From: an uncultured Acidobacteriota bacterium
Lineage (GTDB): Bacteria > Acidobacteriota > Vicinamibacteria > Vicinamibacterales > 2-12-FULL-66-21
Direction: 5' to 3'
NCBI GenBank assembly: GCA_963740275.1
Contig: CAVUDT010000004.1
Coordinates: 638,247 to 702,246 of the forward strand
Length of the DNA stretch: 64,000 bases
Made by a program: the position numbers and the translations under genes. The notes under the pieces were generated by a model. The model worked only from the letters and a program-made list of their open reading frames with translations, had not been told where the DNA came from and made no database searches. Below are positions 1 through 64,000 of the stretch, one piece after another. Position 1 is the stretch's first letter, and every line of letters begins with the position of its first letter.

Positions 1-435
1 CGCCTCCCGGCGCTTGATCGTTTCGCGCTTGTCGTGCGCCTGCTTGCCCTTGGCCAGCGCGAGCGCCACCTTGACGTGGCCGTTCTTGAAGTAGAGCCGG
101 GTCGGAACGAGCGTCATGCCCTTCTCGACCGTCTTGCCAATCAGCTTGCGGATCTCCTGGCGGTGCAGCAGGAGCTTGCGCTTCCGCGTCGGCAGGTGGT
201 CGGCGTAGCCGCGATGGCTGTACGGGTTGATGTGCACGTTGTACAGCCACACCTGCCCGTCTTCGAGCCGGGCGAAGCTGTCGCGGAGGTTGGCGTTCCC
301 CTCGCGGATCGCCTTCACCTCGGTGCCGACCAGGACGATGCCGGCCTCGAACGTTTCGATGATGTGGTAATCGTGAAACGCCTTGCGGTTCTCGGCGATG
401 TTCTTCTGCGCTTCTTCGCGCGCTGTCTTAGCCAT
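1..435 (-). CDS. smpB: SsrA-binding protein SmpB (C-terminus runs off the window start)
   Basis: Absent from the ORF track because no stop lies in the window. My reverse-strand translation from the ATG (complement of 433-435) reads [101 protein letters not shown]..., a typical SmpB sequence. 8-nt overlap with the pdxA stop. Confidence 0.9.
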
Positions 436-1315
436 GGACTGTTGCCAACCTGGCGGCGAGCTTCACCGCCTCGATCATGCTGGATGGATCCGCCGTGCCC
501 TGCCCGGCGATGTCGAACGCGGTGCCATGATCCACCGAGGTGCGGATGATCGGCAGGCCGAGCGTCACATTCACCGCCTTGCCGAACGCCGCCATCTTCA
601 CCGGGATCAGCCCCTGGTCGTGATAGCAGGCGATCACGGCGTCGAACTCTCCGCGCATCGCCCGGAGGAAGATCGTATCGGCCGGAAACGGACCGTGGAC
701 GGCGATTCCTCTGGCCGCGCCGGCCGCCACCGCCGGCCGCAACACGCGCTCGTCTTCCGTGCCCAGCAGCCCATTCTCTCCTGCATGGGGGTTCAGCCCG
801 GCCACCGCGATCCTCGGCGCCGGGATGCCGAACCGAGGCAGCTCGCTCGCGGTCAGGCCGATGAGCTCCTCGAGCAGCGGCTGCGTGATGGCCGCCGGTA
901 CCTCCGCCAGCGGGATGTGGACGGTGGCGAGCACGACGCGCAGCGACTCGGAGTAGAACATCATCACGCCACGAGGGGCCCCGGTGAGGTGCGCCAGCAG
1001 GTCCGTATGGCCCTTCCAGGGCAAGCCCGCGGCGGCAAACGCCGCCTTGTTGATGGGCGCGGTGGCGATCGCGCCGACTCGTCTGCCGGACGCATCTTCG
1101 ACCGCGCGGACGATCGAGCTGTAGGCCGCCCGGCCGGCCGCCTCACTCACCCGCCCGCGAACGAAGGCCGACAGTTCCTCTTCCGATGAAGGACCGTAGA
1201 GCACCGGCTCACACACGGCAATTACTTGCGGATCTCGTGCCGCCAGGGCGGCGATCTCCGGACCGATGCCCGCGGGGTCCCCGGTGGTGATGGCGACGCG
1301 CGGCCTGGCAGTCAC
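428..1315 (-). CDS. pdxA: 4-hydroxythreonine-4-phosphate dehydrogenase PdxA
   Basis: Frame of ORF 428..1579. Conserved [50 protein letters not shown]. Start set at GTG 1315 (GTGA start/stop overlap with the upstream gene) because the longer ORF overlaps the ricT-like gene. Confidence 0.85.
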
Positions 1316-2091
1316 CGCCGGCACGACCCGCAGCCACCGGCGCCGCAGGAGCCGCAACCGGGCCCGGTGGGATTTCCGCAGCCGCCTCCCTCGTCGGCGC
1401 AGCCGCCGTGCTTCACCCCCTTGCCGTTCGGCAGCTCGTAGCGGAGACAGCACTTCAGGCGGCCGCACATTCCCGACAGCTTGGACGGATTCAAGCTCAG
1501 GTTCTGCTGCTTCGCCATCTTGATCGACACCGGCTCGAACGTCGTCAGCCAGGTGGTGCAGCAGAGCGGACGCCCGCACGCGCCGTAGCCGCCCAGCATC
1601 TTCGCCTCGTCGCGGGCGCCGATCTGCCGCATCTCGATGCGGACGCGGAAGTGCGCCGCGAGGTCCCGGACCAGCTCGCGGAAGTCCACCCGCCCCTCGG
1701 CGGTGTAATAGAAGATCAGGCGCGAGCCGTCGAAGAGCTGCTCGACCCGCGCGAGCTTCATCGGCAGCTGGCGCTCACGGATCTTCAACAGGCAGGTGCG
1801 ATGAGCCTCCTGCTCGCGCTGCTCGTGCTTGAGCCGGGCGATGATGTCCTCTTTGGTCGCCCGGCGGACCACCTGGGCCTCCGGCGCCGGAGCAGGCCGG
1901 CGCTCGGCCAGGGGCCGGATCGCAGCCGTCACCGTGCCGAACGACGGGCCGGCCTCGGTCTGCACGATGACCTTTTCACCGGGGAGGGGAGGCGGCGCGT
2001 CGAGCGCATCGAGATCGAGGTCCGGCAGGGCAAATGAAAACGTCCGCCCGATCGGCGAGAATTTCACGCTGACGAGCGGGCGGGCCTTCAT
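1312..2091 (-). CDS. PSP1-domain protein (RicT/YaaT-like)
   Basis: ORF 1312..2127. PSP1 C-terminal pattern LIFYYTAEGRVDFRELVRDLAAHFRVRIEMRQIGARDEAKMLGGYGACGRPLCCTTWL plus a Cys/Gly-rich tail. Start set at ATG 2091 (MKARPLV). The upstream extension runs into the hairpin repeats. Confidence 0.8.
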   Translation of the reverse strand: MKARPLVSVKFSPIGRTFSFALPDLDLDALDAPPPLPGEKVIVQTEAGPSFGTVTAAIRPLAERRPAPAPEAQVVRRATKEDIIARLKHEQREQEAHRTCLLKIRERQLPMKLARVEQLFDGSRLIFYYTAEGRVDFRELVRDLAAHFRVRIEMRQIGARDEAKMLGGYGACGRPLCCTTWLTTFEPVSIKMAKQQNLSLNPSKLSGMCGRLKCCLRYELPNGKGVKHGGCADEGGGCGNPTGPGCGSCGAGGCGSCRR

Positions 2092-2107
2092 CGCGGCCTC
2101 AACTATA

Positions 2108-2281
2108 TAAGGTCCGGGGACAGGCACCCTAACGAAAGGTGCCGTGTCCCCCGGACAGGCCCCTAATAAGGTCCGGGGACAGGCACCCTAACGAAAGGTG
2201 CCTGTCCCCGATCAAATCTGGAAAGGTGCCTGTCCCCGATCAACATCAGATCCGTGGACAGGCACCCTATCAAATCTGGAA
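2108..2281. repeat. Cluster of GC-rich palindromic repeats (motif GGGGACAGGCACC / GGTGCCTGTCCCC, 7 copies, 3 hairpins)
   Basis: Read directly. Perfect 36-nt duplication at 2108-2143 and 2167-2202. 23-nt duplication at 2193-2215 and 2221-2243. 13-mer atcaaatctggaa at 2211-2223 and 2269-2281. Confidence 0.85.
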
Positions 2282-3265
2282 CGCCAGCCAGTCCGCGACG
2301 ATCTTGGGGCTGGCGTTGCGGTCGAGCGCGTCGAGCGCGCGGTCGACCGCCGCGAAGGCGCCGAGAATTCTCTCGTTGTCGAAGGAGGGCACGAGGCGAT
2401 CCAGCTTCTTCCGCAGATCCGCGTTCGCGAGGCCGCGCTCGTCCGCGTGCGATCCGAGGATACCGAGATCACGCAGGATGGTGGCCAGCGCGCGCAGGCT
2501 CTGACCGAGCGCATCGCGGTCGGCCTTGCTGCGTCCGGCCCCGGGCAGCCCGCCGGCGCCCATGATCCGCCGGGCCGGCGGCGGATAGTCCGCCACCGTT
2601 TCGAGCAGCTGCAACGCGGCCGCGCGTGCGTCCACGAACTCGCTGGTCTCCACTTCCAGGGCGCGGCCGACACTTCCGTCAGAGGAGGCGGCCGCCGCGT
2701 AGGCGTCCGCTTCCGACAACTCGTGAGCGGCCATCAGCACGCCGGCGACTTCGGCCGGCGACAGCCGTCCGAATCGAAGCCGCTGGCACCGCGACCTGAT
2801 CGTCGGCAGCAGCGTTTCCGGCACCGAGCTCACGAGCACGAAGGTGGTGCCGTTCGGCGGTTCCTCGAGCGTTTTCAGCAGCGCGTCCTGCGCCGCCGCC
2901 ATGATCTGCTCCGCATCGTCGATCACCACCACCCGCCGCCGTCCTTCGAAGGGGCGGTAGGCGGCGCGCTCGACCGCGTCGCGGATCTGCTCGATCTTGA
3001 TCGAGCCGGTGTCTCCCGGCTCGATGACCAGGACATCGGCGTGCACCCCACGGGCGATGCGACGGCAGGAGGCGCACTCGCCGCAGGCGTCGTCCGGGGT
3101 GGGACTGAGGCAGTTCACCAGCTGCGCCAGCGCGACTGCCGCCATCCGCTTCCCCACTCCCGCCGGCCCGGCAAAGATCAGGCTGGGCGGCAGCGTGCCG
3201 CGGATCGCGGCGCCGGCTATGAGCGCCTTCACCTGATGATGGCCGGCGATCTCGCGAAAGGGCAT
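2270..3265 (-). CDS. holB: DNA polymerase III delta' subunit
   Basis: ORF 2270..3280. Walker A AGPAGVGKR, zinc module CGECASCRRI, VVVIDDAE, SRCQRLRF. Start at ATG 3265 (MPFREIAGH), or the GTG at 3280. Confidence 0.85.
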   Translation of the reverse strand: MPFREIAGHHQVKALIAGAAIRGTLPPSLIFAGPAGVGKRMAAVALAQLVNCLSPTPDDACGECASCRRIARGVHADVLVIEPGDTGSIKIEQIRDAVERAAYRPFEGRRRVVVIDDAEQIMAAAQDALLKTLEEPPNGTTFVLVSSVPETLLPTIRSRCQRLRFGRLSPAEVAGVLMAAHELSEADAYAAAASSDGSVGRALEVETSEFVDARAAALQLLETVADYPPPARRIMGAGGLPGAGRSKADRDALGQSLRALATILRDLGILGSHADERGLANADLRKKLDRLVPSFDNERILGAFAAVDRALDALDRNASPKIVADWLAFQI

Positions 3266-3346
3266 GGGGGAAAGTAACACGTGCTTAGTGCTACGGGCTA
3301 GGTGCTACGTGCTTACGTGCGATGTGCGGGGTGCGGTGCTATGTGC

Positions 3347-3403
3347 GGCGTGCGGTGCTACGTCCGGCGTGCGGTGCTACGTCCGGCGTGCGGTGCGATG
3401 TGC
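3347..3403. repeat. 19-nt tandem repeat ggcgtgcggtgctacgtcc (2 perfect + 1 degenerate copy) inside a longer GTGC-rich degenerate tract (about 3281-3465)
   Basis: Copies at 3347-3365 and 3366-3384 (identical) and 3385-3403 (3 mismatches). Flanking sequence repeats gtgctacg/gtgcgacg-like words. Confidence 0.75.
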
Positions 3404-3470
3404 TTCTGCACGGTGCGACGTGCGGCGTGCGACGTCGGGCTGCGTGCTCCGCGGCGCGGGCCAGGGAATC

Positions 3471-3950
3471 GACGGTCGCCGATTTCTCACAGGAGACATA
3501 AGGAGGTCAGGAGGATCAGAAAAGACTCCTGCTCTTCTGAACCTCCTGTTCAAGAGCCTTGTCTCGCCGGCGGTCATCGGTCGAAGCCGACGGTCGCGGA
3601 TTTCTGACAGGAGACGAGGAGTTTCAGGAGAACCGGATCCAAAAGCCTCCTGCTCTTCTGACCCTCTGTTCAAAGAGCGCTGTCTCGCTGACGGTCATCG
3701 GTCAAGCCGACGGCCGCGGATTTCTCACAGCAGACCAGGAGTTTCAGGAGAACCGGATCCAAAAGCCTCCTGCTCTTCTGACCTCCTGTTCAGGAGCCTT
3801 GTCTCGCCGGCGGTCATCGGTCGAAGCCGACGGTCGCGGATTTCTGACAGGAGACATAAGGAGTTCAGGAGGATCGGAAAAGACTCTCGATCTTCTGCCT
3901 GTTCAAAGAGCGCTGATTCGCGCACGCTCATCGGAGGCGGTCTGGTTGAG
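3471..3950. repeat. Tandem array of four 118-120-nt units (AGGAG/CAGGAG-rich, internal imperfect hairpin)
   Basis: The word gacggYcgc starts units at 3471, 3589, 3709 and 3829. The units align over their whole length, so there are no unique spacers. Visibly lower GC than the flanking genes. Confidence 0.85.
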
Positions 3951-3974
3951 AAGGCGCGCGTCTACCTGAAAGAC

Positions 3975-4060
3975 GGCTGGAGCTTGGAAGTTGGACCTTG
4001 GAAGTTGGGAGTTGAGCTCGAAGCTGGGAGCTGGCAGCTGGAAGCTGGAAGCTGGGAGCT
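3975..4060. repeat. Short-period GGAAGYTGG / GCTGG repeat tract
   Basis: ggagcttggaagttggaccttggaagttgggagttgagctcgaagctgggagctggcagctggaagctggaagctgggagc. A related tract in the opposite orientation lies at 26690-26716 (ccaacggccaacttccaactcccaac). Confidence 0.65.
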
Positions 4061-6451
4061 TTATCCCCCTCCTCCCGGCTTCTTCTTCGGATCCTCCTTC
4101 TTCGGATCCTTCTTGTCCTTGTCATCTCCCTTGCCGAACAGGCGCCCCCAGAAGCCGCGCTTCTTCTTCGGTTCCTCGACCTTCTGCGTCGGCGGGGTCT
4201 CGCCGGGGGTGGCGCCAGGAGTGCCGGCGGGAGGAGCGGCGGTGCCGCTGGTCCGGGCGGCGGTCGGCGGCAGACCGAGTTCGTCGGACGAGACCGGGCG
4301 TCCGGCGTCGCCGGCGCCGAAGACTCCGGCCAGCCGGTCGAGCAGCGACGGGCTGGCGTGCAGCGGGCAGAGCGAGTCCGGCTGCGTGCCGCGAATGAAG
4401 AACTCGGTATAGATCATCGATTTGGACTCGACGAAGCCCTCCGACGACACGACCTGCACGCTGTCACAACCGTTGTTGGGGAGACGCCCCGACATTCGGC
4501 AGACGTTGACGCCGATGACCTCCGGAGGCCGCTCGAACCAGTCGCTCTTGTGCTTCTTGGTGGCGACCTTCATGAAGTTCGCCCAGATCGGCACCGCCAG
4601 CTCGCCGCCGTAGCCGTTGGCGATGATCGTCTGCGGCTGATCGAAGCCGATCCAGACGCCGGTCACGATCCGCGGTGTGAAACCGACGAACCAGGCGTCC
4701 ACGTAGTCGTTGGTCGTGCCGGTCTTGCCCGCCGCCGGCAGCGTAAACCCGACCTGCCGCGCCCGGTAGGCCGTGCCGTAGTTCACAACGTCGGAGAGCA
4801 TGCTGGCCATCAGATACGCGGTGCCGCGGCTGACGGCCTGATGCGCCTTGGTGTCGGCCTGGTAGAGAACGCCCCCTTCACTGTCCTCGACGCGGCGGAT
4901 CAACGTCGGCTGCCGGATGATCCCCTCGGCCGCGAATGCGCCATAGGCCGAGGTCATCGCCATCAGGGTGACGTCACTGGTGCCGAGCGCCATCGACGGC
5001 ACGCTCGGCGGCGTGCCCATATTCAGCTTTTCGGCGTAGCCGACGGCGTTGGCGATACCGACCGCGTTGAGCAGCTGGACGGCGGCGCGGTTGCTCGAGG
5101 TGCGCAGCGCGGTCCGGAGCGTCATGGAGTCGACGGTCGAGTGCTCGTCTTCGGGTACCCACTCGCCCTGGAGCGTCTGGATCGGGTCGTTCAGCTTCGT
5201 GATGACCGTCGCCGGGCTGTAGCCCGCCTCGAGCGCGGCCGCGAACACGAACGGTTTGAACGCGGAACCCGACTGCCTCTTCGCCTGCGACGCGCGGTTG
5301 AAGCGGCTCTCGTTGAAATCGCGCCCTCCGACCATCGCCAGCACGTGGCCGGTCGCCGGATCCAGTGAGACCAGCGCGCCCTGCAGGTAGGCGGGCTGCT
5401 CCCCTTCTTTCGGGACCGTCTGTTCCTTGCGGGTCTGGTACTTGAACGCCTTGCGCGACTCGATCTCGGCGACTCCGCGTTCCACCAGCGCTTCGGCCGC
5501 CTGCTGCAGGTCGGAATCCATCGTGGTGTAGACCTTGAGGCCTCCCTGGTAGACCCGCTGCCAGCCGAAACGGTCGACCAGGTCCTTGCGCACCTGCTCC
5601 TTGAAATACAACCCGTAGGTTTCGCGGATCTCCAGCGCATTCTGCAGCTTTACCGGCTGGCCCTTCGCCTGTTCGAGGCCGGCGGCGTCGAGCGCCCCGG
5701 TCGACACCATGGCGCCCAGCACCACGTTCCGGCGGGAGATCGCACGATCCAGGTTGACCGTGGGGGCGTAACTCGAGGGGGACTGGATGAGACCGGCGAG
5801 CAGGGCCGCTTCGGCGACCGAAAGCGCCGACGCCGACTTGCCGAAGTAGCCGCGCGAAGCTGCCTCAACACCATACAGACCGTCCCCGAAATACACCTTG
5901 TTGAGGTACAGCTCGAGAATCTGCTTCTTGGTGTAGTGGCTCTCGATCTGGGCCGCGAGGATGACCTCCTTCAGCTTCCGCCGGTAGGTCTTGTCGCGAC
6001 TGAGAAAGCTCTGTCGGGCGAGCTGCTGGGTAATGGTGCTGCCGCCTTCCGCCCGCCGCCCCTCCTGGAAATTCCGCAGCGCCGCGGCCGCCACCCGGAT
6101 CGCATCCACCCCGCTGTGCTCGTAGAAACGCTGGTCCTCGACCGACACCACCGCCTTGATGAAATTCGGGGACATCTTCTCGAGGGGCACCTCGATCCGC
6201 TGTTCCTTGAAAATAGTGAAGACGGCCTGGTCATTTGCGTCGTAGATGGTGGTCGACTGGGCCATATCGCCGAGGCCGCCGACCGCCTGGGAATTCGGCA
6301 ACCCTGCGGTCAGGTCATAACTGAACCAGGCGACATACCCGACGGTCAGGAACAGTGCAATCGCCATCGCCGAAACGAGGCTCCCCAACGTCCGCGGGCG
6401 GCCGGAAAGTGCAGATCTCAGACGACTTATGGCCGGGGAGAGGTATTTCAT
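4061..6451 (-). CDS. mrcA: Class A penicillin-binding protein (PBP1A; glycosyltransferase + transpeptidase)
   Basis: ORF 4061..6643. GT51 motifs EDQRFYEHSGVD, GGSTITQQL, RKLKE. Transpeptidase motifs SAFK (SxxK), SSN (SxN), KTGTT. N-terminal TM segment. Start set at ATG 6451 (MKYLSPAI). Lys/Pro/Asp-rich C-terminal tail. Confidence 0.9.
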   Translation of the reverse strand: MKYLSPAISRLRSALSGRPRTLGSLVSAMAIALFLTVGYVAWFSYDLTAGLPNSQAVGGLGDMAQSTTIYDANDQAVFTIFKEQRIEVPLEKMSPNFIKAVVSVEDQRFYEHSGVDAIRVAAAALRNFQEGRRAEGGSTITQQLARQSFLSRDKTYRRKLKEVILAAQIESHYTKKQILELYLNKVYFGDGLYGVEAASRGYFGKSASALSVAEAALLAGLIQSPSSYAPTVNLDRAISRRNVVLGAMVSTGALDAAGLEQAKGQPVKLQNALEIRETYGLYFKEQVRKDLVDRFGWQRVYQGGLKVYTTMDSDLQQAAEALVERGVAEIESRKAFKYQTRKEQTVPKEGEQPAYLQGALVSLDPATGHVLAMVGGRDFNESRFNRASQAKRQSGSAFKPFVFAAALEAGYSPATVITKLNDPIQTLQGEWVPEDEHSTVDSMTLRTALRTSSNRAAVQLLNAVGIANAVGYAEKLNMGTPPSVPSMALGTSDVTLMAMTSAYGAFAAEGIIRQPTLIRRVEDSEGGVLYQADTKAHQAVSRGTAYLMASMLSDVVNYGTAYRARQVGFTLPAAGKTGTTNDYVDAWFVGFTPRIVTGVWIGFDQPQTIIANGYGGELAVPIWANFMKVATKKHKSDWFERPPEVIGVNVCRMSGRLPNNGCDSVQVVSSEGFVESKSMIYTEFFIRGTQPDSLCPLHASPSLLDRLAGVFGAGDAGRPVSSDELGLPPTAARTSGTAAPPAGTPGATPGETPPTQKVEEPKKKRGFWGRLFGKGDDKDKKDPKKEDPKKKPGGGG

Positions 6452-6636
6452 CTGCAGGTGGCTATCGCAAGATGCGGGCCGCGGGGCAGCCATTCGGGGG
6501 TGTTTCGTCGATTTCCGGTCCCGGCGTTCGTCTCTGATCCAAACACGGCGCGGGGTCCAGACAATGCTCAGAATGTCGATGGGCCGCCGTAATCGACACC
6601 ACCAGTTTAGTTTGTCCTGACGGACAAGGAGACGGA

Positions 6637-6989
6637 ATGCCACGATACGTTCTTCTGCTGCACGACGCCCCTGAGGCCCTGGCCGCCCTCAGCCCGGAAC
6701 AGATTCAACAGGTCATCCAGAAATACGTCGCCTGGGGGGAGCGCCTGCGTGTGGCCGGCGTGCTGCAGGGCGGAGAGAAACTCACCGACGAGCCCGGCCG
6801 GGTGATGCGGGGCAATGGCGGCCAGGTCCGCGTGACCGACGGTCCGTACAGCGAGACCAAGGAGGTCCTGGGCGGCTATTACATCGTCGCCGCCGACAAC
6901 TACGACCGGGCGGTCGACCTGGCGCGGGATTGTCCGCATTTCGAGTACGGCGGAACGCTCGAGGTCCGGGAGATCGATACTGTTCCCGA

Positions 6990-6993
<4 letters not shown>
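6637..6993 (+). CDS. YCII-related (DGPF) domain protein
   Basis: 118-aa ORF. MPRYVLLLH...DGPYSETKEVLGGYYIVAADNYDRAVDLARDCP is the YCII/DGPF pattern. ATGA overlap with the following sigma factor gene. Confidence 0.85.
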
Positions 6994-8270
<1,277 letters not shown>

Positions 8271-8307
8271 AAGCCCGGCAACCGTCGCGCGCCGAGCCGG
8301 TGGTCCG

Positions 8308-8760
8308 CTACGACTTCGCCTTCGGCGCCCGGTGAAACCACTTGTGCACGATCTTCCAGTCGTTGCCGACCTTGAGCAGCGAGAAGTAGTCGGTGATGGT
8401 CGTGTCAGGAAAATCGAGCTGCACCTTGGCGACAGCGGCATCCCCGGTCACGTCGACCATGACGACACGCCGCTTGCGGCTGGCTTCGTCGGCGGCCGGC
8501 TTCCCCTGGAAGCCCGCGATGTACTCGGTGCTGGTGCGGGTTCGCAGCTGCCCGTCGGCGATCCACATCATCCGCCCTTCGTCGATGAACGTGCCTTTGA
8601 GGTGGCTGCCGTCACCGGTTGCCTGTGCCTTGAAGTAATGGTCCTCGATCGTCTTGCGGACGGCGTCGCCCGCCGCGCTCTTCGTCTGGGCCAGCATGGC
8701 GCCCATGGCGCAGGTAACGATGACGGCCGGGAGGACTGCGAATCGGAGCAGTTTCATCAT
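8308..8760 (-). CDS. Secreted NTF2/SnoaL-like (lumazine-binding-type) protein
   Basis: 150-aa ORF with signal peptide MMKLLRFAVLPAVIVTCAMGAMLAQ and C-terminal DYFSLLKVGNDWKIVHKWF, typical of NTF2-fold proteins. Confidence 0.65.
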   Translation of the reverse strand: MMKLLRFAVLPAVIVTCAMGAMLAQTKSAAGDAVRKTIEDHYFKAQATGDGSHLKGTFIDEGRMMWIADGQLRTRTSTEYIAGFQGKPAADEASRKRRVVMVDVTGDAAVAKVQLDFPDTTITDYFSLLKVGNDWKIVHKWFHRAPKAKS

Positions 8761-8791
8761 GCTCCGACGCTAGCACGCGGTGGATACGACG

Positions 8792-9631
8792 TCAGAGGCG
8801 CTGGGACGAAACGCTATCTCCGGTGACGAAGAAACCGGTCAGCTCCGCGGCGTTCACCAGGTGCTCGGACGGCGAACAGCCGGCGAGCTGACGGAACTCG
8901 CGGATGAAGTGCGACTGGTCCGCGTAGCCGCAAGTGACCGCGGTGACCACGCCGCGCTGGCGCGGGTCGGCAGCTTCGAGCACGGCGAGCGCGCGCTGGA
9001 ACCTGGTGATCCGCGCCAGCCGCTTGGGTGATACGCCTACCGCGTCGAGGAAGCGCCGCTCGAGATGCCGCCGGCTGATCGACGCCTGGCCGGCGAGGGC
9101 GTCGATCGACACGGTGCCCCCGGCCTTCACGATGGTGTGAGTCACGAACCGAACCCGCGCATCGGCGTCGTCGGGACGGATAGCTCCCTCGAGCGCCTGC
9201 TGCACCAGGGTTACGGCGTCGTTGACGTCTGCCGTGCGGTTCAATACGGCGCGGATCGCTCGGGCCAGCGACGAGGACACGTCGTCCAGCGCGATCGTCT
9301 GGCCGATCAGATGATGCTGAGGGACGTCGACGAAGGCGGAGGCGCCGAACGGGTGGAACCGGACCCCCAGCACCGCCACCTCTCCAGTGGGGCGCAGCGC
9401 CAGCCGCTCCAACAGCTGCCCGGCGAACAGCACGCGCGGCTGACGCGCGACGGTTCCATCGCCGGAGACGCGATCGAAGGGGTCGCCGAAATGGATCACG
9501 AGCTCCGGCCGGCCGTCCGGCAGAACCGGCTGCACGGCTCCGTCCAGCTCCGACGCGTGCCCGGTCAGCGTCCAGATCCGGTCGACGAATCGGGCCAGCG
9601 CACGCGAGGGGGGAAACTCCCGGTAGTTCAT
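8792..9631 (-). CDS. AraC-family transcriptional regulator
   Basis: 279-aa ORF. C-terminal HTH VTAVTCGYADQSHFIREFRQLAGCSPSEHL. Divergent from the 9707 gene. Confidence 0.8.
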   Translation of the reverse strand: MNYREFPPSRALARFVDRIWTLTGHASELDGAVQPVLPDGRPELVIHFGDPFDRVSGDGTVARQPRVLFAGQLLERLALRPTGEVAVLGVRFHPFGASAFVDVPQHHLIGQTIALDDVSSSLARAIRAVLNRTADVNDAVTLVQQALEGAIRPDDADARVRFVTHTIVKAGGTVSIDALAGQASISRRHLERRFLDAVGVSPKRLARITRFQRALAVLEAADPRQRGVVTAVTCGYADQSHFIREFRQLAGCSPSEHLVNAAELTGFFVTGDSVSSQRL

Positions 9632-9706
9632 GGGTGCCCGGCAAACTATCGCGGCGGTCGCATTTGTTCAAGCGGAATGCGCACGGGCCGCGTTAGAGTC
9701 ACCCGC

Positions 9707-10642
9707 ATGCGCCACCTGCCGATCGTCGCTCTTCTCGCCCTGCCGCTGCCCGCGTCCGCGTCACCGCAGCAGCCACCGGATCTTTCCGGAACGTGGAGCC
9801 TGCCGCCCGACGCCCCGCTGGCGCCCAACGGCAAGCCGGCGGTGGCCGCCGGTTTCGGGCCGACGATCAACATCCGGCAGGATCCCGGCGCGATCACGAT
9901 CGCGAAGGTCATGGGCGGCCAGACCGTCCACGTCGTCCATCCACTCGATGGTTCCGAGAGCCGCAGCCGCACTCCCGGACGTCTGTGCGAGGGGGATTCT
10001 CACTCGGTCTGGACCGCGGCCTGGCAGGGCGACCGGCTCCTCACCACCCTGGTCGGATCAGTCCCGCCGGGCGCCACGACGATGACGAAGATGGAGGTGC
10101 GGACCACTTTCCGGTTGCAGGCCCCTGACACGCTGGCGATCGAGATGACGTTCCGCAACGCCAGCATGACCGAGCCGCGCACCGTCACGACCTTGTACCG
10201 CAAGACCGGTCCGCCGGCGGAAGTGGCGGTGACCGCAGCGGCCCCGCTCGAAGCGACGATCGCGCAGATCGACTGGCTTGGCGGCACGTGGGTCGGCGGC
10301 ACCGGCGCCAGCGCGTTCGAAGAACGCTGGACGCCGCCGGCCGGCGGATCGATGCTGGCCGTGGCCCGGACGATGAGGAACGGCGTCATGAACGCCTTCG
10401 AGTTCCTCTGCATTGTCGAGCGCAACGGCGGGCTGGTCTACCAGGCGATGCCGAACGGCCGGCAGCCGGCGACCGACTTTACGCTGACCAAACGGGACGG
10501 GAACAGCCTGACCTTCGAGAACCCGGCCCACGATTTTCCGAAGATGATCCGGTACACGCTCGGATCCGATGGCACCCTGGAGGCGGTCGTCAGCGGCTCG
10601 GACAAGCAGAAACCGCAGGTGTTCCGGTTCAAGAAGCAGTAA
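9707..10642 (+). CDS. Secreted hypothetical protein (lipocalin-like N-terminal half, DUF6265-like C-terminal half)
   Basis: Frame of ORF 9065..10642, start at ATG 9707 (MRHLPIVALLALPLPASA signal peptide). The C-terminal IDWLGGTWVG...FEFLCIVERNGGLVYQAMPNG...FPKMIRYTL resembles DUF6265 as I recall it. Confidence 0.55.
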   Translation: MRHLPIVALLALPLPASASPQQPPDLSGTWSLPPDAPLAPNGKPAVAAGFGPTINIRQDPGAITIAKVMGGQTVHVVHPLDGSESRSRTPGRLCEGDSHSVWTAAWQGDRLLTTLVGSVPPGATTMTKMEVRTTFRLQAPDTLAIEMTFRNASMTEPRTVTTLYRKTGPPAEVAVTAAAPLEATIAQIDWLGGTWVGGTGASAFEERWTPPAGGSMLAVARTMRNGVMNAFEFLCIVERNGGLVYQAMPNGRQPATDFTLTKRDGNSLTFENPAHDFPKMIRYTLGSDGTLEAVVSGSDKQKPQVFRFKKQ

Positions 10643-10691
10643 GTATTTGTACCTCGGGATCAGACCGTGGTCTGACCCCACCACGGCGGGC

Positions 10692-11409
10692 TTACTTCTC
10701 CTTCGCCGCGAACGCTCGGCTCCGCTCGAGCAGCTCCCGAACTTCGTCGTCGGTCGTCTGCGAAAAGTCTCGATACCAGAGGCCGACCGCGGAGAACAGC
10801 GCCGGCGTGCGGGCGCAGACGACTTCGTCGCTCAACGCCGCCAGCGCAAGGCAGGTATCGGGCGCACCCACCGGGACAGCGACAACGACGCGCGACGGGG
10901 CGTGGGCGCGGACCGCCTGGACCGCAGCCTTCATCGTGGAGCCGGTGGCCAGGCCGTCATCGACGAGGATCGCGATCATCCCCTGGAGCGCTGCGGGGAC
11001 GCGGCCCTGGCGATACTCCCGTTCGCGGCGATCGAGTTCGGTTTGCTCGCGGCCGTGCGACTTCGTCTATCGACTGCGGGTCGATGCCGTACCAGCTGAC
11101 CACTTCGTCGTTCAGGACGCGTACTCCTCCGGACGCGATGGCCCCCATCGCCAATTCCGGCTGCGAGGGGACGCCGAGCTTGCGCACGAGGAAAATGTCG
11201 AGGAGAACGCCGAGCGCGGTGGCAATCTCGAAGGCGACGGGGACGCCGCCGCGCGGCAGCGCCAGCACCACCACGTCATCGCGGTTCGCGTACGCGCCAA
11301 GGCGGCTGGCGAGGTCGGCGCCGGCTGCCCGCCGATCGTCATACGGCTGAAGTGTCTCTGGATGCGGCCGCACGGGTGACCTCAGAGCTGGCCCGGTCGA
11401 GAACTGCAA
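10692..11409 (-). pseudogene. Phosphoribosyltransferase, frame disrupted as sequenced
   Basis: Two ORFs (10957..11409 and 10692..10979) together give one PRTase. N-terminal part: VVVLALPRGGVPVAFEIA. C-terminal part: MIAILVDDGLATGSTMKAAV (PRPP loop). Shifting frame near 11045-11058 restores REQTELDRREREYRQGRVPAALQG between them, consistent with a 1-nt insertion. Confidence 0.75.
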
Positions 11410-11452
11410 GCCCGGTACCGCGGGGACGCCGGCAGACGGAATCGAGCCGCGT

Positions 11453-13648
11453 TCAGAACCGATAGAGGTACGACGTCTTCATGAAGAAGCCCCGGCGGGT
11501 GGTCAGGTACTCGCCTGCCCCCGGTACCCACGCGTCCCCCAGGAAATCGCGACGTTCGTAGAGCGAGCCGTAGCCGACGTAGCCGACCGTTCCGGGCCGC
11601 AGCTCGTACGAGGCCAGGAAGTCGGTCAGGACGCGCGCGCGCAGGCTGTCGTATTGGACGATCGCGCGAAGAAAGAATTGCTTGCTGAACTGGAAAGTCG
11701 TGCGGGTATTCAGCAGGTCGAGCTCGTAGACGGGCTCGCGGGTGTCGGCGCGGCGGAAGTCGACGCGGCGGTAGCCGATCGACTGGTTCATCCGTGCAGT
11801 CGGCTGCCACAAGATGTCGAGGGAGCCGGCACGGGACCAGCCAGCGAATGGTGCCGTCTCGTCGTAGAAGGTAGCGGCTCCCCAGTTGATGCTGCCATTG
11901 ATCCGGATCCAGCGGAACAGCTGCACTTCTCCCTGCACGCGCGGACGGTCGATCGAGTACTGCTGCCCCTGCCAGGGCTCTTCTCCCATCACCTGGTCGA
12001 TGCGCAGAAAGCCCTGGCGGGTGAAGTTCGTGCGCACGCCGGCAACCATCACCCGGTCGTCTCCACGAGCGACACGGTCGCGGCCGTACTGCGCGTACAC
12101 GAACGGAGTGATCCGCCGGACCCACGAGAACCTCCCGGCGCCGGGATAGAAGCTCCAGTCGGTGTAGCCCCATCCGCTGGTGATCCCGACCCGGTTGTAG
12201 AACGCCGTGTCCATCCGGAAGTCGCGATCGTAGTGCTCGAAGAACCCCTGAATATTCTGGCGACGCGTGCTGTAGGTCCAGCTGGCGGAGCCGGCAAACC
12301 CGCCGCGGGCCCCGGTGCCGTCGATTTCGCGTGACCGTGAATACAACGCCATCCCGGTGACGCGCTGGTTCGCGCTGACCCGCCAGGACAGATCGCTGCC
12401 GGCAACACGGTTGAACGCCGCGTCGGATTCCATGTCGGTGAAGATGGCCCCGACGTAGTTGCCGGCGCTGGGGCTGTACTGCAGCCGCCCGATGTTGAAC
12501 AGCCGGTCCTCGGCGGCTCGACCCTCGACCTCCGGCACGTCGTCCATTGCGGTGAGCGTGCCGAACTGGAGCCGGCCGGTACTGCCGGTCAGCTTGATGC
12601 CGGCGCTCGGATTCACGATCCGGCGGGTATGGACGGCCGAGATCATGCTGCTGTCCATGCCGCTGCCGGCAAGGGTGAAGAGCCCCGCGCCTTCCATGAA
12701 GAAGGGGCGCTTCTCGGAGAAGAAGACCGGAAACCGTTGATTGACCTCGATCTGGAAGGCGTCGCTCTCGACCTGGCTGAAGTCGGGATTGACCGTCGCA
12801 TCCAGGGTGATCGTCGGGGTGAGCCCGAGCTTGGTGCTGAGGCCGAAGTCACCGTGGCCATCGGCCGAGCCCCAGCGCTCCGGTGCCTGACGTTCCTGGC
12901 TGGTCGAGAACGTGGCGCTCGGAATCAGTTCCCGCGTGAGCACCGACTCGAGCCGATCGAAGGTCAACGACGCATGCTTCTCGAAAACCCATCGCCCGGG
13001 CTCGAGCGGCGGCCAGGCGACCGAGACGCCGGCCCGGCTGATCCGCCGCCAGAACAGCACCCCCATCCGGACGCTGTCGCCACCCTTGAACCGGATCGAG
13101 GCGAGCGGCAGCCGGATCTCCACCGCGTAACCGCGATCGTTGACGCGGCCGGCGCTGTCCCAGATGTAGTCCGGTGATTCGTCTTCGCTGCCGGAGGCGG
13201 TGTTGATCATGTCCAGCTGGATGCCGCTGGGATTCACCATCAGGTGGTAGGAGAGCTGCCCGGTGCCGAGGGCGTCGAGGCTCAGACCGACCCAGTCGTC
13301 GCTCCAGATGTTGTCGCGGCGGGTGATCGAGGTCTTGATCCGCGCCGGTTCCGGATCGTCGCACTGGAAGGCGAAGTACAGGTAGCGCGCGTCATACCCC
13401 ACCCACACCCGTGTCTGCTGCGGCACGCGGCTGCCGTGCAACGGGTTGTACGACAGCCACTCACCGATGGGTTGGGCCTGGGCTTGCCACGCCTCGTCAT
13501 CGAGCACGCCGTCGATGGCGGGGGGCGTCGCCAGCCGCACCGCCGACAACGAGGCGCGACTGGACTCCTGCGCCGCCGCAGCCGTGACGTCCGCAAGCAG
13601 CAGGCCGGCGAAGACGGCCGACATGAGCGCCGGCTGGATGCGCCGCAT
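11453..13648 (-). CDS. Outer-membrane protein, CBM9/DOMON-like N-terminal domain + DUF5916-type beta-barrel
   Basis: 731-aa ORF with signal peptide. AIDGVLDDEAW...ARYLYFAFQCDD...GYAVEIRLPL, then a long beta-rich region ending YLYRF (terminal Phe typical of OMPs). Confidence 0.7.
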   Translation of the reverse strand: MRRIQPALMSAVFAGLLLADVTAAAAQESSRASLSAVRLATPPAIDGVLDDEAWQAQAQPIGEWLSYNPLHGSRVPQQTRVWVGYDARYLYFAFQCDDPEPARIKTSITRRDNIWSDDWVGLSLDALGTGQLSYHLMVNPSGIQLDMINTASGSEDESPDYIWDSAGRVNDRGYAVEIRLPLASIRFKGGDSVRMGVLFWRRISRAGVSVAWPPLEPGRWVFEKHASLTFDRLESVLTRELIPSATFSTSQERQAPERWGSADGHGDFGLSTKLGLTPTITLDATVNPDFSQVESDAFQIEVNQRFPVFFSEKRPFFMEGAGLFTLAGSGMDSSMISAVHTRRIVNPSAGIKLTGSTGRLQFGTLTAMDDVPEVEGRAAEDRLFNIGRLQYSPSAGNYVGAIFTDMESDAAFNRVAGSDLSWRVSANQRVTGMALYSRSREIDGTGARGGFAGSASWTYSTRRQNIQGFFEHYDRDFRMDTAFYNRVGITSGWGYTDWSFYPGAGRFSWVRRITPFVYAQYGRDRVARGDDRVMVAGVRTNFTRQGFLRIDQVMGEEPWQGQQYSIDRPRVQGEVQLFRWIRINGSINWGAATFYDETAPFAGWSRAGSLDILWQPTARMNQSIGYRRVDFRRADTREPVYELDLLNTRTTFQFSKQFFLRAIVQYDSLRARVLTDFLASYELRPGTVGYVGYGSLYERRDFLGDAWVPGAGEYLTTRRGFFMKTSYLYRF

Positions 13649-13745
13649 TCAGCCGTTAGACGGCGCCACCCCACCAAACGTTCTGTGGGCCAGGATCTCT
13701 TTCGGAAACCGCCGCGCTTCGGTGGCGCCTATAATCCGTCGCGTG

Positions 13746-15041
13746 ATGCCCCTCTTGCCAGCCCGGATGAACTTGCGGCTCGGACGCGTCGTGGCGTGTC
13801 TGCTGATTGCCGTGGCGTCCGCCACGGTGGCGGCCCAGGACCGCCGTCCACCGGATCCTGCCGTCCTGGGTGTCGATGCGGCAACCGACGCGTATCTGGC
13901 GACGGTTCCCGCGGAGGCCAGGGCGCGCTCCGACTCGTATTTCGAAGGGGGCTACTGGCTCAGCCTGTGGCAGTTCCTGTTGTCGTCACTGGTGCTGATT
14001 CTGATGCTCCACACCGGGATCTCGGCGCGTATCGGCGAGACGGCGAAACGCCTGACCCGTCACAGGTGGTTGCACCCGGCCATCTATTGGGTCGCTTTCC
14101 TGGTGATTACCGCGGCTCTCGAGTTCCCGATGACCGTCTATGCCGGCTTCTGGCGCGAGCACCAGTACGCGCTTGCGACCCAGACCTTCGGAGGATGGAT
14201 GGGTGATCAGCTGAAGGGCTTCGGGCTCGGCCTGGTGCTGGGGGCCATCCTCACTGCCGGCCTCTACGCCGTCGTACGCAGGATGCCCCGAACCTGGTGG
14301 CTCTGGGGTTCGGTCGTCATGATCGCCGCCATCGCGTTTATCGCCACCCTCGGGCCGGTCTTTATCGCCCCACTGTTCAACACCTACAAGCCGCTCGAAA
14401 GCGCGTCGATCCGTGAACCGATCCTGCGCCTGGCGCACGCCAACGGCATCGCGGCTGATGAGGTCTGGGAAATGGACGCGTCACGACAAACGACCCGGAT
14501 CAGCGCCAACGTGAGCGGCATGTTCGGCACCGATCGGATCACGCTCAACGACAATCTGTTGAAGCGGGCATCACCCGCGGCCGTAGAGGCGGTCATGGGG
14601 CACGAGATGGGGCATTACGTGCTCAATCACGTCTACGAAATGATCGTCAACTTCGCGGTGATCATCGCGGCCGGTTTCGGGCTCACCGGATGGGCGTTCG
14701 AGCGGCTCGCGGCCCGCTATCGCGATCGGTGGCGGATCGCCGGCATCGCCGACCCGGCCGGCCTGCCGCTGGTGGTGCTGATCCTCGGCGCCTACCTGTT
14801 CGTGCTGACGCCGGTGCAGAACACGATCATCAGGACCAACGAGTACGAGGCCGATATCTTCGGCCTCAACGCCGCCCGCCAGCCCGACGGCTTCGCCGAA
14901 GCGGCCCTGCTGCTCGGGGACTACCGCAAGCTCGATCCGGGGCCGCTCGAAGAGATGATCTTCTTCGATCATCCGAGCGGCCGCACCCGCATTCGCGCCG
15001 CCATGCAGTGGAAGGCGAATCAGGCCCCCCCGGACCGTTGA
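13746..15041 (+). CDS. M48-family (Ste24/HtpX-like) membrane zinc metalloprotease
   Basis: Frame of ORF 13446..15041, start at ATG 13746 (or 13767). Several TM segments. HEMGHYVLNH (HExxH) and a downstream NEYEADIFG glutamate. Confidence 0.8.
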   Translation: MPLLPARMNLRLGRVVACLLIAVASATVAAQDRRPPDPAVLGVDAATDAYLATVPAEARARSDSYFEGGYWLSLWQFLLSSLVLILMLHTGISARIGETAKRLTRHRWLHPAIYWVAFLVITAALEFPMTVYAGFWREHQYALATQTFGGWMGDQLKGFGLGLVLGAILTAGLYAVVRRMPRTWWLWGSVVMIAAIAFIATLGPVFIAPLFNTYKPLESASIREPILRLAHANGIAADEVWEMDASRQTTRISANVSGMFGTDRITLNDNLLKRASPAAVEAVMGHEMGHYVLNHVYEMIVNFAVIIAAGFGLTGWAFERLAARYRDRWRIAGIADPAGLPLVVLILGAYLFVLTPVQNTIIRTNEYEADIFGLNAARQPDGFAEAALLLGDYRKLDPGPLEEMIFFDHPSGRTRIRAAMQWKANQAPPDR

Positions 15042-15134
15042 TCCGGCCGGGGCCCTCATCCGCACGGACCTGCCTGGCCGTCGTGCTCATCGGATTTCCC
15101 GACGGGCACGGCGGCAGGCATGTGGATTTGGAGA

Positions 15135-15740
15135 CTAGCGCCGACGGGCCGCTTTGACCGTGGCGCGCGGTGCGCTCTTCGCAAGCTTCGGCTTTTTCAC
15201 ATCATCGTCCTCATCCTCATCGCTTTCGGGGCCTTCGGGATGAGCTGCATCCGCCGCTTCCTGGTTGATGCCACCTTCCGCGAGGCCGGAGAGCTTCTGG
15301 TCGGCGGACTTCTCTTCTTCGAGGGTCTGCTGCAGCAGGTCAGCCGCTTCGGTGTGACCCATCGCCTGCGCCCACGCCACCAGCGTGCCGTACGCGGCCA
15401 TCTCGTAGTGCTCGGCGCGCTGGGCCGAGGCGATCAGGCAGGCGTCCATCGTGGTCTCGTCGAAGTCCTCTTCCATCACCGACTTGCCCTCTTCGATGAT
15501 CCCGGCCATGCCATCGCAGTGCTTGCCGCGGACCTTCTCGTCGAGGCTTTCGAATACTTCCTCCAGCCGTGCGACCTGCCCTCTCGTTTCTTCGAGGTGC
15601 GATTCGAACGCGGCGCGGAGGTCGGGTGAGCTGGCGGCTTTCGCCAGCTTCGGCAGTGCCTTGGTCAGCTGTTTTTCGGCGTCATATGTGTCGCGCAGTT
15701 CATCGATGAATGCGTCGTGAAGCGTGCCTGCTTGAGCCAT
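15135..15740 (-). CDS. DUF892 / YciE-YciF ferritin-like stress protein
   Basis: Start at ATG 15740 (MAQAGTLHDAFIDELRDTYDAEKQLTKALPKLAKAA...) with AGGAGA about 8 nt upstream. Acidic/Lys-rich C-terminal tail. Confidence 0.8.
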   Translation of the reverse strand: MAQAGTLHDAFIDELRDTYDAEKQLTKALPKLAKAASSPDLRAAFESHLEETRGQVARLEEVFESLDEKVRGKHCDGMAGIIEEGKSVMEEDFDETTMDACLIASAQRAEHYEMAAYGTLVAWAQAMGHTEAADLLQQTLEEEKSADQKLSGLAEGGINQEAADAAHPEGPESDEDEDDDVKKPKLAKSAPRATVKAARRR

Positions 15741-15945
15741 AGGTCGGGTCTCCTGGGGGAAAGATGATCTGATGGGCCGGGCGGTGTGTAATTGAACGGC
15801 GCGCGGCCATGTTGCCGAGCGAGTCAGAGCATGTTGCGTACCAGGCTCGCTGAGGCTGGTCAACGCACGTCCCAACCTTCATGACGGCTGGTTCACTGGG
15901 GCCTTGGGTCCTGGTGCGAACCTGAGCTTGACATTGCCGGCATCG

Positions 15946-17331
15946 CTACTCAGCAAAGCACGCAATGCCCTTCTTCCAACCCATACTCGCCAGGCGATTG
16001 AACTCCGCAACCCGATCTTTCGGGTCTATCTGGCTGCTGCCCGTTCTCGGGATATGGTCCTCCCGGCCATCGACATAACCCAGCGCCGAGACGCGCGCCG
16101 CGACTTCACGATCGAGTTGCGGTCGTGGTCTCGACGAACCGTCCAGCCGTTCGTCGAAGTCGCGCAGACGGTCGAGCATGGCGGCCCCGATCGCCTGGTG
16201 CTGGTGAAGCACATCGCGTTGCTCGCGCGGATCGCTGATCAGGTCGTAGAGTTCCGGACGTGGAGCCTCAATCACTTTGTAGCGATCGTCGCGCAGCGAG
16301 CGCAGCCGTGCCCACCCGAATCGCTCTGGATACAACGACTCAGCGTAGACATCGAGTCGGGGATCAGGTCCGCTGCCGGTGGCGAGAGGCACCAGGCTGA
16401 CGCCGTCCACACCGGTGGTGGGCAAACCGAAGAGCTCCAGAATGGTCGGCATCACGTCCACCACGCGGGTGATGGCATGGATCCGACCCGGAGGAATCCG
16501 CGGGCCACGCATGACGAACGGCACATGCAACGCCTCATCGTAGAGGAACAGCCCGTGCGATTCCTCCCCATGGTCTCCCAGTGACTCACCATGATCACCG
16601 ACGACCACCACCAACGTACTTTCCAGCTGGTTGCGGGTCTCGAGAGTCTCGATGACGCGCAACATCTGCGCATCCTGGAACGCAATCGCTGCGAGATAAG
16701 GGTCGGCATAGCGTCGCAGGTAATCGTCTGGCAGATCGTAGGGCCGGTGCGCGTCATACAGGTGAATCCATACAAAGAACGGTGACGCGTCTCGGCCTCC
16801 GAGCCACGCCACCGCACCGTCCACGACCTCATTTGCGCGCCGGCGCGCGCGAGCTCGTCCCTCGCATGGGGCCCTGGAACCCTCGTCGTACACCGCGAAC
16901 CCTTGTTCGAGGCCTCGGCCCTTTGCCAGCACCCCCGAGGCCACGAAGGCCGCTGTCGCAAGTCCGCGCTCGGTCAGGACCTCGGCCAGCGTCTGGAAAC
17001 CGGCTGCGAGGGGCGTGCCGCCGTTATCTCGAACCCCAAGCCGTGGGGGATAGAGCCCGGTGAAGAGCGTTGCGTGCGAGGGGAGTGTGAGCGGAACCGC
17101 CGCGAACGTTTGCTCGAAGACTGCCCCCTCGGCCGCGAGCCGATCGAGCGCGTTCGTTTCGACGCCGGCGAATCCATAGGGGGGCAGCCGATCGGCCCGG
17201 ATGGTATCGAGGGTGATCACCAGCAGATTACGTGGACGCGGTGCCGGATCGTGCGCTGGTCCCCGCAACGACGGAATCACCATGGTTGCTGCGACCGCGA
17301 CGAGAGTCAGGAGACGGCGGCGAAGACGCAT
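15946..17331 (-). CDS. Sulfatase-like hydrolase/transferase (alkaline-phosphatase superfamily), secreted
   Basis: 461-aa ORF. NLLVITLDTIRADRL metal site. The nucleophile motif reads TLPSHATLFTG (Thr and His where formylglycine sulfatases have CxPSR). GDHGESLGDHGE. Confidence 0.8.
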   Translation of the reverse strand: MRLRRRLLTLVAVAATMVIPSLRGPAHDPAPRPRNLLVITLDTIRADRLPPYGFAGVETNALDRLAAEGAVFEQTFAAVPLTLPSHATLFTGLYPPRLGVRDNGGTPLAAGFQTLAEVLTERGLATAAFVASGVLAKGRGLEQGFAVYDEGSRAPCEGRARARRRANEVVDGAVAWLGGRDASPFFVWIHLYDAHRPYDLPDDYLRRYADPYLAAIAFQDAQMLRVIETLETRNQLESTLVVVVGDHGESLGDHGEESHGLFLYDEALHVPFVMRGPRIPPGRIHAITRVVDVMPTILELFGLPTTGVDGVSLVPLATGSGPDPRLDVYAESLYPERFGWARLRSLRDDRYKVIEAPRPELYDLISDPREQRDVLHQHQAIGAAMLDRLRDFDERLDGSSRPRPQLDREVAARVSALGYVDGREDHIPRTGSSQIDPKDRVAEFNRLASMGWKKGIACFAE

Positions 17332-17340
17332 GCCATGGTC

Positions 17341-18459
17341 CTATCGCCGCTGCATGTCGAACCCGTGGCCGTCTGCCGAGCAGAGGGCGGCGTAGTCTGG
17401 CTCGAAAGGATAGTCGTAGCCGTCGACCACGTTGATTGCGCCGGTGAGCCGACCGGAGATCCCGGACTGCGTGCCCTGCGCAGTCACGATCCCGCTTATG
17501 AGCAACGTGCGGGCTTCGCTCAACCGCTCGGCGAGATCGTGCCCCACAAAGTAGTAGTAGGGATCGTTGAACATGTCGATGTCCCCGACGATGGCGAACT
17601 GGACCAGGCCGGTTGCATCGACAAAGCCCGAGAACCTGTTGCCGCGATCGCCCGTCGAGATGAACTCAGCGCCGGTCAGCGTCACACTTAGACGGAAGCC
17701 GTCTTGTGAGACCGTCGCTACGTAGCCACGATTTCTCGCGGCGGCAGGCAGCGTCTGTCCGTAGCGACAAGGCGCCGCCGTAATGGTGAGCGCATACGTC
17801 CCTGAAAAATCCACCACCGGCTGTTCCGGAACCAACTCGAGGTCGAAGGTCCGGTCCTCAGCGACATCGAGGGCCTCGATCCTGTTGGCATAGCCTTCTT
17901 TCTGTGCATGGAGCCGGATCGGTCCGCTGACACCGTACAGCGCGTAGCTTCCGTCTGGACTGGTGACCGCGGTGAGGCCGGATCCAACTCCGGCTATCAC
18001 CGTCACAGCAACGTCGCGAAGCGCGATCCCGTTGACCGAAAACCGGCCCGTGAGCCGGTGCGTCCCTGCTGGCAGAACCATCATCTGCGCCGCCCGGCTC
18101 CACGACTGGTATCTGGCGATAACGTCAGCCTCACCGACCGCGAGACCTCGGGCGACGCCCGCTGCGCTGATCTCGAGCACGCGATCGTTCGAGGTGCGCC
18201 ACACGGCCGTCGCGGTAACGTCCTCGACCGAGCCGTCGTTCCGGACCGCAGTCATCGTGAGCTGGGTCGATTCGCCTGGGGCGATCATCGAGGGCCCGCC
18301 AAGTTCGACACGCACGACAGCTGGCGCCTGGGGCACGGGCGGAGGACTGGTCACCGGGGGACTGGTCACCGGGGGACTGGGGACGGTCGGGCTCTTGTCG
18401 CAGGCCGCAAGTGCGCCGGCCAGTATTGTCAGCGCCAGGGCTTGCGTGATGCGCCGCAT
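17341..18459 (-). CDS. Lipoprotein with Big_2-like and CarboxypepD_reg-like domains
   Basis: Frame of ORF 17341..18516, start at ATG 18459 (MRRITQALALTILAGALAAC lipobox). SPPVTSPPVTSPPP linker. Ig-like segment APGESTQLTMTAV...VTATAVWRTSN. 9 nt upstream of the sulfatase-like gene. Confidence 0.6.
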   Translation of the reverse strand: MRRITQALALTILAGALAACDKSPTVPSPPVTSPPVTSPPPVPQAPAVVRVELGGPSMIAPGESTQLTMTAVRNDGSVEDVTATAVWRTSNDRVLEISAAGVARGLAVGEADVIARYQSWSRAAQMMVLPAGTHRLTGRFSVNGIALRDVAVTVIAGVGSGLTAVTSPDGSYALYGVSGPIRLHAQKEGYANRIEALDVAEDRTFDLELVPEQPVVDFSGTYALTITAAPCRYGQTLPAAARNRGYVATVSQDGFRLSVTLTGAEFISTGDRGNRFSGFVDATGLVQFAIVGDIDMFNDPYYYFVGHDLAERLSEARTLLISGIVTAQGTQSGISGRLTGAINVVDGYDYPFEPDYAALCSADGHGFDMQRR

Positions 18460-18714
18460 CCCGCGCCTTGGAAACACGGTCCGTGCTTGTCGTCTTTTCG
18501 CCATGGTGCTCCTCACTTACTAAAGCGGAAAGGAGCGACAAAAAGTCGGGCGTCGGGAGAGAGCGGCCGGACGTCAGGTGAGGCGCCTCAACCGTGAGAC
18601 ACGGAACTCTTCATTCTTTCAGGCGGTAACCGCGGTCATCCTGTCCAAACATCTGGAAGGGCTCCGGAAGGCTTAGAATGCCGGGGACGCGCGCCTGCGG
18701 CACGGCGACTGCCC

Positions 18715-21661
18715 ATGACAAATGAACGCTGGATGCGGACCGAGGAGCTGTATCACGCGGCGCTCGCCCTGCCGGTGGCCGAGCGTGACGCGTTTCTGGC
18801 CAAGGCTTGTCGAGACGACAACGCGCTACAACATGACGTTGCATCGCTTTTAAAGGAGGCGGTCGAGGATGCCTTCCTCGCCCGGTCGCCGATCGTTACT
18901 CCCGCGCATCTGCTTGCCGATCTTGCACCCGGTGAGATGACCGGCCGCAGGCTCGGGACGTATCGCCTCGGAGCCCTCCTCGGTGCCGGCGGCATGGGCG
19001 ATGTCTATCGAGCTCGTGACACGACGCTGGAGCGCGACGTCGCAATCAAGATTCTGCCCCGCGCCTTCACCAGCAACCCGAATCGGCTCGCACGCTTCGA
19101 GCGCGAAGCTCGCCTGCTCGCGGCGATGAATCATCCGCACATCTGCGCCATTCATGGGATCGAAGAGGTGGAGGGCCTCCGGTTCCTGGTGCTGGAGCTG
19201 GTGGAGGGCAGGACGCTCGCCGAGACGCTCGCGGAAGTCCCTCGACGATCGAGCGAAAGCGCCGGCCTGCCGCTTGAAGACGGACTGCGCATTGCCCAGG
19301 AGGTCGCGAACGCGCTGGAGGCGGCGCACGAGAAGGGGATCATCCATCGCGACCTGAAGCCCGCGAACATCATGATCACGGCGGCCGGCGCGGTAAAGGT
19401 TCTGGATTTCGGGCTCGCGAAGTCCGTCGCCAGCGAAGGGAAGACCGGAGCGTCTAGAGACGGCAGGATTTCCGGCGGCACGGCGCTCGGCGCCGTGATG
19501 GGCACGGACGCCTATATGAGCCCCGAGCAGGCATCCGGCAAGCCGGTCGACCGGCGTACGGACATCTGGGCGTTCGGCGTCGTCTTGTTCGAGATGGTCA
19601 CCGGCCAGCGGCCGTTCGTCGGCGAGACCGTCACCGAGACGCTCGCGGCAGTGCTGAAAACGGAGCCGGACTGGGCCTCGCTCCCGTCCACCGTTCCTCC
19701 CGAACTCCAGCGACTCCTTCGCCTGTGCCTCCAGAAAGACCCGAAGCGCCGGCTCCAGTGGATCGGTGACGCCAGGGTCACGATCGAGGATCTCCTGAGT
19801 GGCGTCGCGCTTGAGCCGGTCGCGGCGACGCATCCGGTCGACCGTCGCGGAGGCCGAGTGGCGTGGATCGTGGCTGGTGCGCTCGCGGCAGCCCTTGCCG
19901 GCACCGTCGCCTGGAACCTCAAGCACCAGGAGTTGCCCGTCACACGACTGGGTCTGACACTTCCCACCGGTCAGCGGCTCGATGGAAGCGGCGGCGGGCA
20001 CATTCTCGCGCTCTCTCCGAACGGGGCCCGGATCGTGTTCGTCGCACTGCCCCTTGCCCTCTACTTGAGACCGATGGGAACGGACGAGATCACGACAATC
20101 CGTGGCACCGAAGGACTTCGGACCCTGAGAGAGCCGGTCTTCTCGCCAGATGGCGGCTCGCATCGCGTTCTACGCAGACCAGACCCTGAAGAGGATTCCG
20201 GTCGAAGGGGGCGTGCCGGTGACGATTTGCCCGGCCAAGACCCCGTTCGGGATGAGCTGGGGACCCGACGGTATCGTGTTCGGCCAGGGCGCTGAAGGCA
20301 TCATGCGAGTGTCGCTCGACGGCGGCGCACCGGTCCGGATCGTCAGCGTCCAAGTCAATGAAGCCGCCCACGGGCCGCAGGTTCTGCCCGGCGGGCAGCA
20401 GGTGCTCTTTACCCTGGCGACCGGCACCGCGGCCGATCGGTGGGACAAAGCTCGAATCGTGGTGCAGTCGCTGATATCCGGGGAAAGGACCACCATCATA
20501 GAAGATGGCAGCGACGCTCGCTATGTCCCCAGCGGTCACATCGTGTACGCCGTCGGCGGAAGGCTGTTCGCCGTCGCATTCGATCAGCGCGGAGTGAGGG
20601 TCACAGGGGATCCCGTATCGATCGTTGAAGGCGTCAGGCGATCGGCGGCGAATTACACCGGCGCCGTCAACGCCAGCATCTCGAACAACGGTTCACTCAC
20701 TTACGTCCCAGGTCCGCTCACGCCGGCCGATGCCTTGATGAACGTCGCCATGGTCGATCGAAGAACCGGCAAGGTAGACGTGCTGGATCATCTTCCACCC
20801 GGCCGGTATGCGTCGCCGCGCGTGTCGCCGGACGGAAAACGGCTGGCTTTCACCACCGAGGACGGCAGGGAGGCCGCCGTCTGGACCTATGAACTCTCCG
20901 GGACCATGCCGCCGCAGCGGGTCACCTTCGGCGGAAACAACCGGTTTCCAGTGTGGACATCGTCCAACCGCCTTGCGTTTCAGTCGGATCGCGCCGGCGA
21001 CCTCGCGATTTTTCAGCAATCCGTCGGCGGGAGCGCGCAACGCGTGACCACGCCGGACCAGCAGACAACGCACGCCCCGGAGTCGTGGTCAGAGAAGACC
21101 GGCACCTTGTTGTTCAGTGTCGCCAAGGGATCTGATTTGTCGCTGTGGACGCTCTCGCTGCTTGATGGGAAGAGGTCGCTGTTCACCGTCATCACTCCGT
21201 CGTCGGCCTCCTATGCCACCGGTGCGGTCTTCTCACCTGACGGTCGATGGGTGGCCTACGCCAATGCGATCCGGAGCGCGACGACGATCTACGTCCAGCC
21301 ATTCCCGCCCGATGGTGACCGGAAGTATCAGCTCGGTCGGAAAGGGGCCGACGCGCCGCACGAACCGGTCTGGTCCCGGGATGGCAGAGAAATCTTCTAC
21401 AACCCGAGGCTCGGCGGCTTCGAGGCCGTCAGCGTGACGACGCAGCCCACATTCGCCTTCGGGACTCCCGTCCCGCTGGCGAGAACGTTCCTGATGGGCC
21501 CTCCAGGCGCTCGAACCAACTACGACATCACCGCGAACGGGCAGTTCGTCGGTCTGATTACAGCGGGAGGCACGCAGTACGACACCGGATCCGACGATAG
21601 GATCGAGGTGGTGCTGCACTGGCTCGAGGACGTCAAGGCGCGGACCCGGGCCGCGAGATGA
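18715..21661 (+). pseudogene. Ser/Thr protein kinase with TM segment and TolB-type beta-propeller, frame disrupted as sequenced
   Basis: ORFs 18715..20295 and 20150..21661. Kinase motifs [29 protein letters not shown]. Propeller repeats SPDGKRLAF, SPDGRWVAY. Removing one nt in gatggcggctcg (20149-20160) gives continuous ...PVFSPDGARIAFYADQTLKRIP. Confidence 0.85.
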
Positions 21662-24566
21662 CTCGCTCCCTGAAACTATCGCTCTGTCTCATGCTGCTGA
21701 TGTGCGGACGGGCAGGGGCCATGGCCCAGATGTCCGACGGATCGATCCGAGGAGAGATCCGCGATGTGCATGGCGTTCCGCTTGCGGGTGTGAGGGTGAC
21801 CGCTACCAGCGCCGACGTTCCCTTGCCGCTTGTCGTCATCACCGGGGCAGAGGGCGCCTATCGCCTGTCGAACCTCATTCCCGGACGCTACGCGCTGACC
21901 GCCGAGATCAGCGGTTTTACCGGGCAGGTGCGTGAGAATGTCGTCGTTCACGCCGGCCTGAACCTGACTATTCACTTCGTCCTGGCCGTCGGAGCCGTGC
22001 GGGAGACGATTACCGTCAAAGCTGAGACGCCGCTGCTCGAGACGTCGAGCGCGGGCCAGGCCGTGAATGTCAGCGGCGAGCTCCAGCGGTCCCTGCCGCT
22101 GGCCGCGCGGAAGCACTGGTCGGAGGTTTTGCGGCTGGTACCCGGAGTTGTCTCGACCGACACCACCGCCGACCAGGCGTCGGTGTTCTTCGTCCATGGC
22201 GCTGGAGTGGTGTCGGGATCGACGATCGTCGATGGCGCCGACATCAGTTCTGCGGTCAATCCGTGGACCGGGTATCTGGCGTTTCCCGAGGACGCCGTGG
22301 CCGACGTACAGATCCGGACGAGCGGGCTGGATGCGTCCGCCCCACTGGGGATGGGGGCCGCGGCCAACGTTGTCATCAAGTCCGGCACCAATCGATACCA
22401 GGGAAGCGGCACCTGGGCATACACCCCGAGGCGGTGGGTCAGCGACAACACACCTGCTGCGGCACGAGCCAGACGATGACGGTCAACCAACCGGAGGTGG
22501 CGCTCGGCGGACCGTTGCGGCAGGATCGGGCGTGGTTCTACGGAGCGTATCGCCGGCGGGTCGGGACCCTTGGTTTGAGTCGTCCGGCGGATCAGATTGC
22601 CGACATGAAGGCGCTCGTCCCCGGCTTCGAGCCGTTCGACAACGGGATCAGCGCGAACATCGTCCTGGCCAAGATCACGGGACAGATCCGGCCGACGCAA
22701 CAGCTCTCGGGTTTCTACAATTACGACGCCACGACGAACGAGAAAGATACCGCCTTCAACACCAGCAAGTTCACCGAGGTCGTCACCGGGGGACATGCCA
22801 TCTCGATGCGCCTGTCTTCGGCCTGGTCGAACTGGTTGGCGAGCCGGCTGACGGTCTCCTGGAACGACAAGGGGAGCATCCGATCGTTGGTGCGCGGGCA
22901 GGCTTCAGAGCCGTCCCGGCCTGTTTACCTCAGGGTGTTCCCCTCGGCCGGAACGTTGGTGGGCGGCACGCAGCGAGCCACGCTCGACAACTCGGCCAGC
23001 GAGACCCAATCTCCTTATACCAAGTGGACCATCGCCGGAGACGCCACGATCTACCGCACCGGGTGGCTCGGAACGCACGACGTGCAGGTGGGCGTATCGC
23101 TCCAGCCGAGCATCCATCGGCAAGACTCCATCGTCTACGCCAACGGCGGGTTCGCGCTGGAGGATCTCGTGCTTCTGGATGCGGCGAACGCGTCAGCCGG
23201 GACCAGGCCGTTCCACCGCCGGTTCTATGACTCGTCCGGCGGAGTCCTGGCGGACGGGCACATCTCTGACAATGCCGTCTATCTGCAGGACCTCTGGCGT
23301 CCCACATCGGGGGTCACGATCAGTCTTGGGCTCCGCCTCGATCAGATCCGGCGCACCGACGACCTGGCCGGGGAGCAGTTGCAGAACAGCCTCGAGTTCG
23401 GGCCGCGGCTCGGTGTGAACTACGTGCTGACGTCGGATCAGCTCAACTCCGTGCGCGCGTCCTTCATGCGGCTGCACGATCCACCCACCGTCAATCACCT
23501 GTCGGCCAGCGGTGCGGGTAGTCAGGGCGTGGGCGCCCAGACAGTCGGGTTCGACGACATGTATGACACGGATGCGGACGGCATCTTCGACAAGATGCTC
23601 TCCACTCCCGCGGCTTCGGCGAACAACCCGAACCGGATCATGGACTCGCGTTATCACCAGCCATACGTCAACGAGTGGGCGGCAGGGTACCGTCGTCAGC
23701 TCCCGCGCCAGAGCAGCGTGGATGTCGGCTTCATCCATCGCGACTTCCGGGACCGGACGGCACTGGTCGAGCGGAACGCGATCTATGACGGGAAAATGTT
23801 CGTGGGACTCCGGAACGAGAACCAGAACGAGATTTTTCTGGTGACCAACAACCGGTGGAATTGGCCGGTCTACAGCGCGCTGGAAGTCATCGCCACCAAG
23901 CGGACCGCTCGAGCCCAGTTTCTGGCGAGCTACACCCGGGCCTGGTCACGCCTCGACGGCACGTGGCAGCCGAACGACCCCGCCGCATTCATCCAGCCCG
24001 ACGCATTCGCTTTCGGCAGAGGGCTTCCAGTCAATGACAACCGGAACGCAACGCTGAACAATGCGTATGGCGACGGCAGTACGGGCCTGTGGTCCGGACC
24101 TGAGTGGATGGACCATGTCGTCAATCTCTCGGGTGTCTATCGCGCGCCATGGGACATCGTCGTCGCCTCCACCTACACGCTCCTGAAGGGGTGGTGGTCA
24201 GGCCCGATCGTGGCGCGCCTCCCGGCCGCGGATCCGCAATTCGGCCCGCCCACCGTCACGTTGTCGAACGGAAGGGAGGTACCGAACCCGCTCGCGACGA
24301 CGACGCGTTTCGCCTTTGACACCAGGAGCGAGGGACAGTTTGCGCTGCCGGCGCGACACTATGTGAATCTGCGAGTCGGACGCGTATTCCGCCTGCACGC
24401 CGGCATCCGGCTCGAGTTGGACCTGGACATTTTCAATGTGCCGAATCTTGCAGGTTTCCAGGGATTCCTGCCGGGCGCACATCAGCAATTCAGCACGAAC
24501 TTCGGCAAAGGGGGCAACGTGCAACCACCGCGCACCGTGCAGTTGGGTATCCGGTTCACATTCTAG
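21658..24566 (+). pseudogene. Oar-like TonB-dependent receptor family OMP (CarboxypepD_reg N-terminal domain), frame disrupted as sequenced
   Basis: ORFs 21658..22479 and 22263..24566. Signal peptide, then GSIRGEIRDVHGVPLAGVRVTAT...YRLSNLIPGRYAL. Ends GIRFTF. The frames join near 22450-22465 (consistent with a 1-nt deletion). ATGA overlap with the kinase stop at 21658-21661. Confidence 0.8.
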
Positions 24567-24592
24567 CGTCACTACCCGCACCGCTGGCAGCG

Positions 24593-25090
24593 TCAGGCCT
24601 CATGGGAGCGCATCTCGCGCCGGAGCCAGACCCTGGCGAGCTGCCAGTCGCGCATGACCGTGTCGCGCGACACCGCCAGCACTGAAGCGGTTTCCTCTAC
24701 GCTCAACCCGCCGAAGAACCGAAGTTCGACGACGCGGCTCTTCCGCTGGTCAAATTTCGCGAGTGCCTCGAGCGCGTCGTCCAGCGCCACGACATCATCA
24801 CCCGGTTCGCCGGTGACGGCGAGCGCCTCGTCGAAGCTGACCTGGACGGCTCCACCGCCACGTTTCTGGGAGCCACGTGTCCGGGCGTGGTCGACGAGAA
24901 TCCGCCGCATCAGCCGCGCCGACACGGCGAGAAAATGTCCCCGGTCCTGCCACGCGACAGCGCCTGCTTCGACCAGACGGACATACGCCTCGTTCACCAG
25001 CGCCGTCGCTTGGAGGCTGTGGCCGGCACGTTCCCCCGCCATGCAGCGCCGCGCGATTCGATAAAGCTCCTCATGGACGAGCGGAATCAA
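24593..25090 (-). CDS. ECF sigma factor of the PF07638/TIGR02999 type (start uncertain)
   Basis: ORF 24593..25090 (TTG start). LVNEAYVRL, RFFGGLSVEETASVLAVSRDTVMRDWQLARVWL. Homologous N-terminal sequence (ITDDQPEVTALLLQWAQGDEAALERL) continues in frame upstream to 25174 with no canonical start. An in-frame ATG at 25195 is followed by TAA at 25177-25175. Confidence 0.75.
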   Translation of the reverse strand: MIPLVHEELYRIARRCMAGERAGHSLQATALVNEAYVRLVEAGAVAWQDRGHFLAVSARLMRRILVDHARTRGSQKRGGGAVQVSFDEALAVTGEPGDDVVALDDALEALAKFDQRKSRVVELRFFGGLSVEETASVLAVSRDTVMRDWQLARVWLRREMRSHEA

Positions 25091-25268
25091 CCGCTCCAGG
25101 GCGGCCTCGTCGCCCTGCGCCCATTGGAGAAGGAGCGCCGTAACTTCGGGTTGGTCGTCCGTGATGCGGCGATTTTAGTCTTTCCGTTGCCTCATTTCAC
25201 AGGCGCTTTCCGCTCTATAAGCAGGAAGAAAGCAGAAGAGGTCCAACGATCGACCCAAGGAGGGCGAC

Positions 25269-25757
25269 ATGGCGATTCAGAACTGTTATCTCGGGAGCGT
25301 GACGCTGCTGTTGGCGCTGGTCGGCGCGATCCCGGGGACGTCCGGACCAATTGTGAGCGGGGCGGAATCCAAGAAACTTGCGGGAACGTGGCTCATGAAC
25401 ATTACCGCCACAAACTGTCAAACCGGCGTCGCATTGGGGACCTTTTCATCTCTCTACTCGTTTGCGGAGGGAGGCACCCTTATCAACGTCACCAACGGCG
25501 CCAGCCCCGCGGTACGCAGTCCCGGGCTGGGAGCGTGGGAAAAAACCGGCGATCATACGTTCAGGGCGGTGAGCATGGCCCTCCTGTTCAATGCCGCTGG
25601 TGGCTGGACCGGAACGCAGAAAATCACCAACACCTTTGAAATCCCAGTTGATCGGGACGAGGTCACTGGAAGCGTTTCGGTAGAAATCTTCAATACCAGT
25701 GGGAGCGCGGTTTCGACGATGTGCGCCACGCTCATCGGACAGCGGATCGAACCTTGA
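25269..25757 (+). CDS. Secreted hypothetical protein
   Basis: 162-aa ORF with AAGGAGGG upstream and a signal-like N-terminus. No family recognised. Lower GC than its neighbours by eye. Confidence 0.5.
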   Translation: MAIQNCYLGSVTLLLALVGAIPGTSGPIVSGAESKKLAGTWLMNITATNCQTGVALGTFSSLYSFAEGGTLINVTNGASPAVRSPGLGAWEKTGDHTFRAVSMALLFNAAGGWTGTQKITNTFEIPVDRDEVTGSVSVEIFNTSGSAVSTMCATLIGQRIEP

Positions 25758-25832
25758 TCGACGCAGACGGCAGCAAGGAAATCCCCGCGTCTTTCACAGC
25801 TTGCGCTCAGCCCGAGCCGCCCCCCAATAACG

Positions 25833-25858
25833 AAAAAGCCGCCCAAAACTGGGCGGCT
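25833..25858 (-). terminator. Rho-independent terminator downstream of tRNA-Asp
   Basis: Perfect 9-bp stem agccgccca / tgggcggct (25837-25845 / 25850-25858) with a 4-nt loop. On the minus strand it is followed by TTTTTCGTTATT. Confidence 0.6.
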
Positions 25859-25873
25859 CTTACGGCCACAAAT

Positions 25874-25950
<77 letters not shown>

Positions 25951-26002
25951 ATTCTCTGACCCGCGCCGACGCTGACGCATCCGGCGGGTGCCAAAGACAA
26001 CG

Positions 26003-26032
26003 ATTATACCGGTCGGGCCAGCGCGGGCGCAA
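26003..26032 (-). promoter_or_regulatory. Candidate sigma70-type promoter between the two tRNAs (TTGCGC-N18-TATAAT)
   Basis: Minus strand: TATAAT = complement of 26003-26008, TTGCGC = complement of 26027-26032. About 50 nt upstream of the tRNA-Asp 5' end. Confidence 0.35.
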
Positions 26033-26088
26033 TCGCAACTTGTCTACCAGCCGTAGCTCGTTCGATCGAAGCCTCCATGAGCGGAGGT

Positions 26089-26161
26089 TGGGCGGTACAG
26101 GACTCGAACCTGTGACAGCCGGCGTGTAAAGCCGGAGCTCTACCAACTGAGCTAACCGCCC
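26089..26161 (-). tRNA. tRNA-Val (anticodon TAC)
   Basis: Reverse complement gggcggttagctcagttggtagagctccggctttacacgccggctgtcacaggttcgagtcctgtaccgccca. Anticodon loop TTTACAC. CCA is not encoded. Confidence 0.95.
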
Positions 26162-26173
26162 GCAACGACCATT

Positions 26174-26683
26174 CTACGTGCCCGGGGCCTGTGCCTTCCA
26201 GAACAGCACGGCGAGGACCACCAGCACGCCGACCGCGGCGCGATACTCGCGATTGCGCATCGCGCGTTCGAGGCTGAACTGACGGAGCACCGAGACTCGG
26301 CCGGCGCGGTACTCGGGGTAGGCGGCGCCGAACTTGTCGGTCAGGTGTGCTTCCTCGGTCCGGATCGCGGCGGTGACGGTGATCGCCAGATACCCGAGCA
26401 CGATGGCGGCGACCACGACGCTCCCTGCACCAACCGCCAGGCCGATCCCGATGATCGTCGAACCAAGATAGAGAGGATGCCGGGTGATCGCATACGGTCC
26501 CGACGCGGTGACCTCGCGTCCCTTCTCGAGATGCCCCGCCGCCCAGATGCGAATGAGCTCGCCAATGATCGCGATCGCCGCGCCGATAGTCAACGCCCGC
26601 GGCGTCGGATCGGCCAGCCAGAGCACGATCGCGCCGAAGAGAAACCCGAGCGGAACACGAAGCCGCGCGATCTTACGGAGCAT
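26174..26683 (-). CDS. Isoprenylcysteine carboxyl methyltransferase (ICMT/PEMT) family membrane protein
   Basis: Frame of ORF 26174..26710, start at ATG 26683 (MLRKIARL). SGPYAITRHPLYLGSTIIGIG motif. Multiple TM segments. Confidence 0.75.
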   Translation of the reverse strand: MLRKIARLRVPLGFLFGAIVLWLADPTPRALTIGAAIAIIGELIRIWAAGHLEKGREVTASGPYAITRHPLYLGSTIIGIGLAVGAGSVVVAAIVLGYLAITVTAAIRTEEAHLTDKFGAAYPEYRAGRVSVLRQFSLERAMRNREYRAAVGVLVVLAVLFWKAQAPGT

Positions 26684-26887
26684 CAACAATTCCCAACGGC
26701 CAACTTCCAACTCCCAACAATCAACGACGGCATCGCGGTCGTGACCCTTTCACCGCAGAGACCGCGGAACACGCAGAGGATTCTTCTGATGGTGTTCTCT
26801 GCGCTCTCTGCGCCCTCGGCGGTGATTTCTTTCTGCCGTCACTGACCGGTCGCTAGTTCTATATTCTGAGTTCTTCGTTCTGAATTC

Positions 26888-28390
26888 TTAATTTCTTCCC
26901 AGTCGCCTCTGCACCGCCGCCGTCACCTCCACCACCGGCACGGTGGTCAGGCACCACTCCTCCTGCCGGCACCGGCGATCGTAGTGGCAGCCACACGAAG
27001 TGAACCGCGACACGGTGATGTCGTCGGCGGACCACGGGCCGTTGCGCGCCGGATCGGTCGGGCCGAAGATCGACACGATCGGCGTGCCGACGGCGGCGGC
27101 GATGTGCAATGGGCCGGTGTCGCCGGAGACCATCAGCGCGGCGCTCCGGCAGATCTCCACCAGGTCGGCGAGCCGCGTCGCGGGCGCGAGGACGGCTGTG
27201 CCGTTCGAGCTTTCGATTACCGCGCGGGCGAGCGGTTCCTCGCCAGGCCCCCACAGCACGAACGGGACGAACCCGCGCACCTCGCGGAGGAAGGCCGCGA
27301 GCTCGCCGAAGCGATCCGTGTACCACCGTTTGTTCGGCCACGCCGCCCCCGGGTTCAAGACGGCGAACGGTATCCCCCCGGCCGCCGCGACCATCGCGTC
27401 CCGCGCCGGGGACGGCAGCGACAGCAGCGGAAACTCCACCGCCGGCTCCCTGATGCCCAGCGCTTCGACCAGCCGGAGGTTCTTGTGAACGACATGACCG
27501 TGCGGCGAATCGGCGGCCGGATCCAACGACTCCGAATAGAACGGCCGGGCGGTCTTCTCGCGCAGGTGCCAGATCGAAAAACCGAGCACCCGCTTCGCCC
27601 CGGACGCCCGCGCCAGCACCGCCGACTTCATCAGCCCCTGGAAGTCGAGCGCCACATCGTAGCGCGCCGCGCGCAGCGCCCGTGCCGCCGCCAGCCACCC
27701 GCTCACCCTCGGCTTCTCGAGGACGATGACCCGGTCCAGGACCGGGACCAGGTCCAGGATCTCGCGCCACTTCGCGTCGACCAGCCAGTCGATCCGCGCC
27801 GACGGGAAAGCGGCGCGAATCGCCGCGGCGGCCGGAATCGCATGGACGATGTCGCCGAGTGCCCCGAGCCGGACGAGCAGGATGCTGGATGGTGCAGGCC
27901 CCTGCACCCCGGCCGGCGGCATCATCGGCGGATCCGCCGCGAGCAGATCACGGGTCGAGTGGTCCTTCGGGTCGCCGACGATCGCGACCCGGCCGCCGTA
28001 GGCCCGGACCACCTCGCGTTCCGGCACGGTCTCGGCGGTGTAGTCGGTCCCCTTGCAGTGAACGTCCGGCCGCAGCAGCGTGAGCAACTCGGTGACCGTC
28101 GGCTCGGCAAAGATGGTCACGTAGGTCACGCCACGCAGGGCCGCAACCAGTTCGGCGCGGGCGGCCGCCGGCAGGATCGGGCGCCCGGGACCCTTTGCCC
28201 CGGCGGTCACATCGTCGTTGATCGCCACCACCAGCCGGTCAGCCTCCGCGGCCGCGGCCTGGAGATAGCGGACGTGACCGACGTGCAACAGGTCGAAGAT
28301 GCCGTTGGCGAAGGCGATGGTGCGCCCCTCGCGCCGATCGGCTGCGACCGCCGCCGCCAGGCGCTCGCGTGACAGGAGCTTCTCAACCAC
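26888..28390 (-). CDS. Fusion protein: D-beta-D-heptose 1-phosphate adenylyltransferase domain (HldC/RfaE-II) + GT9 heptosyltransferase (WaaC-like)
   Basis: Single 500-aa ORF. N-terminal part: [39 protein letters not shown]...HCKGTDY (cytidylyltransferase fold). Pro-rich linker. Then [24 protein letters not shown]...[25 protein letters not shown] (GT9). Confidence 0.8.
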
Positions 28391-29405
28391 GGTCGGCCAG
28401 GATCGCGGCGCGCAGCTCGTCGGCCGAGACGGTGGCGGTGCCGCGTTTCATCACCACGATCCCGCCGGCGTAGTTGGCGAGGTGCGCCGCCTCCTCGAAC
28501 GTCCCCCCGGCAGCCAGGGCCAGCGTCATGGTGGCGATGACGGTGTCGCCGGCGCCGGTGACGTCGGCGATCTGGTCCGAGCCGTGGATGGGGATGTGTC
28601 GGGTCTTCTTGTCGCGCTCGAACAGCGCCATGCCGCGACTGCCCCGGGTGACGAGCACCGCCTTGGAGCGGGTCCGGTCGAGCAGCTCGCGGCCGGCGCG
28701 CTCGAGCACGCGGACGTTCTCGCCGATGCTCACCCCGAGCAGCGCCTCGACTTCCGATTCGTTCGGCGTGCAGGCCGTGAGGCTGCGAAACCGGTCGAGT
28801 GCGTAGCGCGAGTCGACGAGCAGCGGAGCTCCCTTGGGCATCAGCTTGCGGGCGGCGGCGACCAGCGCCGGCGAAACGAGGCCGGTGCCGTAGTCGGAGA
28901 CCAGCATCGCATCGCAGCGGGACGCCGCGCGCAACAGCTTGCCTTCCACCGCCTGGCGATGCTGACCGCCTGAATCGTTCGCCGCTGCCCGGTCGATCCG
29001 CACGACCTGCTGCTTGGCCGAGTGCACGCCGCCGGCCAGGATCCGCGTCTTGGTCGGCGTCCGATAGTCGCGTGGCCGCACCACGCCGGCCACGTCGACG
29101 TTGCGGAGCACCTCCACCAGCCTGTCCCCCGCCGGGTCGCGCCCGGCGAGTCCGACGATGACCGGCCTGCCGCCGAGTGCGGCGACGTTGCTCGCGGCGT
29201 TGCCGGCCCCGCCCGGCACGATCTCGGTCGAATCGTAGTTGAGAATGAGCACCGGCGCTTCGCGGGAGACCCGCGCGATCTCGCCATAAATGAATTCGTC
29301 GACGAGCAGGTCGCCGAACACCGCCACCCGGAGGCCGGCGAAGTCATCGACGAGTGCCGTCAGCCGTTGCCCGTCGGCCGGTGCGGTTCTCCCGGGGTTG
29401 GTCAT
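28383..29405 (-). CDS. hldA: D-beta-D-heptose 7-phosphate kinase (RfaE domain I, PfkB family)
   Basis: 340-aa [61 protein letters not shown]. 8-nt overlap with the downstream fusion gene. Confidence 0.85.
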
Positions 29406-30421
29406 ACCTGGCGGTCCATCCGGCGCGTCACGGCGCCGTACACGTCATCCACGCTGATTCGCTTCATGCAGCGGTGATCGATCGGGCACTCCCGCAGCAT
29501 GCATGGCCGGCAGAAGACCTGGTGGAGGATCACATCGTGGTCGCCGATCGGCGCCGTTTCCCGTTCGTTCGTCGGGCCGAAAATCGCCGTGACCGGTACA
29601 CCGACCGCGGCCGCGACGTGCATCGCGCCGGAATCGTTCGAGACGAACGCCCGGCACGCCTCGAGCACCCCGAGCAGCAACCGCAGATCGGTCCGGCCGA
29701 TCAGGTTGGTGACCTTCACGTCCGGCGGCAGCGTGGATTCTATCGCACGGCCGGCTTCGCGATCGGCCGCGGCGCCGACCAGCACGCAGGCCGCGCCCCG
29801 TTCACGAACGACCCGGACGGCGACCTCCGCCACGCGGTCGGTAGGCCAGCGCTTGGCGTGGCCGTAGGCCGCGCCCGGGGCAAATCCGACGATGGTGGAC
29901 CCTGGCGCGATCCCACATGCTTCGAACAGCCGCGATGCACGCTCACGGGTAACGCCGGTGACCGTGATTCGCGGCGGCGCCGCCGGCGCGTCCATGCCCA
30001 GCCCTCGTACGAGCTCGAGGTAATACTCCGACTGGTGCAGCCCACGGCGCGGCCTCGCCACCACCCGGGTCAGCAGCGGCCCTCGTCCGCCCGCCGCGTA
30101 TCCCCAGCGCGCGGGGATGCCGGCTCGCCTTGCCGTCCACGCAGTGCGAAACGAGTTGGTGAGAAGCAGCGCGGTGTCGAAGCTCCCCTCGCGCAGCTGC
30201 TTCGTTTCCTTGTCCTTGTCGAGGACGATGATCTGTTGCGGGCGGACGCCGGTCTGCTCTTCGAAGATCGGCGTCACCGCTGCCGTCCCGGCGACGGCCA
30301 GGTGTGCCTCCGGGAACATCGATCGTACCGACGCCAGCGCCGGGAGCGCCATGACCACATCCCCCAGCCAGTTCGGCAGCCGGACGAGCAGGCGATGAGG
30401 CGGCGCGTCAGCCCTGGTCAT
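29402..30421 (-). CDS. waaF: ADP-heptose:LPS heptosyltransferase II (GT9)
   Basis: Frame of ORF 29402..30466, start at ATG 30421. LLVRLPNWLGDVVMALPAL, NDSGAMHVAAAVGVPVTAIFGPT, CRPCMLRECPIDHRCM. Confidence 0.8.
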   Translation of the reverse strand: MTRADAPPHRLLVRLPNWLGDVVMALPALASVRSMFPEAHLAVAGTAAVTPIFEEQTGVRPQQIIVLDKDKETKQLREGSFDTALLLTNSFRTAWTARRAGIPARWGYAAGGRGPLLTRVVARPRRGLHQSEYYLELVRGLGMDAPAAPPRITVTGVTRERASRLFEACGIAPGSTIVGFAPGAAYGHAKRWPTDRVAEVAVRVVRERGAACVLVGAAADREAGRAIESTLPPDVKVTNLIGRTDLRLLLGVLEACRAFVSNDSGAMHVAAAVGVPVTAIFGPTNERETAPIGDHDVILHQVFCRPCMLRECPIDHRCMKRISVDDVYGAVTRRMDRQV

Positions 30422-31367
30422 CCACCTCGGCCTCCACCCGGCCGGCCGGGAACATCGGTCCGACACGATCGGACGCGGGGACGTCGCGCCACCGGCGGTG
30501 CATCCACAGCCACAGCTCGGGATAGCGGCGCACGTACATCTCGAGGACGTCGGTGCAGCGCTGCGTGAACTCGCGGATCGCCCCCTCGCTGTCAGCGGAC
30601 GGCGGCTCCACCGGATGCTCGTAGACCATCCGGAACCGGCCGCCCGGCAGCGGCAGCGCGAACACCGGCACCACCGGGGCGCCGGTCTTGAGGGCGAGCG
30701 CCGCGAGCGCCGAGGTGGTGGCCGCCGGACGGTTGAAGAAGTCGACGTAGACGGCGTCCGCGCTCAGCATGTGCTGATCGATCAGCACGGCAACCGCGTG
30801 GTTCGAACCGAGGGCGCGCAGCACCCGCCGGATCGCTCCCTGGCGGTAGATGACGCCATTCCCGGTCGAGCGCCGCACGCGCTCGAGCAGGTCGTGCAGC
30901 AGCGGGTTGTCGAGCGGGCGGGCCAGCACCGACATCGGCTCGATCGTCAGGGCGTGCACCAGGGCGTTGATCTCCCAGAAGCCGAAATGTCCGGTGAACA
31001 GCAGCACGCCGCGTCCCTGGGCATGGGCCGCGCGCACCCGCTCCTCGCCATCGAACTCGACGAGCGCCAGCATCTGCTTCGGCGTAAGGGTGCTGAACTT
31101 CAGCAGGACCATCAGCAGCCGGCCGAAGTGCTCGAACATCCGCCGCGTGATCACCTTGCATTCGGCCCGGGACCGGAGCGGAAAGGCATGCCGCAGGTTC
31201 TCGACCGCGAGCCGCCGGTGCCCGCCGTCGATCGCGTGGAACGCCCGCCCCAGCAGCGACCCGGCCCCGAGCACCGCCCGCATCGGCAGCACGCGGACGA
31301 ATGCAACCACCGCGGCGACCGCCGCGTACTCGGCGCGATGCCGGAACGAGGGGGGCGGCTCAGGCAA
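30408..31367 (-). CDS. Lipid A biosynthesis late acyltransferase (LpxL/HtrB family)
   Basis: 319-aa ORF (TTG start). LLFTGHFGFWE (HX4E-type acyltransferase motif). N-terminal TM segment. Confidence 0.8.
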   Translation of the reverse strand: MPEPPPSFRHRAEYAAVAAVVAFVRVLPMRAVLGAGSLLGRAFHAIDGGHRRLAVENLRHAFPLRSRAECKVITRRMFEHFGRLLMVLLKFSTLTPKQMLALVEFDGEERVRAAHAQGRGVLLFTGHFGFWEINALVHALTIEPMSVLARPLDNPLLHDLLERVRRSTGNGVIYRQGAIRRVLRALGSNHAVAVLIDQHMLSADAVYVDFFNRPAATTSALAALALKTGAPVVPVFALPLPGGRFRMVYEHPVEPPSADSEGAIREFTQRCTDVLEMYVRRYPELWLWMHRRWRDVPASDRVGPMFPAGRVEAEVDDQG

Positions 31368-32344
31368 GGACGATGTCGCGGGCGGCGGCCATGGAGGTGA
31401 CGAGCCACTGGCGGAACTCCCCCGCCGGCTCAGGCTCCATTGTAAGGGGCACCCATGCCACCGGCACCGGGAACGGACGGTGAGGGAGGAGGCGGACGTA
31501 GTCCTTCTCGGTGGTCACGACGGCCGAAGCCCCGGCCCGTTTCGCCTCGCCGAAGATCCCCAGGACGTCCCGGCTCGAGTACGCGTGGTGGTCGGCGAAG
31601 GTCTTCTCGGCCACCACCGTCCACCCGGCGGTCCGCACGGCGGCGAGAAAGGGTTGCGGGTCGGCGATGCCGGCGAGGGCGAGAACGGTTCGGGATCCGT
31701 CATCGCCGCCGGGGGGGTCGAAGACCGCGGCGGCAGTCCTGCCGGCGGGCGCGGAAGACCGGGCCATGGCTCGCCGGCACATCCCCATCGTCTATCGCGA
31801 CGATCGCGTCGGCGGCCACCAGCACGTCGGCCGGCTCGCGCAGCCGGCCGCTGGGGAGGGTCGGGCCGCCGGCAAGATCGGCGGCCGCCACCAGCACGAT
31901 ATCGATGTCACGATCCAGCTGAAGATGCTGGAACCCATCGTCCAGCAGGTGAACCGTGGCGCCGAGATGATGTTCGGCCAGGTGGCCGGCAATGAACCGG
32001 TCGGCCGAGACCATCACGATGGCGCCGGGGAGCTGGCGCGCGAGCATGAAGGGCTCGTCGCCGGAGCGGGCGAGATCGGCGCGCAGCCCGTGCGCGTCCC
32101 GGACGATGACCACGCCGTCTTCCGGGTGGGTGCGCGCGTAACCGCGGCTGAGGATCGCCGGCCGCTCGCCGAGCTCCATGAGCAGCCGGGCGATGGTGGC
32201 GGTGAAGGGCGTCTTGCCGCGTCCGCCGGCGGCGATGTTGCCGATGCTGATGACCGGCTGCCGCAGCCGACGCCGCGCGTCCGGCCGCGCCGCGTACCAC
32301 TCGCGCCGCCGCCGCGCCACCGCCGCATAGATCGTGGAGAGCAC
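31360..32344 (-). pseudogene. lpxK: Tetraacyldisaccharide 4'-kinase LpxK, frame disrupted as sequenced
   Basis: ORFs 31700..32344 (VISIGNIAAGGRGKTPF P-loop, LLDDGFQH) and 31360..31788 (LALAGIADPQPF, TEKDYVRL). The frames join near 31725-31760, consistent with a 1-nt insertion. Confidence 0.85.
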
Positions 32345-32355
32345 CTCGGGTGCGT

Positions 32356-33690
32356 CTACTTCATCGCCCTGAACGCCCGGACGTTGCCGAGCCCCTCGGG
32401 CCTGAGCAACTGCGCGATCGCGTCGAGGCTCTTCAGGCGGGCGCCGCGATTGGCTTCGACCAGGGCGCGGGCGGCGGCGCCGAGGCTGGCCCGGCGCACC
32501 GGATCGTTCAGCAGATCGACGAGAACGGTCTCGAGATCACGGGGGTTTCGCACTTCGACCGCGGCGCCGTTGTCGAGAAAGGTTCGCGCGATCTCGGCGA
32601 AGTTCTGCATGTAGGGACCAAAGATGATTGGCTTGCCGAACACCGCCGGTTCGAGGATATTGTGGCCCCCGCTGTCGACCAGGCTGCCGCCGACGAACAC
32701 CACGGTCGCGACCTGGAACAGCTGGGCGAGCTCGCCGATGGTATCGAGGACCACGACGTCCTCGCGCGGTTCGGCATCGACGCGGAGCTCGCTGCGGCGG
32801 GCAACGTGCCATCCCGACCGCCGCGCGAGCCGTTCCACCTCGTCGAACCGTTCGGGCTTGCGCGGGGCGATGATCAGCAGCGCGCCGGGCCGGGTCGAGC
32901 GCACCCGCTGAAAGGCCTCGAGTACCGGCTCCTCCTCCCCCTTGAGGGTGCTGGCGGCGATGACGACCGGCCGGTCCGGAGCGAGGCGGAAGTAGCGAAG
33001 CACGCGGTTGCGCCCCCGGTCGGTGGTGGCCACCGCCCCGGGGATCTCGAGCGAGTCGAACTTGAGCGAGCCGGTGACGGTGACCCGGGCGGGGTCGGCC
33101 CCCATGTCGATGATGCGGCGGGCCGACTCTTCCCCCTGCATGCAGAAACGGTCGACGTGGGCGAGCACGTGCTTGAACAGCGGCCGGGCGAGGCGGTACC
33201 GCGGATAGGAGCGCGCCGAGATCCGGCCGTTGACGAGCAGGGTCCGGACCCCGGCGGCGCGGCAGGCGCGCAGCAGGTTCGGCCACAGCTCCGTTTCCAT
33301 CATGATGAAGAGCCGCGGCCGGACCAGCCGCAGCGTCCGCTTGACGATGAAGCCGAAGTCGAACGGAAAGTAGAAGACCTCGTCCACGTACTGGAGGTTG
33401 TTGCGGGCGACCTGGTGCCCGGTGATGGTGGTGGTCGAGAGAAAGATCCGCAGGCGCGGGTAGCGCTCGCGCAGCTCCTGCAGCAGCGCCCGGGCGGTCA
33501 GCACCTCGCCGACCGACACCGCGTGGATCCAGATCGACTCGTCGCCATCGAGGTTGAACGACACCGGCAGGATCCCGAGCCGCTGCGGCAGGCTGGTGAC
33601 GTACTTCCGGTAGCGGATCGCCTGGTACAGCAAGTACGGCGACATGACCACGAAAAAGAGGACGATCAGAACGCTGTAAAGCGCATACAT
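32356..33690 (-). CDS. waaA: 3-deoxy-D-manno-octulosonic acid (Kdo) transferase
   Basis: 444-aa ORF. N-terminal TM segment. IWIHAVSVGEVLTARALLQEL and C-terminal GGSLVDSGGHNILEPA. Confidence 0.9.
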   Translation of the reverse strand: MYALYSVLIVLFFVVMSPYLLYQAIRYRKYVTSLPQRLGILPVSFNLDGDESIWIHAVSVGEVLTARALLQELRERYPRLRIFLSTTTITGHQVARNNLQYVDEVFYFPFDFGFIVKRTLRLVRPRLFIMMETELWPNLLRACRAAGVRTLLVNGRISARSYPRYRLARPLFKHVLAHVDRFCMQGEESARRIIDMGADPARVTVTGSLKFDSLEIPGAVATTDRGRNRVLRYFRLAPDRPVVIAASTLKGEEEPVLEAFQRVRSTRPGALLIIAPRKPERFDEVERLARRSGWHVARRSELRVDAEPREDVVVLDTIGELAQLFQVATVVFVGGSLVDSGGHNILEPAVFGKPIIFGPYMQNFAEIARTFLDNGAAVEVRNPRDLETVLVDLLNDPVRRASLGAAARALVEANRGARLKSLDAIAQLLRPEGLGNVRAFRAMK

Positions 33691-33761
33691 GAAGGATGAC
33701 GAGGTTTACACACCGAAGCGGCAAAGGCGCGAAGGTGGTGTTACGAGAATGTAGCCGCGGT

Positions 33762-34831
<1,070 letters not shown>

Positions 34832-34832
<1 letters not shown>

Positions 34833-35972
34833 TGCGCAGCGTCAAGGAGATGGACCTGCGCGGCAAGCGCGTGTTCATCCGGGTCGATTTCAACGTCCCG
34901 ATGAAGAATGGGGCGATCACCGACGACACCCGGATCCGGGCATCGCTGCCGACCATCGAGTACGTGCTCGGGCAGGGGGCCAGGACCGTCATCCTTGCCT
35001 CCCACCTCGGGCCGGCCGAAGGGGAAGCCCAACCCGGAGTTCTCGCTCAAACCGGTCGCGACCCACCTCTCGGAGCTGCTGGGCAAGCCGGTCGCCTTCG
35101 ACCAACCGTCGGCAGAGGGGGTCGTGCTGCTCGAAAACCTCCGGTTCGACCCGCGCGAGGAGGCCAACGACCCGGCGTTCGCCGCCGAGCTGGCGGCGAT
35201 GGCCGACGTCTACGTCAACGACGCGTTCGGGTCGGCGCATCGGGCGCACGCATCGACCGAGGGGATCGTGCGGCACGTGAAGGAGTCGGGGGCGGGCCTG
35301 CTGATGGCGGCCGAGGTCGAGTATCTCGGCCGGGTGCTCGAGGCGCCGGACCGTCCGTTCGTCGCGATCCTCGGCGGCGCCAAGGTGTCGGACAAGCTCG
35401 AGGTCATCCAGAACCTCGTCCCACGCGTCGACGCGCTGCTGATCGGCGGCGCCATGGCCTACACGTTTTTCAAGGCGCGCGGGATGCACGTCGGCAAGTC
35501 GCTGGTGGAGGAGGACCTGCTCGACGCCGCGCGGGAGGTCGAGGAGCAGGCCCGGCAAAGAGAACTCCGTTTCGAGCTTCCGCTCGATCACGTGACGGCA
35601 CCCAAACTCGAGGCCGGGGCGCCCGCCGAAGTACTCGACGTGGCGGATCCGGCGATTGGCGATAGGATGGGGCTCGATATCGGGCCTCGAACCATCGCCC
35701 GCTACACCGAGGTCATCCGCACCGCCCGGACAGTCATCTGGAACGGGCCGATGGGCGTTTTCGAGATCGATGCCTTTGCCGCCGGCACGATCGCCGTGGC
35801 GAAGGCGGTCGCCGGCGTCAAAGGGACCACGATCATCGGCGGCGGTGACTCGATCGCGGCCGTGGCCAAGGCCGGGGTCACCGATCGGATCACGCACATC
35901 TCGACCGGCGGCGGCGCGTCGCTGGAGTTTCTCGGCGGACGCAAGCTGCCCGGAGTCGTAGCGCTGGGATGA
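34832..35972 (+). pseudogene. pgk: Phosphoglycerate kinase, frame disrupted as sequenced
   Basis: N-terminal part: GTG 34832 (V)[22 protein letters not shown]...ILASHLG, in the frame of ORF 34076. The rest is in ORF 34908..35972 ([16 protein letters not shown]...GGGDS...STGGGASLEF). Observed ctcgggccgg (GGG at 35009-35011). Removing one G restores SHLGRPKG. Confidence 0.9.
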
Positions 35973-35999
35973 TCCCCGAGGTTGTTCCGAGGTCAATCA

Positions 36000-36767
36000 A
36001 TGCGAACGCCTTTTCTCGCGGCGAACTGGAAGATGTTCAAGACCGTCCACGAGGCGGTCGTCTACATCAAGGAGTTTCGCAGCCTCGTCAAGGATGTCAC
36101 CGACGTGGAGATCGTCGTGGCGGCGCCGTTCACGGCGCTGCACGCCGCCGCCGAGGCGGCGCGCAACTCCCCCGTCGCCATCGCCGCGCAGGACGTGCAC
36201 TGGGAGCGTGAAGGGGCGTTCACCGGCGAGATCAGCGCCGCGATGGTCAAGGAGGCCGGAGCCGAGTTCGTGGTCATCGGCCACAGCGAGCGCCGCCGGC
36301 TGTTCCAGGAAACCGACGAGACCGTGAACCGCAAGCTGCTCGCGACCCTGGCGGCGGAGATGACGCCGATCGTCTGCATCGGCGAGACGCTGGAGGAGCG
36401 CGAGGCCGGCCGCACCCTCGAGGTCCTCGACCGCCAGATCAAGCTCGGGCTCGACGGCCTCGCCGGCGACCAGGTCGGCTCGCTGGTCATCGCCTACGAA
36501 CCGGTCTGGGCGATCGGCACCGGACGCAACGCCACCCCGCAGCAGGCGGGCGAAGCCCACGCGCACATCCGGTCGCGGCTGCGGCAGTGGTTCGGCGGCG
36601 CCGCGGCCGACCACGCTCACGTGATCTATGGCGGAAGCGTGAAGCCGGACAACATCCACGAGCTCATCCTGCTGCCGGACGTGGACGGGGCGCTGGTAGG
36701 CGGAGCCAGCCTGGACGTCCGCGCCTTTTTCGATATCGTCGCCCGGAGCCGGCAAAGCGCCGTCTGA
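36000..36767 (+). CDS. tpiA: Triosephosphate isomerase
   Basis: MRTPFLAANWKM, IGHSERR, AYEPVWAIGTG, YGGSVKP. Confidence 0.95.
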   Translation: MRTPFLAANWKMFKTVHEAVVYIKEFRSLVKDVTDVEIVVAAPFTALHAAAEAARNSPVAIAAQDVHWEREGAFTGEISAAMVKEAGAEFVVIGHSERRRLFQETDETVNRKLLATLAAEMTPIVCIGETLEEREAGRTLEVLDRQIKLGLDGLAGDQVGSLVIAYEPVWAIGTGRNATPQQAGEAHAHIRSRLRQWFGGAAADHAHVIYGGSVKPDNIHELILLPDVDGALVGGASLDVRAFFDIVARSRQSAV

Positions 36768-36788
36768 TCGTCGATCGATCCGGTGTTT

Positions 36789-36879
36789 CTTGAACAGGAG
36801 TTCAGGAGTTCAGGAGAACTCTCTCTCAGAACTGTTCCCTTGAACTCTTGACCTCATGTAGAAAGTCAGCACCCGGGAC
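36789..36879. repeat. Solo copy (about 90 nt) of the AGGAG/CAGGAG-rich intergenic element family
   Basis: cttgaacaggagttcaggagttcaggagaactctctctcagaactgttcccttgaactcttgacctcatgtagaaagtcagcacccgggac. Aligns along its length with 41474-41562 in the same orientation, and its 5' half aligns with the 3471-3950 units. Confidence 0.65.
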
Positions 36880-36888
36880 CGCGCCGCC

Positions 36889-39354
36889 ATGCCGTTTCTC
36901 CCCGAGAGCATCGTCCACGCCCTCCGGTTCTGTCGCCGCGACCCATCGGTTGCTGCCCCGGCGGTAGCGATTCTGGCCCTCGGGCTCGGCGCCAACCTCG
37001 CGATCTTCGGCGTCGCGTACGCCGTCCTTCTCCGGCCGCTTCCTGTCGCTGACCAGCAGTCGCTGGTGATCATGTGGGAACGCGCCGAACAGCGGGGAGT
37101 CTCGGTCTGGGAGGTCTCCTACCCCAACTTCATCGACTGGGGATCGCGGAATCGGTCCTTCACTGATCTGGCTGCGACTGGCTCGATCAACTGGTCGCTT
37201 CGCCTGGTGCAGAGAGACGGGCCCGTCATCCTTCCCTTTGCCGCCGTTTCGGGCACGTTCTTCGACGTGTTGGGCGCACGGGCGGCGCTGGGCCGGACGC
37301 TGACGAGAGCGGACGATGCTCGGGGGAGCCCGGGGGTCGCAGTTCTCAGCGACGAAACGTGGCGAAATCAGTTCCAGGCGGACCCGGGCGTAGTCGGCCG
37401 GACGGCGATGATGGACGACGGTGCGGGCCCATCTGCGGTGACGATCGTCGGCGTGATGGCGCCGGAATTCGACTATCCACGCGGAGCCGCACTGTGGTTG
37501 CCGATCGCGCCCACGCTCGCGCGACTCTCTGTTGCAGAGGGCTACGACATGCTGGCGGCCCGCGATCTCGGGATTCTGTACGTCCTCGGACGCCTGAGAC
37601 CCGGTGTCACCCTGGCCCAGGCACAGGCCGACATGGACACTCTCGTCGAAGGCCTGACTGGGACGGGGAAGCCCGGAACCGGCCGGTCCAGCGTCGTGAC
37701 GCCGCTCGCCGATCACATCTTCGGACAGACACGTCCGGCGCTGCTCCTGCTCATGGCCGCCGCCGCAGTTGTGCTGTTGCTGGCCTGCGCGAATGTGATC
37801 GGATTGCTCCTCGCCCGGCAGTCGGCGAAGCGTCGTGAGCTGGCGATTCAGATCGCGCTGGGCGCGGATCGGTGGCGCCTGATACGGCAGTCAGTCGCAG
37901 AAGGCGCGGCAGTGGTGGTTGCCGGGATGGCCGCCGCCGTCCTCCTCGCGTTCTGGTGCGTGCCGATCCTGACGGCAGTTGCGCCCGAAACCGTGCCGCG
38001 TCTCAATGAGGTCACCCTGCGGACGCCCATGCTCACCGCGTTCGGCCTGGGAATCGGTGTGCTGGCGGCTCTCGCGTGCGGCATCTTCCCCGCCGTCGTC
38101 ATAGGACGGACTCCTGTGGGTCTTCTCCGACGTGAGGAAGCGACGATCCGGCCGACGTCGCCCATGGTCCGCAATGGCCTGCTGGTTGCTCAGACGGCGC
38201 TGGCAGTCGTGCTGCTCGTCGCCGCGATGTTGACGGTCCGGAGCTTTCACGCCATTCAACGAGTTCACCTCGGTTTCGATCCCGCCGACCTCGTGACTGT
38301 GGACGTGCTGGCGCCAGCCGGAACCTACGACAAACGCGAGACCAACACGCGGTTCTACCGGGAGGCGATCGATCGCGTCCGGCAGCTGCCCGGCGTCTCG
38401 GCGGTGGCCGGCATCTACCTGCGGCCATTTGAATTCGGACCGATCGGATCAGGTGTGGCGGTCGTGCTCGAAGGGCAATCGCCGCGCGACCGTGAGGCGT
38501 GGAGCATGAATCCGTCGCTCAACGCCGAAGCGATCACGCCCGACTACTTCAAGGTGATGAAGATTCCGATTGTGCAGGGACGTCCGTTCACCGATCGCGA
38601 TGCCGAAGGTGCACCTCCCGTGGTGATCGTCAGCCTGTCGGCTGCCCGCCGCCTCTGGCCCGGTCAGGATCCGATTGGCAAGCGACTCATCGCCAGCTAC
38701 GACCGCCCGGACGGGGACTGGCAGACAGTGGTCGGCGTAGCGGGGGATGCCCGATACCGGGGCCTGACAGAACCGACGTTCGATCTTTACAAGCCGTATC
38801 TGCAATCCGAAGACGCCGTCAAGCACCTCATCGTGCAGGGATCAGTGGACCCTTCGACTTTTCTTGGGCGGCTGCGATCGGAGATCCGTTCAGTGCACCC
38901 GGCGGCCGTAGTCGACGAGATCCGCCCGATGCGCGCGGTCGTCGACCGTCAGATGGCACCATGGCGCTTCGCGGCGCTGCTCTTTTCGTTGCTGGCCGTA
39001 CTCGGGGTAGTCGTGGCAGTGATCGGACTGTACGCGCTGCTCTCGCGTCAGGTAGCGGAACGCACGCGTGAGATTGGTATTCGAATCGCGCTGGGAGCGC
39101 ACCGCCAGCAGATCGTGCGATTCTTTGCCATGCTGACGGGCCGCGTCGTGGCGACAGGACTGCTCGTCGGTCTGATCGCCGCGTTCATCGCGAGCAGAAG
39201 CATGAACGCACTGCTTTTCGGCGTCGAGCCGACCGATGCTCTGACCTATACGCTCGTCTGCGCGCTCCTGATTCTTGCCGCGACCGCAGGAGCGTACTGG
39301 CCGATCCGCCGTGCGACGACTGTCGATCCCATTGTCGCGCTCAGGCGGGACTAA
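36889..39354 (+). CDS. ADOP-family ABC-type permease (duplicated MacB/FtsX-like, no ATPase domain)
   Basis: 821-aa intact ORF. N-terminal ALRFCRRDPSVAAPAVAILALGLGANLAIF. Two FtsX-type 4-TM modules. C-terminal RRATTVDPIVALRRD. Confidence 0.85.
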   Translation: MPFLPESIVHALRFCRRDPSVAAPAVAILALGLGANLAIFGVAYAVLLRPLPVADQQSLVIMWERAEQRGVSVWEVSYPNFIDWGSRNRSFTDLAATGSINWSLRLVQRDGPVILPFAAVSGTFFDVLGARAALGRTLTRADDARGSPGVAVLSDETWRNQFQADPGVVGRTAMMDDGAGPSAVTIVGVMAPEFDYPRGAALWLPIAPTLARLSVAEGYDMLAARDLGILYVLGRLRPGVTLAQAQADMDTLVEGLTGTGKPGTGRSSVVTPLADHIFGQTRPALLLLMAAAAVVLLLACANVIGLLLARQSAKRRELAIQIALGADRWRLIRQSVAEGAAVVVAGMAAAVLLAFWCVPILTAVAPETVPRLNEVTLRTPMLTAFGLGIGVLAALACGIFPAVVIGRTPVGLLRREEATIRPTSPMVRNGLLVAQTALAVVLLVAAMLTVRSFHAIQRVHLGFDPADLVTVDVLAPAGTYDKRETNTRFYREAIDRVRQLPGVSAVAGIYLRPFEFGPIGSGVAVVLEGQSPRDREAWSMNPSLNAEAITPDYFKVMKIPIVQGRPFTDRDAEGAPPVVIVSLSAARRLWPGQDPIGKRLIASYDRPDGDWQTVVGVAGDARYRGLTEPTFDLYKPYLQSEDAVKHLIVQGSVDPSTFLGRLRSEIRSVHPAAVVDEIRPMRAVVDRQMAPWRFAALLFSLLAVLGVVVAVIGLYALLSRQVAERTREIGIRIALGAHRQQIVRFFAMLTGRVVATGLLVGLIAAFIASRSMNALLFGVEPTDALTYTLVCALLILAATAGAYWPIRRATTVDPIVALRRD

Positions 39355-39392
39355 AGGAGGTACTCCGCGCGCGCTGTGGTACAAGGTGCGGC

Positions 39393-41408
39393 ATGCGCAT
39401 CAAGATTTTTGTGCTGTTCGCCGCTTCGCTGCTTTGGCCGCTTGCCACGCTCGCGCAGGTGCCGGTCGAAAGGCCCGATCGGGTTGCACCACGCGCTCGC
39501 CAGGCCGTGCCGGTGGCGCATCCACTCGACCCGCTCACCGCCCGGGAGATCACCGTGGCGGTGCAGGCGCTGAGGGCGCATCCGCAGGTGCCGGCCGGCT
39601 CCCTGTTTCCCTCGATTGCGTTGAGCGAGCCGCCGAAGCAGTACGTGCGCGATTACCGATCGGGCACCCCTGTCCGCCGCGAGGCGTTCGCACTGGTTTT
39701 CGACCGGCCAGGCAACCGCACGTTCGAAGCCATCGTCGATCTGGGAACCCGCGCCGTCACGTCGATGAAGCAGATCGAAGGCGCCCAGCCCGCGATCACC
39801 TTCGAGGAGCTCGACCGGGTTCCGGCCCTGGTCCGCGCCGACGCCGCGTGGCAGGCCGCCATGCGCAGCCGGGGCATCACGAACTTCGCCGAGGTCCACG
39901 TCGACCCGTGGGCGCCGGGCCTGCTCGATCCCAAAACCGAACCGCGGACGATCCGGTGGGCGCGTGCGCTCTCCTATCTCAAGGGACGGCAGAAGAACGT
40001 CTACGCCCGCCCGATCGAGGGCGTGGTCGCGATCGTCAACCTGACGACGATGGCCGTCGAGCGCGTGATCGACACGGGTGCGTTGCCGCTCCCGCCGCAG
40101 ACCGCGGATCTCGACGAGCGGTCGATCGGCCGGCAACGGGTCGCGCCGAAACCGCTGCGGGCCGTGCAGCCGCTCGGTCCGAGCTTCGAGGTGCGCGGCC
40201 AGGAAGTTCGCTGGCAGAAGTGGCGCTTTCGATTCTCCATCCACCCCCGCGAAGGCCTCGTTCTGCACACGGTCGGATACGAAGACGGCGGACGCGTGCG
40301 GCCCATTCTCTATCGGGCCTCCCTGTCGGAGATGCTGGTGCCGTACGGCGATCCGGCGTCGAACTGGAGCTTCCGTAACGCCTTCGACGAAGGGGAATAC
40401 GGCCTCGGCCGCCTGACCACCTCGATGGAAGTGGGCACCGACGCACCGTCTCACGCCCGGCTGTTCAGCGCCGTCTACGCCGACGACACGGGCAAGCCCG
40501 TAACCGTGCCGCGCGCCGTCGCGCTCTACGAACGTGACGGCGGCGTGCTGTGGAGGCATTTCGAGTACTACAGCGGCTCGACTGACGCGCGGCGCGCGCG
40601 CGAGCTGGTGCTGTTCACGGTGGTCACCGTCGGCAACTACGACTACGGGATCAACTGGATCTTCAGACAGGACGGCTCGCTGGAGATGCAGGGCGTCTTC
40701 ACCGGCATCATGCTCGCCAAAGGCGTCGCCGCCACCAAGGACGATCAGACGCATGCCGACGCGAGCCGCCACTCATGGCACCTGGTCGCGCCCAACGTGG
40801 CGGCCCCGCACCACCAGCACTTCCTGAACTTCCGGCTCGACCTGGACGTGGACGGTCCCGTGAACGCCGTCAGAGAAATCAACGCGCAGGCGGTGCCCGG
40901 TGGACCGGGAAATCCCGCCTACAACGCCTTCGAGATGGCGGAAACGGCGCTTCGCACCGAGCTCGAGGCGCGGCGTGATCTCAACCTGGCCTCCGCGCGC
41001 CGCTGGCTGATCGTCAATCCGGCCGAGCGCAACGCCCTGGGGCAGACGGCCGGCTACCTGCTCGTTCCGGGCGAGAACTCGACGCCCTACCTGCATCCCG
41101 AATCACCGATCCGCCGGCGCGGCGGGTTCATCGACCATCACTTCTGGGCCACGCCGTTCGACCCCGCCGAACAGCACGCCGCCGGCGAGTATCCGAATCA
41201 GAGCGAGCCCGGCGAAGGGCTGCCGAAGTGGACCGCGAAAGACCGCCCGCTCGAAGGACAAGACGTCGTCGCCTGGTACACCTTCGGCATCACGCATATT
41301 CCGCGCCCCGAGGAATGGCCGATCATGAGCGCGCAGACCGCCGGGTTCAAGCTGGTGCCGGTGAGCTTCTTTTCGAGGAATCCCGCGCTGGACGTCCCGA
41401 GGCGATGA
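39393..41408 (+). CDS. Copper amine oxidase (topaquinone-dependent primary-amine oxidase), secreted
   Basis: 671-aa ORF with signal peptide MRIKIFVLFAASLLWPLATLAQ. TPQ consensus VGNYDYG. Cu-binding HHQHF. C-terminal HIPRPEEWP. Confidence 0.9.
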   Translation: MRIKIFVLFAASLLWPLATLAQVPVERPDRVAPRARQAVPVAHPLDPLTAREITVAVQALRAHPQVPAGSLFPSIALSEPPKQYVRDYRSGTPVRREAFALVFDRPGNRTFEAIVDLGTRAVTSMKQIEGAQPAITFEELDRVPALVRADAAWQAAMRSRGITNFAEVHVDPWAPGLLDPKTEPRTIRWARALSYLKGRQKNVYARPIEGVVAIVNLTTMAVERVIDTGALPLPPQTADLDERSIGRQRVAPKPLRAVQPLGPSFEVRGQEVRWQKWRFRFSIHPREGLVLHTVGYEDGGRVRPILYRASLSEMLVPYGDPASNWSFRNAFDEGEYGLGRLTTSMEVGTDAPSHARLFSAVYADDTGKPVTVPRAVALYERDGGVLWRHFEYYSGSTDARRARELVLFTVVTVGNYDYGINWIFRQDGSLEMQGVFTGIMLAKGVAATKDDQTHADASRHSWHLVAPNVAAPHHQHFLNFRLDLDVDGPVNAVREINAQAVPGGPGNPAYNAFEMAETALRTELEARRDLNLASARRWLIVNPAERNALGQTAGYLLVPGENSTPYLHPESPIRRRGGFIDHHFWATPFDPAEQHAAGEYPNQSEPGEGLPKWTAKDRPLEGQDVVAWYTFGITHIPRPEEWPIMSAQTAGFKLVPVSFFSRNPALDVPRR

Positions 41409-41473
41409 CGCGCGCGGTTGACGAGAAGGTTGCGAGACGTCAGCGCCTTGGACCGCTGAGAAGCTTCGCTCGC

Positions 41474-41562
41474 CTTAAACAAGAGGTTAGAAGATCAGGA
41501 GACGCTCTGCTAAGAAGGGTCTCTTGAACTCTTGCCCTCCTGTGTAGAGTCACGCTCGGGAC
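41474..41562. repeat. Second solo copy of the intergenic element family
   Basis: cttaaacaagaggttagaagatcaggagacgctctgctaagaagggtctcttgaactcttgccctcctgtgtagagtcacgctcgggac. Shares the identical 12-mer cttgaactcttg and a similar 3' end with 36789-36879. Confidence 0.65.
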
Positions 41563-41580
41563 GACGATCACACACACGTT

Positions 41581-42948
41581 CTACTTCTTCTTCGCCGGCG
41601 CGGCGGCCGTGAGCAGGACGTCCCCCGGGCGAAGTTGACCCTCCACGAGCTCGGTCCAGTTGTCGTCCGCCAGCCCGGCCTCGACGGCGATCGGCACGAA
41701 GCGTCGATTCTCGAACTTCCACACATAGGCCTGCCTGATGCCGCTGTTCGATTTTTCCCGGGGCAATCGTGGAGGGTCGAGAATGGGAGGGTCCTGGTCC
41801 ACCTCGGCGAAGGCCTCGGCCGATGGACGGAACGCCAGGGCCTTGTTCGGGATGCGCACAACTCCCTGCCGCTCGCGACCAGCTAGATCGACGATCGCAG
41901 TACCACCGGGAGGGACCGCTCCTTCGGTGTTGTTCACATCGATCACGGCGGTGTAGGTGACGACGCCAGCTGACGAAGCAGTTGCTGTGGATGGCTGCGA
42001 TGGTGGTGCAGCTGCGCCGACTGGGGCGCCGGCTGGTGAGGTTGCCGCCGGCGTGGTTGGTGTTCCTGGCGGGCTGGCGGTGCCGGACGTGCCCGTCGGG
42101 GTCGGCGTGCCCGACCCGGCTCCCTGGCCCGAAGCGATCGCCTGCTCGACAACCGGCTGCAGCCGCACTGATGACACCGTGCCCGCGAACGTTTTTCCCG
42201 CGATCGACTCGACCTGGATGCTCACCCGGGATCCCGGCCGGACGCCGCCGACATCGGATTCGGGGATCTCCGCGAGCAGCTGCATCTGCCGCAGGTCCGC
42301 GACCGTGAACAGAAGCGGCGTTTGAACCGAGGCGGAAACCGTCTGCCCGACCTCGACCTCTCGGCTGATCACGATGCCATCGATCGGGGAGCGGACAATC
42401 GTGTGGTTCAGACCGACGCGGGCCTCTGCAACCGAGGCGCGCGCAGCATCAACGCCGGCGACGGCGGCCTTCACAGCGGCCGCCGCATCCCTTGCGGTCA
42501 ACCGTGCGAGATCGAGCTCCGCCGTGGGCACCAGGTCGTCGGCTGCCAGCTCCTCGACGCGATCGAGCTTCGTTCTTGCGTCGTCAGCTACAGCCCGCAG
42601 CCTGACAAGCTCGGAGCGCGACTGGGCGAGCCCGGCGCCGGCCTCGATCAACCGTGCCTCGTACAAGGACGGGTCCAGGCGCGCCACGATCTGTCCTGCC
42701 TTCACCGTGTCGTTGAAATCCACTTCGACCGACTGGATGGTGCCTGAGACCTGAGAGCCGATGGCGACCGTTCGCATCGGCTCGAGCGTGCCGGTGACCA
42801 TGATGCGACGGACGATCGGCCCGCTGGTGACTTCAGCGGTCGCGATTTCAATCGGTTCGGCTCCCGTGCGGCGCAGGAGCCCCACGGCGGCGAGCCCCAA
42901 CAAACCGGCCACCGCAACCAGCACGACCGTGCGGTGCTGCTTCACCAT
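41581..42948 (-). CDS. Periplasmic adaptor subunit (HlyD/MacA family) with a Pro/Thr/Ala-rich low-complexity insertion
   Basis: Frame of ORF 41581..42972, start at ATG 42948. TM anchor. GTLEPMRTVAIGSQVSGTIQSVEVDFNDTVKAGQIVARLDP (lipoyl-like), coiled-coil region. The insert GQGAGSGTPTPTGTSGTASPPGTPTTPAATSPAGAPVGAAAPPSQPSTATASSAG is encoded around 41962-42135. Confidence 0.8.
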   Translation of the reverse strand: MVKQHRTVVLVAVAGLLGLAAVGLLRRTGAEPIEIATAEVTSGPIVRRIMVTGTLEPMRTVAIGSQVSGTIQSVEVDFNDTVKAGQIVARLDPSLYEARLIEAGAGLAQSRSELVRLRAVADDARTKLDRVEELAADDLVPTAELDLARLTARDAAAAVKAAVAGVDAARASVAEARVGLNHTIVRSPIDGIVISREVEVGQTVSASVQTPLLFTVADLRQMQLLAEIPESDVGGVRPGSRVSIQVESIAGKTFAGTVSSVRLQPVVEQAIASGQGAGSGTPTPTGTSGTASPPGTPTTPAATSPAGAPVGAAAPPSQPSTATASSAGVVTYTAVIDVNNTEGAVPPGGTAIVDLAGRERQGVVRIPNKALAFRPSAEAFAEVDQDPPILDPPRLPREKSNSGIRQAYVWKFENRRFVPIAVEAGLADDNWTELVEGQLRPGDVLLTAAAPAKKK

Positions 42949-43033
42949 CCGACCAACATACGCCCGAACCACGCGTAACTGATGATGTAGCCGAACCAGT
43001 GGTTTACGAGACTAAACTCGACCGGAACCGCCT

Positions 43034-43059
43034 CGAGTATCCCGGTCTTGTTAACACTC
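43034..43059 (+). promoter_or_regulatory. Candidate ECF-type promoter (GGAAC-N16-GTCTT) upstream of the sigma/anti-sigma pair
   Basis: GGAAC at 43034-43038, GTCTT at 43055-43059, 20 nt before ATG 43079. This is pattern resemblance to generic ECF promoters only. Confidence 0.25.
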
Positions 43060-43078
43060 CAGCCCCGGCGAGCGTCCT

Positions 43079-43606
43079 GTGAGCAGCATGAGGTCCGATG
43101 AGGATCTCCCAGCCCTGGTGGACGCCGCCGCGCACGGCGACCGCGAGGCGTTCGGAGAGCTGTATGGCCGCTACAGCCGCGCCGTCCACGGCGTGCTCAT
43201 CACCCGTCTCCAGAGGGCCGACGCCGAGGACGTCGTGCACGACGTCTTCATGCATGCCTTCGCACACCTCAAGGACCTGCGCGAGCCGGCCGCGTTCGGG
43301 GGATGGATCTGCGCGATCGCCCGGCGGCGGGCCATCGATCATCATCGCCGCGCCCACCTCGTGTCACCGCTCGTGGACAACGTGGCCGCGAACGATCGGC
43401 CGGACGTGACGACGGAGGCTCGCCGCGCACTGGCCGCCATCCAGATGCTGCCGGAGGCCTACCGCGAGACGCTCGTGCTCCGCCTGGTCGAAGGGTTGAA
43501 CGGGCCGGAGATAGCGGCGCTGACCGGCCTCACCCCCGATTCGGTGCGGGTCAACCTTCACCGCGGTTTTCGGCTGCTGCGCACGCGCCTGGGAGGTCCC
43601 TCATGA
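43079..43606 (+). CDS. ECF sigma-70 family factor
   Basis: 175-aa ORF. DAEDVVHDVFMHAF (region 2). LPEAYRETLVLRLVEGLNGPEIAALTGLTPDSVRVNLHRG (region 4). Confidence 0.85.
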   Translation: MSSMRSDEDLPALVDAAAHGDREAFGELYGRYSRAVHGVLITRLQRADAEDVVHDVFMHAFAHLKDLREPAAFGGWICAIARRRAIDHHRRAHLVSPLVDNVAANDRPDVTTEARRALAAIQMLPEAYRETLVLRLVEGLNGPEIAALTGLTPDSVRVNLHRGFRLLRTRLGGPS

Positions 43607-44628
43607 CCATGCCCGAAGAGGATGATCGGATCGACGCATATCTCTGGGATCCCGCGGCGACGCCGGTTGGCGACGTGCAGGACCTCGAGCGGATGCTGGC
43701 GCCGGTGCGATTCGAACCCACCGGAACAGAGCTCGTATGGCCCGATCCCGTCATGGCCGTCCCCTCGCGTCGGCGCTGGGTGTACGGCCTCGCCGCCGCG
43801 GCGGCGCTGGTTCTGGCGTTCGGGGGAATGGCGGCGGCATGGCGCTGGTCCTGGCCGGCCGGCCGCGCGTGGACGATCGAGAGCGCAGGCGCGACTGTCC
43901 CCGGCCGGCTGACCGTCGGGTCAGCCTTGACCCTCTCGCCGTCGGAACGTGCGAGTGTCAGCATCGCGCGCATCGGGACGATGCAGGTCGAGGGAGACGC
44001 ACGGGTCACGTTGCAATCGACGCAAGGGACCCGTCATCGCCTGAGCCTCGACCGGGGGACCGTCCGCGTGAGGGTGTGGGCGCCTCCGGGCAGCGTGGTG
44101 TTCCGGACCCCCGCCGGCGAAGTCATCGACGTGGGGTGTGAGTTCGATCTCACGGCGGACGCGACCCGAAGCGTCGTGCGCGTGCGTTCGGGGTGGGTGC
44201 AGCTCGAAAACGGCATCGAGGAGACGCTCGTACCCGCCGGCGCGATGAGTGAAATGCGCCCGGGCCGCGCGCCGGGCGTGCCGGTGTTCCAGGATGCGGC
44301 CCCCGCGTTTCTCGCGGCCGTCCGTGCGCTCGAAGAGGGCCAGGACGCCGATCGAGCGTCGGCCCTGGCCGCGATCGTCGGCCTCGCCCGCCCCCGCGAT
44401 GTTCTGACGCTGCTCCTGCTGGTGGAGCGACGCACCCCCGGCAGCAACCAGATCGCGGCCCGCGCCGCCGAGTTGTGGCCTCCGCCCGACGACGTCACCG
44501 TCAACGGCGTGGTCCGCGGCGATCGCGACGGCCTGTGGCGCTGGCGCGACACGCTGCCGCTGCCGCCGTTGAAGGGCTGGATCCGGAACTGGCGCGACGC
44601 GCTGCCGGCCTGGCTCTCAGGCCGCTGA
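43603..44628 (+). CDS. Anti-sigma factor with FecR-like periplasmic domain
   Basis: Frame of ORF 43303..44628, start at ATG 43603 (ATGA overlap with the sigma stop). One TM segment (VYGLAAAAALVLAFGGMAAAW). FecR-like LDRGTVRVRVWAPPGSVVFRTPAGEVIDVGCEFDL. Confidence 0.7.
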   Translation: MTMPEEDDRIDAYLWDPAATPVGDVQDLERMLAPVRFEPTGTELVWPDPVMAVPSRRRWVYGLAAAAALVLAFGGMAAAWRWSWPAGRAWTIESAGATVPGRLTVGSALTLSPSERASVSIARIGTMQVEGDARVTLQSTQGTRHRLSLDRGTVRVRVWAPPGSVVFRTPAGEVIDVGCEFDLTADATRSVVRVRSGWVQLENGIEETLVPAGAMSEMRPGRAPGVPVFQDAAPAFLAAVRALEEGQDADRASALAAIVGLARPRDVLTLLLLVERRTPGSNQIAARAAELWPPPDDVTVNGVVRGDRDGLWRWRDTLPLPPLKGWIRNWRDALPAWLSGR

Positions 44629-44703
44629 GGAATACCGGCGCCATCGTCCATCTACGTTAACGGTCGCTCCCGGCGCTGCGTCTCTAGGGATGTGGAGGAT
44701 GTG

Positions 44704-45313
44704 ATGGACCGACGAATGTTTCTGGCGGCGCTTCCTGCGATCGCCGTCGCGCTCAGGGTGCCGGCCGTCGAAACGGCCCCGCCGCAGGATCTGGAGTTCA
44801 TCCGCGCCTGGGAACGCGCGCAGCAGCTGCGTCCGCGGACGCTGACGTCGTACGCCCGCATCGCGCCGGCGGGCGAGCCGGGCACCCCATCTGACCATCG
44901 CGGGGCGGCTGTTCGACCGCGACGGCCGCTCGCCCGCGCCGGGCATCACCGTGTTCGCGTATCACACCGATGCGCAGGGCAACTACGACGTGCGGTCGAA
45001 CGGTCCGCATTCGTGGCGCCTCAAAGGCTGGGCGCTGACCGACGCCGAGGGCCGCTTCCAATTCGGGACGATCCGGCCGGCGCCGTACCCGGGCCGAAAC
45101 GTCGCGGCGCACATCCACATCGGTCTCGAAGGCCCGCGACTGACGCGGCGATCGGCCGGAATCCTTTTCGACGGCGATCCGCTGATCACCCGCGAGGAGC
45201 GGGCGGAATCGATCAAGGCCGGGCAATTCGGATCGATCCTGCCGGTCATCGTGCGCGACGGCGTGCAGCAGGTGGACTACAGGATCAGGATCGCGGACGA
45301 ACACATGTTCTGA
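44704..45313 (+). pseudogene. Tat-signal intradiol-dioxygenase-like protein, frame disrupted as sequenced
   Basis: ORFs 44692..45399 (MDRRMFLAALPAIAVAL Tat-like signal ... GEPGTP) and 44951..45313 (FAYHTDAQGNY...RPAPYPGRNVAAHIHIG). Removing the T at about 44890 (ccaTctgacc) restores GEPGTPLTIAGRLFDRDGRSPAPGITVFAYHTD. Confidence 0.7.
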
Positions 45314-45349
45314 CGGCAGGCGCGTCACGAAGAGGCTACACTTCCACCC

Positions 45350-47744
45350 ATGATGTGGCTGGACGGTTTGTGGCAGGACCTGCGGCTCGGTCTCCGTAAC
45401 CTGTCGCGAAGCCCGGGGCTGGTCGTGGTCAGCGCGCTGTCCCTGGGGCTCGGAATCGGATTGAACGCGATCCTCTACATGGGCATCAGCACCATCTACG
45501 GTCATCAGCCGACGATGGCCGATCCGGATCGCGTGGTGGGCGTGGAACCAGGCAACGCGAACCAGTTTTCGTATCCGGACTATCAGGACCTGATCGGCAG
45601 CGGCATTTTCCAGGGGGCCTCAGGCTTCAGAACGGTCGGCCTCAATCTCGGGTCCGGACGCGACGTCACGCGCGCCGCCGGCATGGTCGTGACCGCGAAC
45701 TTCTTCGAAGTGCTCGGGATCAATCCCCTCCTCGGCCGGACGCTTTCGATCGCCGACGGCGGGCCCGAGCGCGAGCCGCGCGTGGCGATGGTCACCGCGG
45801 GATTCTGGCGGACCCACTTCGGGAGCGATCCCGCCGCCATCGGGAAGCCGCTCGTCGTCAACGGCGAGACCTTCGACGTTGTCGGTGTGCTGGGCGACGA
45901 CTATCGTCCGGTCACCGGCTGGATGGGCCCCGATGTATACGTTCCGCTCAGCCGGCTGACGCTGCCGGTGTTCGACAGCCGAAAAAGTCCGAGCCTCACC
46001 GTCCTCGGGAGGCTGGCGCCAGGCACCACCGCGCCGCAGGCGCAGCAGGCGGTCGCCGCGCTCAGCGCAAACCTGGAACGTGCGTATCCTGACCGCCTGC
46101 CGTCGAAGGGCCGGCCGGCGGCGGTGTTTCCCGTGGCGGCACTTCAGTTTCGCGGAACTCCGGCGCAGTTCAAGTTCCTCTCGACGATTGCGTGGATCAC
46201 GTCTGGCCTGGTGCTGCTCATCGCGTGCGTCAATGTCATGGGGCTGCTGATGGCCCGGGCGACGCAGCGACGGCGTGAGCTGGCGATTCGTGTGGCCCTG
46301 GGCGCCGCACGGGGACGGGTCGTCCGGGCGATGCTCGCCGAAAGCTTTTTGCTCGTCGGCGCCGGGGCGGCGGTCGGGCTGCCGCTCGCGGTCGCACTGA
46401 ACTTCGTGCCGTTCCCGGCCTCGATGTCGGCGCTGCAGGACGCGATGGCCCTCGACAGCCGGATCTGGCCGTTTGCCGGCGGGCTCGTCCTGCTGTCGAC
46501 GCTGGTCTGCGGACTGGTCCCGGCCATGCGGGCGACGCGGGGGGATGTCGTATCGGAGATCCGGCACGGCGGAGAGTCCGTCACGCCACGGATGCGGCTG
46601 CGGCAGATGCTGGTGGCCGGGCAGGTGGCGATGTCGCTGGTGTTGATCGTGGCGGCGCTACTCTGTGTGCGCAGCCAGATTCGAGATCGCCCGCGCCAAT
46701 CTCGGCTTCGACATCGATCATGGCGTGGTTGCCCGCTTCGGGCTCGAGCGCAACCAGTATCCGGGCCAGGAACGCGTCCGCTTCGCCGAGCGGCTGGTGG
46801 AACGCATCCAGGGCATTCCCGGTGTGTCGTCGGTCAGCGTGGCGAGTCTGGTGCCGCTCGGGGGGAACGCGCTGGTCAAGAGTTTTCACCCGGCCGGACG
46901 CACCGACATCCCCGGGACCCGTCCGGAGACCTACAGCGCCGGCCCCGGATATTTCCAGACACTCGGGATTCCGCTTCTGAAGGGGCGGGATTTCCAGACT
47001 TCTGATCGTGCCCAGGCGCCGGTCGTGGCGATCGTCAACGAGACGTTCGCCAGAACCTACTACCCCGGCAAGGAGGCCGTCGGCCAGCGCGTGCAGACGG
47101 TCGACGATCCGGAGGCGGAGGTGATCGGTGTGGTGCGCGACCATCGCATCGGCACGATCGGCGAGGCGCCAGCGTCGGTCGTCTACTACGCCTACGCCCA
47201 GCGTCCGTCGGAGTTGATCCTGCACGTTCGGACCGCCACCGCGCCCGATACACAGGTGGCAACCGTGCGCCGGGCCATCGACGAAATCGATGGGGCCGTC
47301 CCGGTCGGCGTGCAGACGCTGCGCGGCGCGACCAGCCTCGAGCTCACCATGCGACGAACCGGAACATTTCTCATGGGGATCATGGGCGGTGTGGGTCTGT
47401 TGCTGGCGGTGATCGGGCTTTACGGGGTGATGGCCTACGTCGCCGCGGCGCGGACCGCGGAGGTCGGCATCCGCATGGCGCTCGGTGCCTCGAGCCAGCG
47501 CATTCGGCGGGAAATGCTGCGTCGCGCGCTCAGGATAGTCGCGCCGGGCATCGGGCTGGGGGTGATGGCGTCACTGCTCATGATGCCGGCCTTCAGCACG
47601 TTCCTGGCCGGGGTGAGTCCTTTCGATCCGGTGGCTCTGGCCGGCGGAGCCGCGCTCCTGTTGCTGATCGGCCTGGCAGCCGGCTACCTGCCGGCGCGCC
47701 GGAGTGCCCGGCTCGACCCTATGCGCGCACTCCGACGGACGTAG
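45350..47744 (+). pseudogene. ADOP-family permease, frame disrupted as sequenced
   Basis: ORFs 45350..47005 and 46665..47744. WQDLRLGLRNLSRSPGLVVVSALSLGLGIG at the N-terminus, LPARRSARLDPMRALRRT at the C-terminus. The frames join at gcagCcagattc (46671-46680), consistent with a 1-nt insertion. Confidence 0.85.
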
Positions 47745-47748
47745 CCTC

Positions 47749-48651
47749 TCAGCGGGGTCGCGCCGGGAGGTTCCTGGCGTGGTAAACGTCGGCCGGTATC
47801 CGGTGGCCCATGTAGACGCGGCCCAGCAGGTCGAACAGCGTCGGGTCGTACGCCTTGAGGTCATCGGGCGTCTGAAGCCGCTTCGTCCCGTCAACCCACT
47901 CGTAGTTGGACCAGAACCACCACTGCGTGCCTTCCGCCCAGTATTCGTTGGCCGTCGTCTCCGCGTAGTGACCCTTGTACTGCCCGCGGGCCATCGCCGC
48001 CTTGTAGGCGGCCTGGATCTCTTCGTACAGCGGCGGGTCGGCCGTGCGGATCGCGTTCATGATGCCGTGGGACCACTCGTGCACCAGGATGTTCTCGCCG
48101 TAGTAGCGGGTGCCCGGATATCCGAGCACGTTCTCCTCGGCGCCGGTCGTGTAAACACCTCCGAGGCCACGCGCGCGGCGGTTCCAGTATTCCTGGTCGG
48201 TCAGGCTGGCGATGCCGCCCGGCTTGTCGTAGTTCTCGCGCTCGCGTCGCGTCAAGCGCGGATCGTCGAGCGCCGGCTTCTTTCGATTGCGTTGTTCGGG
48301 GATGTCGGTCGTCATCTCGGTGACCGCCATGATGCCGACCCGGAACTTCCTGGTGATCATCTCGCGGCGGATGTCAGGCCGGTTGCCGAGCATGAAGACG
48401 ACGATGTCGCGGGCCACGAGCAGCGCGGCGTCGGGGACCTTGTCGGAGCTGATGACCGGGATTCCGTGCGCATCGACATACTTCTTGTAGAAGGCGGGAT
48501 CGTACCCGAAGGCGGCCGGCACAGCGCCGACGGTGAATCTGCCGTAATCCTCGACGATGGGTTTCGCCGGGGGCTGCGGCGCCTGTTCCTGCGCCGTCGG
48601 CGCCAGGGTCCAGAACACGACGGCGGCTGCGATCAAGCCTGCGTTTTTCAT
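47749..48651 (-). CDS. Secreted HExxH metallopeptidase-like protein (possibly ATLF-like gluzincin)
   Basis: Frame of ORF 47749..48807, start at ATG 48651 (MKNAGLIAAAVVFWTLAPTAQ; AAGGAAGG upstream). LVHEWSHGI followed by TANEYWAEG, reminiscent of the HExxH...EFFAE arrangement of lethal-factor-like domains. This is my inference only. Confidence 0.55.
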   Translation of the reverse strand: MKNAGLIAAAVVFWTLAPTAQEQAPQPPAKPIVEDYGRFTVGAVPAAFGYDPAFYKKYVDAHGIPVISSDKVPDAALLVARDIVVFMLGNRPDIRREMITRKFRVGIMAVTEMTTDIPEQRNRKKPALDDPRLTRRERENYDKPGGIASLTDQEYWNRRARGLGGVYTTGAEENVLGYPGTRYYGENILVHEWSHGIMNAIRTADPPLYEEIQAAYKAAMARGQYKGHYAETTANEYWAEGTQWWFWSNYEWVDGTKRLQTPDDLKAYDPTLFDLLGRVYMGHRIPADVYHARNLPARPR

Positions 48652-48827
48652 CGAACCTTCCTTGCCATGCGCTCCGCGCGTGAGCGTAGCGGCACGGCCG
48701 GGCTCGCGCAAGAAGGACTTTCTTATGGCGGCATCAGGTCTTTTTTGACGAGTTTTCGGGCGTCGGTGTGCACGGCCGGCCCGCCTCATGGTCCGTGGAC
48801 ACACCATGCGAGGCTTGACCAGCCGTT

Positions 48828-48947
48828 TTAGCGCGTGTAGTACAAGACGACTGCGACGAGCGTCCCGGCAAACAGGACAAGCGTCAGACGTCTCGCTCGC
48901 GGATCGACGTCGTGTAGTTCAAATCTCACGTCCGTGGGCTTCGACAT
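48828..48947 (-). CDS. Possible 39-aa small membrane protein
   Basis: Below the ORF-track size cutoff. Minus-strand ATG (48947) preceded by GGAGGGAG. MSKPTDVRFELHDVDPRARRLTLVLFAGTLVAVVLYYTR, with one C-terminal TM helix. Confidence 0.3.
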   Translation of the reverse strand: MSKPTDVRFELHDVDPRARRLTLVLFAGTLVAVVLYYTR

Positions 48948-49033
48948 GCTCAGCTCCCTCCGACTCCGCTAGTAGGTGGGGTCTTCCGGCGGGGCAGGGC
49001 CCGACATCATAACAGGCCACCCAAGGACGCGGC

Positions 49034-49300
49034 TTACGCCTCGACCAGAATCACCAGTGTTTCGGGCACCACGCCATCATGGGCCATCGCCTCCGCAGCC
49101 GCCGGGCTCCGCATGACGGCGTTCAACGCATCCATGTCCGGCACATCCATCACCAAAGCCACTCTCTTCGGGTTCTGCGGATCCACGAACGTCCGGATGT
49201 TGGTGACGCCAAGCCGTCCAAACAGCTCCTTTCGCTTCGGCGAGCGCAGCCAATGATCCTGACCCTTTGTGATGTCGTGATATCCAACGATCGTCGGCAT
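49034..49300 (-). CDS. Small hypothetical protein (88 aa)
   Basis: Frame of ORF 49034..49330, start at ATG 49300 (MPTIVGYHDITKGQDHW...). No family confidently recognised. Lower GC by eye. Confidence 0.45.
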   Translation of the reverse strand: MPTIVGYHDITKGQDHWLRSPKRKELFGRLGVTNIRTFVDPQNPKRVALVMDVPDMDALNAVMRSPAAAEAMAHDGVVPETLVILVEA

Positions 49301-49745
49301 GTTGTCTCCTTTGTGAAGATGCCCCGGCATGCTACCACCGTGATGTGTGTGGGATGCAACAGGCTGGTGAGGGAGCGGGAGCGTAGCCCGAGGGGTGAGG
49401 GGTGGCTATGGCAATCCACGGCTCGGCGGTTCGTAGCCTGATCACATAGCAGCCGAACAGACCTCCATCGAATTCCAGATGACGACCAGCGGGGCCTCTC
49501 AGGTGCCGGAGTCACCCCAGATCCGCGATTAGGCAGATGGGGCCTGCCTGGTCGCGCAGTGTTTAGGCATCGACCAAAGGCCCGCGCCCGGAACGCGCCA
49601 ACGGGCTTTGTATAGGTCTAAGAACCCTTCTAAGAAACCAAACCCAACAGGTCCAGATCAGACCAGTCGTGCCCTCACGAACACGGTCGAAACACCCGCA
49701 TAAAACCTGGCGAAACCGCACGCTGTCGCATCAAGCGCAACGCCC

Positions 49746-50099
49746 ATGCTAAAATCGGTCGTTATGCTTTACTACCTGGCCGTGACCCTGTACGTGCTCG
49801 CCTGCCTGATGCTGCTGATGGTCGTTCTGCTCCAGCAGGGCAAGGGCGGAGACATGGCCAGCGCGTTCGGCGGAGGCGGGAGCCAGACGGCGTTCGGCGC
49901 CCGTGCCGGGGCCAGCGTCCTGACCCGCGCCACCACCGTGCTCGGCGTCCTGTTCATGCTCGGCGCCCTCCTGCTCGCCATCGTCGGTCAGCGTGGTCCG
50001 GGATCGCTGCTGAGCGGTGAGCCGGGCACGGCTCCAGCGCCCGCGCCTGCGTCGGCCCCGGCGACGCCGCCCGCGAAGCCGCAGCCGGAGAAGAAGTAG
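49746..50099 (+). CDS. secG: Preprotein translocase subunit SecG with Pro/Ala-rich C-terminal tail
   Basis: 117-aa ORF. Two TM helices flanking LLQQGKGGDMASAFGGGGSQTAFGARAG (SecG signature loop). Followed by tRNA-Leu(GAG) as in E. coli secG-leuU. Confidence 0.85.
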   Translation: MLKSVVMLYYLAVTLYVLACLMLLMVVLLQQGKGGDMASAFGGGGSQTAFGARAGASVLTRATTVLGVLFMLGALLLAIVGQRGPGSLLSGEPGTAPAPAPASAPATPPAKPQPEKK

Positions 50100-50147
50100 A
50101 TAGAATTGAAATCCAGTGCGGTCGTCAGACTGCGCTGCACCCTCCTC

Positions 50148-50234
50148 GCGAAAGTGGCGGAACTGGCAGACGCACCAGCTTGAGGGGCTGGCGACCGCAA
50201 GGTCGTGGGGGTTCGAATCCCCCCTTTCGCACCA
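50148..50234 (+). tRNA. tRNA-Leu (anticodon GAG)
   Basis: gcgaaagtggcggaactggcagacgcaccagcttgaggggctggcgaccgcaaggtcgtgggggttcgaatcccccctttcgcacca. Long variable arm. Anticodon loop TTGAGGG. CCA is encoded. Confidence 0.95.
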
Positions 50235-50467
50235 ACCTTCGCTCATGAATGCAAGCGAAGGTTGCCCACCATAGCGCGAAGCGCGAAGGTGGGCTGTCGG
50301 CACGGCGAATGAGCTTCGGTTGGCAAGCCAAGCGAGTAGGTTCGTCGGTCACCCCGCCTGGCTCGCTCCATTCCGCTTCCGCTTCGCCGCCAGTTCCATT
50401 CCACTCGCCCTTCGCTCATGATGCATCCTGTGGTACTCCGCGCAGCGGGTGTGCGACGGGTTGAACC

Positions 50468-51241
50468 TTGAACAACGGACCGGCTTCCGCCCTCTTCTAT
50501 CTTGGAGCGGCCACGGCTCTCGCCGGTCTGCTCAGCCAGATCCGGCCGCTGCGCCGGATCGGCATTCCTACGCGGCGGCGCGGCGCCCTGGTGGCTGCTG
50601 CCGGACTCGTGATCGCGCTCGGTGCGATGATGCTGCCGAACCCGACGCGTGCGACTCCTGCTCGCGACACGCTCCTCGATCAGTGGCTCCCGGCATGGCA
50701 ATTTGGCGAGTACCACGAGCATCGCGTGCGCGCCAGCCCTCGACAGGTGTTCGCCGCGATCAGGCGGGTGCGGTCGTCTGATATCTTCCTGTTCCGCACG
50801 CTCACCTTTCTCCGGAATCCCAGTCGACAAGGCTCGGGTGAGCACATCCTCAATCCGCCCGAGGACAAGCCGATCCTGGATGTCGCGCTGGCCGGGGGAT
50901 TCGTGTTGCTGGGGGAACAGGCGGACCGCGAGCTACTCCTTGGTGCGGTCGTCATCGCACCACCCGATATCGTGCGCATGGCGCAGCGCGGCACCGTGCC
51001 GTCGCTGGATCCTGCATTGTTCCGCACGCTGGACCGACCGGGTTTCGCGCGAGCCGTCATGAACTTCCGCGCCGTGCCCGAATCCGATGGCTGGACTCGC
51101 GTGACGACGGAGACGCGTGTCTACGCCGTGGACCAGGCGACCCAGCGGCAGTTTGCGCGCTACTGGCGGATCATCTACCCAGGCAGCTGGCTCATTCGAT
51201 GGAACTGGCTGCGCGCAATCGAAGCCCGACTCGTGTCCTGA
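50468..51241 (+). CDS. Hypothetical membrane-anchored protein
   Basis: 257-aa ORF (TTG start). Two N-terminal hydrophobic segments. No family recognised with confidence. Confidence 0.45.
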   Translation: MNNGPASALFYLGAATALAGLLSQIRPLRRIGIPTRRRGALVAAAGLVIALGAMMLPNPTRATPARDTLLDQWLPAWQFGEYHEHRVRASPRQVFAAIRRVRSSDIFLFRTLTFLRNPSRQGSGEHILNPPEDKPILDVALAGGFVLLGEQADRELLLGAVVIAPPDIVRMAQRGTVPSLDPALFRTLDRPGFARAVMNFRAVPESDGWTRVTTETRVYAVDQATQRQFARYWRIIYPGSWLIRWNWLRAIEARLVS

Positions 51242-51258
51242 CGGCTACGCGTCGGTGT

Positions 51259-53677
51259 TCAACAGTCCAGCGAGCTGATCGGACGGATCGATGCGGCGGT
51301 GCGGGCGGCACGAAACACCGCGGCGAAGCCGGCCGCCAGAAGGAGCGCGCATGCCGCCACGTGGGTCCAGGCGTCGAAGCTCCCGACGCCGAAGACCTGG
51401 TGACGCAGCACGCGTGACAGCGCCGCGGCGCCAATCAGGCCGGCGGCCGTACCGGCCAGAAGCACCAGGCTGCCGTCCCGCACGAACAACCGGATGATTG
51501 CCCGTTCCGGTGCGCCGAGCGCGAGACGGATCGCGATCTCCCGGTGCCGCTGCTGGACGGCATAAGCGGTCACACCGTAGATGCCGAGCATCGCCAGAAA
51601 GGACGCGATCACCGCGCAGCCGGTCAACAACAGCGACAGGAACCTGCTGCCGGCCCGTGCCTTGTCGTCGCCGGCCACCGACCGGGCAGGATTGACGACG
51701 GCGTCCCGGTCGACCTCGGCAGCCGCGCGTTGGAGCGACTCGAACAGCATCGGCGCCGGCCGGTCGGTGCGAACGTAGAAGGTCGCGAACCGTCCATCGG
51801 GAACCTTCGGCTTATAGAAATCCGCCTGGTCGCCATCGTCATAGGTTTGCCGCACGTCGCCGCTGATCCCGACGACGGTGCGCCACGGGCCGGCGGTCAC
51901 GCCGCCTGGGGTTTGCTCCATTTCGCGGACTCGTCCGCCAAGCGCGCCGCCGGCGGGCCACAGCCGTCCGGCGAGGGTCTCGCTGACGACCGCAACCGGA
52001 GCATCCGCCGCGGCCTCTCCGGCCGTGAACTCACGCCCCTGCCTCAGCTCGATGCCAAAGGTCGAAAAATAGCCTGCGCTCACCGAGACGACCCCGCCGG
52101 TGATCCCGGCCTCCCCTGGCTGCGCCTCGATCCTGTGAGCCGGCGGAGGCACGAACGGCGGCCAGCTGCTGAAGACCACCGGCATGCTGGTATCCGCCGA
52201 CACCCTTGAGGCAAATCGTTCGAAGACCGGCCGGTAGGCGCCGCCATCGGCAGGATCGCGCGGCCGCAGCGCGATCCGAGAGGTGATCAGGCCGTCGGGA
52301 TTGAATCCGAGCTCGGTGGTCATCATCCGGCCGACGCTGCGGATCATCAATCCGCAGCCGACGAGCAGCACCAGCGATCCGGCCACCTCGAACGCGATCA
52401 GACCGCTGCGAAGCCGGCGCATCAGCCGGCCCTGGGTTGCCACCCGTCCGTCCTGCCGCAGCGCGTTGGTCAGCCCGCGTCCCCAGGAGGTCAGCGGCGC
52501 CAGCGCCAGCGAGATCGTGGCGACGAGACTCACGCCGACAACGACCAGCAGCACGGTAGTGTCGAGGGCGATCCCCGAGGCGCCGGGTGCCGGACGGCCA
52601 AGCTGGGCCTCGATCATCGGCGCCAGTGTGTCGAGAACGAGCGCGGTGATACCGGTACCCGCGACCAGCGCGGCGGCAGCAATCAAGGACGACTCGGCCA
52701 GGAGCATCCGGACGATGTGGCGCCAGCCGGAGCCGAGCGCCAGCCGGACCGCCACCTCCCGCTGCCGCTGCAGCGAGCGCAGCAGCATCAGCACCGCGAC
52801 ATTCGCGCACACGATCACCAGCACGAGACTCACCGCCACGGTGACGCCGAACAGGACCGGCCGCAACTGCCCCACCCATCGCTCGTGAGCGGACTCCAGA
52901 TGAACGCCGGTCCAGTCATCCGGCAGCGGGGACGTCGCCGCCCGGCGCGCGGCTTCCGTAAGCCGCTGCTCGGCGGCCGCGGGAGGCACACCGTCACGCA
53001 GCCGCACCAGATACGCGCGGACCGGCGTGGCCTGTGGGACCATGAGGTCGACCGGGGTCCGGCTTTCACGACCGAAGTAGAAGCCGGATGGCAGTACGCC
53101 GACGATCCGGAACGTCTCGAACGTGCCGGGACGGGACTCCGGTTCCGTCCGGATCGTTCGTCCGACGATGCCGGGATCGGATCCAAACCGCTCGCGCCAC
53201 AGCGCGTGGCCGATGAGCGCGACTCGTTCGGATCCGGGAGCGAAATCCTGCTCCGTGAAACGGCGACCGATCGCCGCAGTGACGCCGAGCCCCTCGGCGA
53301 ATCCCTGCATCACTCTCAACCCGCGCAGCGACACGGCGTAACCGCCGTCATCGAGGTAGAACGACTCACCGGCGCTGGCGATCGGGAAACTCGACGACGT
53401 CGCGCACCGACGGCCAGTCCATTCCCGTCATGCCGCGAGGCTCCCACGGGCCTGGCGGCGCATAGCGGACGTGATACAGCCGGTCCGCTTCCGGGTAGGG
53501 CAAAGACCGCACCAGATACGCATTCACCACCGACACCATCGTCGTCGTGAGCGCCAGGCCGAGGGCGAGCGAGGCGATGGCGACGATGGTGAACGACGGC
53601 GTGCGGCGAAGCCCGCGGACGGCGAACCGGAGGTCTCGCACCAGGCCGTTATCGATGGTCCAGCTGTGTTTGGTCAC
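51259..53677 (-). pseudogene. ADOP-family permease, frame disrupted as sequenced
   Basis: ORFs 53366..53677 (VRDLRFAVRGLRRTPSFTIVAIASLALGLALTT) and 51259..53334. A frame shift at cccGatc (complement of about 53380-53387) restores ...VVEFPIASAGESFYLDDGGYAVSLRGLRVMQGF. Confidence 0.85.
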
Positions 53678-53723
53678 GGATCACCTGCGATCTCGACACG
53701 ACAGCGCATAATACTTCCGCCAG

Positions 53724-54575
53724 ATGCGCCGCACGCCGGAGATCCCCGAAGACATCGAAGAGTACCGCGACGAACGCTGGCGTCGCGAGGGCACGCGGCA
53801 GGTGGAAACCGCCATCGAAGCCGAGCGTTTCGTCGAGCAGATCGGCTTCGCCGCCTGCCTGACCGACTCGCGCCGGCCGGGCCCGTCGCTCTACGTCGCG
53901 GTCTGCGGCCGCCGCGACGCGGTGATGCCGCGCAACGTGCAGAAGGATCCCGAAGCCTCGCTGACCTGGGTCCTGAAAGACGAGATCGTCGGGCGCGGCA
54001 AGGTCTACTATGCGAAGCTGCCGCGGGGGAAGGCGATGTTCATCGCGGCGCGGATGATCCCGTATTTTCACGCGATCTGGGGGATCCGCCGGTCGGAGGA
54101 AAAGGGACGCCTCAGCCGGAACGCACAGGCGATCCTGCGGGTGCTGCGGCGGGAATGGGAGATGAGCACCTGGGATCTGCGCGAGGATTCCGGGATCAAG
54201 GACCGCAAGGCGTTCACCGCCGCCCTCGACGAGCTGCAGGCGGCGATGATCGTGGTGCCGAGCCAGGTGTTCTATCAGCCGAAGTTCACCTACATCTGGA
54301 CGCTCGGGGTCGGCCGGTTTCCCGAGGCGCTGCGCAAGCGGATCGCCCGCGAGACCGGGCTGCGCGAGATCGCCCGCTGCTTTCTGGCCGGCGCCGGGCT
54401 GACCGTCCCCGGCGAGCTGGCCCGCGTGACCGGGCTGTCGCGGCCCGAGGCCGGACGCGGCAACCGGGCGCTGGTGTCGGAAGGCTACGCCAGCATGCCT
54501 GCTCCAGGCACCTATCGTCTCGCGGCAGACTGGCCGCGCGAGGATCCGGTGGCGTCAGTCCTCCCTGAGGAGTGA
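53724..54575 (+). CDS. Hypothetical protein, possible winged-helix domain
   Basis: 283-aa ORF. No firm family assignment. [24 protein letters not shown] looks HTH-like. The 3' end overlaps the convergent permease gene by about 21 nt. Confidence 0.45.
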
Positions 54576-57251
54576 AACCGGGTCGACGCGCATCGCCTGG
54601 ACCGCGGGCCGCCACGACGCGGCGATCACAGTGAGGGCCAGCGCCCCCGAGATGGCGGCCAGCGACTGCGGGTCTGCCGGCGACACCTCGTAGGTGAGCG
54701 CCGCAAGGCCGCGTCCGAGCATCCAGGCGCCGACCAGCCCCACCGCGAGTCCCATCGCCGCCAGCTTGACCGCGTCTGCCGCCACCAGCCGCGCCAGCTT
54801 TGAGGGGTCGATGCCAAGCGCAACCCGGATGCCGAACTCACGCCGGCGCCGTGCGACCGCCGCGCTGAGTACACCGAACAGTCCACCGGCGGCGGCCAGC
54901 AAGGCGACCAGGCCGAAGACCAGGCCAAGAGCCGCTGCGGCGCGGGGACGAGTGAGCGTCTCGGCGTATTCGGCGTCCATCGACCCGAGCGACGCGATCA
55001 CCACCTGCGGGCTCACCGATCGAATCGCCGCCGCGATCGCGGGGATCCCCGGGCACGTCTGGCCGCAGCGCAGAGCGAGGAAGACCTGTCCCGAGCCGAA
55101 GGTCGATGCCTCGGCGCTGCCGTTGCGTTCCACGACGAGCGGGTGATACATCTCCGCCACATCCTGACGGGGATCGAGAAGCGGGTTGCGGATCTCGGTC
55201 GCCACACCGACTACGCGATACCAGGATTTCTGGCTTTCGAGGCGGAAGGAGCGGCCGACCGCCTGCCCGTCGGGCCACAGAAGGCGGGCGAGGCGCTGGC
55301 CGACGATCACATCCTCTGGTGCCGAGACTGCGGAGAAGGGACGGCCGGCCAGCAGCTTGATGTCGAACAGCTCGAAGAACTGCGCGCTGACGCTGTAGGT
55401 CATGATCTCGCCGGGCTTGATCGGGGCGGCGCCCTCCGTGTCGGGCTGCAGGCTGCCGAAATAGATGCCGCCGCGGGTCGGCGGCACACCGCCGCTCAGG
55501 CTGGCCATCTGGACGCCCGGCAGCGCTCGCAGTCGCGTCTCGAGCGCGCTGGCAAAGGCGAGGCGGCTGGCGCGGTCGCGGAACGTGAATTCCGGCAGCG
55601 CGACCCATCCGGTGATCACGCCGTCCGAGTTCAGCCCGCGATCGGCATTCGTCAGGTTGACGAACGTCCGCACCAGCAGCCCGGCTCCAGCCAGCAGCGT
55701 CGTCGCCAGCGCGACCTCGGCGACGAGCAGGCCGCGCGCCAGCCGGCGCCGAGCCGGGACCTCGGTACCGCTGCGGCCGGCCAGCCGGATCGAAGCGATC
55801 GCGTCACCTTCGTCGCCATCCATGCCGGCACCACGCCGGCGATGGCCGCGGCCAGGATGCCGAGCGCGGAGGTGACCGCTACCGCGCGCCAGCTGAGCGC
55901 AACCGGGGTCAGCGTGCGGGTGAGAAACGCGTCGGGGAGATAATTGGTGACGAGCTCGACCAGGGCGTGCGCGAGCAGCAGCCCGGCGATCGAAGCCGCC
56001 AGGCCGAGCAGCAGCGTTTCCGCCAGCGCCTCCCGCACCAGGCGGGCGCGCGACGCGCCGAGGGCAGAGCACATCCCGAACTCACGCTGCCGCTCCGAGA
56101 ACCGGGTGAGCATCAGGTTCATCGCATTGGCGCACAGGACCAGGAACACCAGGCCGACGCCGGCCGAAAGCGTCATGATCGAACGGCGCGAGTACTTGTC
56201 GACCATGCCGGCGGCAATCGGCCTGAACATCAGCGAGGTGCCGTCCGGCAGCGCCGAGGCGCTGCGCGCCGCGCTCTCGGCGGCCCGGAGCGAGTCCGGT
56301 GGCGGAATGCCGGCCGCAAGACGGGCGAAGGCCATGGGGCGGACACGCTGCAGGTCGGGCGGCGGCGCGGTGAAGTCAATCGGACGCCAGGCGCGGACAT
56401 TCGCATACGGGAAGCGGAACGAGGCCGGCAGCACGCCGATGACCTCCGTCGAGACGCCGGAGACGCGGATCCTTCGGCCAATCACGCCAGGATCGCGGTT
56501 GAACAGCGTCTGCCACAGTTCCTCCGACAGCAGGATGCGATCGTCGGCGCCGGCGCGGCCCTCACCCTCGAGGAAGCCGCGGCCGATGATCGGCTGGACG
56601 CCGAGCATCGCCAGCATCCCCGGCGTGATGCGCGCGCCTCCCCTGGTCACCAGTTCCTGCCCGGTGTCGAGTGTCACCGGAGACTGTGCCGCTCCCTCGA
56701 TCCCCTCGAAGACGCGGCTGTCGCGCCAGGCGCCGAGAAGCGTACCGGGGACGGTGGACATGAAACCTTCGCCGTTGGTCAGCACCACCGAGGTCAGGCG
56801 GGAGGCCTCGCGAAACGGCACCGGGTGCAGGACCAGCGCGTCGAGAACGGTGAACATCGCCGCGGTGACGCCGATGGCAACCGCTAGCATCCCGACGGTC
56901 AGGGCGAGGGTCGCCACACTGGAGCGCAGCCGCGAGGCGGCGCGGCGAAAGTCTTCGATGAACATCTGAGGTCCTCGTCGAAATCGGGCGGGGGCCGTGC
57001 GGAGTCCAGTCGGTAACCCGCGGGCCGGTCCCCAGCGCGTGACGGAGCGGCAGCCGGAGAAGGTCGAAGAGCTCGCCGGCCGCGGTCATTGCCAGCCCGG
57101 CCGGACCGCGGCGCTCCGCCTCGCGGCGGCAGGCCTCGCGCACCGAAGCCAGGATCTCCTCTTTCCCCGCCGGCGACAGGTGGGGAGCCGCGACCAGGAT
57201 GACCCGGCCGGCGCGCTCGATCCAGGCGAGCGCTCCCGAGTGACGGCTCAC
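54555..57251 (-). pseudogene. ADOP-family permease with N-terminal 'permease prefix'-like domain, frame disrupted as sequenced (probably twice)
   Basis: ORFs 55652..56965 and 54555..56072 join at acgaaggtgac (complement of about 55805-55815; adding one G gives ...PAWMATKGDAIASIRLAGRSGTE). A third frame starts at GTG 57251 (GTGA overlap with the PadR stop): MSRHSGALAWIERAGRVILVAAPHLSPAGKEEILASVREA... It has no stop before running into the permease frame, possibly through the G5 run at 56989-56993. Confidence 0.7.
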
Positions 57252-57631
57252 GCCCTCGACCCTCCCTTGAGGATGCGCTTGCGTCGAGCTTCGGCGACCG
57301 CGGTCTCGAGCCGTCGTGCGTCTGCCTCGAGCACGCGGCGTCCAAGGTCCGTCAACCCGTAGTACCGCCGCCGCTCGTCATCGTCCTCCGCCCTGGGGCG
57401 GGCCTGGGTCTCGGCAATGAGCGTTTCGCTCTCGAGCCGCTGCAGCAACGTATAGAGCGTGCCGCTGCGTAGCCGGATCAGCCCGTCCGTTCGGGCGTCG
57501 ACCTCCTGGATGATCGCGTAGCCATGGCGCCCGGTATCGGCGAGCGCCATCAGCACGTGGAACGCGAGCGGTGTCAGCGGGAGGAAGGAACGGGGATCCG
57601 ATTCGGCGGCGGGCGCATGCCTCATGCGCAA
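57248..57631 (-). CDS. PadR-family transcriptional regulator
   Basis: 127-aa ORF. LAFHVLMALADTGRHGYAIIQEV...SGTLYTLLQRLESETLI...RRYYGLTDLGRRVL. TTG at 57631 or, more likely, ATG at 57625. Confidence 0.85.
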   Translation of the reverse strand: MRMRHAPAAESDPRSFLPLTPLAFHVLMALADTGRHGYAIIQEVDARTDGLIRLRSGTLYTLLQRLESETLIAETQARPRAEDDDERRRYYGLTDLGRRVLEADARRLETAVAEARRKRILKGGSRA

Positions 57632-57632
57632 C

Positions 57633-57662
57633 TATATAACTTTCAAATCTATTTGAAGTCAA
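57633..57662 (-). promoter_or_regulatory. Candidate PadR promoter (TTGACT-N18-TATATA) with a perfect inverted repeat TTCAAAT-CT-ATTTGAA in the spacer
   Basis: Minus strand: TTGACT = complement of 57657-57662, TATATA = complement of 57633-57638. The palindrome occupies 57642-57657. The -10 box lies only 7 nt before ATG 57625, which would give a leaderless-type mRNA. Confidence 0.4.
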
Positions 57663-57725
57663 GGCAAGCCGTCAGCCTCGATCCGCGGCTGGTGTCAGCG
57701 AGAGTTGGCTCTGAGCGGTCGTTTC

Positions 57726-60435
57726 TTACTCGGTACGGAGGGCGACCATCGGATCGACTTTCGTCGCGCGGCGTGCGGGAAGGTAGCAGGCCGCCGCCGC
57801 AACACCGGCGAACGTCAGCGCGACGGCCACGAAGGTGGCGGTGTCGAGCGGCGTGACGCCGAACAGCATGCTCTGGAGAAACCCCGTCCCGGCGGCGGCC
57901 GCACCCAGGCCGAGCACGATTCCAACGCTGGTCAGGAGCAGTCCCTGGCGAAGCACCAGGGCAAGAACGTGCGAGCGCTGGGCCCCGAGCGCCATCCGGA
58001 TGCCGATCTCCTGCTTCCGCTGCGTCACGGCATACGCAAGGACGCCGTAGACGCCGATGATCGCCAGGAGCCCGGCGACGCCGGCGAACGCGCCGGCCAT
58101 CACCGCGTAGAAGCGGGGACGCGCGACCGAGCTGCTTACCAGCCGCTCCATCGAAAGCATCCCATCGACGCCGGTATTCGGATCAACGGCGCGGACGATC
58201 TGTCCAACCGCCGGGATCAGCGCGTTCGGATCGTTGCGGGTGCGGACGGCGAACGACAACAGCCCGAGGGAACGCTCGTGCTGCCAGAGCGGCGCTTCCC
58301 CCCATCGCTGCTGGAGCGCCAGCAATCGCCGATAGTGAATGAAGACTTCCGGGTACGGCTCGCGATCCGGTGAGGTGTTGCGCAGGTCTTCGACGACCCC
58401 GACCACCCGGAGCGGCGTCGGCGGGCCCTTGCCCATGTGCCAGTCGACAATGCGTCCGACCGGGCTGCCCGGCCCGAACTGGGGGACAACACTTCGGCTG
58501 ATCACGATCTCCGGCGTGGAGGAGTCGCCGCCGTCCGCTTCGAGCTCGCGTCCGTCGAGCACCCGCACGCCCATCGCCGTCAGATACCCGGGGCTGACCG
58601 GTCGAAGCGAGGGCCTGACCACGTACGACTCCATCTGATCCACCGTCCGGCCTTCGGGGACGAACGTACCCAGTGTGATCTGTTCCCGGATCAGCATCCC
58701 GGCCCTGGTGAAGCCAGCGGACCTGACGTCGGGCACGGCGCGCAGGCGGGCGAGCAGCGATTCGATCGTCTCGACTTTTCTGGCGATCGGATAGCTCGGG
58801 GGAAACACCAGCTGAAAGGCGAGCACGTTCGACGGGTCGTAACCCCGGTCGATCCCGGACAACGCCGCGAAGCTGCGGATGAGCAATGCGGCGCCGACGA
58901 GCAGCGCGGTCGCCATCACGAGCTGCCCGAGAACCAGGCCTGCCCGCAGCCGCGATGCGCCGCGGCTGGGGGTCGCGCCGCGCGGGCCCATCGCCTGAAA
59001 CCGGTTCGGGCGCGAGAGATGGAGCGCGGGGAGGAGGCCAAACACCAGGCTCGTCACGGCGGCGGCGCCGAACGCGATCCCGAGCACCCGCAGGTCGATC
59101 CCGATCTCATTGACTCGAGGCAGGATCGAAGCGCCGAAGGAAAGCTGGAAGATCCCCGGCGCGTCCACGGAGGCCAGCATCCTCACGAGCGTGATGCCGA
59201 GCGCCCCGACCAGCGCCCCGAGCGCGCCGCCGATCATCGCGAGCACCGCGCATTCGGTCAGGATCTGGCGGACCACCCGGCCGCGGCTGGCGCCGATCGC
59301 GCACCGCACGGCGATCTCACGCTGCCGGGCGCTGCCGCGCGCCAGCAGCAGGTTCGCGAGGTTGGCGCACACGATCACCAGGACGACCGAGACGGCCGCG
59401 AGGAACAGCTGCAGCGCGGGCCGCAGCTCCTTGACCGCGCGATCCTTGAGACGCTCCACTTCGAATCTCGGCGCCGTCCGCGGAGGAGTATTGGCCGGCG
59501 GCGGAGTCGGTGATCGCAGCGCCGATGACGTTTGCGTCCTGGAGGGCAGCTTCCAGCGTCACGTCCGGCCGGAGACGGCCGAGCAGTGTCACCCTGACCC
59601 GCGCCTTCGCGGCATCGTCGACGGCGAGGGGCGTGTAGAAGTCCCCTTCTGCGCCGGCCAGTTCGAACGTCGACGGCAGCACGCCGACGATCGTGAACAG
59701 CCGACGCTGCTGCCCGGATGACAGAAACTCGAGCGGTTTTCCGACGACGTCCCGATCGGCATGAAAGAGCTGCTGCCAGGCGTTGAAACCCAGCAGGACG
59801 ACGTTCGGGTCGCGGTCGTCGTCCGGCACGAATGTTCGCCCCAGCAGCGGCCGGGCGCCGAGCGTCGAGAACCAGCCGGCCGAGATATTCGCACCCCACA
59901 ACCGCGCCGTGCCGTCGGCGGTTCTCACCATGGCGATCGAAGGTGCGATCCCGCCCAGGTCGGAGAGGGTCGTGGTCCGCGCGCGCCATTCCAGGAACTC
60001 CTGGTAGGTCACGCCGCGCTGGAACGGCGGCAGCTTCGGCTCAGGGCGGGGAATGTTCTCGACGATCCGTACCAGGCGGTCGGCAGCGTCGAATGGAAGC
60101 GGCCGCAGCAGGACCGTGTCGACAACGCTGTATACGGCGGTGGTGGCGCCGATCCCGACGCCGAGCGTGAGAATCGCGACGAAGGCGAAGCCCGGCGAGC
60201 GCCGGAGCGTGCGCAGCGCGTAGCGAACGTCCTGACGGATCTCGTCGAGCCACGACCAGACCCAGACCGCGCGCGCGTTCTCGCTGACGATCGCCGGGTT
60301 GCCGAACGCGAGCAGCGCCTGACGGCGAGCCTCCTCAGGGGTCATGCCCCTGGCGATGTTCTCGTCGGTTTCGCGCTCGATGTGATCGCGGATGTCCTGG
60401 TCGAGGCCGTCCAGGGCTCGCCGGTCGCGTGCCAT
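57726..60435 (-). pseudogene. ADOP-family permease with N-terminal prefix domain, frame disrupted as sequenced
   Basis: ORFs 59317..60486 (start ATG 60435: MARDRRALDGLDQDIRDHIERETDENIARGMTPEEARRQALLAFGN...IRQDVRYALRTLRRSPGFAFVAILTLGVGIGA) and 57726..59459. Removing the A in gagAttc (complement of about 59473-59479) restores ...[24 protein letters not shown]. Confidence 0.85.
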
Positions 60436-60519
60436 GGTCTCACTCCTGTGCACGTAGAACTTGGCCGCCTTCACCTGGAATGTCAAGGCGAGCGCCAGAA
60501 GCTCGGCGGCGCGGGATCT

Positions 60520-61449
60520 TCAGGAGGTGACGGGGGCGCCGACCGGCGTCAGCCAGGCGGCCGACCGCGGGTGAGCGCCCGTCACCACGGAGTGAAATGC
60601 CTCCTGCAGCGCACGGGTGATCGGCCCGGTGCGTCCTGAGCCGATGGTTCGGAAATCGATCTCGCTCAGGCCGGCGATTTCCGCGGCCGTGCCGCAGACG
60701 AATACTTCGTCGGCCCGGTAGAGCGCATCCCTGGAGATCGACGCCTCGGCCACGCCGTAGCCAAGATCCGCGGCGAGCAGCATCACCGTGTCACGGGTGA
60801 TCCCTTCCAGGATCGCCGCCGCCGGCGGGGTGATCAGGGTGCCGTTCCTCACGATGAAGATGTTCTCGCCGGTGCATTCGGCGACATATCCCTGGGCGTC
60901 CAGCATGATCGCTTCTTCGAAGCCCAGTCGCTTCGACTCCGTGCGGGCGAGCACCGAGTTGGCGTAGTTCCCGGCAATCTTGGCCTTGGTCATCATGACG
61001 TTCGGATGATGCCGGGTGAACGACGAGACGTTGGCGCGGATGCCGCGGGCCTTCGCGTCTTCGGCAAGAAACGTCGTCCACGGCCAGACCGCGATACCGG
61101 TGTGCGGCCGCGCGCTGTCGACGGTCAGGTCCCATCCTCCTTCGGCCAGATAGATGAGCGGCCTGATGTAGCACGCTGCGTGGCCGCTGGCGCGTACCGT
61201 GTCGGTCACCGCCGCCATCAGGTCGGCGTGGGAGTACGGCAGCCGCGAGAAGCCAAGGATGTGTGCTGATTCGATCAGCCGGGTGATGTGTTCCGGCAGC
61301 CGGAAGATTGCCGGGCCGAGCGGCCCCGCATAGCAGCGGATCCCTTCGAAGACCCCGATGCCGTAGTGCAGGCCGGACGTCAGGAACGGTACCTGGGCCC
61401 GCGCCGGCTCGACCAGCGATCCGTTCAACCAGACATGTGAGTTCATCAT
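60520..61449 (-). CDS. ilvE: Branched-chain amino acid aminotransferase
   Basis: Frame of ORF 60520..61875, start at ATG 61449 ([13 protein letters not shown]). GVFEGIRCY, KAKIAGNYANSVLA, ECTGENIFIV, EGITRDTV. Confidence 0.9.
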   Translation of the reverse strand: MMNSHVWLNGSLVEPARAQVPFLTSGLHYGIGVFEGIRCYAGPLGPAIFRLPEHITRLIESAHILGFSRLPYSHADLMAAVTDTVRASGHAACYIRPLIYLAEGGWDLTVDSARPHTGIAVWPWTTFLAEDAKARGIRANVSSFTRHHPNVMMTKAKIAGNYANSVLARTESKRLGFEEAIMLDAQGYVAECTGENIFIVRNGTLITPPAAAILEGITRDTVMLLAADLGYGVAEASISRDALYRADEVFVCGTAAEIAGLSEIDFRTIGSGRTGPITRALQEAFHSVVTGAHPRSAAWLTPVGAPVTS

Positions 61450-62471
61450 CAGACTGCGACGCCGTCGGGCCGGACCGTGACCGGGTCGAGAAACGGCATC
61501 ATCGACCGCAGTGCGGCGCCAACATGCTCGATCTGATGCTCCTGCTCCCGCGCACGGGTGGCGTCGAAGACCGGCCGCCCCTGTTCGTTTTCCTTGATCC
61601 AGGCCCGGGCGTACGCGCCGCTGCGGATCTCGCCCAGCATCGTCCGCATGGCCTGGCGCGTCTCCTCGGTGATGATCCGCGGCCCCCCGGTGTAGTCCCC
61701 ATGTTCCGCGGTGTCGCTGACCGAATACCGCATGTAGTTCAGGCCGCCTCGATACATCAGGTCGACGATCAGCTTGAGCTCGTGGAGGCACTCGAAGTAG
61801 GCGACCTCCGGCTGGTAACCAGCTTCGACGAGCGTCTCGAATCCGGCTTTGACGAGCGCGCTGACCCCGCCGCACAGGACCGCCTGTTCGCCGAAGAGAT
61901 CCGTTTCTGTCTCCTCGGCAAAGGTCGTTTCGATGACGCCGGCACGGGTGACGCCGATCGCCTTGCCGTACGACAGCGCGAAAGCGTGGGCGCGTCCGGA
62001 CGCGTCCTGGTGCACGGCCAGCAGCGCCGGGGTGCCGCCCCCTTCGACGTAGAGCTCCCGGACGCGGTGGCCCGGCGACTTCGGCGCGATCATCGAGACG
62101 TCGACCCCCGCCGGCGGCGTGATCGTGCCGAACCGGATGTTGAAGCCGTGGGCGAACATCAGCGTCTTTCCCGCTGACAGGTGCGGTGCGATCTCCCTCT
62201 GGTAGACGCCCGGCTGCGCCGTGTCGGGAATCAGGATGACGATCACATCGGCCCAGGCCGAGGCCTCGGCCACCGAGGTGACGGTCAGCCCGGCGCCGCG
62301 CGCTTTGGCCACCGACTGGCTGGTCGTCGGCAGTCCGACCCGAACATCGACGCCGCTCTCCTTCAGGTTCAGCGCGTGCGCGTGTCCCTGCGATCCATAT
62401 CCGATCACCGCGACCTTCTTGCCGCGAATCAGTCCGAGGTCAGCATCCTTGTCATAGAACATCTTCGTCAT
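61449..62471 (-). CDS. ilvC: Ketol-acid reductoisomerase
   Basis: 340-aa [40 protein letters not shown]. Confidence 0.95.
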
Positions 62472-62488
62472 GGTTTCTCCATCCGATC

Positions 62489-63040
62489 TCAGACCGAGTA
62501 CGACACGTGAGATTCGTGAGACTCCGGCCCCGCGGCCGGTTCAACCGCGGCGGCCGGCAGGCGTGCGCCGCGGGCCATGGCGACACGTCCGGTCCGCGCG
62601 ACTTCCAGCACCCCGTAGGGCCGCAGCACTTCCAGCAGGCCGTCGATCTTCTCCTCCGCTCCGGTGATCTCGATGGTCAGTGAATCCGGAGCCAGGTCGA
62701 CGATGCGGGCGCGAAAGACCTCGACCAGGTGGACGATCTCCGGTCTGTGCGCCTGCGTTGCGGCGACCTTGATCATCGCCAGGTCGCGATACACCGCCGC
62801 CGTGGACGTGAGGTCGGTCACCGAGATCACGTTCACCAGCTTGTAGAGGTTGGCCTCGATGCGATGGGCCCCGGCATCGTCCGACTGCACGACGAGCGTC
62901 ATGCGCGAGACGCCCGGCCGCTCGGTGTGCCCGACGGTCAGCGAATCGATGTTGTAGCCGCGGCGGCGAACCAGCGACGATACGCGGTTGAGCACCCCCG
63001 GCTGGTCTTCGACCGTGACAACAAACGTATGTGGTTTCAT
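62489..63040 (-). CDS. ilvN: Acetolactate synthase small (regulatory) subunit
   Basis: Frame of ORF 62489..63733, start at ATG 63040. [40 protein letters not shown] (ACT domain). Confidence 0.9.
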
Positions 63041-64000
63041 CAGGCGTCCTCTGCGGTTTCGACCAGCGGGCTGGGGCGCCGGATCATGGCGCCGAGGTCG
63101 GCGCCGGCCGGCACCATCGGATAAACGGTGTCCTCTTGCTCGACCCGGAACTCGATGATGGCGGTGCCCGCGTGGGCGCGCGCCGCCGCGATGGCAGGCA
63201 CGACCCCGGCCCGGCTCGTCACCGCGGTCGCTTTGAGGCCGTAGGCGTCGGCGATCTTCACGTAATCCGGACTGTAGAGTGGCGTCGCCGCGTATCGCCG
63301 CTCGTAAAAGAACTCCTGCCACTGCCGGACCATCCCGAGATAGCCGTTGTTGATGATCGCGATGTTGATGTCGAGCTTCTCCTGGGCGATCGTCGCCAGC
63401 TCCGGCATCGTCATCTGGAAGCCGCCATCGCCGGCAACCACCCAGACCTCGGCGTCGGGACAGGCAACCTTCGCGCCGATCGCGGCCGGCAGCGCGAAGC
63501 CCATCGTGCCGAGGCCGCCGGAGGTGATCAGCGAGCGGGGCGTGTCGTGGTGGTAGTACTGCGCCTCCCACATCTGGTGCTGGCCGACGTCGGTGACGAC
63601 GACCGCCCGCCCGCCGGTACTCCGCCAGAGATCGTGAATGACGTGAGCCGCGTACAGGTGGCCGTCGTCTGGAAGGTTCTGGATGTCGCGGACGGCGGAG
63701 TCGCCCTTGAGCTCCTTGATGTGGCGGAGCCACTCGCTGCGCTGGCCGGCCACGACGCCCGGCAGCAGTGTACCGAGGACGTCCCGCAGATCGCCGACCA
63801 GCCCGACGTCCACCGGCACGTTCTTGCCGATCTCGGCCGGGTCGATGTCGATGTGGACCTTGCGGGCCTGCGACGCGTAGGTCTTGAGGTTGCCGGTGAC
63901 CCGATCGTCGAACCGCATGCCGAACGCCAGCAGCAGGTCCGCCTGCTGGATCGCGGTGTTGACCCAGGCCTCGCCGTGCATCCCCATCATGCCGAGGTTC
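63040..64000 (-). CDS. ilvB: Acetolactate synthase large subunit (N-terminus beyond the window end)
   Basis: ORF 63040..63990 continues open to the window edge. GLGTMGFALPAAIGAK, VAGDGGFQM (ThDP motif), NNGYLGMVRQWQ. Confidence 0.9.
   Translation of the reverse strand, partial: NLGMMGMHGEAWVNTAIQQADLLLAFGMRFDDRVTGNLKTYASQARKVHIDIDPAEIGKNVPVDVGLVGDLRDVLGTLLPGVVAGQRSEWLRHIKELKGDSAVRDIQNLPDDGHLYAAHVIHDLWRSTGGRAVVVTDVGQHQMWEAQYYHHDTPRSLITSGGLGTMGFALPAAIGAKVACPDAEVWVVAGDGGFQMTMPELATIAQEKLDINIAIINNGYLGMVRQWQEFFYERRYAATPLYSPDYVKIADAYGLKATAVTSRAGVVPAIAAARAHAGTAIIEFRVEQEDTVYPMVPAGADLGAMIRRPSPLVETAEDA

Follow-up and report, generated by a model that had tools for sequence, protein, structure and literature searches.

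The four-unit tandem array between mrcA and holB in this stretch of DNA is a local tandem amplification of a segment of ~120 bp. The segment contains a palindrome belonging to a dispersed family, which we call here the CAGGAG hairpins and which, in the collections searched, is restricted to MAGs of Vicinamibacterales and other Acidobacteriota. We consider it somewhat more probable than any alternative (at about 0.55) that the element is a REP-like dispersed palindrome serving as a putative hairpin at RNA 3' ends, which would have been amplified locally by slippage or unequal recombination. The four-unit array in itself is probably a by-product only. The wider object, a family of long palindromes spread through an order of soil bacteria, is apparently undescribed.

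The array in the mrcA-holB gap

The window, by which we mean the whole 64-kb stretch analyzed, carries the array in the 3' flank of its upstream gene, which codes for a class A penicillin-binding protein (mrcA-like, PBP1A; 4061-6643, minus strand; Transgly 5e-66, Transpeptidase 1e-33), and the downstream gene is that of the DNA polymerase III delta' subunit (holB; 2270-3265, minus strand), for whose product an exact look-up found no entry. The gap between them measures 795 nt, for the 800 bp of non-coding DNA announced in the original prediction, and our home-made codon-usage caller found no gene inside it. A protein-coding repeat was rejected: the plus-strand ORF that crosses the gap (3264-4412) has no Pfam hit, runs antisense into the PBP gene and has its frame broken by the 118-nt unit and by indels in the loops. 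Two other repeat tracts border the array. The heptamer tract (CCAGCTT/CCAACTT)n at 3976-4060 (minus strand) follows directly on the PBP1A stop codon and is present with other copy numbers in the relatives L117 and L127; a tract of 7-nt repeats resembling AGCACNT, at 3279-3435 (minus strand), stands directly upstream of the holB ATG, includes six 19-nt units (3317-3431) and differs in copy number in L117.

Tandem Repeats Finder placed the array at 3470-3878, with a period of 120, 3.4 copies, 84% matches and a score of 561, and a degenerate fourth unit extends past 3878 to ~3950. The units start at 3470, 3588, 3708 and 3828 and align end to end over their full 118-120 nt with a mean column identity of 81%, a layout other than the short repeats and unique spacers of a CRISPR, as had been predicted. 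The aligned units also display the predicted mosaic, the 5' half being of type A in u1 and u4 and of type B in u2 and u3, the 3' half of type X in u1 and u3 and of type Y in u2 and u4. Equally recovered were the inner CAGGAG/CTCCTG stem, intact in u1 to u3 and degenerate in u4 (CTCTCG), the two loop variants, and the lower GC content (0.555-0.58 over 3501-3900 vs ~0.65-0.78 in the flanks).

Because the array units and the solo copies described below have a 3' tail in common, the natural orientation of the array is the minus strand, which is that of both flanking genes. The first unit in this direction is u4 (3828-3950; element at ~3829-3911; nhmmer 3911-3829, E=3e-20), which has the degenerate hairpin and retains the unique upstream flank. 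It is followed by u3 (3708-3827; element 3709-3795; E=7e-24), with the B-type loop GGCTTTTGGATCCGGTT, and by u2 (3588-3707; element 3589-3678; E=6e-26), again with a B-type loop; these two units are the closest to the single unit of L117. The last unit, u1 (3470-3587; palindrome ~3489-3552), has the short A-type loop and folds on the minus strand at -46.9 kcal/mol (z=-3.3), and the unique flank downstream of it is common to L117. Folded as a whole, the array barely beats its shuffles (z=-1.57), and the units compete for pairing. The first hairpin lies ~150 nt from the mrcA stop codon, which is atypical of the family.

Comparison with relatives showed that the number of units varies at this one locus, as it does in VNTRs or minisatellites: four in the window, one in the 475-nt gap of L117 and ~2.3 in L127, where an IS110-family insertion interrupts the third, the flanks of these two relatives being 93-96% identical to the window. 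More distant relatives, whose holB is 73-82% identical, have a gap of 48-127 nt and no such hairpin. The array may have arisen by replication slippage or by unequal recombination between units, and the A/B and X/Y mosaic by unequal crossing-over or gene conversion; the recombination or conversion between units that had been suggested from the mosaic is a plausible fit to unit numbers of 1, 2.3 and 4. The duplication junction falls ~25 nt beyond the hairpin, and a scan of metagenomes for this junction gave five hits, four of them chance matches inside coding sequence. The arrays with a 120-nt period found in L018 and L083 are unrelated coding repeats.

A dispersed family at gene ends

The array is not isolated in the window. 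Solo copies had been predicted at 36789-36879 and 41474-41562, and nhmmer recovered both. The first (36785-36877, plus strand; E 4e-19) has three clean CAGGAG units per arm and folds on the plus strand at -41 kcal/mol (z=-3.6); it lies ~18 nt (nhmmer element) to 27 nt (palindrome) past the stop codon of a triose-phosphate isomerase gene (36767) and ~11 nt (element) to 30 nt (palindrome) ahead of the ATG of an FtsX-type permease gene (36889). The second (41471-41560, plus strand; E 3e-18) has convergent genes on its two sides, one for a copper amine oxidase (plus strand, ending at 41408) and one of the HlyD family (minus strand, ending at 41581). The nhmmer profile finds in total three loci and six copies in the 64 kb; the window copies have a common tail of ~25 nt beyond the hairpin, which implies copying from one another. 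The degenerate relatives proposed around 26740-26887 and 49600-49660 did not hold up, with zero nhmmer hits to the CAGGAG profile even at E<10. At 26747-26820 (minus strand), downstream of a minus-strand gene ending at 26888, there is a long hairpin with tandem 7-mers in its arms, (GCAGAGA)n against (TCTCTGC)n, which, judged by its sequence, is an architectural analogue of the CAGGAG element and not a homologue; 49600-49660 contains two TCTAAGAA words and nothing more.

The palindrome has the form (NN-CAGGAG)x3, AT-rich loop, (CTCCTG-NN)x3, and the family consensus reads AACAGGAG-ATCAGGAG-ATCAGGAG, a short AT-rich loop, then CTCCTGAT-CTCCTGAT-CTCCTGTT. Three tandem 8-mers make up each arm, for a stem of ~24-30 bp, in which the hexamers, at a strict spacing of 8 bp, are strongly conserved and the dinucleotides between them vary. 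Three hexamer units per arm are present in 94 of 141 copies; the median stem is 30 pairs (counting palindromes extended past their three-unit arms), the median loop 10 nt and the length ~55-85 nt. Scanning with a degenerate pattern gave 5 matches in the window (0 expected) and at least 116 matched stretches in the genome collection. All but one of these listed matches come from MAGs labelled Acidobacteriota or Vicinamibacterales, and two MAGs have, among the matches listed, at least nine CAGGAG hairpin loci each. The same pattern had no match in 2.9 million viral contigs, and a phage or viral origin was rejected. Rfam 15 at gathering scores returned three tRNAs for the window and nothing for 18 related loci, and the gap, searched at E<=10, and one canonical copy gave only sub-threshold matches to generic miRNA precursor (long-hairpin) models; within the libraries searched, the statement that this is no described element holds. 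Many different 7-8-mers are present as repeats in these genomes.

All position statistics rest on the gene calls of our crude codon-usage caller. With these calls, 130 of the 141 copies fall in intergenic DNA or at a locus edge, and each of the remaining 11 overlaps a called gene at its end. The CAGGAG element is enriched in convergent gaps and depleted in divergent ones (40 copies in convergent, 70 in co-directional and 12 in divergent gaps, for baselines of 129, 499 and 112 gaps; chi-square p=3e-5), and the depletion in divergent gaps exceeds what gap length predicts. The median distance is 16.5-17 nt past the upstream stop codon and 56 nt to the next start, and 53 of 70 co-directional copies stand within 50 nt of the stop. 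Long hairpins of all kinds behave similarly: they are nearer the stop in 65 cases and nearer the start in 35 (p=0.004), and they are found in 57% of convergent, 34% of co-directional and 18% of divergent gaps, against 3 of 487 for shuffled sequence.

The hairpin as a putative 3' end, and its alternatives

The original prediction had left three candidates without choosing between them. Two were close to what we found, the REP/MITE-like repeat, in view of the dispersed palindromic family, and the 3' UTR element, in view of its place just past stop codons; the structured multi-copy sRNA was not borne out, as discussed below. We propose that transcription of the upstream gene, here that of PBP1A on the minus strand, may run into the element and make it the 3' untranslated end of the mRNA, and that the long RNA hairpin at this end would define or protect the 3' end of the transcript. 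It would do so as a terminator that is independent of a U-tract or assisted by a factor, as a block to 3' exonucleases, or as both, as has been proposed for REP elements. By its symmetry, one copy could serve both genes of a convergent pair. Four copies would probably add little over one, at most by separating mrcA from holB more effectively. In window positions 1-20000, canonical terminators are no more frequent than expected by chance (9 found vs 8.8 expected), and therefore another 3'-end signal is needed. The CAGGAG element has the location expected of an intrinsic terminator, just past the stop codon on the sense strand, but it is not a canonical one: TTTT within 10 nt downstream is seen in no more than 3 of 69 copies, and past the stem the consensus has TT and then mixed bases. 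Hairpins lacking a U-tract are poor terminators for the RNA polymerases studied so far (PMC3993855). Stems of 24-30 bp would moreover be substrates of RNase III, which argues against simple stabilization.

In favor of a role in RNA, co-directional CAGGAG hairpins have more G.U pairs on the sense than on the antisense strand (93 vs 60, p=0.009; counted per element, 25 vs 9), whereas the other hairpins are without such bias (153 vs 143); the excess is modest, and transcription-linked mutation bias could also be its source. Covariation does not exceed column-shuffle controls (87.5% vs 87.1% of paired cells; score reached by 29 of 500 shuffles), and the structure is thus inseparable from sequence conservation. 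Misled by the repeats inside the arms, RNAalifold gave a consensus for 58 copies that was out of register, so the structure used in the covariation test was supplied by hand. The preservation of stems expected of substitutions is seen weakly, pairing being conserved because the sequence is, with the modest sense-strand G.U excess in addition. Between orthologous hairpins, 52 of 369 stem positions changed vs 157 of 600 in the flanks (Fisher p=9e-6), a low divergence that could come from gene conversion or quasi-palindrome correction instead of selection. On the idea of a Shine-Dalgarno decoy, GGAG precedes 15.5% of called starts vs 6.8% of controls, SD motifs being weak and start calls crude, a result that speaks neither for nor against it.

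When L011 is compared with L042 at one gene end, one genome has a CAGGAG hairpin and the other a hairpin whose arms are tandem heptamers; at the next gene end the genomes have the two types the other way round. Such non-homologous hairpins of the same architecture at the same gene ends suggest that the position needs a hairpin. Hairpins of this kind would be gained and lost fast, since arms made of tandem repeats may grow by slippage and pair in any register.

The main rival, possible but in our judgment unlikely, is that the family consists of purely selfish or neutral palindromic DNA, REP/MITE-like, mobile or spread by conversion and without host function. The copies would then be tolerated just past stop codons as harmless there, the array would be a neutral minisatellite, and complementarity would be kept by a transposase recognizing the arms, by quasi-palindrome template switching or by gene conversion. 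Several observations agree with it: the presence of the hairpin varies at orthologous sites, in the mrcA-holB gap and also in L099 vs L058; one sequence occurs at unrelated sites in many species, in the at least 116 stretches listed; sequence is conserved rather than covarying pairs; there is no preferred orientation relative to genes in other genomes (35 vs 30, with the asymmetric profile of the window type); the common tail implies copying; and an IS110-family element is inserted in the L127 copy, as is known for REPs (PMC1525189). The sense-strand excess of G.U pairs, the exchange of non-homologous hairpins at the same gene ends of relatives and the depletion of divergent gaps beyond the length prediction stand on the other side. 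On the same side, no transposase or RAYT-like gene was associated among the few ORFs scanned, and no target-site duplication is evident, no consistent direct repeat surrounding the arms and the flanks prolonging the palindrome (AA...TT). The arms can be read as TIRs. A split-arm search of all loci (~0.95 Mb) for an autonomous IS with the same ends found none and gave mixed insertions only, namely an IS110-family element, a GxxExxY gene, an esterase gene and a 330-nt segment, with no common transposase; the GxxExxY gene inside a hairpin is a single case in the data. Finally, an origin as selfish DNA is compatible with a host function, as with REPs.

It is very unlikely that the element is a binding array at the DNA level, in which inverted hexamers spaced by 8 bp would be sites for a nucleoid, segregation, restriction-modification or uptake-related factor and the hairpin would be incidental. 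The conserved hexamer, the variable two-base spacer and the strict spacing would suit such sites, as would a perfectly symmetric element without orientation bias, but siting after stop codons and enrichment in convergent gaps are not expected of a chromosome-organizing site, and equivalent sites are occupied by hairpins with quite different repeat units. Unlike uptake sequences, the octamer is not over-represented outside the hairpins: ATCAGGAG occurs there 40 times, a count matched by 139 of 1120 composition-matched permutations, and the uptake-sequence idea was rejected.

Lower still is the probability of a locus for a structured sRNA in several copies, or of an array in a 5' UTR that regulates holB. 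The array does lie upstream of holB on the same strand, a stable hairpin can form in each unit, and its AGGAG-rich arms presumably resemble Shine-Dalgarno or CsrA-type GGA motifs; these GGA motifs are nevertheless buried in the stem. Against this explanation are also the lack of an Rfam match and of any sigma-70-like promoter found in the window at 1-20000, the covariation short of significance, the weak whole-array fold with its competing pairing between units, and the relatives with the same flanking genes, of which close ones have one unit and more distant ones none.

Integron-type attC sites, the array being a run of empty cassettes, were already disfavored and are hardly credible: the hairpins are imperfect palindromes directly after ORFs, their ends can resemble core sites (..YAAC / GTTR.., as in TTTAAC...GTTAAAC of L083) and the esterase gene of L080 looks like a whole-gene insertion at a hairpin, but the copies follow housekeeping genes at dispersed sites, in either orientation and in convergent gaps, without co-oriented cassette arrays, the duplication junction is ~25 nt past the hairpin and not at a GTT core, and the R and L boxes of attC sites carry extrahelical bases, whereas the CAGGAG arms are internally repetitive and symmetric.

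The preferred reading, that of a REP-like palindrome acting as a 3'-end hairpin, can be widened, though as a joint claim the wider version is improbable. Vicinamibacterales would mark most of their transcript ends with self-renewing long hairpins whose arms are tandem 7-8-mers. The dominant type, CAGGAG/CUCCUG, would be a look-alike of the Shine-Dalgarno/anti-Shine-Dalgarno pair placed no farther than a ribosome footprint from the stop codon, and the hairpin might link the ribosome terminating there with release of the transcript or processing of its 3' end, or else be recognized by a lineage-specific factor. The hairpins would also be preferred landing or recombination sites for IS110-family elements, the GxxExxY nuclease gene and whole genes, and, if all this were true, gene ends would be the plastic points of Vicinamibacterales genomes.

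Vicinamibacterales (Acidobacteria subdivision 6) rank with the most abundant bacteria of soils and, to our knowledge, almost nothing is known of their gene expression. A family of hairpins, conserved in sequence, behind stop codons across the order offers a concrete handle on how their transcripts end. As an annotation feature it marks gene ends and aids operon calling, and it probably causes assembly breaks as well as differences in copy number between strains. The swapped hairpins with tandem 7-8-mer arms at orthologous gene ends provide an example of slippage building and replacing structural signals.

Comparison with known repeat and terminator systems

The nearest relatives in kind are the REP and BIME elements of Enterobacteria and Pseudomonas. 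REPs are dispersed, high-copy imperfect palindromes found only outside genes, and the CAGGAG family appears to be likewise dispersed, numerous and mostly extragenic; both favor gene 3' ends and convergent gaps, often ~15-20 nt from the stop codon, and are rare in divergent gaps. REPs too form clusters (BIMEs), and they have been proposed to stabilize the upstream mRNA or to aid termination. They are targets of IS110-family insertions (PMC1525189, PMC3733652), as is the CAGGAG copy of L127. The differences concern size, sequence and arrangement. REPs are palindromes of 20-40 nt with a stem of ~12-15 bp, whereas the CAGGAG element is about twice as long, with its stem of 24-30 bp and arms of three tandem 8-mers. 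One end of a REP bears a conserved tetranucleotide, GTAG or CGTC (PMC3733652), while the ends here are AACAGGAG...CTCCTGTT. REPs are GC-rich and the CAGGAG element is AT-richer than its genome; the copies of the array are direct, those of the BIME type alternate in orientation, and no RAYT association is known for the CAGGAG family.

With intrinsic terminators, among which are U-tract-poor "I-shaped" hairpins and hairpin clusters, the element has in common a hairpin within 50 nt past the stop codon; it differs by a stem that is AT-rich relative to the genome, by the rarity of the U-tract and by the reuse of one sequence genome-wide. Clusters of hairpins have been proposed as terminators without poly-U (PMC8355165), and very long stems occur in some terminators (PMC10325885). 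Intergenic tandem repeats of 7-8 nt that vary in copy number and extend through a whole lineage, as they do here, are also known from cyanobacteria, as the STRR heptamers, and from Beggiatoaceae, as TAACTGA (PMC4679880, PMC4692102). TAACTGA copies are mostly in direct orientation and stand a short way upstream of start codons (PMC4679880). The 7-8-mers described here are instead paired in inverted orientation, forming long hairpins beside stop codons.

In Neisseria, inverted pairs of DNA uptake sequences downstream of genes act as terminators. There as here, a conserved short word is inverted past genes to give a terminator-like hairpin, but the CAGGAG word is present three times per arm, is not over-represented outside the hairpins and has no known link to competence. 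As for minisatellites and VNTRs, the array shares with them a repeated unit, here of 118-120 bp, a variable number of units and a mosaic that fits unequal exchange; it differs from them in that its unit is not arbitrary, each consisting of the palindrome of a dispersed family and ~55 nt of its flank.

An amplified array between the PBP and holB genes

The 795-nt non-coding gap between a class A penicillin-binding protein (PBP) gene (4061-6643, minus strand, Transgly and Transpeptidase domains) and the DNA polymerase III delta' gene holB (2270-3265, minus strand) holds an array of CAGGAG hairpins, palindromes with CAGGAG hexamers in the left arm and CTCCTG in the right. Tandem Repeats Finder (TRF) placed it at 3470-3878, with a period of 120, 3.4 copies, 84% matches and a score of 561. 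As originally predicted, four units (u1 to u4, cut at 3470, 3588, 3708 and 3828) align end to end, with a mean column identity of 81%, u4 decaying past ~3911, and they are mosaics: in the unit alignment the 5' half is of type A in u1 and u4 (CATAAGGAG.TCAGGAGGATC.G----AAAAGACTC) and of type B in u2 and u3 (..AGGAGTTTCAGGAGAACCGGATCCAAAAGCCTC), while the 3' half is of type X in u1 and u3 and of type Y in u2 and u4. The lower GC content of the array also held (0.555-0.58 vs ~0.65-0.78 in the flanks). The gap further contains two 7-mer tracts, (CCAGCTT/CCAACTT)n directly 3' of the PBP stop codon (3976-4060, minus strand) and (AGCACNT)n directly 5' of the holB ATG (3279-3435, with six 19-nt units at 3317-3431). 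A plus-strand ORF spanning the gap (3264-4412) was not taken as a gene, having no family match and running antisense into the PBP gene. The CCAACTY heptamer occurs again at 26687-26718, and in the metagenome-assembled genomes (MAGs) L078, L060, L012, L004 and L001 it makes up hairpin arms. The neighboring holB-PSP1 gap, 10 to 170 nt long in relatives, carries at 2107-2281 two exact copies and one degenerate copy of a 37-nt unit, ATAAGGTCCGGGGACAGGCACCCTAACGAAAGGTGCC, able to form a long hairpin.

Contig L117, whose holB product is 99% identical and whose DNA is 93-96% identical to the window across the flanks, has a gap of 475 nt with a single B-type unit between the same unique flanks, and neither flanking 7-mer tract has the same copy number as in the window. 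Searching metagenome contigs with a 21-mer spanning the duplication junction yielded one true relative, L127 (95.6% identical over the PBP gene), with 2.3 units (TRF period 120). At 863-1985 and 700-790 of L127, an IS110-family transposase gene (DEDD_Tnp_IS110 and Transposase_20) splits the third unit in its left arm (GAACAGGAG|ATACC...), with the rest of a CAGGAG hairpin on the opposite side of the insertion and the synteny with holB broken. Relatives with a 73-82% identical holB product keep the gene order (PBP upstream; holB, PSP1, pdxA and smpB downstream), and their gaps of 48-127 nt are without the CAGGAG hairpin, that of L121 being filled by other heptamers. With one unit in L117, 2.3 in L127 and none in farther relatives, the element is recent in this gap, having entered or arisen there, and was amplified thereafter from one unit to four. 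The duplication junction, from ..CGACCGTCG into GCTTCGACCGATGACCG.., lies ~25 nt beyond the hairpin, so that the duplicated block comprised the hairpin and ~55 nt of GC-rich flank. Two tandem units of similar period are present at a different gene end in L043, and more than two at no other locus among those examined.

The array locus is thus a copy-number-variable amplification of one family member, and slippage or unequal recombination would have produced both the array and its mosaic. The whole-array RNA fold is marginally better than shuffles (z=-1.57), with arms of adjacent units pairing together; nothing indicates that the presence of four units is in itself a designed structure, and the array as such is likely to be a by-product.

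A dispersed, lineage-restricted palindromic family

A profile built from the array units together with both putative solo copies, run over the 64 kb, found exactly six copies: u1-u4 on the minus strand and, on the plus strand, the two solo copies at 36785-36877 and 41471-41560. Two supposed degenerate relatives were lost, since 26740-26887 and 49600-49660 gave no profile match even at E<10; the former contains a long hairpin with arms (GCAGAGA)n vs (TCTCTGC)n, which is an analogue of the CAGGAG element and not a homologue. The alignment of the solo copies with the reverse-complemented units revealed a common 3' tail past the hairpin, CTCCTGT-GAGAAATC-GCG.CCG, so within the array the element itself is oriented along the strand of the flanking genes. 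All three window loci lie 3' of a co-oriented gene (PBP, triose-phosphate isomerase and copper amine oxidase). An FtsX/MacB-type 'duplicated orphan permease'-like gene, identified from its translation only (36889-39354), starts past the first solo copy, ~11 nt from the nhmmer element and ~30 nt from the palindrome. Elsewhere, internal DNA repeats 1-3 kb apart at 51.5-59.4 kb (families D3, D4 and D8) by themselves suggest that paralogous minus-strand genes are clustered at 51259-59459.

The search for copies beyond the window, called for by the original prediction, was fruitful. The degenerate hairpin pattern AACARRRGN{1,3}YAGRAGNNCRRGAGN{6,30}CYCYTGA, which matches five of the six window copies with zero expected there by chance, matched at least 116 stretches in a collection with one genome per species, and none of 2.9 million viral contigs. 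Among the matches listed, all but one came from MAGs bearing the label Acidobacteriota, Vicinamibacteria or Vicinamibacterales; the sole exception, L076, is labelled Alphaproteobacteria and is orthologous to a Vicinamibacterales locus. The architecture is very regular, with the left-arm consensus AACAGGAG ATCAGGAG ATCAGGAG, the right-arm consensus CTCCTGAT CTCCTGAT CTCCTGTT and an AT-rich, often self-complementary loop between them. Among 141 copies, the arm has three hexamer units in 94, two in 29 and four in 8, and a strand-neutral palindrome alignment gave a median of 30 pairs with a loop of 10 nt. Rfam, suggested as a check, recognized at gathering scores only tRNAs in the window and nothing in eighteen related loci, while relaxed searches returned only sub-threshold generic microRNA-precursor models, which simply recognize long hairpins. 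Full-text literature searches found no description of Acidobacteria repeats of the CAGGAG type.

Several other arrangements were met in the same loci. Two further palindromic families recur, GGCTTCCGCCTGAAGGCGGAAGCC (L018, L004, L040) and CGGGTCTGAAGAACAAGACCCGGCCTAC...GTAGGGCGGGTC (L110, L020, L113). Contig L047 has a non-coding tandem array unrelated to the CAGGAG family (7386-7843, 82-nt period, 5.8 copies) and, at 5692-6346, a frameshifted GxxExxY-family gene (TIGR04256) between CAGGAG hairpin arms, as if in the loop, the only such case in ~0.95 Mb. In L080 (2057-3558), an orphan left arm, its AGGAG 9 nt before the ATG of an esterase gene, and a full hairpin enclose that gene; since L065 (957-1015) has a single hairpin only at the orthologous site, the arrangement resembles a whole-gene insertion at a hairpin.

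Gene ends and hairpin turnover

Gene calling relied on a simple model of codon usage, learned from the long ORFs of the loci; this crude step covered 84% of the sequence. The elements occupied 40 convergent, 70 co-directional and 12 divergent gaps, against a baseline of 129, 499 and 112 (chi-square p=3e-5; p=8e-12 weighted by gap length), and another 11 overlapped the ends of called genes. The family adjoins stop codons: in co-directional gaps the median distance is 16.5-17 nt from the upstream stop to the element (at most 50 nt in 53 of 70) and 56 nt from the element to the next start, in convergent gaps each stop is ~10-15 nt away, and in several copies a stop codon falls within the palindrome base (TGAACAGGAG, TAACAGGAG). 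A U-tract is absent, TTTT occurring within 10 nt downstream in only 3 of 69 copies; the consensus past the last CTCCTG is TT then mixed bases, and the flanks are symmetric, AA...TT. Over positions 1-20000 of the window, canonical terminator-like sites were at chance level (9 vs 8.8 expected) and sigma-70-like promoter matches numbered 0 vs 1.7 expected. Shine-Dalgarno motifs 5' of called starts were weak (GGAG in 15.5% vs 6.8% of controls).

Using the same palindrome finder on 487 intergenic gaps of 30-1500 nt, we found long hairpins (score of at least 30) in 50/87 convergent, 101/297 co-directional and 19/103 divergent gaps, compared with 3/487 after shuffling. Non-CAGGAG types accounted for 83, and many of their arms are tandem 7-8-mers (CCCAACT/AGTTGGG, GGTTCNG, AAGTAGA, ACGGAGNN, GGTGCCAA, CACGAAG and others); the commonest tandem-repeat periods in the loci are 7, 14 and 21. 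We found no description of either the CAGGAG family or this wider class of gene-end hairpins with tandem-repeat arms. Hairpin types replace each other at orthologous gene ends: one end has a CAGGAG hairpin in L011 and an (AAGTAGA)n hairpin in L042, and the next has a CAGGAG hairpin in L042 and a (GGGGCTT)n/(AAGTCCC)n hairpin in L011, whose recurrent mismatch is a sense-strand G.U. This turnover of non-homologous hairpins is, in our view, the best argument that the gene-end position calls for a hairpin. Tandem-repeat arms would pair in any register, so that slippage could lengthen them stepwise without destroying the helix, which would offer a simple route of origin. A 66-nt gap in L058 (4307-4373, 80% identical to L099) is filled by (CTGCTAT)n; in L099 (912-1315) the same gap is filled by a CAGGAG left arm, a ~330-nt insert with its own long palindrome and a full hairpin.

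RNA hairpin or selfish palindrome

The family evolves more slowly than its own flanks. In five orthologous locus pairs (77-95% identical), differences numbered 52/369 in stems vs 157/600 in the 60-nt flanks (Fisher p=9e-6), and in L071/L076 the arms are almost identical with flanks beyond alignment. This low divergence reflects constraint or homogenization, at the DNA or the RNA level. In RNA from one strand a G.T mismatch becomes a tolerated G.U, in RNA from the other an A.C mismatch; co-directional CAGGAG hairpins had 93 sense vs 60 antisense G.U pairs (p=0.009; by element 25 vs 9), and a looser count gave 121 vs 94 overall and 102 vs 63 where the stop was at most 60 nt away (p=0.003). The bias, absent from other long hairpins (153 vs 143), is modest, and transcription-linked mutation bias could be part of its cause.

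On the favored reading, the transcript of the upstream gene would end in an RNA hairpin formed by the element, which would act as a U-tract-less terminator or as an exonuclease barrier, a role for which positional statistics argue. The main rival sees selfish palindromes tolerated at gene ends only. It draws on the lack of an orientation preference in the family, on presence or absence varying between orthologous sites, on the extended homology among the window's copies and on the covariation test, made on 58 aligned copies with a 24-pair structure written by hand. Pairing was indeed kept (87.5% of paired cells vs 40-54% with partner columns slid), but partners shuffled among sequences still paired at 87.1% and 29/500 shuffles reached the covariation score, so the pairing comes from conserved sequence in both arms, with no demonstrable compensatory change. 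The two readings are compatible.

The other explanations are disfavored. An array of DNA-binding sites agrees poorly with the octamer not being enriched outside hairpins. Among the candidates of the original prediction, which was largely correct, the REP/MITE-like repeat and the 3' UTR element come close to the reading favored here, whereas an sRNA locus or 5' UTR regulator is at odds with the array missing from relatives, with the lack of a promoter-like site in window 1-20000 and with the lack of an Rfam match. Integron attC sites sit poorly with dispersed copies in two orientations and with the position of the duplication junction.

We describe the family as REP-like, terminator-like intergenic palindromes, the interest lying in it and in the wider class rather than in the array. 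The CAGGAG element is too long for a REP and lacks the GTAG/CGTC tag, but resembles REP elements in being extragenic, biased to gene ends, clustered and targeted by IS110 elements (PMC1525189, PMC3733652), as in the hairpin of L127.

Follow-up and report, generated by a model that had tools for sequence, protein, structure and literature searches.

The 64-kb stretch of DNA analysed here (the window), which belongs to a contig of 963,390 bp from a Vicinamibacterales-like soil acidobacterium, contains pairs of adjacent open reading frames (ORFs) that together encode single recognisable proteins. This raises the question of whether the organism carries decaying genes or whether the deposited sequence is at fault. 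An earlier note, made from the letters of the sequence, had listed twelve disruptions at a rate of about one event per 6 kb and had favoured assembly indels over true pseudogenes. Here, we locate the frame breaks, reconstruct the proteins and compare the loci with those of relatives. It is very probable, on the sequence comparisons described below, that the breaks are uncorrected assembly or consensus indels and not pseudogenes.

Single-base frame breaks in ten genes

The whole 64 kb was searched in six frames with a codon-usage Viterbi scan, the target being a same-strand switch of frame without a gene boundary. Such switches coincide with the sites listed earlier, the rest of the sequence having none, and at each break the removal or addition of one base gives a single long ORF. 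Frame scan and single-base edits together define 11 single-base breaks in ten genes: a phosphoribosyltransferase (PRTase) gene, a Ser/Thr kinase gene, an Oar-like receptor gene, lpxK, pgk, an intradiol-dioxygenase-like gene and four genes for ADOP permeases, the third of which carries two breaks while the other nine genes carry one each. Eleven of the twelve events in the earlier note were recovered at the positions given there or a few bases away; the twelfth, an in-frame TAA assigned to an ECF sigma factor gene, did not stand and is discussed at the end. The rate of 11 events in 64 kb, or about one per 5.8 kb, agrees with the earlier estimate, and approximately 10 of the roughly 51 genes in the window are affected.

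The lesions are uniform in kind. An extra base is present at nine of the 11 breaks and a base is missing at two; nonsense codons, multi-base deletions and insertion sequences are absent from the ten broken genes, in which every lesion is a gain or loss of one base. Past each break the coding signal persists in the new frame, and alignments to relatives give similar identity to orthologues on either side, in keeping with the intact, protein-like flanks described earlier. Every repaired protein gives one unbroken match to a family model, a solved structure or orthologues. Alignment of the reconstructions to orthologues, which had been proposed as a means of placing each indel, bears them out: orthologues of the receptor and of the third ADOP permease cover 98–100% of the reconstructed proteins, and nucleotide alignments to orthologous loci contain exactly one gapped base at each of the lpxK, pgk, kinase and receptor sites (pgk being aligned to the relative's contig L001, and the receptor to another, L082). 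Six of the 11 events fall within 14.6 kb (44.9–59.5 kb), a mild clustering not expected from uniformly distributed errors. Two further candidates were rejected: the ORFs at 15946-17331 and 17341-18516 are separate genes that both encode a signal peptide, and not one gene with an in-frame stop, and an apparent break near 1312-1380 (pdxA / PSP1) is an ordinary gene boundary.

Two of the broken genes, pgk for phosphoglycerate kinase (34832..35972, forward strand; 379 aa joined) and lpxK for tetraacyldisaccharide 4'-kinase (31360..32344, reverse strand; 327 aa joined), are set in a conserved lipid A and glycolysis block, the other genes of which are intact and 67–87% identical to those of L001. 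The extra base of pgk is a G in the GGG at 35009-35011, within CTCGGGCC, and its removal restores a 13-letter stretch of protein; the repaired Pgk has 8000 homologues, the top one being 86% identical across its full length. In lpxK an extra G is present at 31731-31739, as the GG of CAGGAC on the coding strand. With the intact LpxK of L001 (329 aa) as query, tblastn gives a match that breaks at 31739/31731, and the repaired protein scores 161 bits against TIGR00682 (cut-off 92). A run of seven G at 31711-31717 was considered as the site of the lpxK error and rejected, since the L001 alignment places the break at 31731-31739.

The Ser/Thr protein kinase (18715..21661, forward strand; 981 aa joined) ends in a C-terminal PD40/TolB-like beta-propeller. 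Its extra C, at about 20161, falls within an FSPDG...IAFY propeller repeat and leaves Pkinase on the N-terminal piece and PD40 on the C-terminal piece. The Oar-like receptor (21658..24566, forward strand; 969 aa joined), composed of CarboxypepD_reg and an outer-membrane beta-barrel, lacks a G at about 22456-22460. A tblastn search places the junction at 22455/22458, and the orthologues (P0242-P0247) are 955-974 aa in length and cover 98–100% of the reconstruction.

The remaining two single genes are shorter. The type I phosphoribosyltransferase-like gene of the TT1426 family (10692..11409, reverse strand) has one extra base at 11048-11058; once repaired, its product matches PF00156 in one stretch spanning the junction, and residues 4-208 align end to end with residues 3-203 of PDB 1wd5. 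The intradiol-dioxygenase-like gene (44704..45313, forward strand; 202 aa joined), which has a Tat signal, contains an extra base at 44885-44891, in CCCCAT. The matches of its product to PF00775 (residues 57-170) and to PDB 4ilt/4ilv (from residue 53) both span the junction, which lies at residue 62/63.

The four ADOP duplicated permeases were compared with TIGR03434, a model of 803 positions with a curated cut-off of 622.3 bits; the first and fourth score above this cut-off, and the second and third below it yet with the whole model covered. ADOP1 (45350..47744, forward strand; 797 aa joined) has an extra base at 46670-46680 and, repaired, matches positions 1-802 in one stretch (709 bits). 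In ADOP2 (51259..53677, reverse strand; 805 aa joined) the extra base at 53382-53392 lies in GAGTTTCCCG on the coding strand, and a single stretch of match covers positions 1-800 (571 bits). ADOP3 (54555..57251, reverse strand; 898 aa joined) lacks a base at 55802-55812 and has an extra one at 56983-56993, at or beside a run of five G (56990-56994), where the earlier note had thought a second break probable. Its orthologues (P0121-P0124; 888-898 aa, 70–71% identity, 100% coverage) align to the window piecewise, first in frame -3, then in -1 and for the third piece in -3 again, and the repaired protein matches positions 2-803 (570 bits). It also has an N-terminal extension, to which no Pfam or NCBIfam model matched; that the extension is fused to the permease was established from the orthologues instead. 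ADOP4 (57726..60435, reverse strand; 902 aa joined) has an extra base at 59465-59484; the repaired protein matches the model from position 1 to 803 without interruption (759 bits), preceded at the N-terminus by permease prefix domain 1 (NF038403). All four TIGR03434 matches in the window are broken, and a fifth ADOP-like duplicated permease, matched by Pfam only, is intact.

Intact and broken copies in relatives

The earlier note had suggested a search for the same lesions in the assemblies of other strains. Such a search gave no second assembly of this species, the closest Pgk relative being the protein 86% identical to that of the window; a gapped DNA pattern that bridges the pgk site had no match among metagenome contigs, and the receptor protein gave no confirmed relative in metagenomes. 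Pgk patterns were too conserved to be selective in the genome collection, with only distant phyla among the matches listed. The short-read contigs L001, L083 and L084 of relatives carry lpxK, pgk, kinase and receptor as single frames; L001 has no within-gene frame switch in 21 kb, and the L083 kinase is in a single frame over residues 140-976.

Over 22 kb of a relative's independent 491-kb contig, L082 (contig_4392), the frame is broken at least five times and interrupted once by an in-frame stop, at positions other than those of the window. The frameshift in its kinase lies at about residue 327 (about 481 in the window); a conserved Tyr of its receptor is replaced by an in-frame stop, and four further frame breaks affect two other genes. 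L082 is unbroken across the window's own junctions, that of the kinase among them. Across these few loci (L001, L083 and L084 versus L082), the lesions follow the type of assembly and not lineage.

Probable consensus error and its alternatives

An artefact is favoured because the lesions are all of one base and without decay, a single edit restoring each ORF; because the repaired proteins match in one stretch and differ from orthologues by single gapped bases; because the essential genes pgk and lpxK are broken while their block neighbours are intact; because short-read relatives are clean and the long contig L082 is broken at other places; and because the window sits on a 963,390-bp contig. 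These comparisons uphold the earlier preference for assembly indels. The bases in question are inferred to be absent from the organism's DNA or, where missing here, present in it. The contig itself is most likely a 963-kb product of long reads, a platform inferred from its size only. Residual single-base consensus errors at about 1.7 per 10 kb, or roughly Q38, would then have left nine spurious and two dropped bases, each shifting the frame inside an otherwise intact gene, and gene callers would output either a pair of fragments or a single truncated protein.

The splitting of genes by frameshifts has been documented as an artefact of consensus sequences built from long reads, above all at low coverage (PMC9262707), and assembly artefacts account for many database pseudogenes (PMC11017572). 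A Nanopore depth well under about 40x, or CLR data left unpolished, would account for the rate seen here (PMC9262707). Soil MAG catalogues built from Nanopore reads only, with Mb-scale contigs and one round of Medaka polishing, also exist (PMC12313526). The window resembles Nanopore or PacBio data affected in this way (the problem that the IDEEL test measures; PMC9262707, PMC11017572) in its single-base indels, in the approximately 20% of genes that are split or truncated, in the protein-like halves, in the great length of a contig drawn from a complex soil community, and in having intact short-read relatives alongside a relative's long contig broken elsewhere. It differs in that the artefact is classically tied to homopolymers, whereas here runs are not enriched and insertions predominate (9 of 11).

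The context of the breaks bears on this difference. The indels are not associated with homopolymers: four of the 11 junctions overlap a run of at least three bases, where 39% would be expected to, and the 17 runs of six or more are all free of breaks. No site has a run longer than G5, and at most sites the longest is of 2–3 bases. A missing homopolymer tie is atypical of classic Nanopore R9 errors; such a tie is not required for a low-coverage or random-error consensus. A methylation motif (GATC or GANTC) behind the errors was considered, and by eye no consistent motif was seen over the 11 sites. True spontaneous indels and slippage gather in homopolymer runs, and since the breaks show no such enrichment an artefact is preferred to genuine indels or slippage.

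The alternative that survives best is a mixed one, in which most breaks are consensus errors and one or a few of those in non-essential genes with many paralogues (ADOP, receptor and kinase) are recent pseudogenes or strain variants picked up by the consensus. We consider this unlikely. Gene loss is tolerated in large paralogous families, every TIGR03434 permease is broken (one of them twice) beside an intact fifth ADOP-like permease, and more than half of the events are packed into the 14.6 kb noted above; however, the ADOP lesions are of the same kind as those of pgk and lpxK, one base each and without decay, and the reconstructions cover the whole 803-position model. Furthermore, with genes of 2.4-2.9 kb and about one error per 3-6 kb, chance would break most of them. 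The kinase and receptor are broken in L082 too, but at different positions and within a visibly error-rich assembly.

Less probable still is that all lesions are real and record a recent, rapid genome decay with about 20% of genes frameshifted, pgk and lpxK included. The lesions do stand in the deposited sequence, and recently host-restricted bacteria carry many single-lesion pseudogenes. As in the decaying genomes of Mycobacterium leprae, Sodalis and recently host-restricted enterics, frameshifted ORF pairs here rebuild known proteins. Unlike those genomes, the window has one lesion of one base in each broken gene, apart from the gene with two, and lacks nonsense mutations, large deletions, insertion elements and relaxed conservation; sequence conservation is unchanged on both sides of each break. 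Decay would be expected to spare essential single-copy genes, whereas the window copies of a glycolysis gene and a lipid A gene are both broken and every neighbour in their block is intact. The lesions are not enriched in homopolymers, a GC content of 67% together with large paralogous families is typical of a free-living soil bacterium, and the second long-contig relative has other lesions where the short-read relatives have none.

It is just as improbable that the indels are truly in the DNA of a population that survives by unrecognised recoding, error-tolerant expression or dependence on its community; if so, this would be a free-living soil member of the Vicinamibacterales with frameshifts in about one-fifth of its genes, among them pgk and lpxK. 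Known forms of recoding are programmed frameshifting in prfB and dnaX and poly-A transcriptional slippage in endosymbionts, in which, as here, functional proteins are encoded across two frames. Apart from the existence of the frame breaks, nothing speaks for expression of the genes by programmed ribosomal frameshifting or transcriptional slippage, and this explanation is close to refuted: at every site compared the orthologues keep a single frame, the shift is not conserved among them, the shifts run in both the +1 and -1 directions, and the 11 sites (longest run G5) share no motif and have no slippery or stimulatory sequence, slippery heptamer, stop or hungry codon at the shift, or A/T run.

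Read as consensus error, the case is almost certainly a warning about data quality and not new biology. Annotation, metabolic reconstruction, completeness estimates, pangenome counts and claims of gene loss based on this contig would err for about one gene in five, and the contig needs frameshift-aware gene calling or polishing before use. Comparable long-contig MAGs, the relative represented by L082 among them, call for the same caution. The earlier expectation that automated annotation would split or drop these genes is realised in public protein collections, which already hold a 325-aa truncated Pgk (P0048) and a 696-aa receptor fragment (P0241) called from this 963,390-bp contig.

The start of the ECF sigma factor gene

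The TAA that the earlier note read as a lesion is present at 25175-25177. It lies upstream of the likely ATC start (25163-25165) of an otherwise intact ECF sigma factor gene (24593..25165, reverse strand), the product of which matches positions 3-182 of the 183 in TIGR02999 (219 bits, cut-off 126) from a point downstream of the TAA. A stop is found at the equivalent place in L082, as TAG in place of TAA. Judged from the match and the conserved stop, the TAA is no lesion. The conserved N-terminus opens at an Ile codon in three orthologues (ATC, ATT and ATC), none of which has an ATG, GTG or TTG upstream of it, and translation appears to begin at a conserved, non-canonical ATC/ATT codon. This putative start is the sole by-product of biological interest, and it has been passed over by standard gene callers in three independent assemblies.

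Single-base repair of the frame breaks

Eleven frame breaks lie within ten genes of the window. A codon model trained on the window's long open reading frames (ORFs) was applied as a seven-state Viterbi decoding (six frames plus non-coding), and all same-strand frame switches other than gene boundaries fell at sites that an earlier note had proposed from the sequence alone; the decoding found no further within-gene switch in 1–10.6 kb or 60.5–64 kb. The direction of each shift was read from three-frame views and stop-codon bounds. One edit per junction (one base removed at nine, one base added at two, an insertion excess that is not significant, binomial p ~0.07) gives a single long ORF in every affected gene. 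About 10 of 51 genes are broken, and the count of approximately one error per 5.8 kb agrees with the earlier estimate of roughly one per 6 kb.

The repaired proteins are recognizable across their junctions. In the PRTase (break at 11048–11058), the PF00156 match spans the junction and the protein aligns end to end with Thermus TT1426 (PDB 1wd5), while repaired LpxK (31731–31739) scores above the TIGR00682 cut-off. PF00775 and structures of intradiol dioxygenases match the dioxygenase-like protein (44885–44891) from residue 53–60 onward, crossing the junction at 62/63. The Ser/Thr kinase (~20161) carries Pkinase in its N fragment and PD40 in its C fragment, with the junction inside an FSPDG...IAFY propeller repeat. 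The Oar-like receptor (~22456–22460) has CarboxypepD_reg on the N fragment and the beta-barrel on the C fragment; its orthologues are single proteins of 955–974 aa, and the junction is placed between 22455 and 22458.

TIGR03434 positions 1–803 are matched in one stretch in each of the four repaired ADOP permeases: ADOP1 (46670–46680), ADOP2 (53382–53392), ADOP3 (55802–55812 and 56983–56993) and ADOP4 (59465–59484), the last of which also contains permease prefix domain 1. The second ADOP3 event, previously called only probable, is confirmed by orthologues of 888–898 aa (100% coverage of the 898-aa reconstruction); their alignment to the window is broken into three segments (frames −3, −1 and −3) that meet at ~56983–56992 and 55805. 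A fifth duplicated MacB/FtsX-type (ADOP-like) permease (36889–39354; 821 aa, intact, Pfam match only) was absent from the earlier list, which named the four broken ones.

Orthologous loci and public gene calls

Alignment of the reconstructions to orthologues, a check that the earlier note had proposed, resolved four sites to exactly one gapped base at the nucleotide level: relative to the orthologues, the window has a surplus C at 20161 in the kinase, lacks a G near 22459 in the receptor, and carries one additional G in CAGGAC of lpxK and another in CTCGGGCC of pgk (35009–35011). A search for the same lesions in other assemblies, also suggested there, could be answered in relatives only. No second assembly of the window's species was found (best identity 86% for Pgk, 71–78% for ADOP3 and 71% for the receptor), and metagenome contigs searched with a gapped DNA pattern that straddles the pgk break gave no match. 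Among the relatives, a 47.8-kb ENA scaffold (L001), collinear with window 26.2–36.8 kb, has undisrupted genes for LpxK (329 aa) and PGK (380 aa) and no within-gene frame switch over 21 kb; a Logan (L083) and a JGI (L084) short-read contig each have a single frame for the kinase and likewise for the receptor. The long contig L082 (ENA ERZ25039504, contig_4392, 491,516 bp), which shares the kinase, receptor and ECF sigma genes with the window, reads continuously through the window's junction positions but is broken at its own: its kinase shifts frame at ~residue 327, a stop codon falls on a conserved Tyr of its receptor, and the coding sequence of two further genes is distributed over three frames each. 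Over 22 kb it has one in-frame stop and no fewer than five frameshifts (6365–9290, 9923–9925, 17449–18978). L082 is another error-rich long-contig assembly in public collections, and the pattern is consistent with lesions that track assembly type, not lineage.

The nearest proteins to the window's Pgk in a protein collection search were from Vicinamibacterales MAGs (best 86% identity). Also in the collection, and assigned to a contig of 963,390 bp, are a Pgk of 325 aa (P0048) and a receptor fragment of 696 aa (P0241); because the two sequences match the window at 100% identity, the frame breaks are present in the public assembly and its gene calls are already truncated, as the earlier warning that annotation would split or drop these genes had anticipated.

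Assembly artefact or genuine lesions

The earlier reading of the breaks as assembly indels, and not pseudogenes, is supported by the lesion spectrum, the lack of decay, the essential genes affected and the assembly type. All eleven lesions are one-base indels, and nonsense codons, deletions of more than one base and mobile elements are all absent; coding signal and orthologue identity are kept on either side of each break, and essential pgk and lpxK are broken within a block of otherwise intact genes. Judged from sequence, this supports an artefact of a known kind, documented in long-read MAGs, above all below ~40x coverage (PMC9262707), and for database "pseudogenes" in general (PMC11017572); there are soil MAG catalogues built from Nanopore reads alone, whose Mb-scale contigs were polished in a single pass of Medaka (PMC12313526).

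A minority of the lesions may nonetheless be real, in non-essential paralogues: all four TIGR03434-matching ADOPs in the window are broken, although the fifth ADOP-like permease is intact, and 6 of the 11 events are concentrated within 44.9–59.5 kb. The breaks show no association with homopolymers, which argues against real mutations of the slippage type, against phase variation and against transcriptional slippage: none of 17 runs of at least six bases coincides with a break, and the longest, G7 in lpxK (31711–31717) and C7 (15025–15031), are read in frame. In this respect the window also differs from the classic Nanopore R9 picture. Programmed recoding is excluded, since orthologues are in frame and the break sites share no motif. 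Assembly artefact being the supported reading, the use of the finding is as a warning on data quality rather than as biology.

The ECF sigma start and other features of the window

The earlier note listed twelve events; Viterbi decoding, single-edit repair and homology bore out eleven, and the twelfth, an in-frame TAA (25175–25177) in an ECF sigma gene, is not a lesion. The codon is present, but the TIGR02999 match begins downstream of it, and L082 has TAG in the position of the TAA. In the window (24593–25195, minus strand), L082 (12244–12830) and L083 (5438–6019), the conserved N-terminus begins with Ile at the same position (ATC, ATT and ATC, respectively), none of the codons ATG, GTG and TTG occurs ahead of the conserved region, and gene callers shorten the protein to 149–165 aa. 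Ahead of the Ile codon, two of the three assemblies share a conserved stop; L083 has a GAGGA motif there, with the ATC 8 nt past the receptor stop. Most simply, the gene probably starts at a non-canonical AUY codon that is conserved.

GC content is 64–71% across the entire window, which encodes ADOP permeases, Oar-like receptors and PD40-type kinases, and intact tRNAs (ARAGORN and Rfam) for Asp-GTC (25874–25950), Val-TAC (26089–26161) and Leu-GAG (50148–50234). In L001, secG directly follows tpiA; in the window ~13 kb (36765–49745) separates the two, by insertion or rearrangement when L001 is taken as the reference. This interval holds the intact ADOP-like permease, a copper amine oxidase, an HlyD-like protein, an ECF sigma/FecR pair, the dioxygenase-like gene, ADOP1 and two unknown genes. 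Between holB and the PBP1A gene, an intergenic stretch with no coding signal (3298–3935) contains two tandem arrays: approximately six 19-nt units (3298–3431), and approximately four units of roughly 120 nt that are 60–99% identical (3470–3935).

Follow-up and report, generated by a model that had tools for sequence, protein, structure and literature searches.

A probable ECF43-type kinase-activated sigma factor switch clustered with a TonB-dependent receptor in one clade of Acidobacteriota

The combination of domain make-up, sequence motifs, homology to the kinase PknS, conserved synteny and shared cis-elements has led us to propose, as the probable reading, that a region from an uncultured member of the Acidobacteriota encodes an ECF43-type sigma factor switch activated by a Ser/Thr kinase and clustered, in this clade, with a TonB-dependent receptor. 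The region belongs to a stretch of 64,000 nt, hereafter the window (GCA_963740275.1, contig CAVUDT010000004.1, positions 638,247-702,246), in which a Hanks-type kinase gene and an Oar-type receptor gene, both on the plus strand, are followed by a convergent ECF sigma gene on the minus strand (Table 1). The sigma gene lies 2.9 kb from the kinase gene, beyond the receptor and not adjacent to its presumed kinase.

Table 1. Features of the kinase, receptor and sigma factor locus (positions in the window)
Feature	Position	Strand	Basis or remark
Divergent two-gene unit, lipoprotein then sulfatase	15946..18516	-	beside the kinase also in L001 and L002
24-nt element, copy 1, AAAGCGGAAAGGAGCGACAAAAAG	18522..18545	+	in the gap that separates the kinase gene from the divergent lipoprotein gene
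GGAAC-N16-CGGTAA, candidate ECF promoter of the earlier note	18603..18629	+	present, unsupported as promoter
TAGAAT, -10-like hexamer, ~35 nt upstream of the kinase ATG	18674..18679	+	conserved in relatives
Hanks-type Ser/Thr kinase gene	18715..21661	+	ORFs and frames, Pfam; ~982 aa once repaired
Oar-type TonB-dependent outer-membrane receptor ("recA" type)	21658..24566	+	ORFs and frames, Pfam; ~967 aa once repaired
ECF sigma gene (PF07638 / TIGR02999), convergent with the receptor	24593..25165	-	Pfam, NCBIfam, motif
Sigma-70-type promoter of the sigma gene, GTGAAA-17 nt-TAAAAT	25172..25200	-	promoter scan and conservation
24-nt element, copy 2, AGAGCGGAAAGCGCCTGTGAAATG	25193..25216	-	upstream of the sigma promoter, partly overlapping it; faces the sigma gene

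An earlier note on this DNA had placed the sigma factor in the kinase-associated PF07638/TIGR02999 type, and both profile models agree, with PF07638 (Sigma70_ECF) matched at 1e-57 (195.5 bits against a cut-off of 21.1) and TIGR02999 at 219.4 bits (cut-off 126.15). The protein is made of sigma2 and sigma4 only, and no solved sigma structure was matched by its sequence. Its sigma2.2 region reads HSLQATALV, the acidic DAED/DxxD motif being replaced by QATA (HSLQATALVNEAY); Q/E/R-x-T-A was found at this place in all related sigmas compared, and an unrelated ECF sigma factor in L036 retains the acidic residues. An uncharged sigma2.2 motif with a conserved phospho-Thr, QTTA or STTA, is described for group ECF43 (PMC13147305, PMC8999054), of which a co-encoded Hanks-type Ser/Thr kinase is the hallmark (PMC13147305). 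Judged by its sequence, the sigma factor is probably of this ECF43-type, kinase-activated kind. When the flanking ORFs were scanned with Pfam and NCBIfam (small ORFs non-exhaustively), no anti-sigma, FecR or zf-HC2 domain came up, in keeping with the earlier statement that no anti-sigma gene is present, and a FecR-type transmembrane anti-sigma was found neither among the window neighbours nor among the called genes of related loci.

The kinase consists of an N-terminal extension of about 75 aa, a kinase domain (Pkinase, 7e-52) with legible Hanks catalytic motifs, one transmembrane helix and a periplasmic region of PD40 blades forming a multi-blade beta-propeller, and its homologues are single polypeptides of 880-990 aa with 92-100% coverage. 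The single-pass topology with a periplasmic propeller, as suggested earlier, is reproduced by the AF2 model of the orthologue P0001, which predicts a three-helix bundle for the extension, a transmembrane helix at residues 384-402 and an all-beta region at 411-966 with about 14 PD40 blades; the corresponding hydrophobic stretch VAWIVAGALAAALAGTVAW is legible in the window kinase. The earlier likening of the propeller to TolB is borne out to the extent that TolB gives the best match to the blades among solved structures (1e-10). An assignment as a TolB equivalog was rejected, since TIGR02800 reached 75.5 bits against a cut-off of 343.15 with few blades matched. As for the first 80 aa of the kinase, their sole match in the whole PDB is PknS (9EED, 7.7e-6), residues 5-63 aligning to PknS residues 8-66, and on this alignment the N-terminus is homologous to that of a proven sigma kinase. 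The presence of the extension tracks sigma adjacency among 131 kinase genes (Fisher p = 1.2e-7), and such a kinase lies directly downstream in 59 of the 68 assessable related sigma loci, typically after 17 nt, which substantiates the link of this sigma family to Ser/Thr kinases that the earlier note had mentioned. Across phyla, the PknS-like extension marks kinases linked to a sigma factor, and it may serve as a docking element. With a QATA sigma factor and a kinase of PknS-like N-terminus, the link between sigma and kinase is therefore known biology.

Both the kinase and the receptor had been taken as single open reading frames, and both frameshifts had been missed. In the kinase gene, a surplus C at 20161 (TCG[C]ATC), absent from L001, L002 and L086 in the alignment against relatives, shifts the reading from frame 1 (18715-20295) into frame 2 (20150-21661). 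In the receptor gene, the loss of one base between 22463 and 22464 shifts it from frame 1 (21658-22479) into frame 3, which runs to 24566. The question arises as to whether we are looking at a decaying pseudogene cluster, with real frameshifts, an orphaned sigma factor and nothing functional. Two adjacent genes would each carry a disabling single-base indel, the sites are not homopolymers and true mutations are therefore possible, the public gene call of the receptor is a truncated 696-aa product (P0121, 100% identical), and the receptor of one relative, L086, contains an in-frame stop. Against such a decay, the essential glycolytic gene PGK and three or four permease genes of the same 64 kb are frameshifted too, neither codon usage (GC3 0.77-0.78) nor protein conservation is disturbed on the two sides of each shift, and long-read contigs of relatives from the same ENA series are broken elsewhere in the same genes. 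We consider a pseudogene cluster very unlikely: since PGK and several permease genes are also split, errors of the assembly most likely account for the frameshifts in kinase and receptor, and the genes are therefore most likely intact in the organism.

The sigma gene, too, calls for a correction of its start. The ATG at 25195, given as the end coordinate by the earlier note, is impossible because a TAA follows in frame (25177-25175). The first ATG, GTG or TTG after this stop is a TTG at 25090, and the stretch between the two is conserved as protein and falls inside the Pfam domain; the conserved ATC at 25165-25163 is the probable start. The TAA sits within the -10 hexamer of the sigma promoter (9 of 12 matches in the scan), and TAAAAT followed by 6 nt and ATC has the geometry of a leaderless transcript. 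Among 18 related sigma loci, 12 retain the pattern TA[GA]AAT-N5-7-AT[TC] and 3 more have ATG at that position; the promoter pattern occurs likewise in L001, L002, L085, L086, L169 and L170. As far as these sequences tell, the sigma genes seem to lack a leader and to start with AUU or AUC, a kind of start missed or truncated by gene callers.

Upstream of the kinase, the GGAAC-N16-CGGTAA motif is indeed present but finds no support as the ECF promoter for which it had been put forward as a weak candidate: the class GGAAC-N15-18-CGK occurs 37 times in the window for 32.7 expected, a chance-level count, and in the 83%-identical L001 both halves differ (GGCGC and CCGCAA). The TAGAAT hexamer closer to the start codon, with its equivalents TAGAAT in L001 and L084, TAGACT in L002 and TACAAT in L086, is a better-supported candidate promoter element for the kinase-receptor operon. 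This operon seems to have a housekeeping-type -10, no ECF-type promoter is identifiable in front of the receptor, and there is no sign in the window of the sigma factor driving it. A 24-nt element of consensus RAAGCGGRAA-N7-CGAAAAC is found upstream of the sigma gene, of the kinase-receptor operon and of recB, another Oar-type receptor of related loci. Independent copies in related loci score 21-27.5 bits, with one comparable match in 1.17 Mb of unrelated loci; the element was not found in L170 nor upstream of recB in L169. As the copy upstream of recB is inverted and the distance to the -10 boxes varies, the element cannot be read as an ECF promoter; it could be tied to the divergent envelope genes or to another regulator. 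In the window, these divergent genes encode a predicted lipoprotein (17341-18516, minus strand; probable ATG at 18504, lipobox LAAC) and, second in the unit, a sulfatase (15946-17331, minus strand), and the unit may belong, together with the kinase, to one uptake locus.

The receptor deserves its description as an Oar-like TonB receptor. It carries a signal peptide, a CarboxypepD_reg N-terminal extension (PF13620, 2.3e-16, residues 29-109) ahead of the plug, a Plug match of 20.7 bits that falls under the Pfam cut-off of 23.9 (E = 6e-4), a barrel (OMP_b-brl_4, 2.3e-20) and a C-terminal Phe, together with a TonB-box-like stretch, ETITVKAETPLLE, spotted by eye only. Its orthologues, the recA family, are 41-71% identical over ~960 aa, and PF00593 was found in most of them. 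A PF13620 extension ahead of the plug belongs to the definition of the Oar subclass (PMC6434023). The earlier note had advised checking for an N-terminal extension of the signalling type: Pfam found CarboxypepD_reg, Plug and OMP_b-brl_4 only and no STN domain (PF07660), CarboxypepD_reg being there instead, and the receptor orthologues are likewise without STN. The gene junctions are as first described, with the kinase stop and the receptor start overlapping in ATGA (21658-21661) and 26 nt separating the receptor stop (24564-24566) from that of the sigma gene (24593-24595, minus strand).

How far is the receptor tied to the sigma-kinase pair? In a close-clade set of 12 loci, a full Oar-type receptor abuts the 3' end of the kinase gene in 11, and the twelfth has a classical TonB receptor; the Oar-type receptors are of two non-orthologous types, recA and recB. 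The co-directional, tightly coupled layout from which translational coupling had been proposed is kept in all four loci that share it (the window, L001, L002 and L086), whereas in L084, L085, L089, L101, L169 and L170 it is recB that stands beside the kinase, convergent on it; the P0010 locus has a recB-like layout with an untyped Oar-like receptor. In L083, the sigma gene forms an operon with a classical TonB receptor. By comparison, any Oar-type gene occurs in 5 of 80 other propeller-kinase loci, adjacent in 1-2. Of 80 sigma loci, 2 hold such a gene, and these 2 belong to the close clade. Co-localisation beyond chance, which had been named as a test, is hence seen within the close clade, and in the sequences compared the receptor link holds at clade level.

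One may argue that the receptor is a mere neighbour, Oar-type receptors being numerous in Acidobacteriota and adjacency reflecting inherited synteny without functional tie. The link is limited to one clade, the kinases that go with this sigma family mostly carry sensor domains of other kinds and lack a receptor in their vicinity, and the recA type as such has no general link to kinases, its orthologues elsewhere adjoining amidohydrolases or another receptor; in L133, L162 and L163, which hold propeller kinases with more distant sigmas, no receptor was present in the available flanks. Yet three receptor types accompany orthologous sigma-kinase pairs in differing orientations, and both of two blindly chosen recB orthologues turned out to have the kinase and the sigma factor. 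The recB gene is retained in L016, where the sigma factor is only 54% and the propeller only 33% identical, Oar-type genes were counted at a base rate of about 1 per 200 kb, and the loci have a cis-element in common. Taken together, we hold mere neighbourhood without a functional tie to be distinctly improbable, and the clustering of the switch with a TonB-dependent receptor stays our preferred reading.

It is also tempting to hypothesize a trans-envelope signalling of the FecIRA kind, a possibility raised by the earlier note, in which the receptor extension or plug would contact the propeller directly and the kinase, replacing FecR, would phosphorylate the sigma factor. The receptor stays by the 3' end of the kinase gene despite rearrangements and receptor replacement, and translational coupling would fix the stoichiometry of the two proteins. 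TolB-like propellers act as modules for protein binding. The N-terminal extension of the receptor, moreover, sits where transducers have their STN domain (PMC6434023). Several observations nevertheless speak against direct contact. The locus has neither STN nor FecR, and the literature sets the PF13620 extension apart from the signalling domain of transducers (PMC6434023). The recA and recB receptors are 23% identical while the propellers of the orthologous kinases beside them are 52-72% identical, a pattern that speaks against specific docking between receptor and propeller; the reverse holds in L170, with a propeller of 27% and a recB of 66% identity, and neither case suggests a co-evolving interface. 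Furthermore, the recA orthologues of L087 and L088 (56-58% identity) have no kinase or sigma gene nearby, and the module of L083 pairs with a plain TonB receptor devoid of the N-terminal extension. Such a direct contact seems to us unlikely. The same doubt weighs on its broader form, a second kind of cell-surface signalling in which Oar-type (sometimes classical) receptors would inform the kinase propeller of substrate or transport state, the kinase, in FecR's place, would phosphorylate an ECF43-type sigma factor, and the module would duplicate and swap receptors, giving the recA and recB layouts; we regard it as improbable.

Under the kinase-activated switch that we favour, the sigma factor would be made constitutively from its housekeeping-type promoter and would be intrinsically inactive until phosphorylated, because QATA replaces the acidic motif of sigma2.2 that contacts RNA polymerase. 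The propeller would sense a periplasmic cue, upon which the kinase would autophosphorylate and then phosphorylate the Thr of QATA, rendering the sigma factor able to bind core polymerase. The receptor, translated from the kinase mRNA, would most likely be the transport partner or an output of the module: it may import or handle material whose periplasmic product is sensed by the propeller. A parallel is offered by Bacteroides, in which SusC-type transporters are under the control of hybrid sensors that carry a propeller in the periplasm. What we infer in this scheme is that phosphorylation takes place, what kind of signal is perceived and which way information passes between the receptor and the kinase.

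Activation of sigma factors by kinases is a recently proven mechanism (EcfP/PknT, EcfK/PknS), and the kinase inputs and sigma targets are known in very few cases. The clade described here offers a concrete and testable partner for the sigma-kinase switch in the form of a TonB-dependent receptor, a steady link that appears to be previously undescribed. The receptor stays by the kinase even though its type is exchanged, and the question of whether it is input or output can therefore be addressed directly in Acidobacteriota, a phylum that is abundant in soil and poorly understood.

The closest known systems are EcfK/PknS of Xanthomonas citri and EcfP/PknT of Vibrio parahaemolyticus, which have the same kind of ECF sigma factor without a co-encoded anti-sigma and the same uncharged sigma2.2 motif with a conserved Thr (QATA in the window, QATE in EcfK, STTA in EcfP). 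PknS shares with the window kinase a transmembrane Hanks architecture, the homologous N-terminal extension and an extracytoplasmic sensor. The window system, known here from its sequence and belonging to another phylum, differs in its tandem PD40 propeller in place of TPR repeats, in a sigma gene that is convergent beyond the receptor and not beside the kinase, and in its neighbours, a TonB-dependent receptor and envelope proteins instead of type VI secretion or polymyxin-resistance genes. FecI/FecR/FecA likewise combines an ECF sigma factor, a TonB-dependent receptor and a single-pass inner-membrane protein with a periplasmic domain. The locus described here, in contrast, has no STN domain on its receptor, no FecR-type anti-sigma and no ECF-type promoter identified before the receptor, and its TIGR02999-family sigma factor would be activated by phosphorylation and not by anti-sigma release. 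The signal peptide, PF13620 extension, plug (matched below the Pfam cut-off) and large barrel of the receptor recall, in architecture only, Oar of Myxococcus xanthus (PMC6434023). That protein is required for the protease PopC to be secreted, and it has no known pairing with a kinase or an ECF sigma factor. Compared with TolB, the propeller region of the window kinase is about twice as long, fused to a kinase and outside any Tol-Pal context. Finally, the polysaccharide-utilisation loci of Bacteroides employ hybrid two-component propeller sensors as well as ECF sigma/anti-sigma pairs with SusC-type transporters. No SusD homologue was found at the window locus, and a Hanks kinase with an ECF sigma factor takes the place of the histidine kinase with AraC-type output or of the anti-sigma; what both have in common is a periplasmic propeller sensor, carried by a signalling protein of the inner membrane and encoded beside a TonB-dependent transporter with a CarboxypepD_reg-like extension, in the company of a lipoprotein and a sulfatase.

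The sigma factor and the kinase of this locus form a pair of a known kind, whose mechanism is established in the literature. A co-encoded Hanks kinase is the defining trait of ECF43 sigma factors (PMC13147305), which lack an acidic sigma2.2 motif (PMC13147305, PMC8999054) and are activated by phosphorylation of a conserved threonine, within the consensus QTTA (STTA in EcfP and QATE in EcfK; PMC13147305, PMC8999054). The motif of the window's sigma factor reads HSLQATALV, and x-T-A is kept in all of its relatives. Pfam and NCBIfam agree with the gene families first named from the sequence: Pkinase (7e-52) and PD40 blades in the kinase, the Oar-type domains CarboxypepD_reg, a sub-threshold Plug and OMP_b-brl_4 in the receptor, and Sigma70_ECF PF07638 (1e-57) and TIGR02999 (219 bits against a cut-off of 126) in the sigma factor; the NCBIfam TolB model reached only 75 bits on the kinase against a cut-off of 343. 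The ATGA overlap of kinase and receptor (21658-21661) and the 26 nt that separate the receptor stop from the stop of the convergent sigma gene are likewise as had been described. A second, ordinary ECF sigma gene (Sigma70_r2 and r4_2), unrelated to this cluster, lies elsewhere in the window, divergent from a gene for an HlyD-type membrane-fusion protein. The window has a G+C content of 62-71%, and among its genes are housekeeping genes of a chromosome (PBP1, DNA polymerase III delta' subunit, GAPDH-PGK-TIM, KdtA, LpxL and KARI), and its relatives are Acidobacteriota MAGs, many of them labelled Vicinamibacterales. With its receptor and its divergent pair of predicted lipoprotein (lipobox LAAC; weak Big_2 match in the homologue from the related locus L002) and sulfatase, the locus resembles a nutrient-utilisation locus.

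The kinase and the receptor had each been read as one open reading frame, and this has to be corrected, for both are split between frames. The kinase runs in frame 1 up to 'PVFSPDG' and in frame 2 from 'ARIAFYADQ', the receptor in frame 1 up to about 22460 and then in frame 3; alignment with the related loci L001, L002 and L086 locates an extra C at 20161 (TCG[C]ATC) in the former and one missing base between 22463 and 22464 in the latter. Homologues of both are single polypeptides spanning the two halves (880-990 aa for the kinase, about 960 aa for the receptor), and in the public record the receptor is annotated as a fragment of 696 aa, on a contig of 963 kb (P0121). That two genes should encode a kinase and a separate propeller protein is ruled out by the single homologues, which align at 92-100% coverage, and by the second open reading frame, which begins mid-blade and has no signal peptide. 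Both frameshifts are most likely assembly errors, since PGK is frameshifted likewise in the window, three or four duplicated MacB/FtsX permease genes are split, and L001 and L086 are broken elsewhere in the same genes. The N-terminus of PGK ('...RVDFNVP...ASHLG') lies in one frame and the next frame continues '[10 protein letters not shown]...', a sign that indel errors remain in the assembly. L001 and L086 are close relatives; they belong to a single ENA series whose contigs are named in the Flye style, and their breaks differ in position. The L086 kinase has a frameshift near residue 327, and its receptor orthologue carries an in-frame stop codon at 7923-7925, not an indel, so that the breaks in these assemblies are not all indels. 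True mutations in the window's kinase and receptor are possible because neither indel site is a homopolymer, and a decay of the whole cluster into pseudogenes is the less likely reading. The permeases form a cluster of five duplicated MacB_PCD/FtsX genes of the acidobacterial duplicated orphan permease type, those that seem split each consisting of two overlapping open reading frames in different frames. A PfkB sugar-kinase frame, which overlaps the start of a frame for a cytidylyltransferase and family-9 glycosyltransferase (heptosyltransferase), may make up an unusual HldE/WaaC-type fusion or may be another frameshift.

Coordinates of features in the window and in related loci
Feature	Position	Strand	Remark
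Predicted lipoprotein and sulfatase pair	15946-18516	-	divergent from adjoining kinase; kept in L001 and L002
24-nt element copy	18522-18545	+	faces kinase
PknS-like N-terminal extension	18715-18954	+	kinase residues 1-80; homologous to 83-residue N-terminus of PknS (9EED)
24-nt element copy	25193-25216	-	faces sigma
PfkB frame and cytidylyltransferase-glycosyltransferase frame	26888-29444	-	
PGK, frameshifted	34905-35972; shift near 34990		N-terminus and remainder in different frames
Intact MacB_PCD/FtsX copy	36862-39354	+	
HlyD-type membrane-fusion protein	41581-43011	-	
Second ECF sigma	43055-43603	+	
MacB_PCD/FtsX permease genes	45314-47744; 51259-53680; 54555-57085; 57726-60519	+; -; -; -	
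24-nt element, related loci	L084 9477-9500; L089 8185-8208; L101 11960-11983		matrix matches
24-nt element, related loci	L083 13402-13425; L169 15391-15414		copies in module

When the first 80 residues of the kinase were compared with every PDB sequence, the sole match was 9EED (7.7e-6, residues 5-63), that is, residues 1-364 of X. citri PknS, the kinase shown to phosphorylate EcfK; the 83-residue N-terminal segment of PknS is conserved in Xanthomonadaceae, and its role was left unexplained in its source paper. The AF2 model of a 65%-identical kinase orthologue (mean pLDDT 80.7) folds this extension as a three-helix bundle, after which come the kinase, a TM helix at residues 384-402 and, at 411-966, an all-beta region of about 56 strands, which may be read as about 14 blades; a Foldseek search of the PDB with the full-length model yielded kinase domains only and no match for the propeller. 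Among the 131 kinase genes of 80 propeller-kinase loci from GTDB genomes, a sigma gene lies within 3 kb of five of the six that encode the extension and of one of the 125 that do not (p = 1.2e-7). A second sample, 80 sigma loci from JGI metagenomes, has the extension-bearing kinase right after the sigma gene in 59 of the 68 loci that could be assessed, most commonly at a distance of 17 nt. In these sequences the extension is almost confined, across Acidobacteriota, to kinases encoded beside a PF07638 sigma, and it is a candidate sigma-docking element. Given the 59 loci and the linkage of the extension with a sigma gene, the canonical order is sigma, then kinase, and the convergent sigma gene of the window is a rearrangement. 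The sensor domains of the sigma-linked kinases vary, propellers being present in the closest relatives only. For some loci the methods disagree: a tblastn search with the propeller as query found no HSP in L089, L101, L133, L162, L163 and L169, whereas a propeller was seen by HMM in the first five and by Pfam in L169, and the HMM result was used.

The co-localisation of such sigma factors, propeller kinases and Oar-like receptors, which the earlier note proposed as a check, stands within this clade and does not extend beyond it. The closest loci, L001 (83% nucleotide identity), L086 and L002 (kinase 62-72% identical), share the window's tightly coupled kinase-receptor layout (TAG-ATG, TGATG, or a GTG 6 nt past the stop), the L002 sigma gene sitting on the far side of the lipoprotein-sulfatase pair. 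A convergent Oar-type receptor is found at the kinase of L084, L085, L089, L101, L169, L170 and the P0010 locus (kinase 52-60% and sigma 69-76% identical to the window's), where one of its ends lies no more than some tens of bases from the 3' end of the kinase gene, or about 0.8 kb off in L101. All of these receptors but the untyped one of P0010 belong to a type (recB) whose members are 62-68% identical among themselves and only 23% identical to the window's own type (recA). In L016, recB is retained beside the sigma-kinase pair although the sigma is 54% and the propeller 33% identical, and L083 has, in place of the Oar-type receptor, an operon that runs from the sigma gene to a classical TonB receptor, and a CarboxypepD_reg protein of 135 aa. 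In that operon (6742-9924, minus strand) the orthologous sigma gene is followed after 40 nt by a receptor with Plug and barrel and no N-terminal extension, a third receptor type with the module. Viewed from the receptor, both of two recB orthologues that were selected blindly, by the length of their contigs alone, have a kinase and a sigma gene beside them, and the loci of two recA orthologues at 56-58% identity have neither. As a baseline, a broad HMM built from diverse Oar-type proteins found any Oar-type gene in five of the 80 GTDB propeller-kinase loci (1.17 Mb) and, among the 80 sigma loci, in L089 and L101 only. Taking the kinase-centred view, the receptor-centred view and this baseline together, the association of a receptor with this clade's sigma-kinase pair is real; it persists where the orientation or the receptor type has changed, and a receptor that is a mere neighbour of the pair is less likely. 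It is a general trait neither of the receptor family nor of propeller kinases nor of the sigma family at large. At L012 (10001-14354), a propeller kinase with neither extension nor nearby sigma gene is immediately followed by a co-directional Oar-type receptor, the only such case for an extension-less kinase among about 75 loci.

The best-supported reading is that of a PknS-type kinase and an ECF43-type sigma factor with the receptor as their operon partner, probably a transport arm or an output; the cue sensed by the propeller would then most likely be a periplasmic, receptor-dependent one. Direct signalling from receptor to propeller, as in the FecIRA-like circuit first proposed with the kinase in the place of FecR, is possible, but it is weakened by a receptor that has no STN domain and has been replaced non-orthologously while the propeller was conserved, and by the plain receptor with which the module is paired in L083.

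The start of the sigma gene had been placed at ATG 25195, from which it cannot be read, a TAA lying in frame at 25177-25175. The next ATG, GTG or TTG is TTG 25090, and a start there would drop about 28 residues that are conserved at the protein level, lie inside the Pfam domain and differ from L002 mostly by synonymous changes. As a component of a -10 hexamer the in-frame stop is kept by every orthologue, which rules out a nonsense mutation. Twelve of 18 related sigma loci have the hexamer TA[GA]AAT and, 5-7 nt further on, ATC or ATT; three more have ATG at that position, and the pattern recurs in L001, L002, L085, L086, L169 and L170; a consensus promoter scan independently picked up GTGAAA-17-TAAAAT at 25200-25172 on the minus strand. 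Such a geometry would be that of a leaderless transcript starting at the A of ATC (25165), and the sigma gene would be transcribed by the housekeeping sigma rather than autoregulated. The clade's sigma genes have no ATG, GTG or TTG start (25163-25200, minus strand, in the window; L089-L104, L115, L169 and L170), more distant relatives having ATG in place of ATC or ATT, which suggests leaderless sigma mRNAs with AUC or AUU starts; gene callers shorten these genes, for example to 148-165 aa.

The GGAAC-N16-CGGTAA motif, put forward as a weak candidate ECF promoter, is present at 18603-18629, and its role as a promoter is not supported; L001, L002, L084 and L086 share a conserved TAGAAT about 35 nt ahead of the start codon ATG of the kinase. 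A different element of 24 nt, RAAGCGGRAA-N7-CGAAAAC, occurs twice in the window. With a matrix built from nine sites, independent copies were found ahead of the sigma gene at 28 of the 72 metagenome loci, where about four would be expected at the threshold, as well as ahead of recB in L084 (21.2 bits), L089 (24.5), L101 (27.5) and L085 (14.5) and ahead of the CarboxypepD_reg gene of L083 (17.1 bits), with a single comparable match in 1.17 Mb of other loci; L170 lacks it. A divergent envelope-protein gene usually starts 15-25 nt from the element. It is not an ECF promoter with -35 and -10 boxes: only about 13 nt separate its two boxes, which fit no promoter model, its distance to the -10 hexamer varies from 11 to 23 nt, and its orientation is inverted relative to recB. 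The element is a mark of the module's transcription units, namely those of the sigma, kinase, recB and small envelope-protein genes.

In the searchable literature, through a search that was not exhaustive, we found no description of a link between an ECF sigma factor, a Hanks kinase and a TonB receptor. The sigma-kinase mechanism is already known, and the variants upon it in this locus, which this search likewise did not bring up, are the propeller sensor, the steady link to a TonB-dependent receptor and the rearranged operon.
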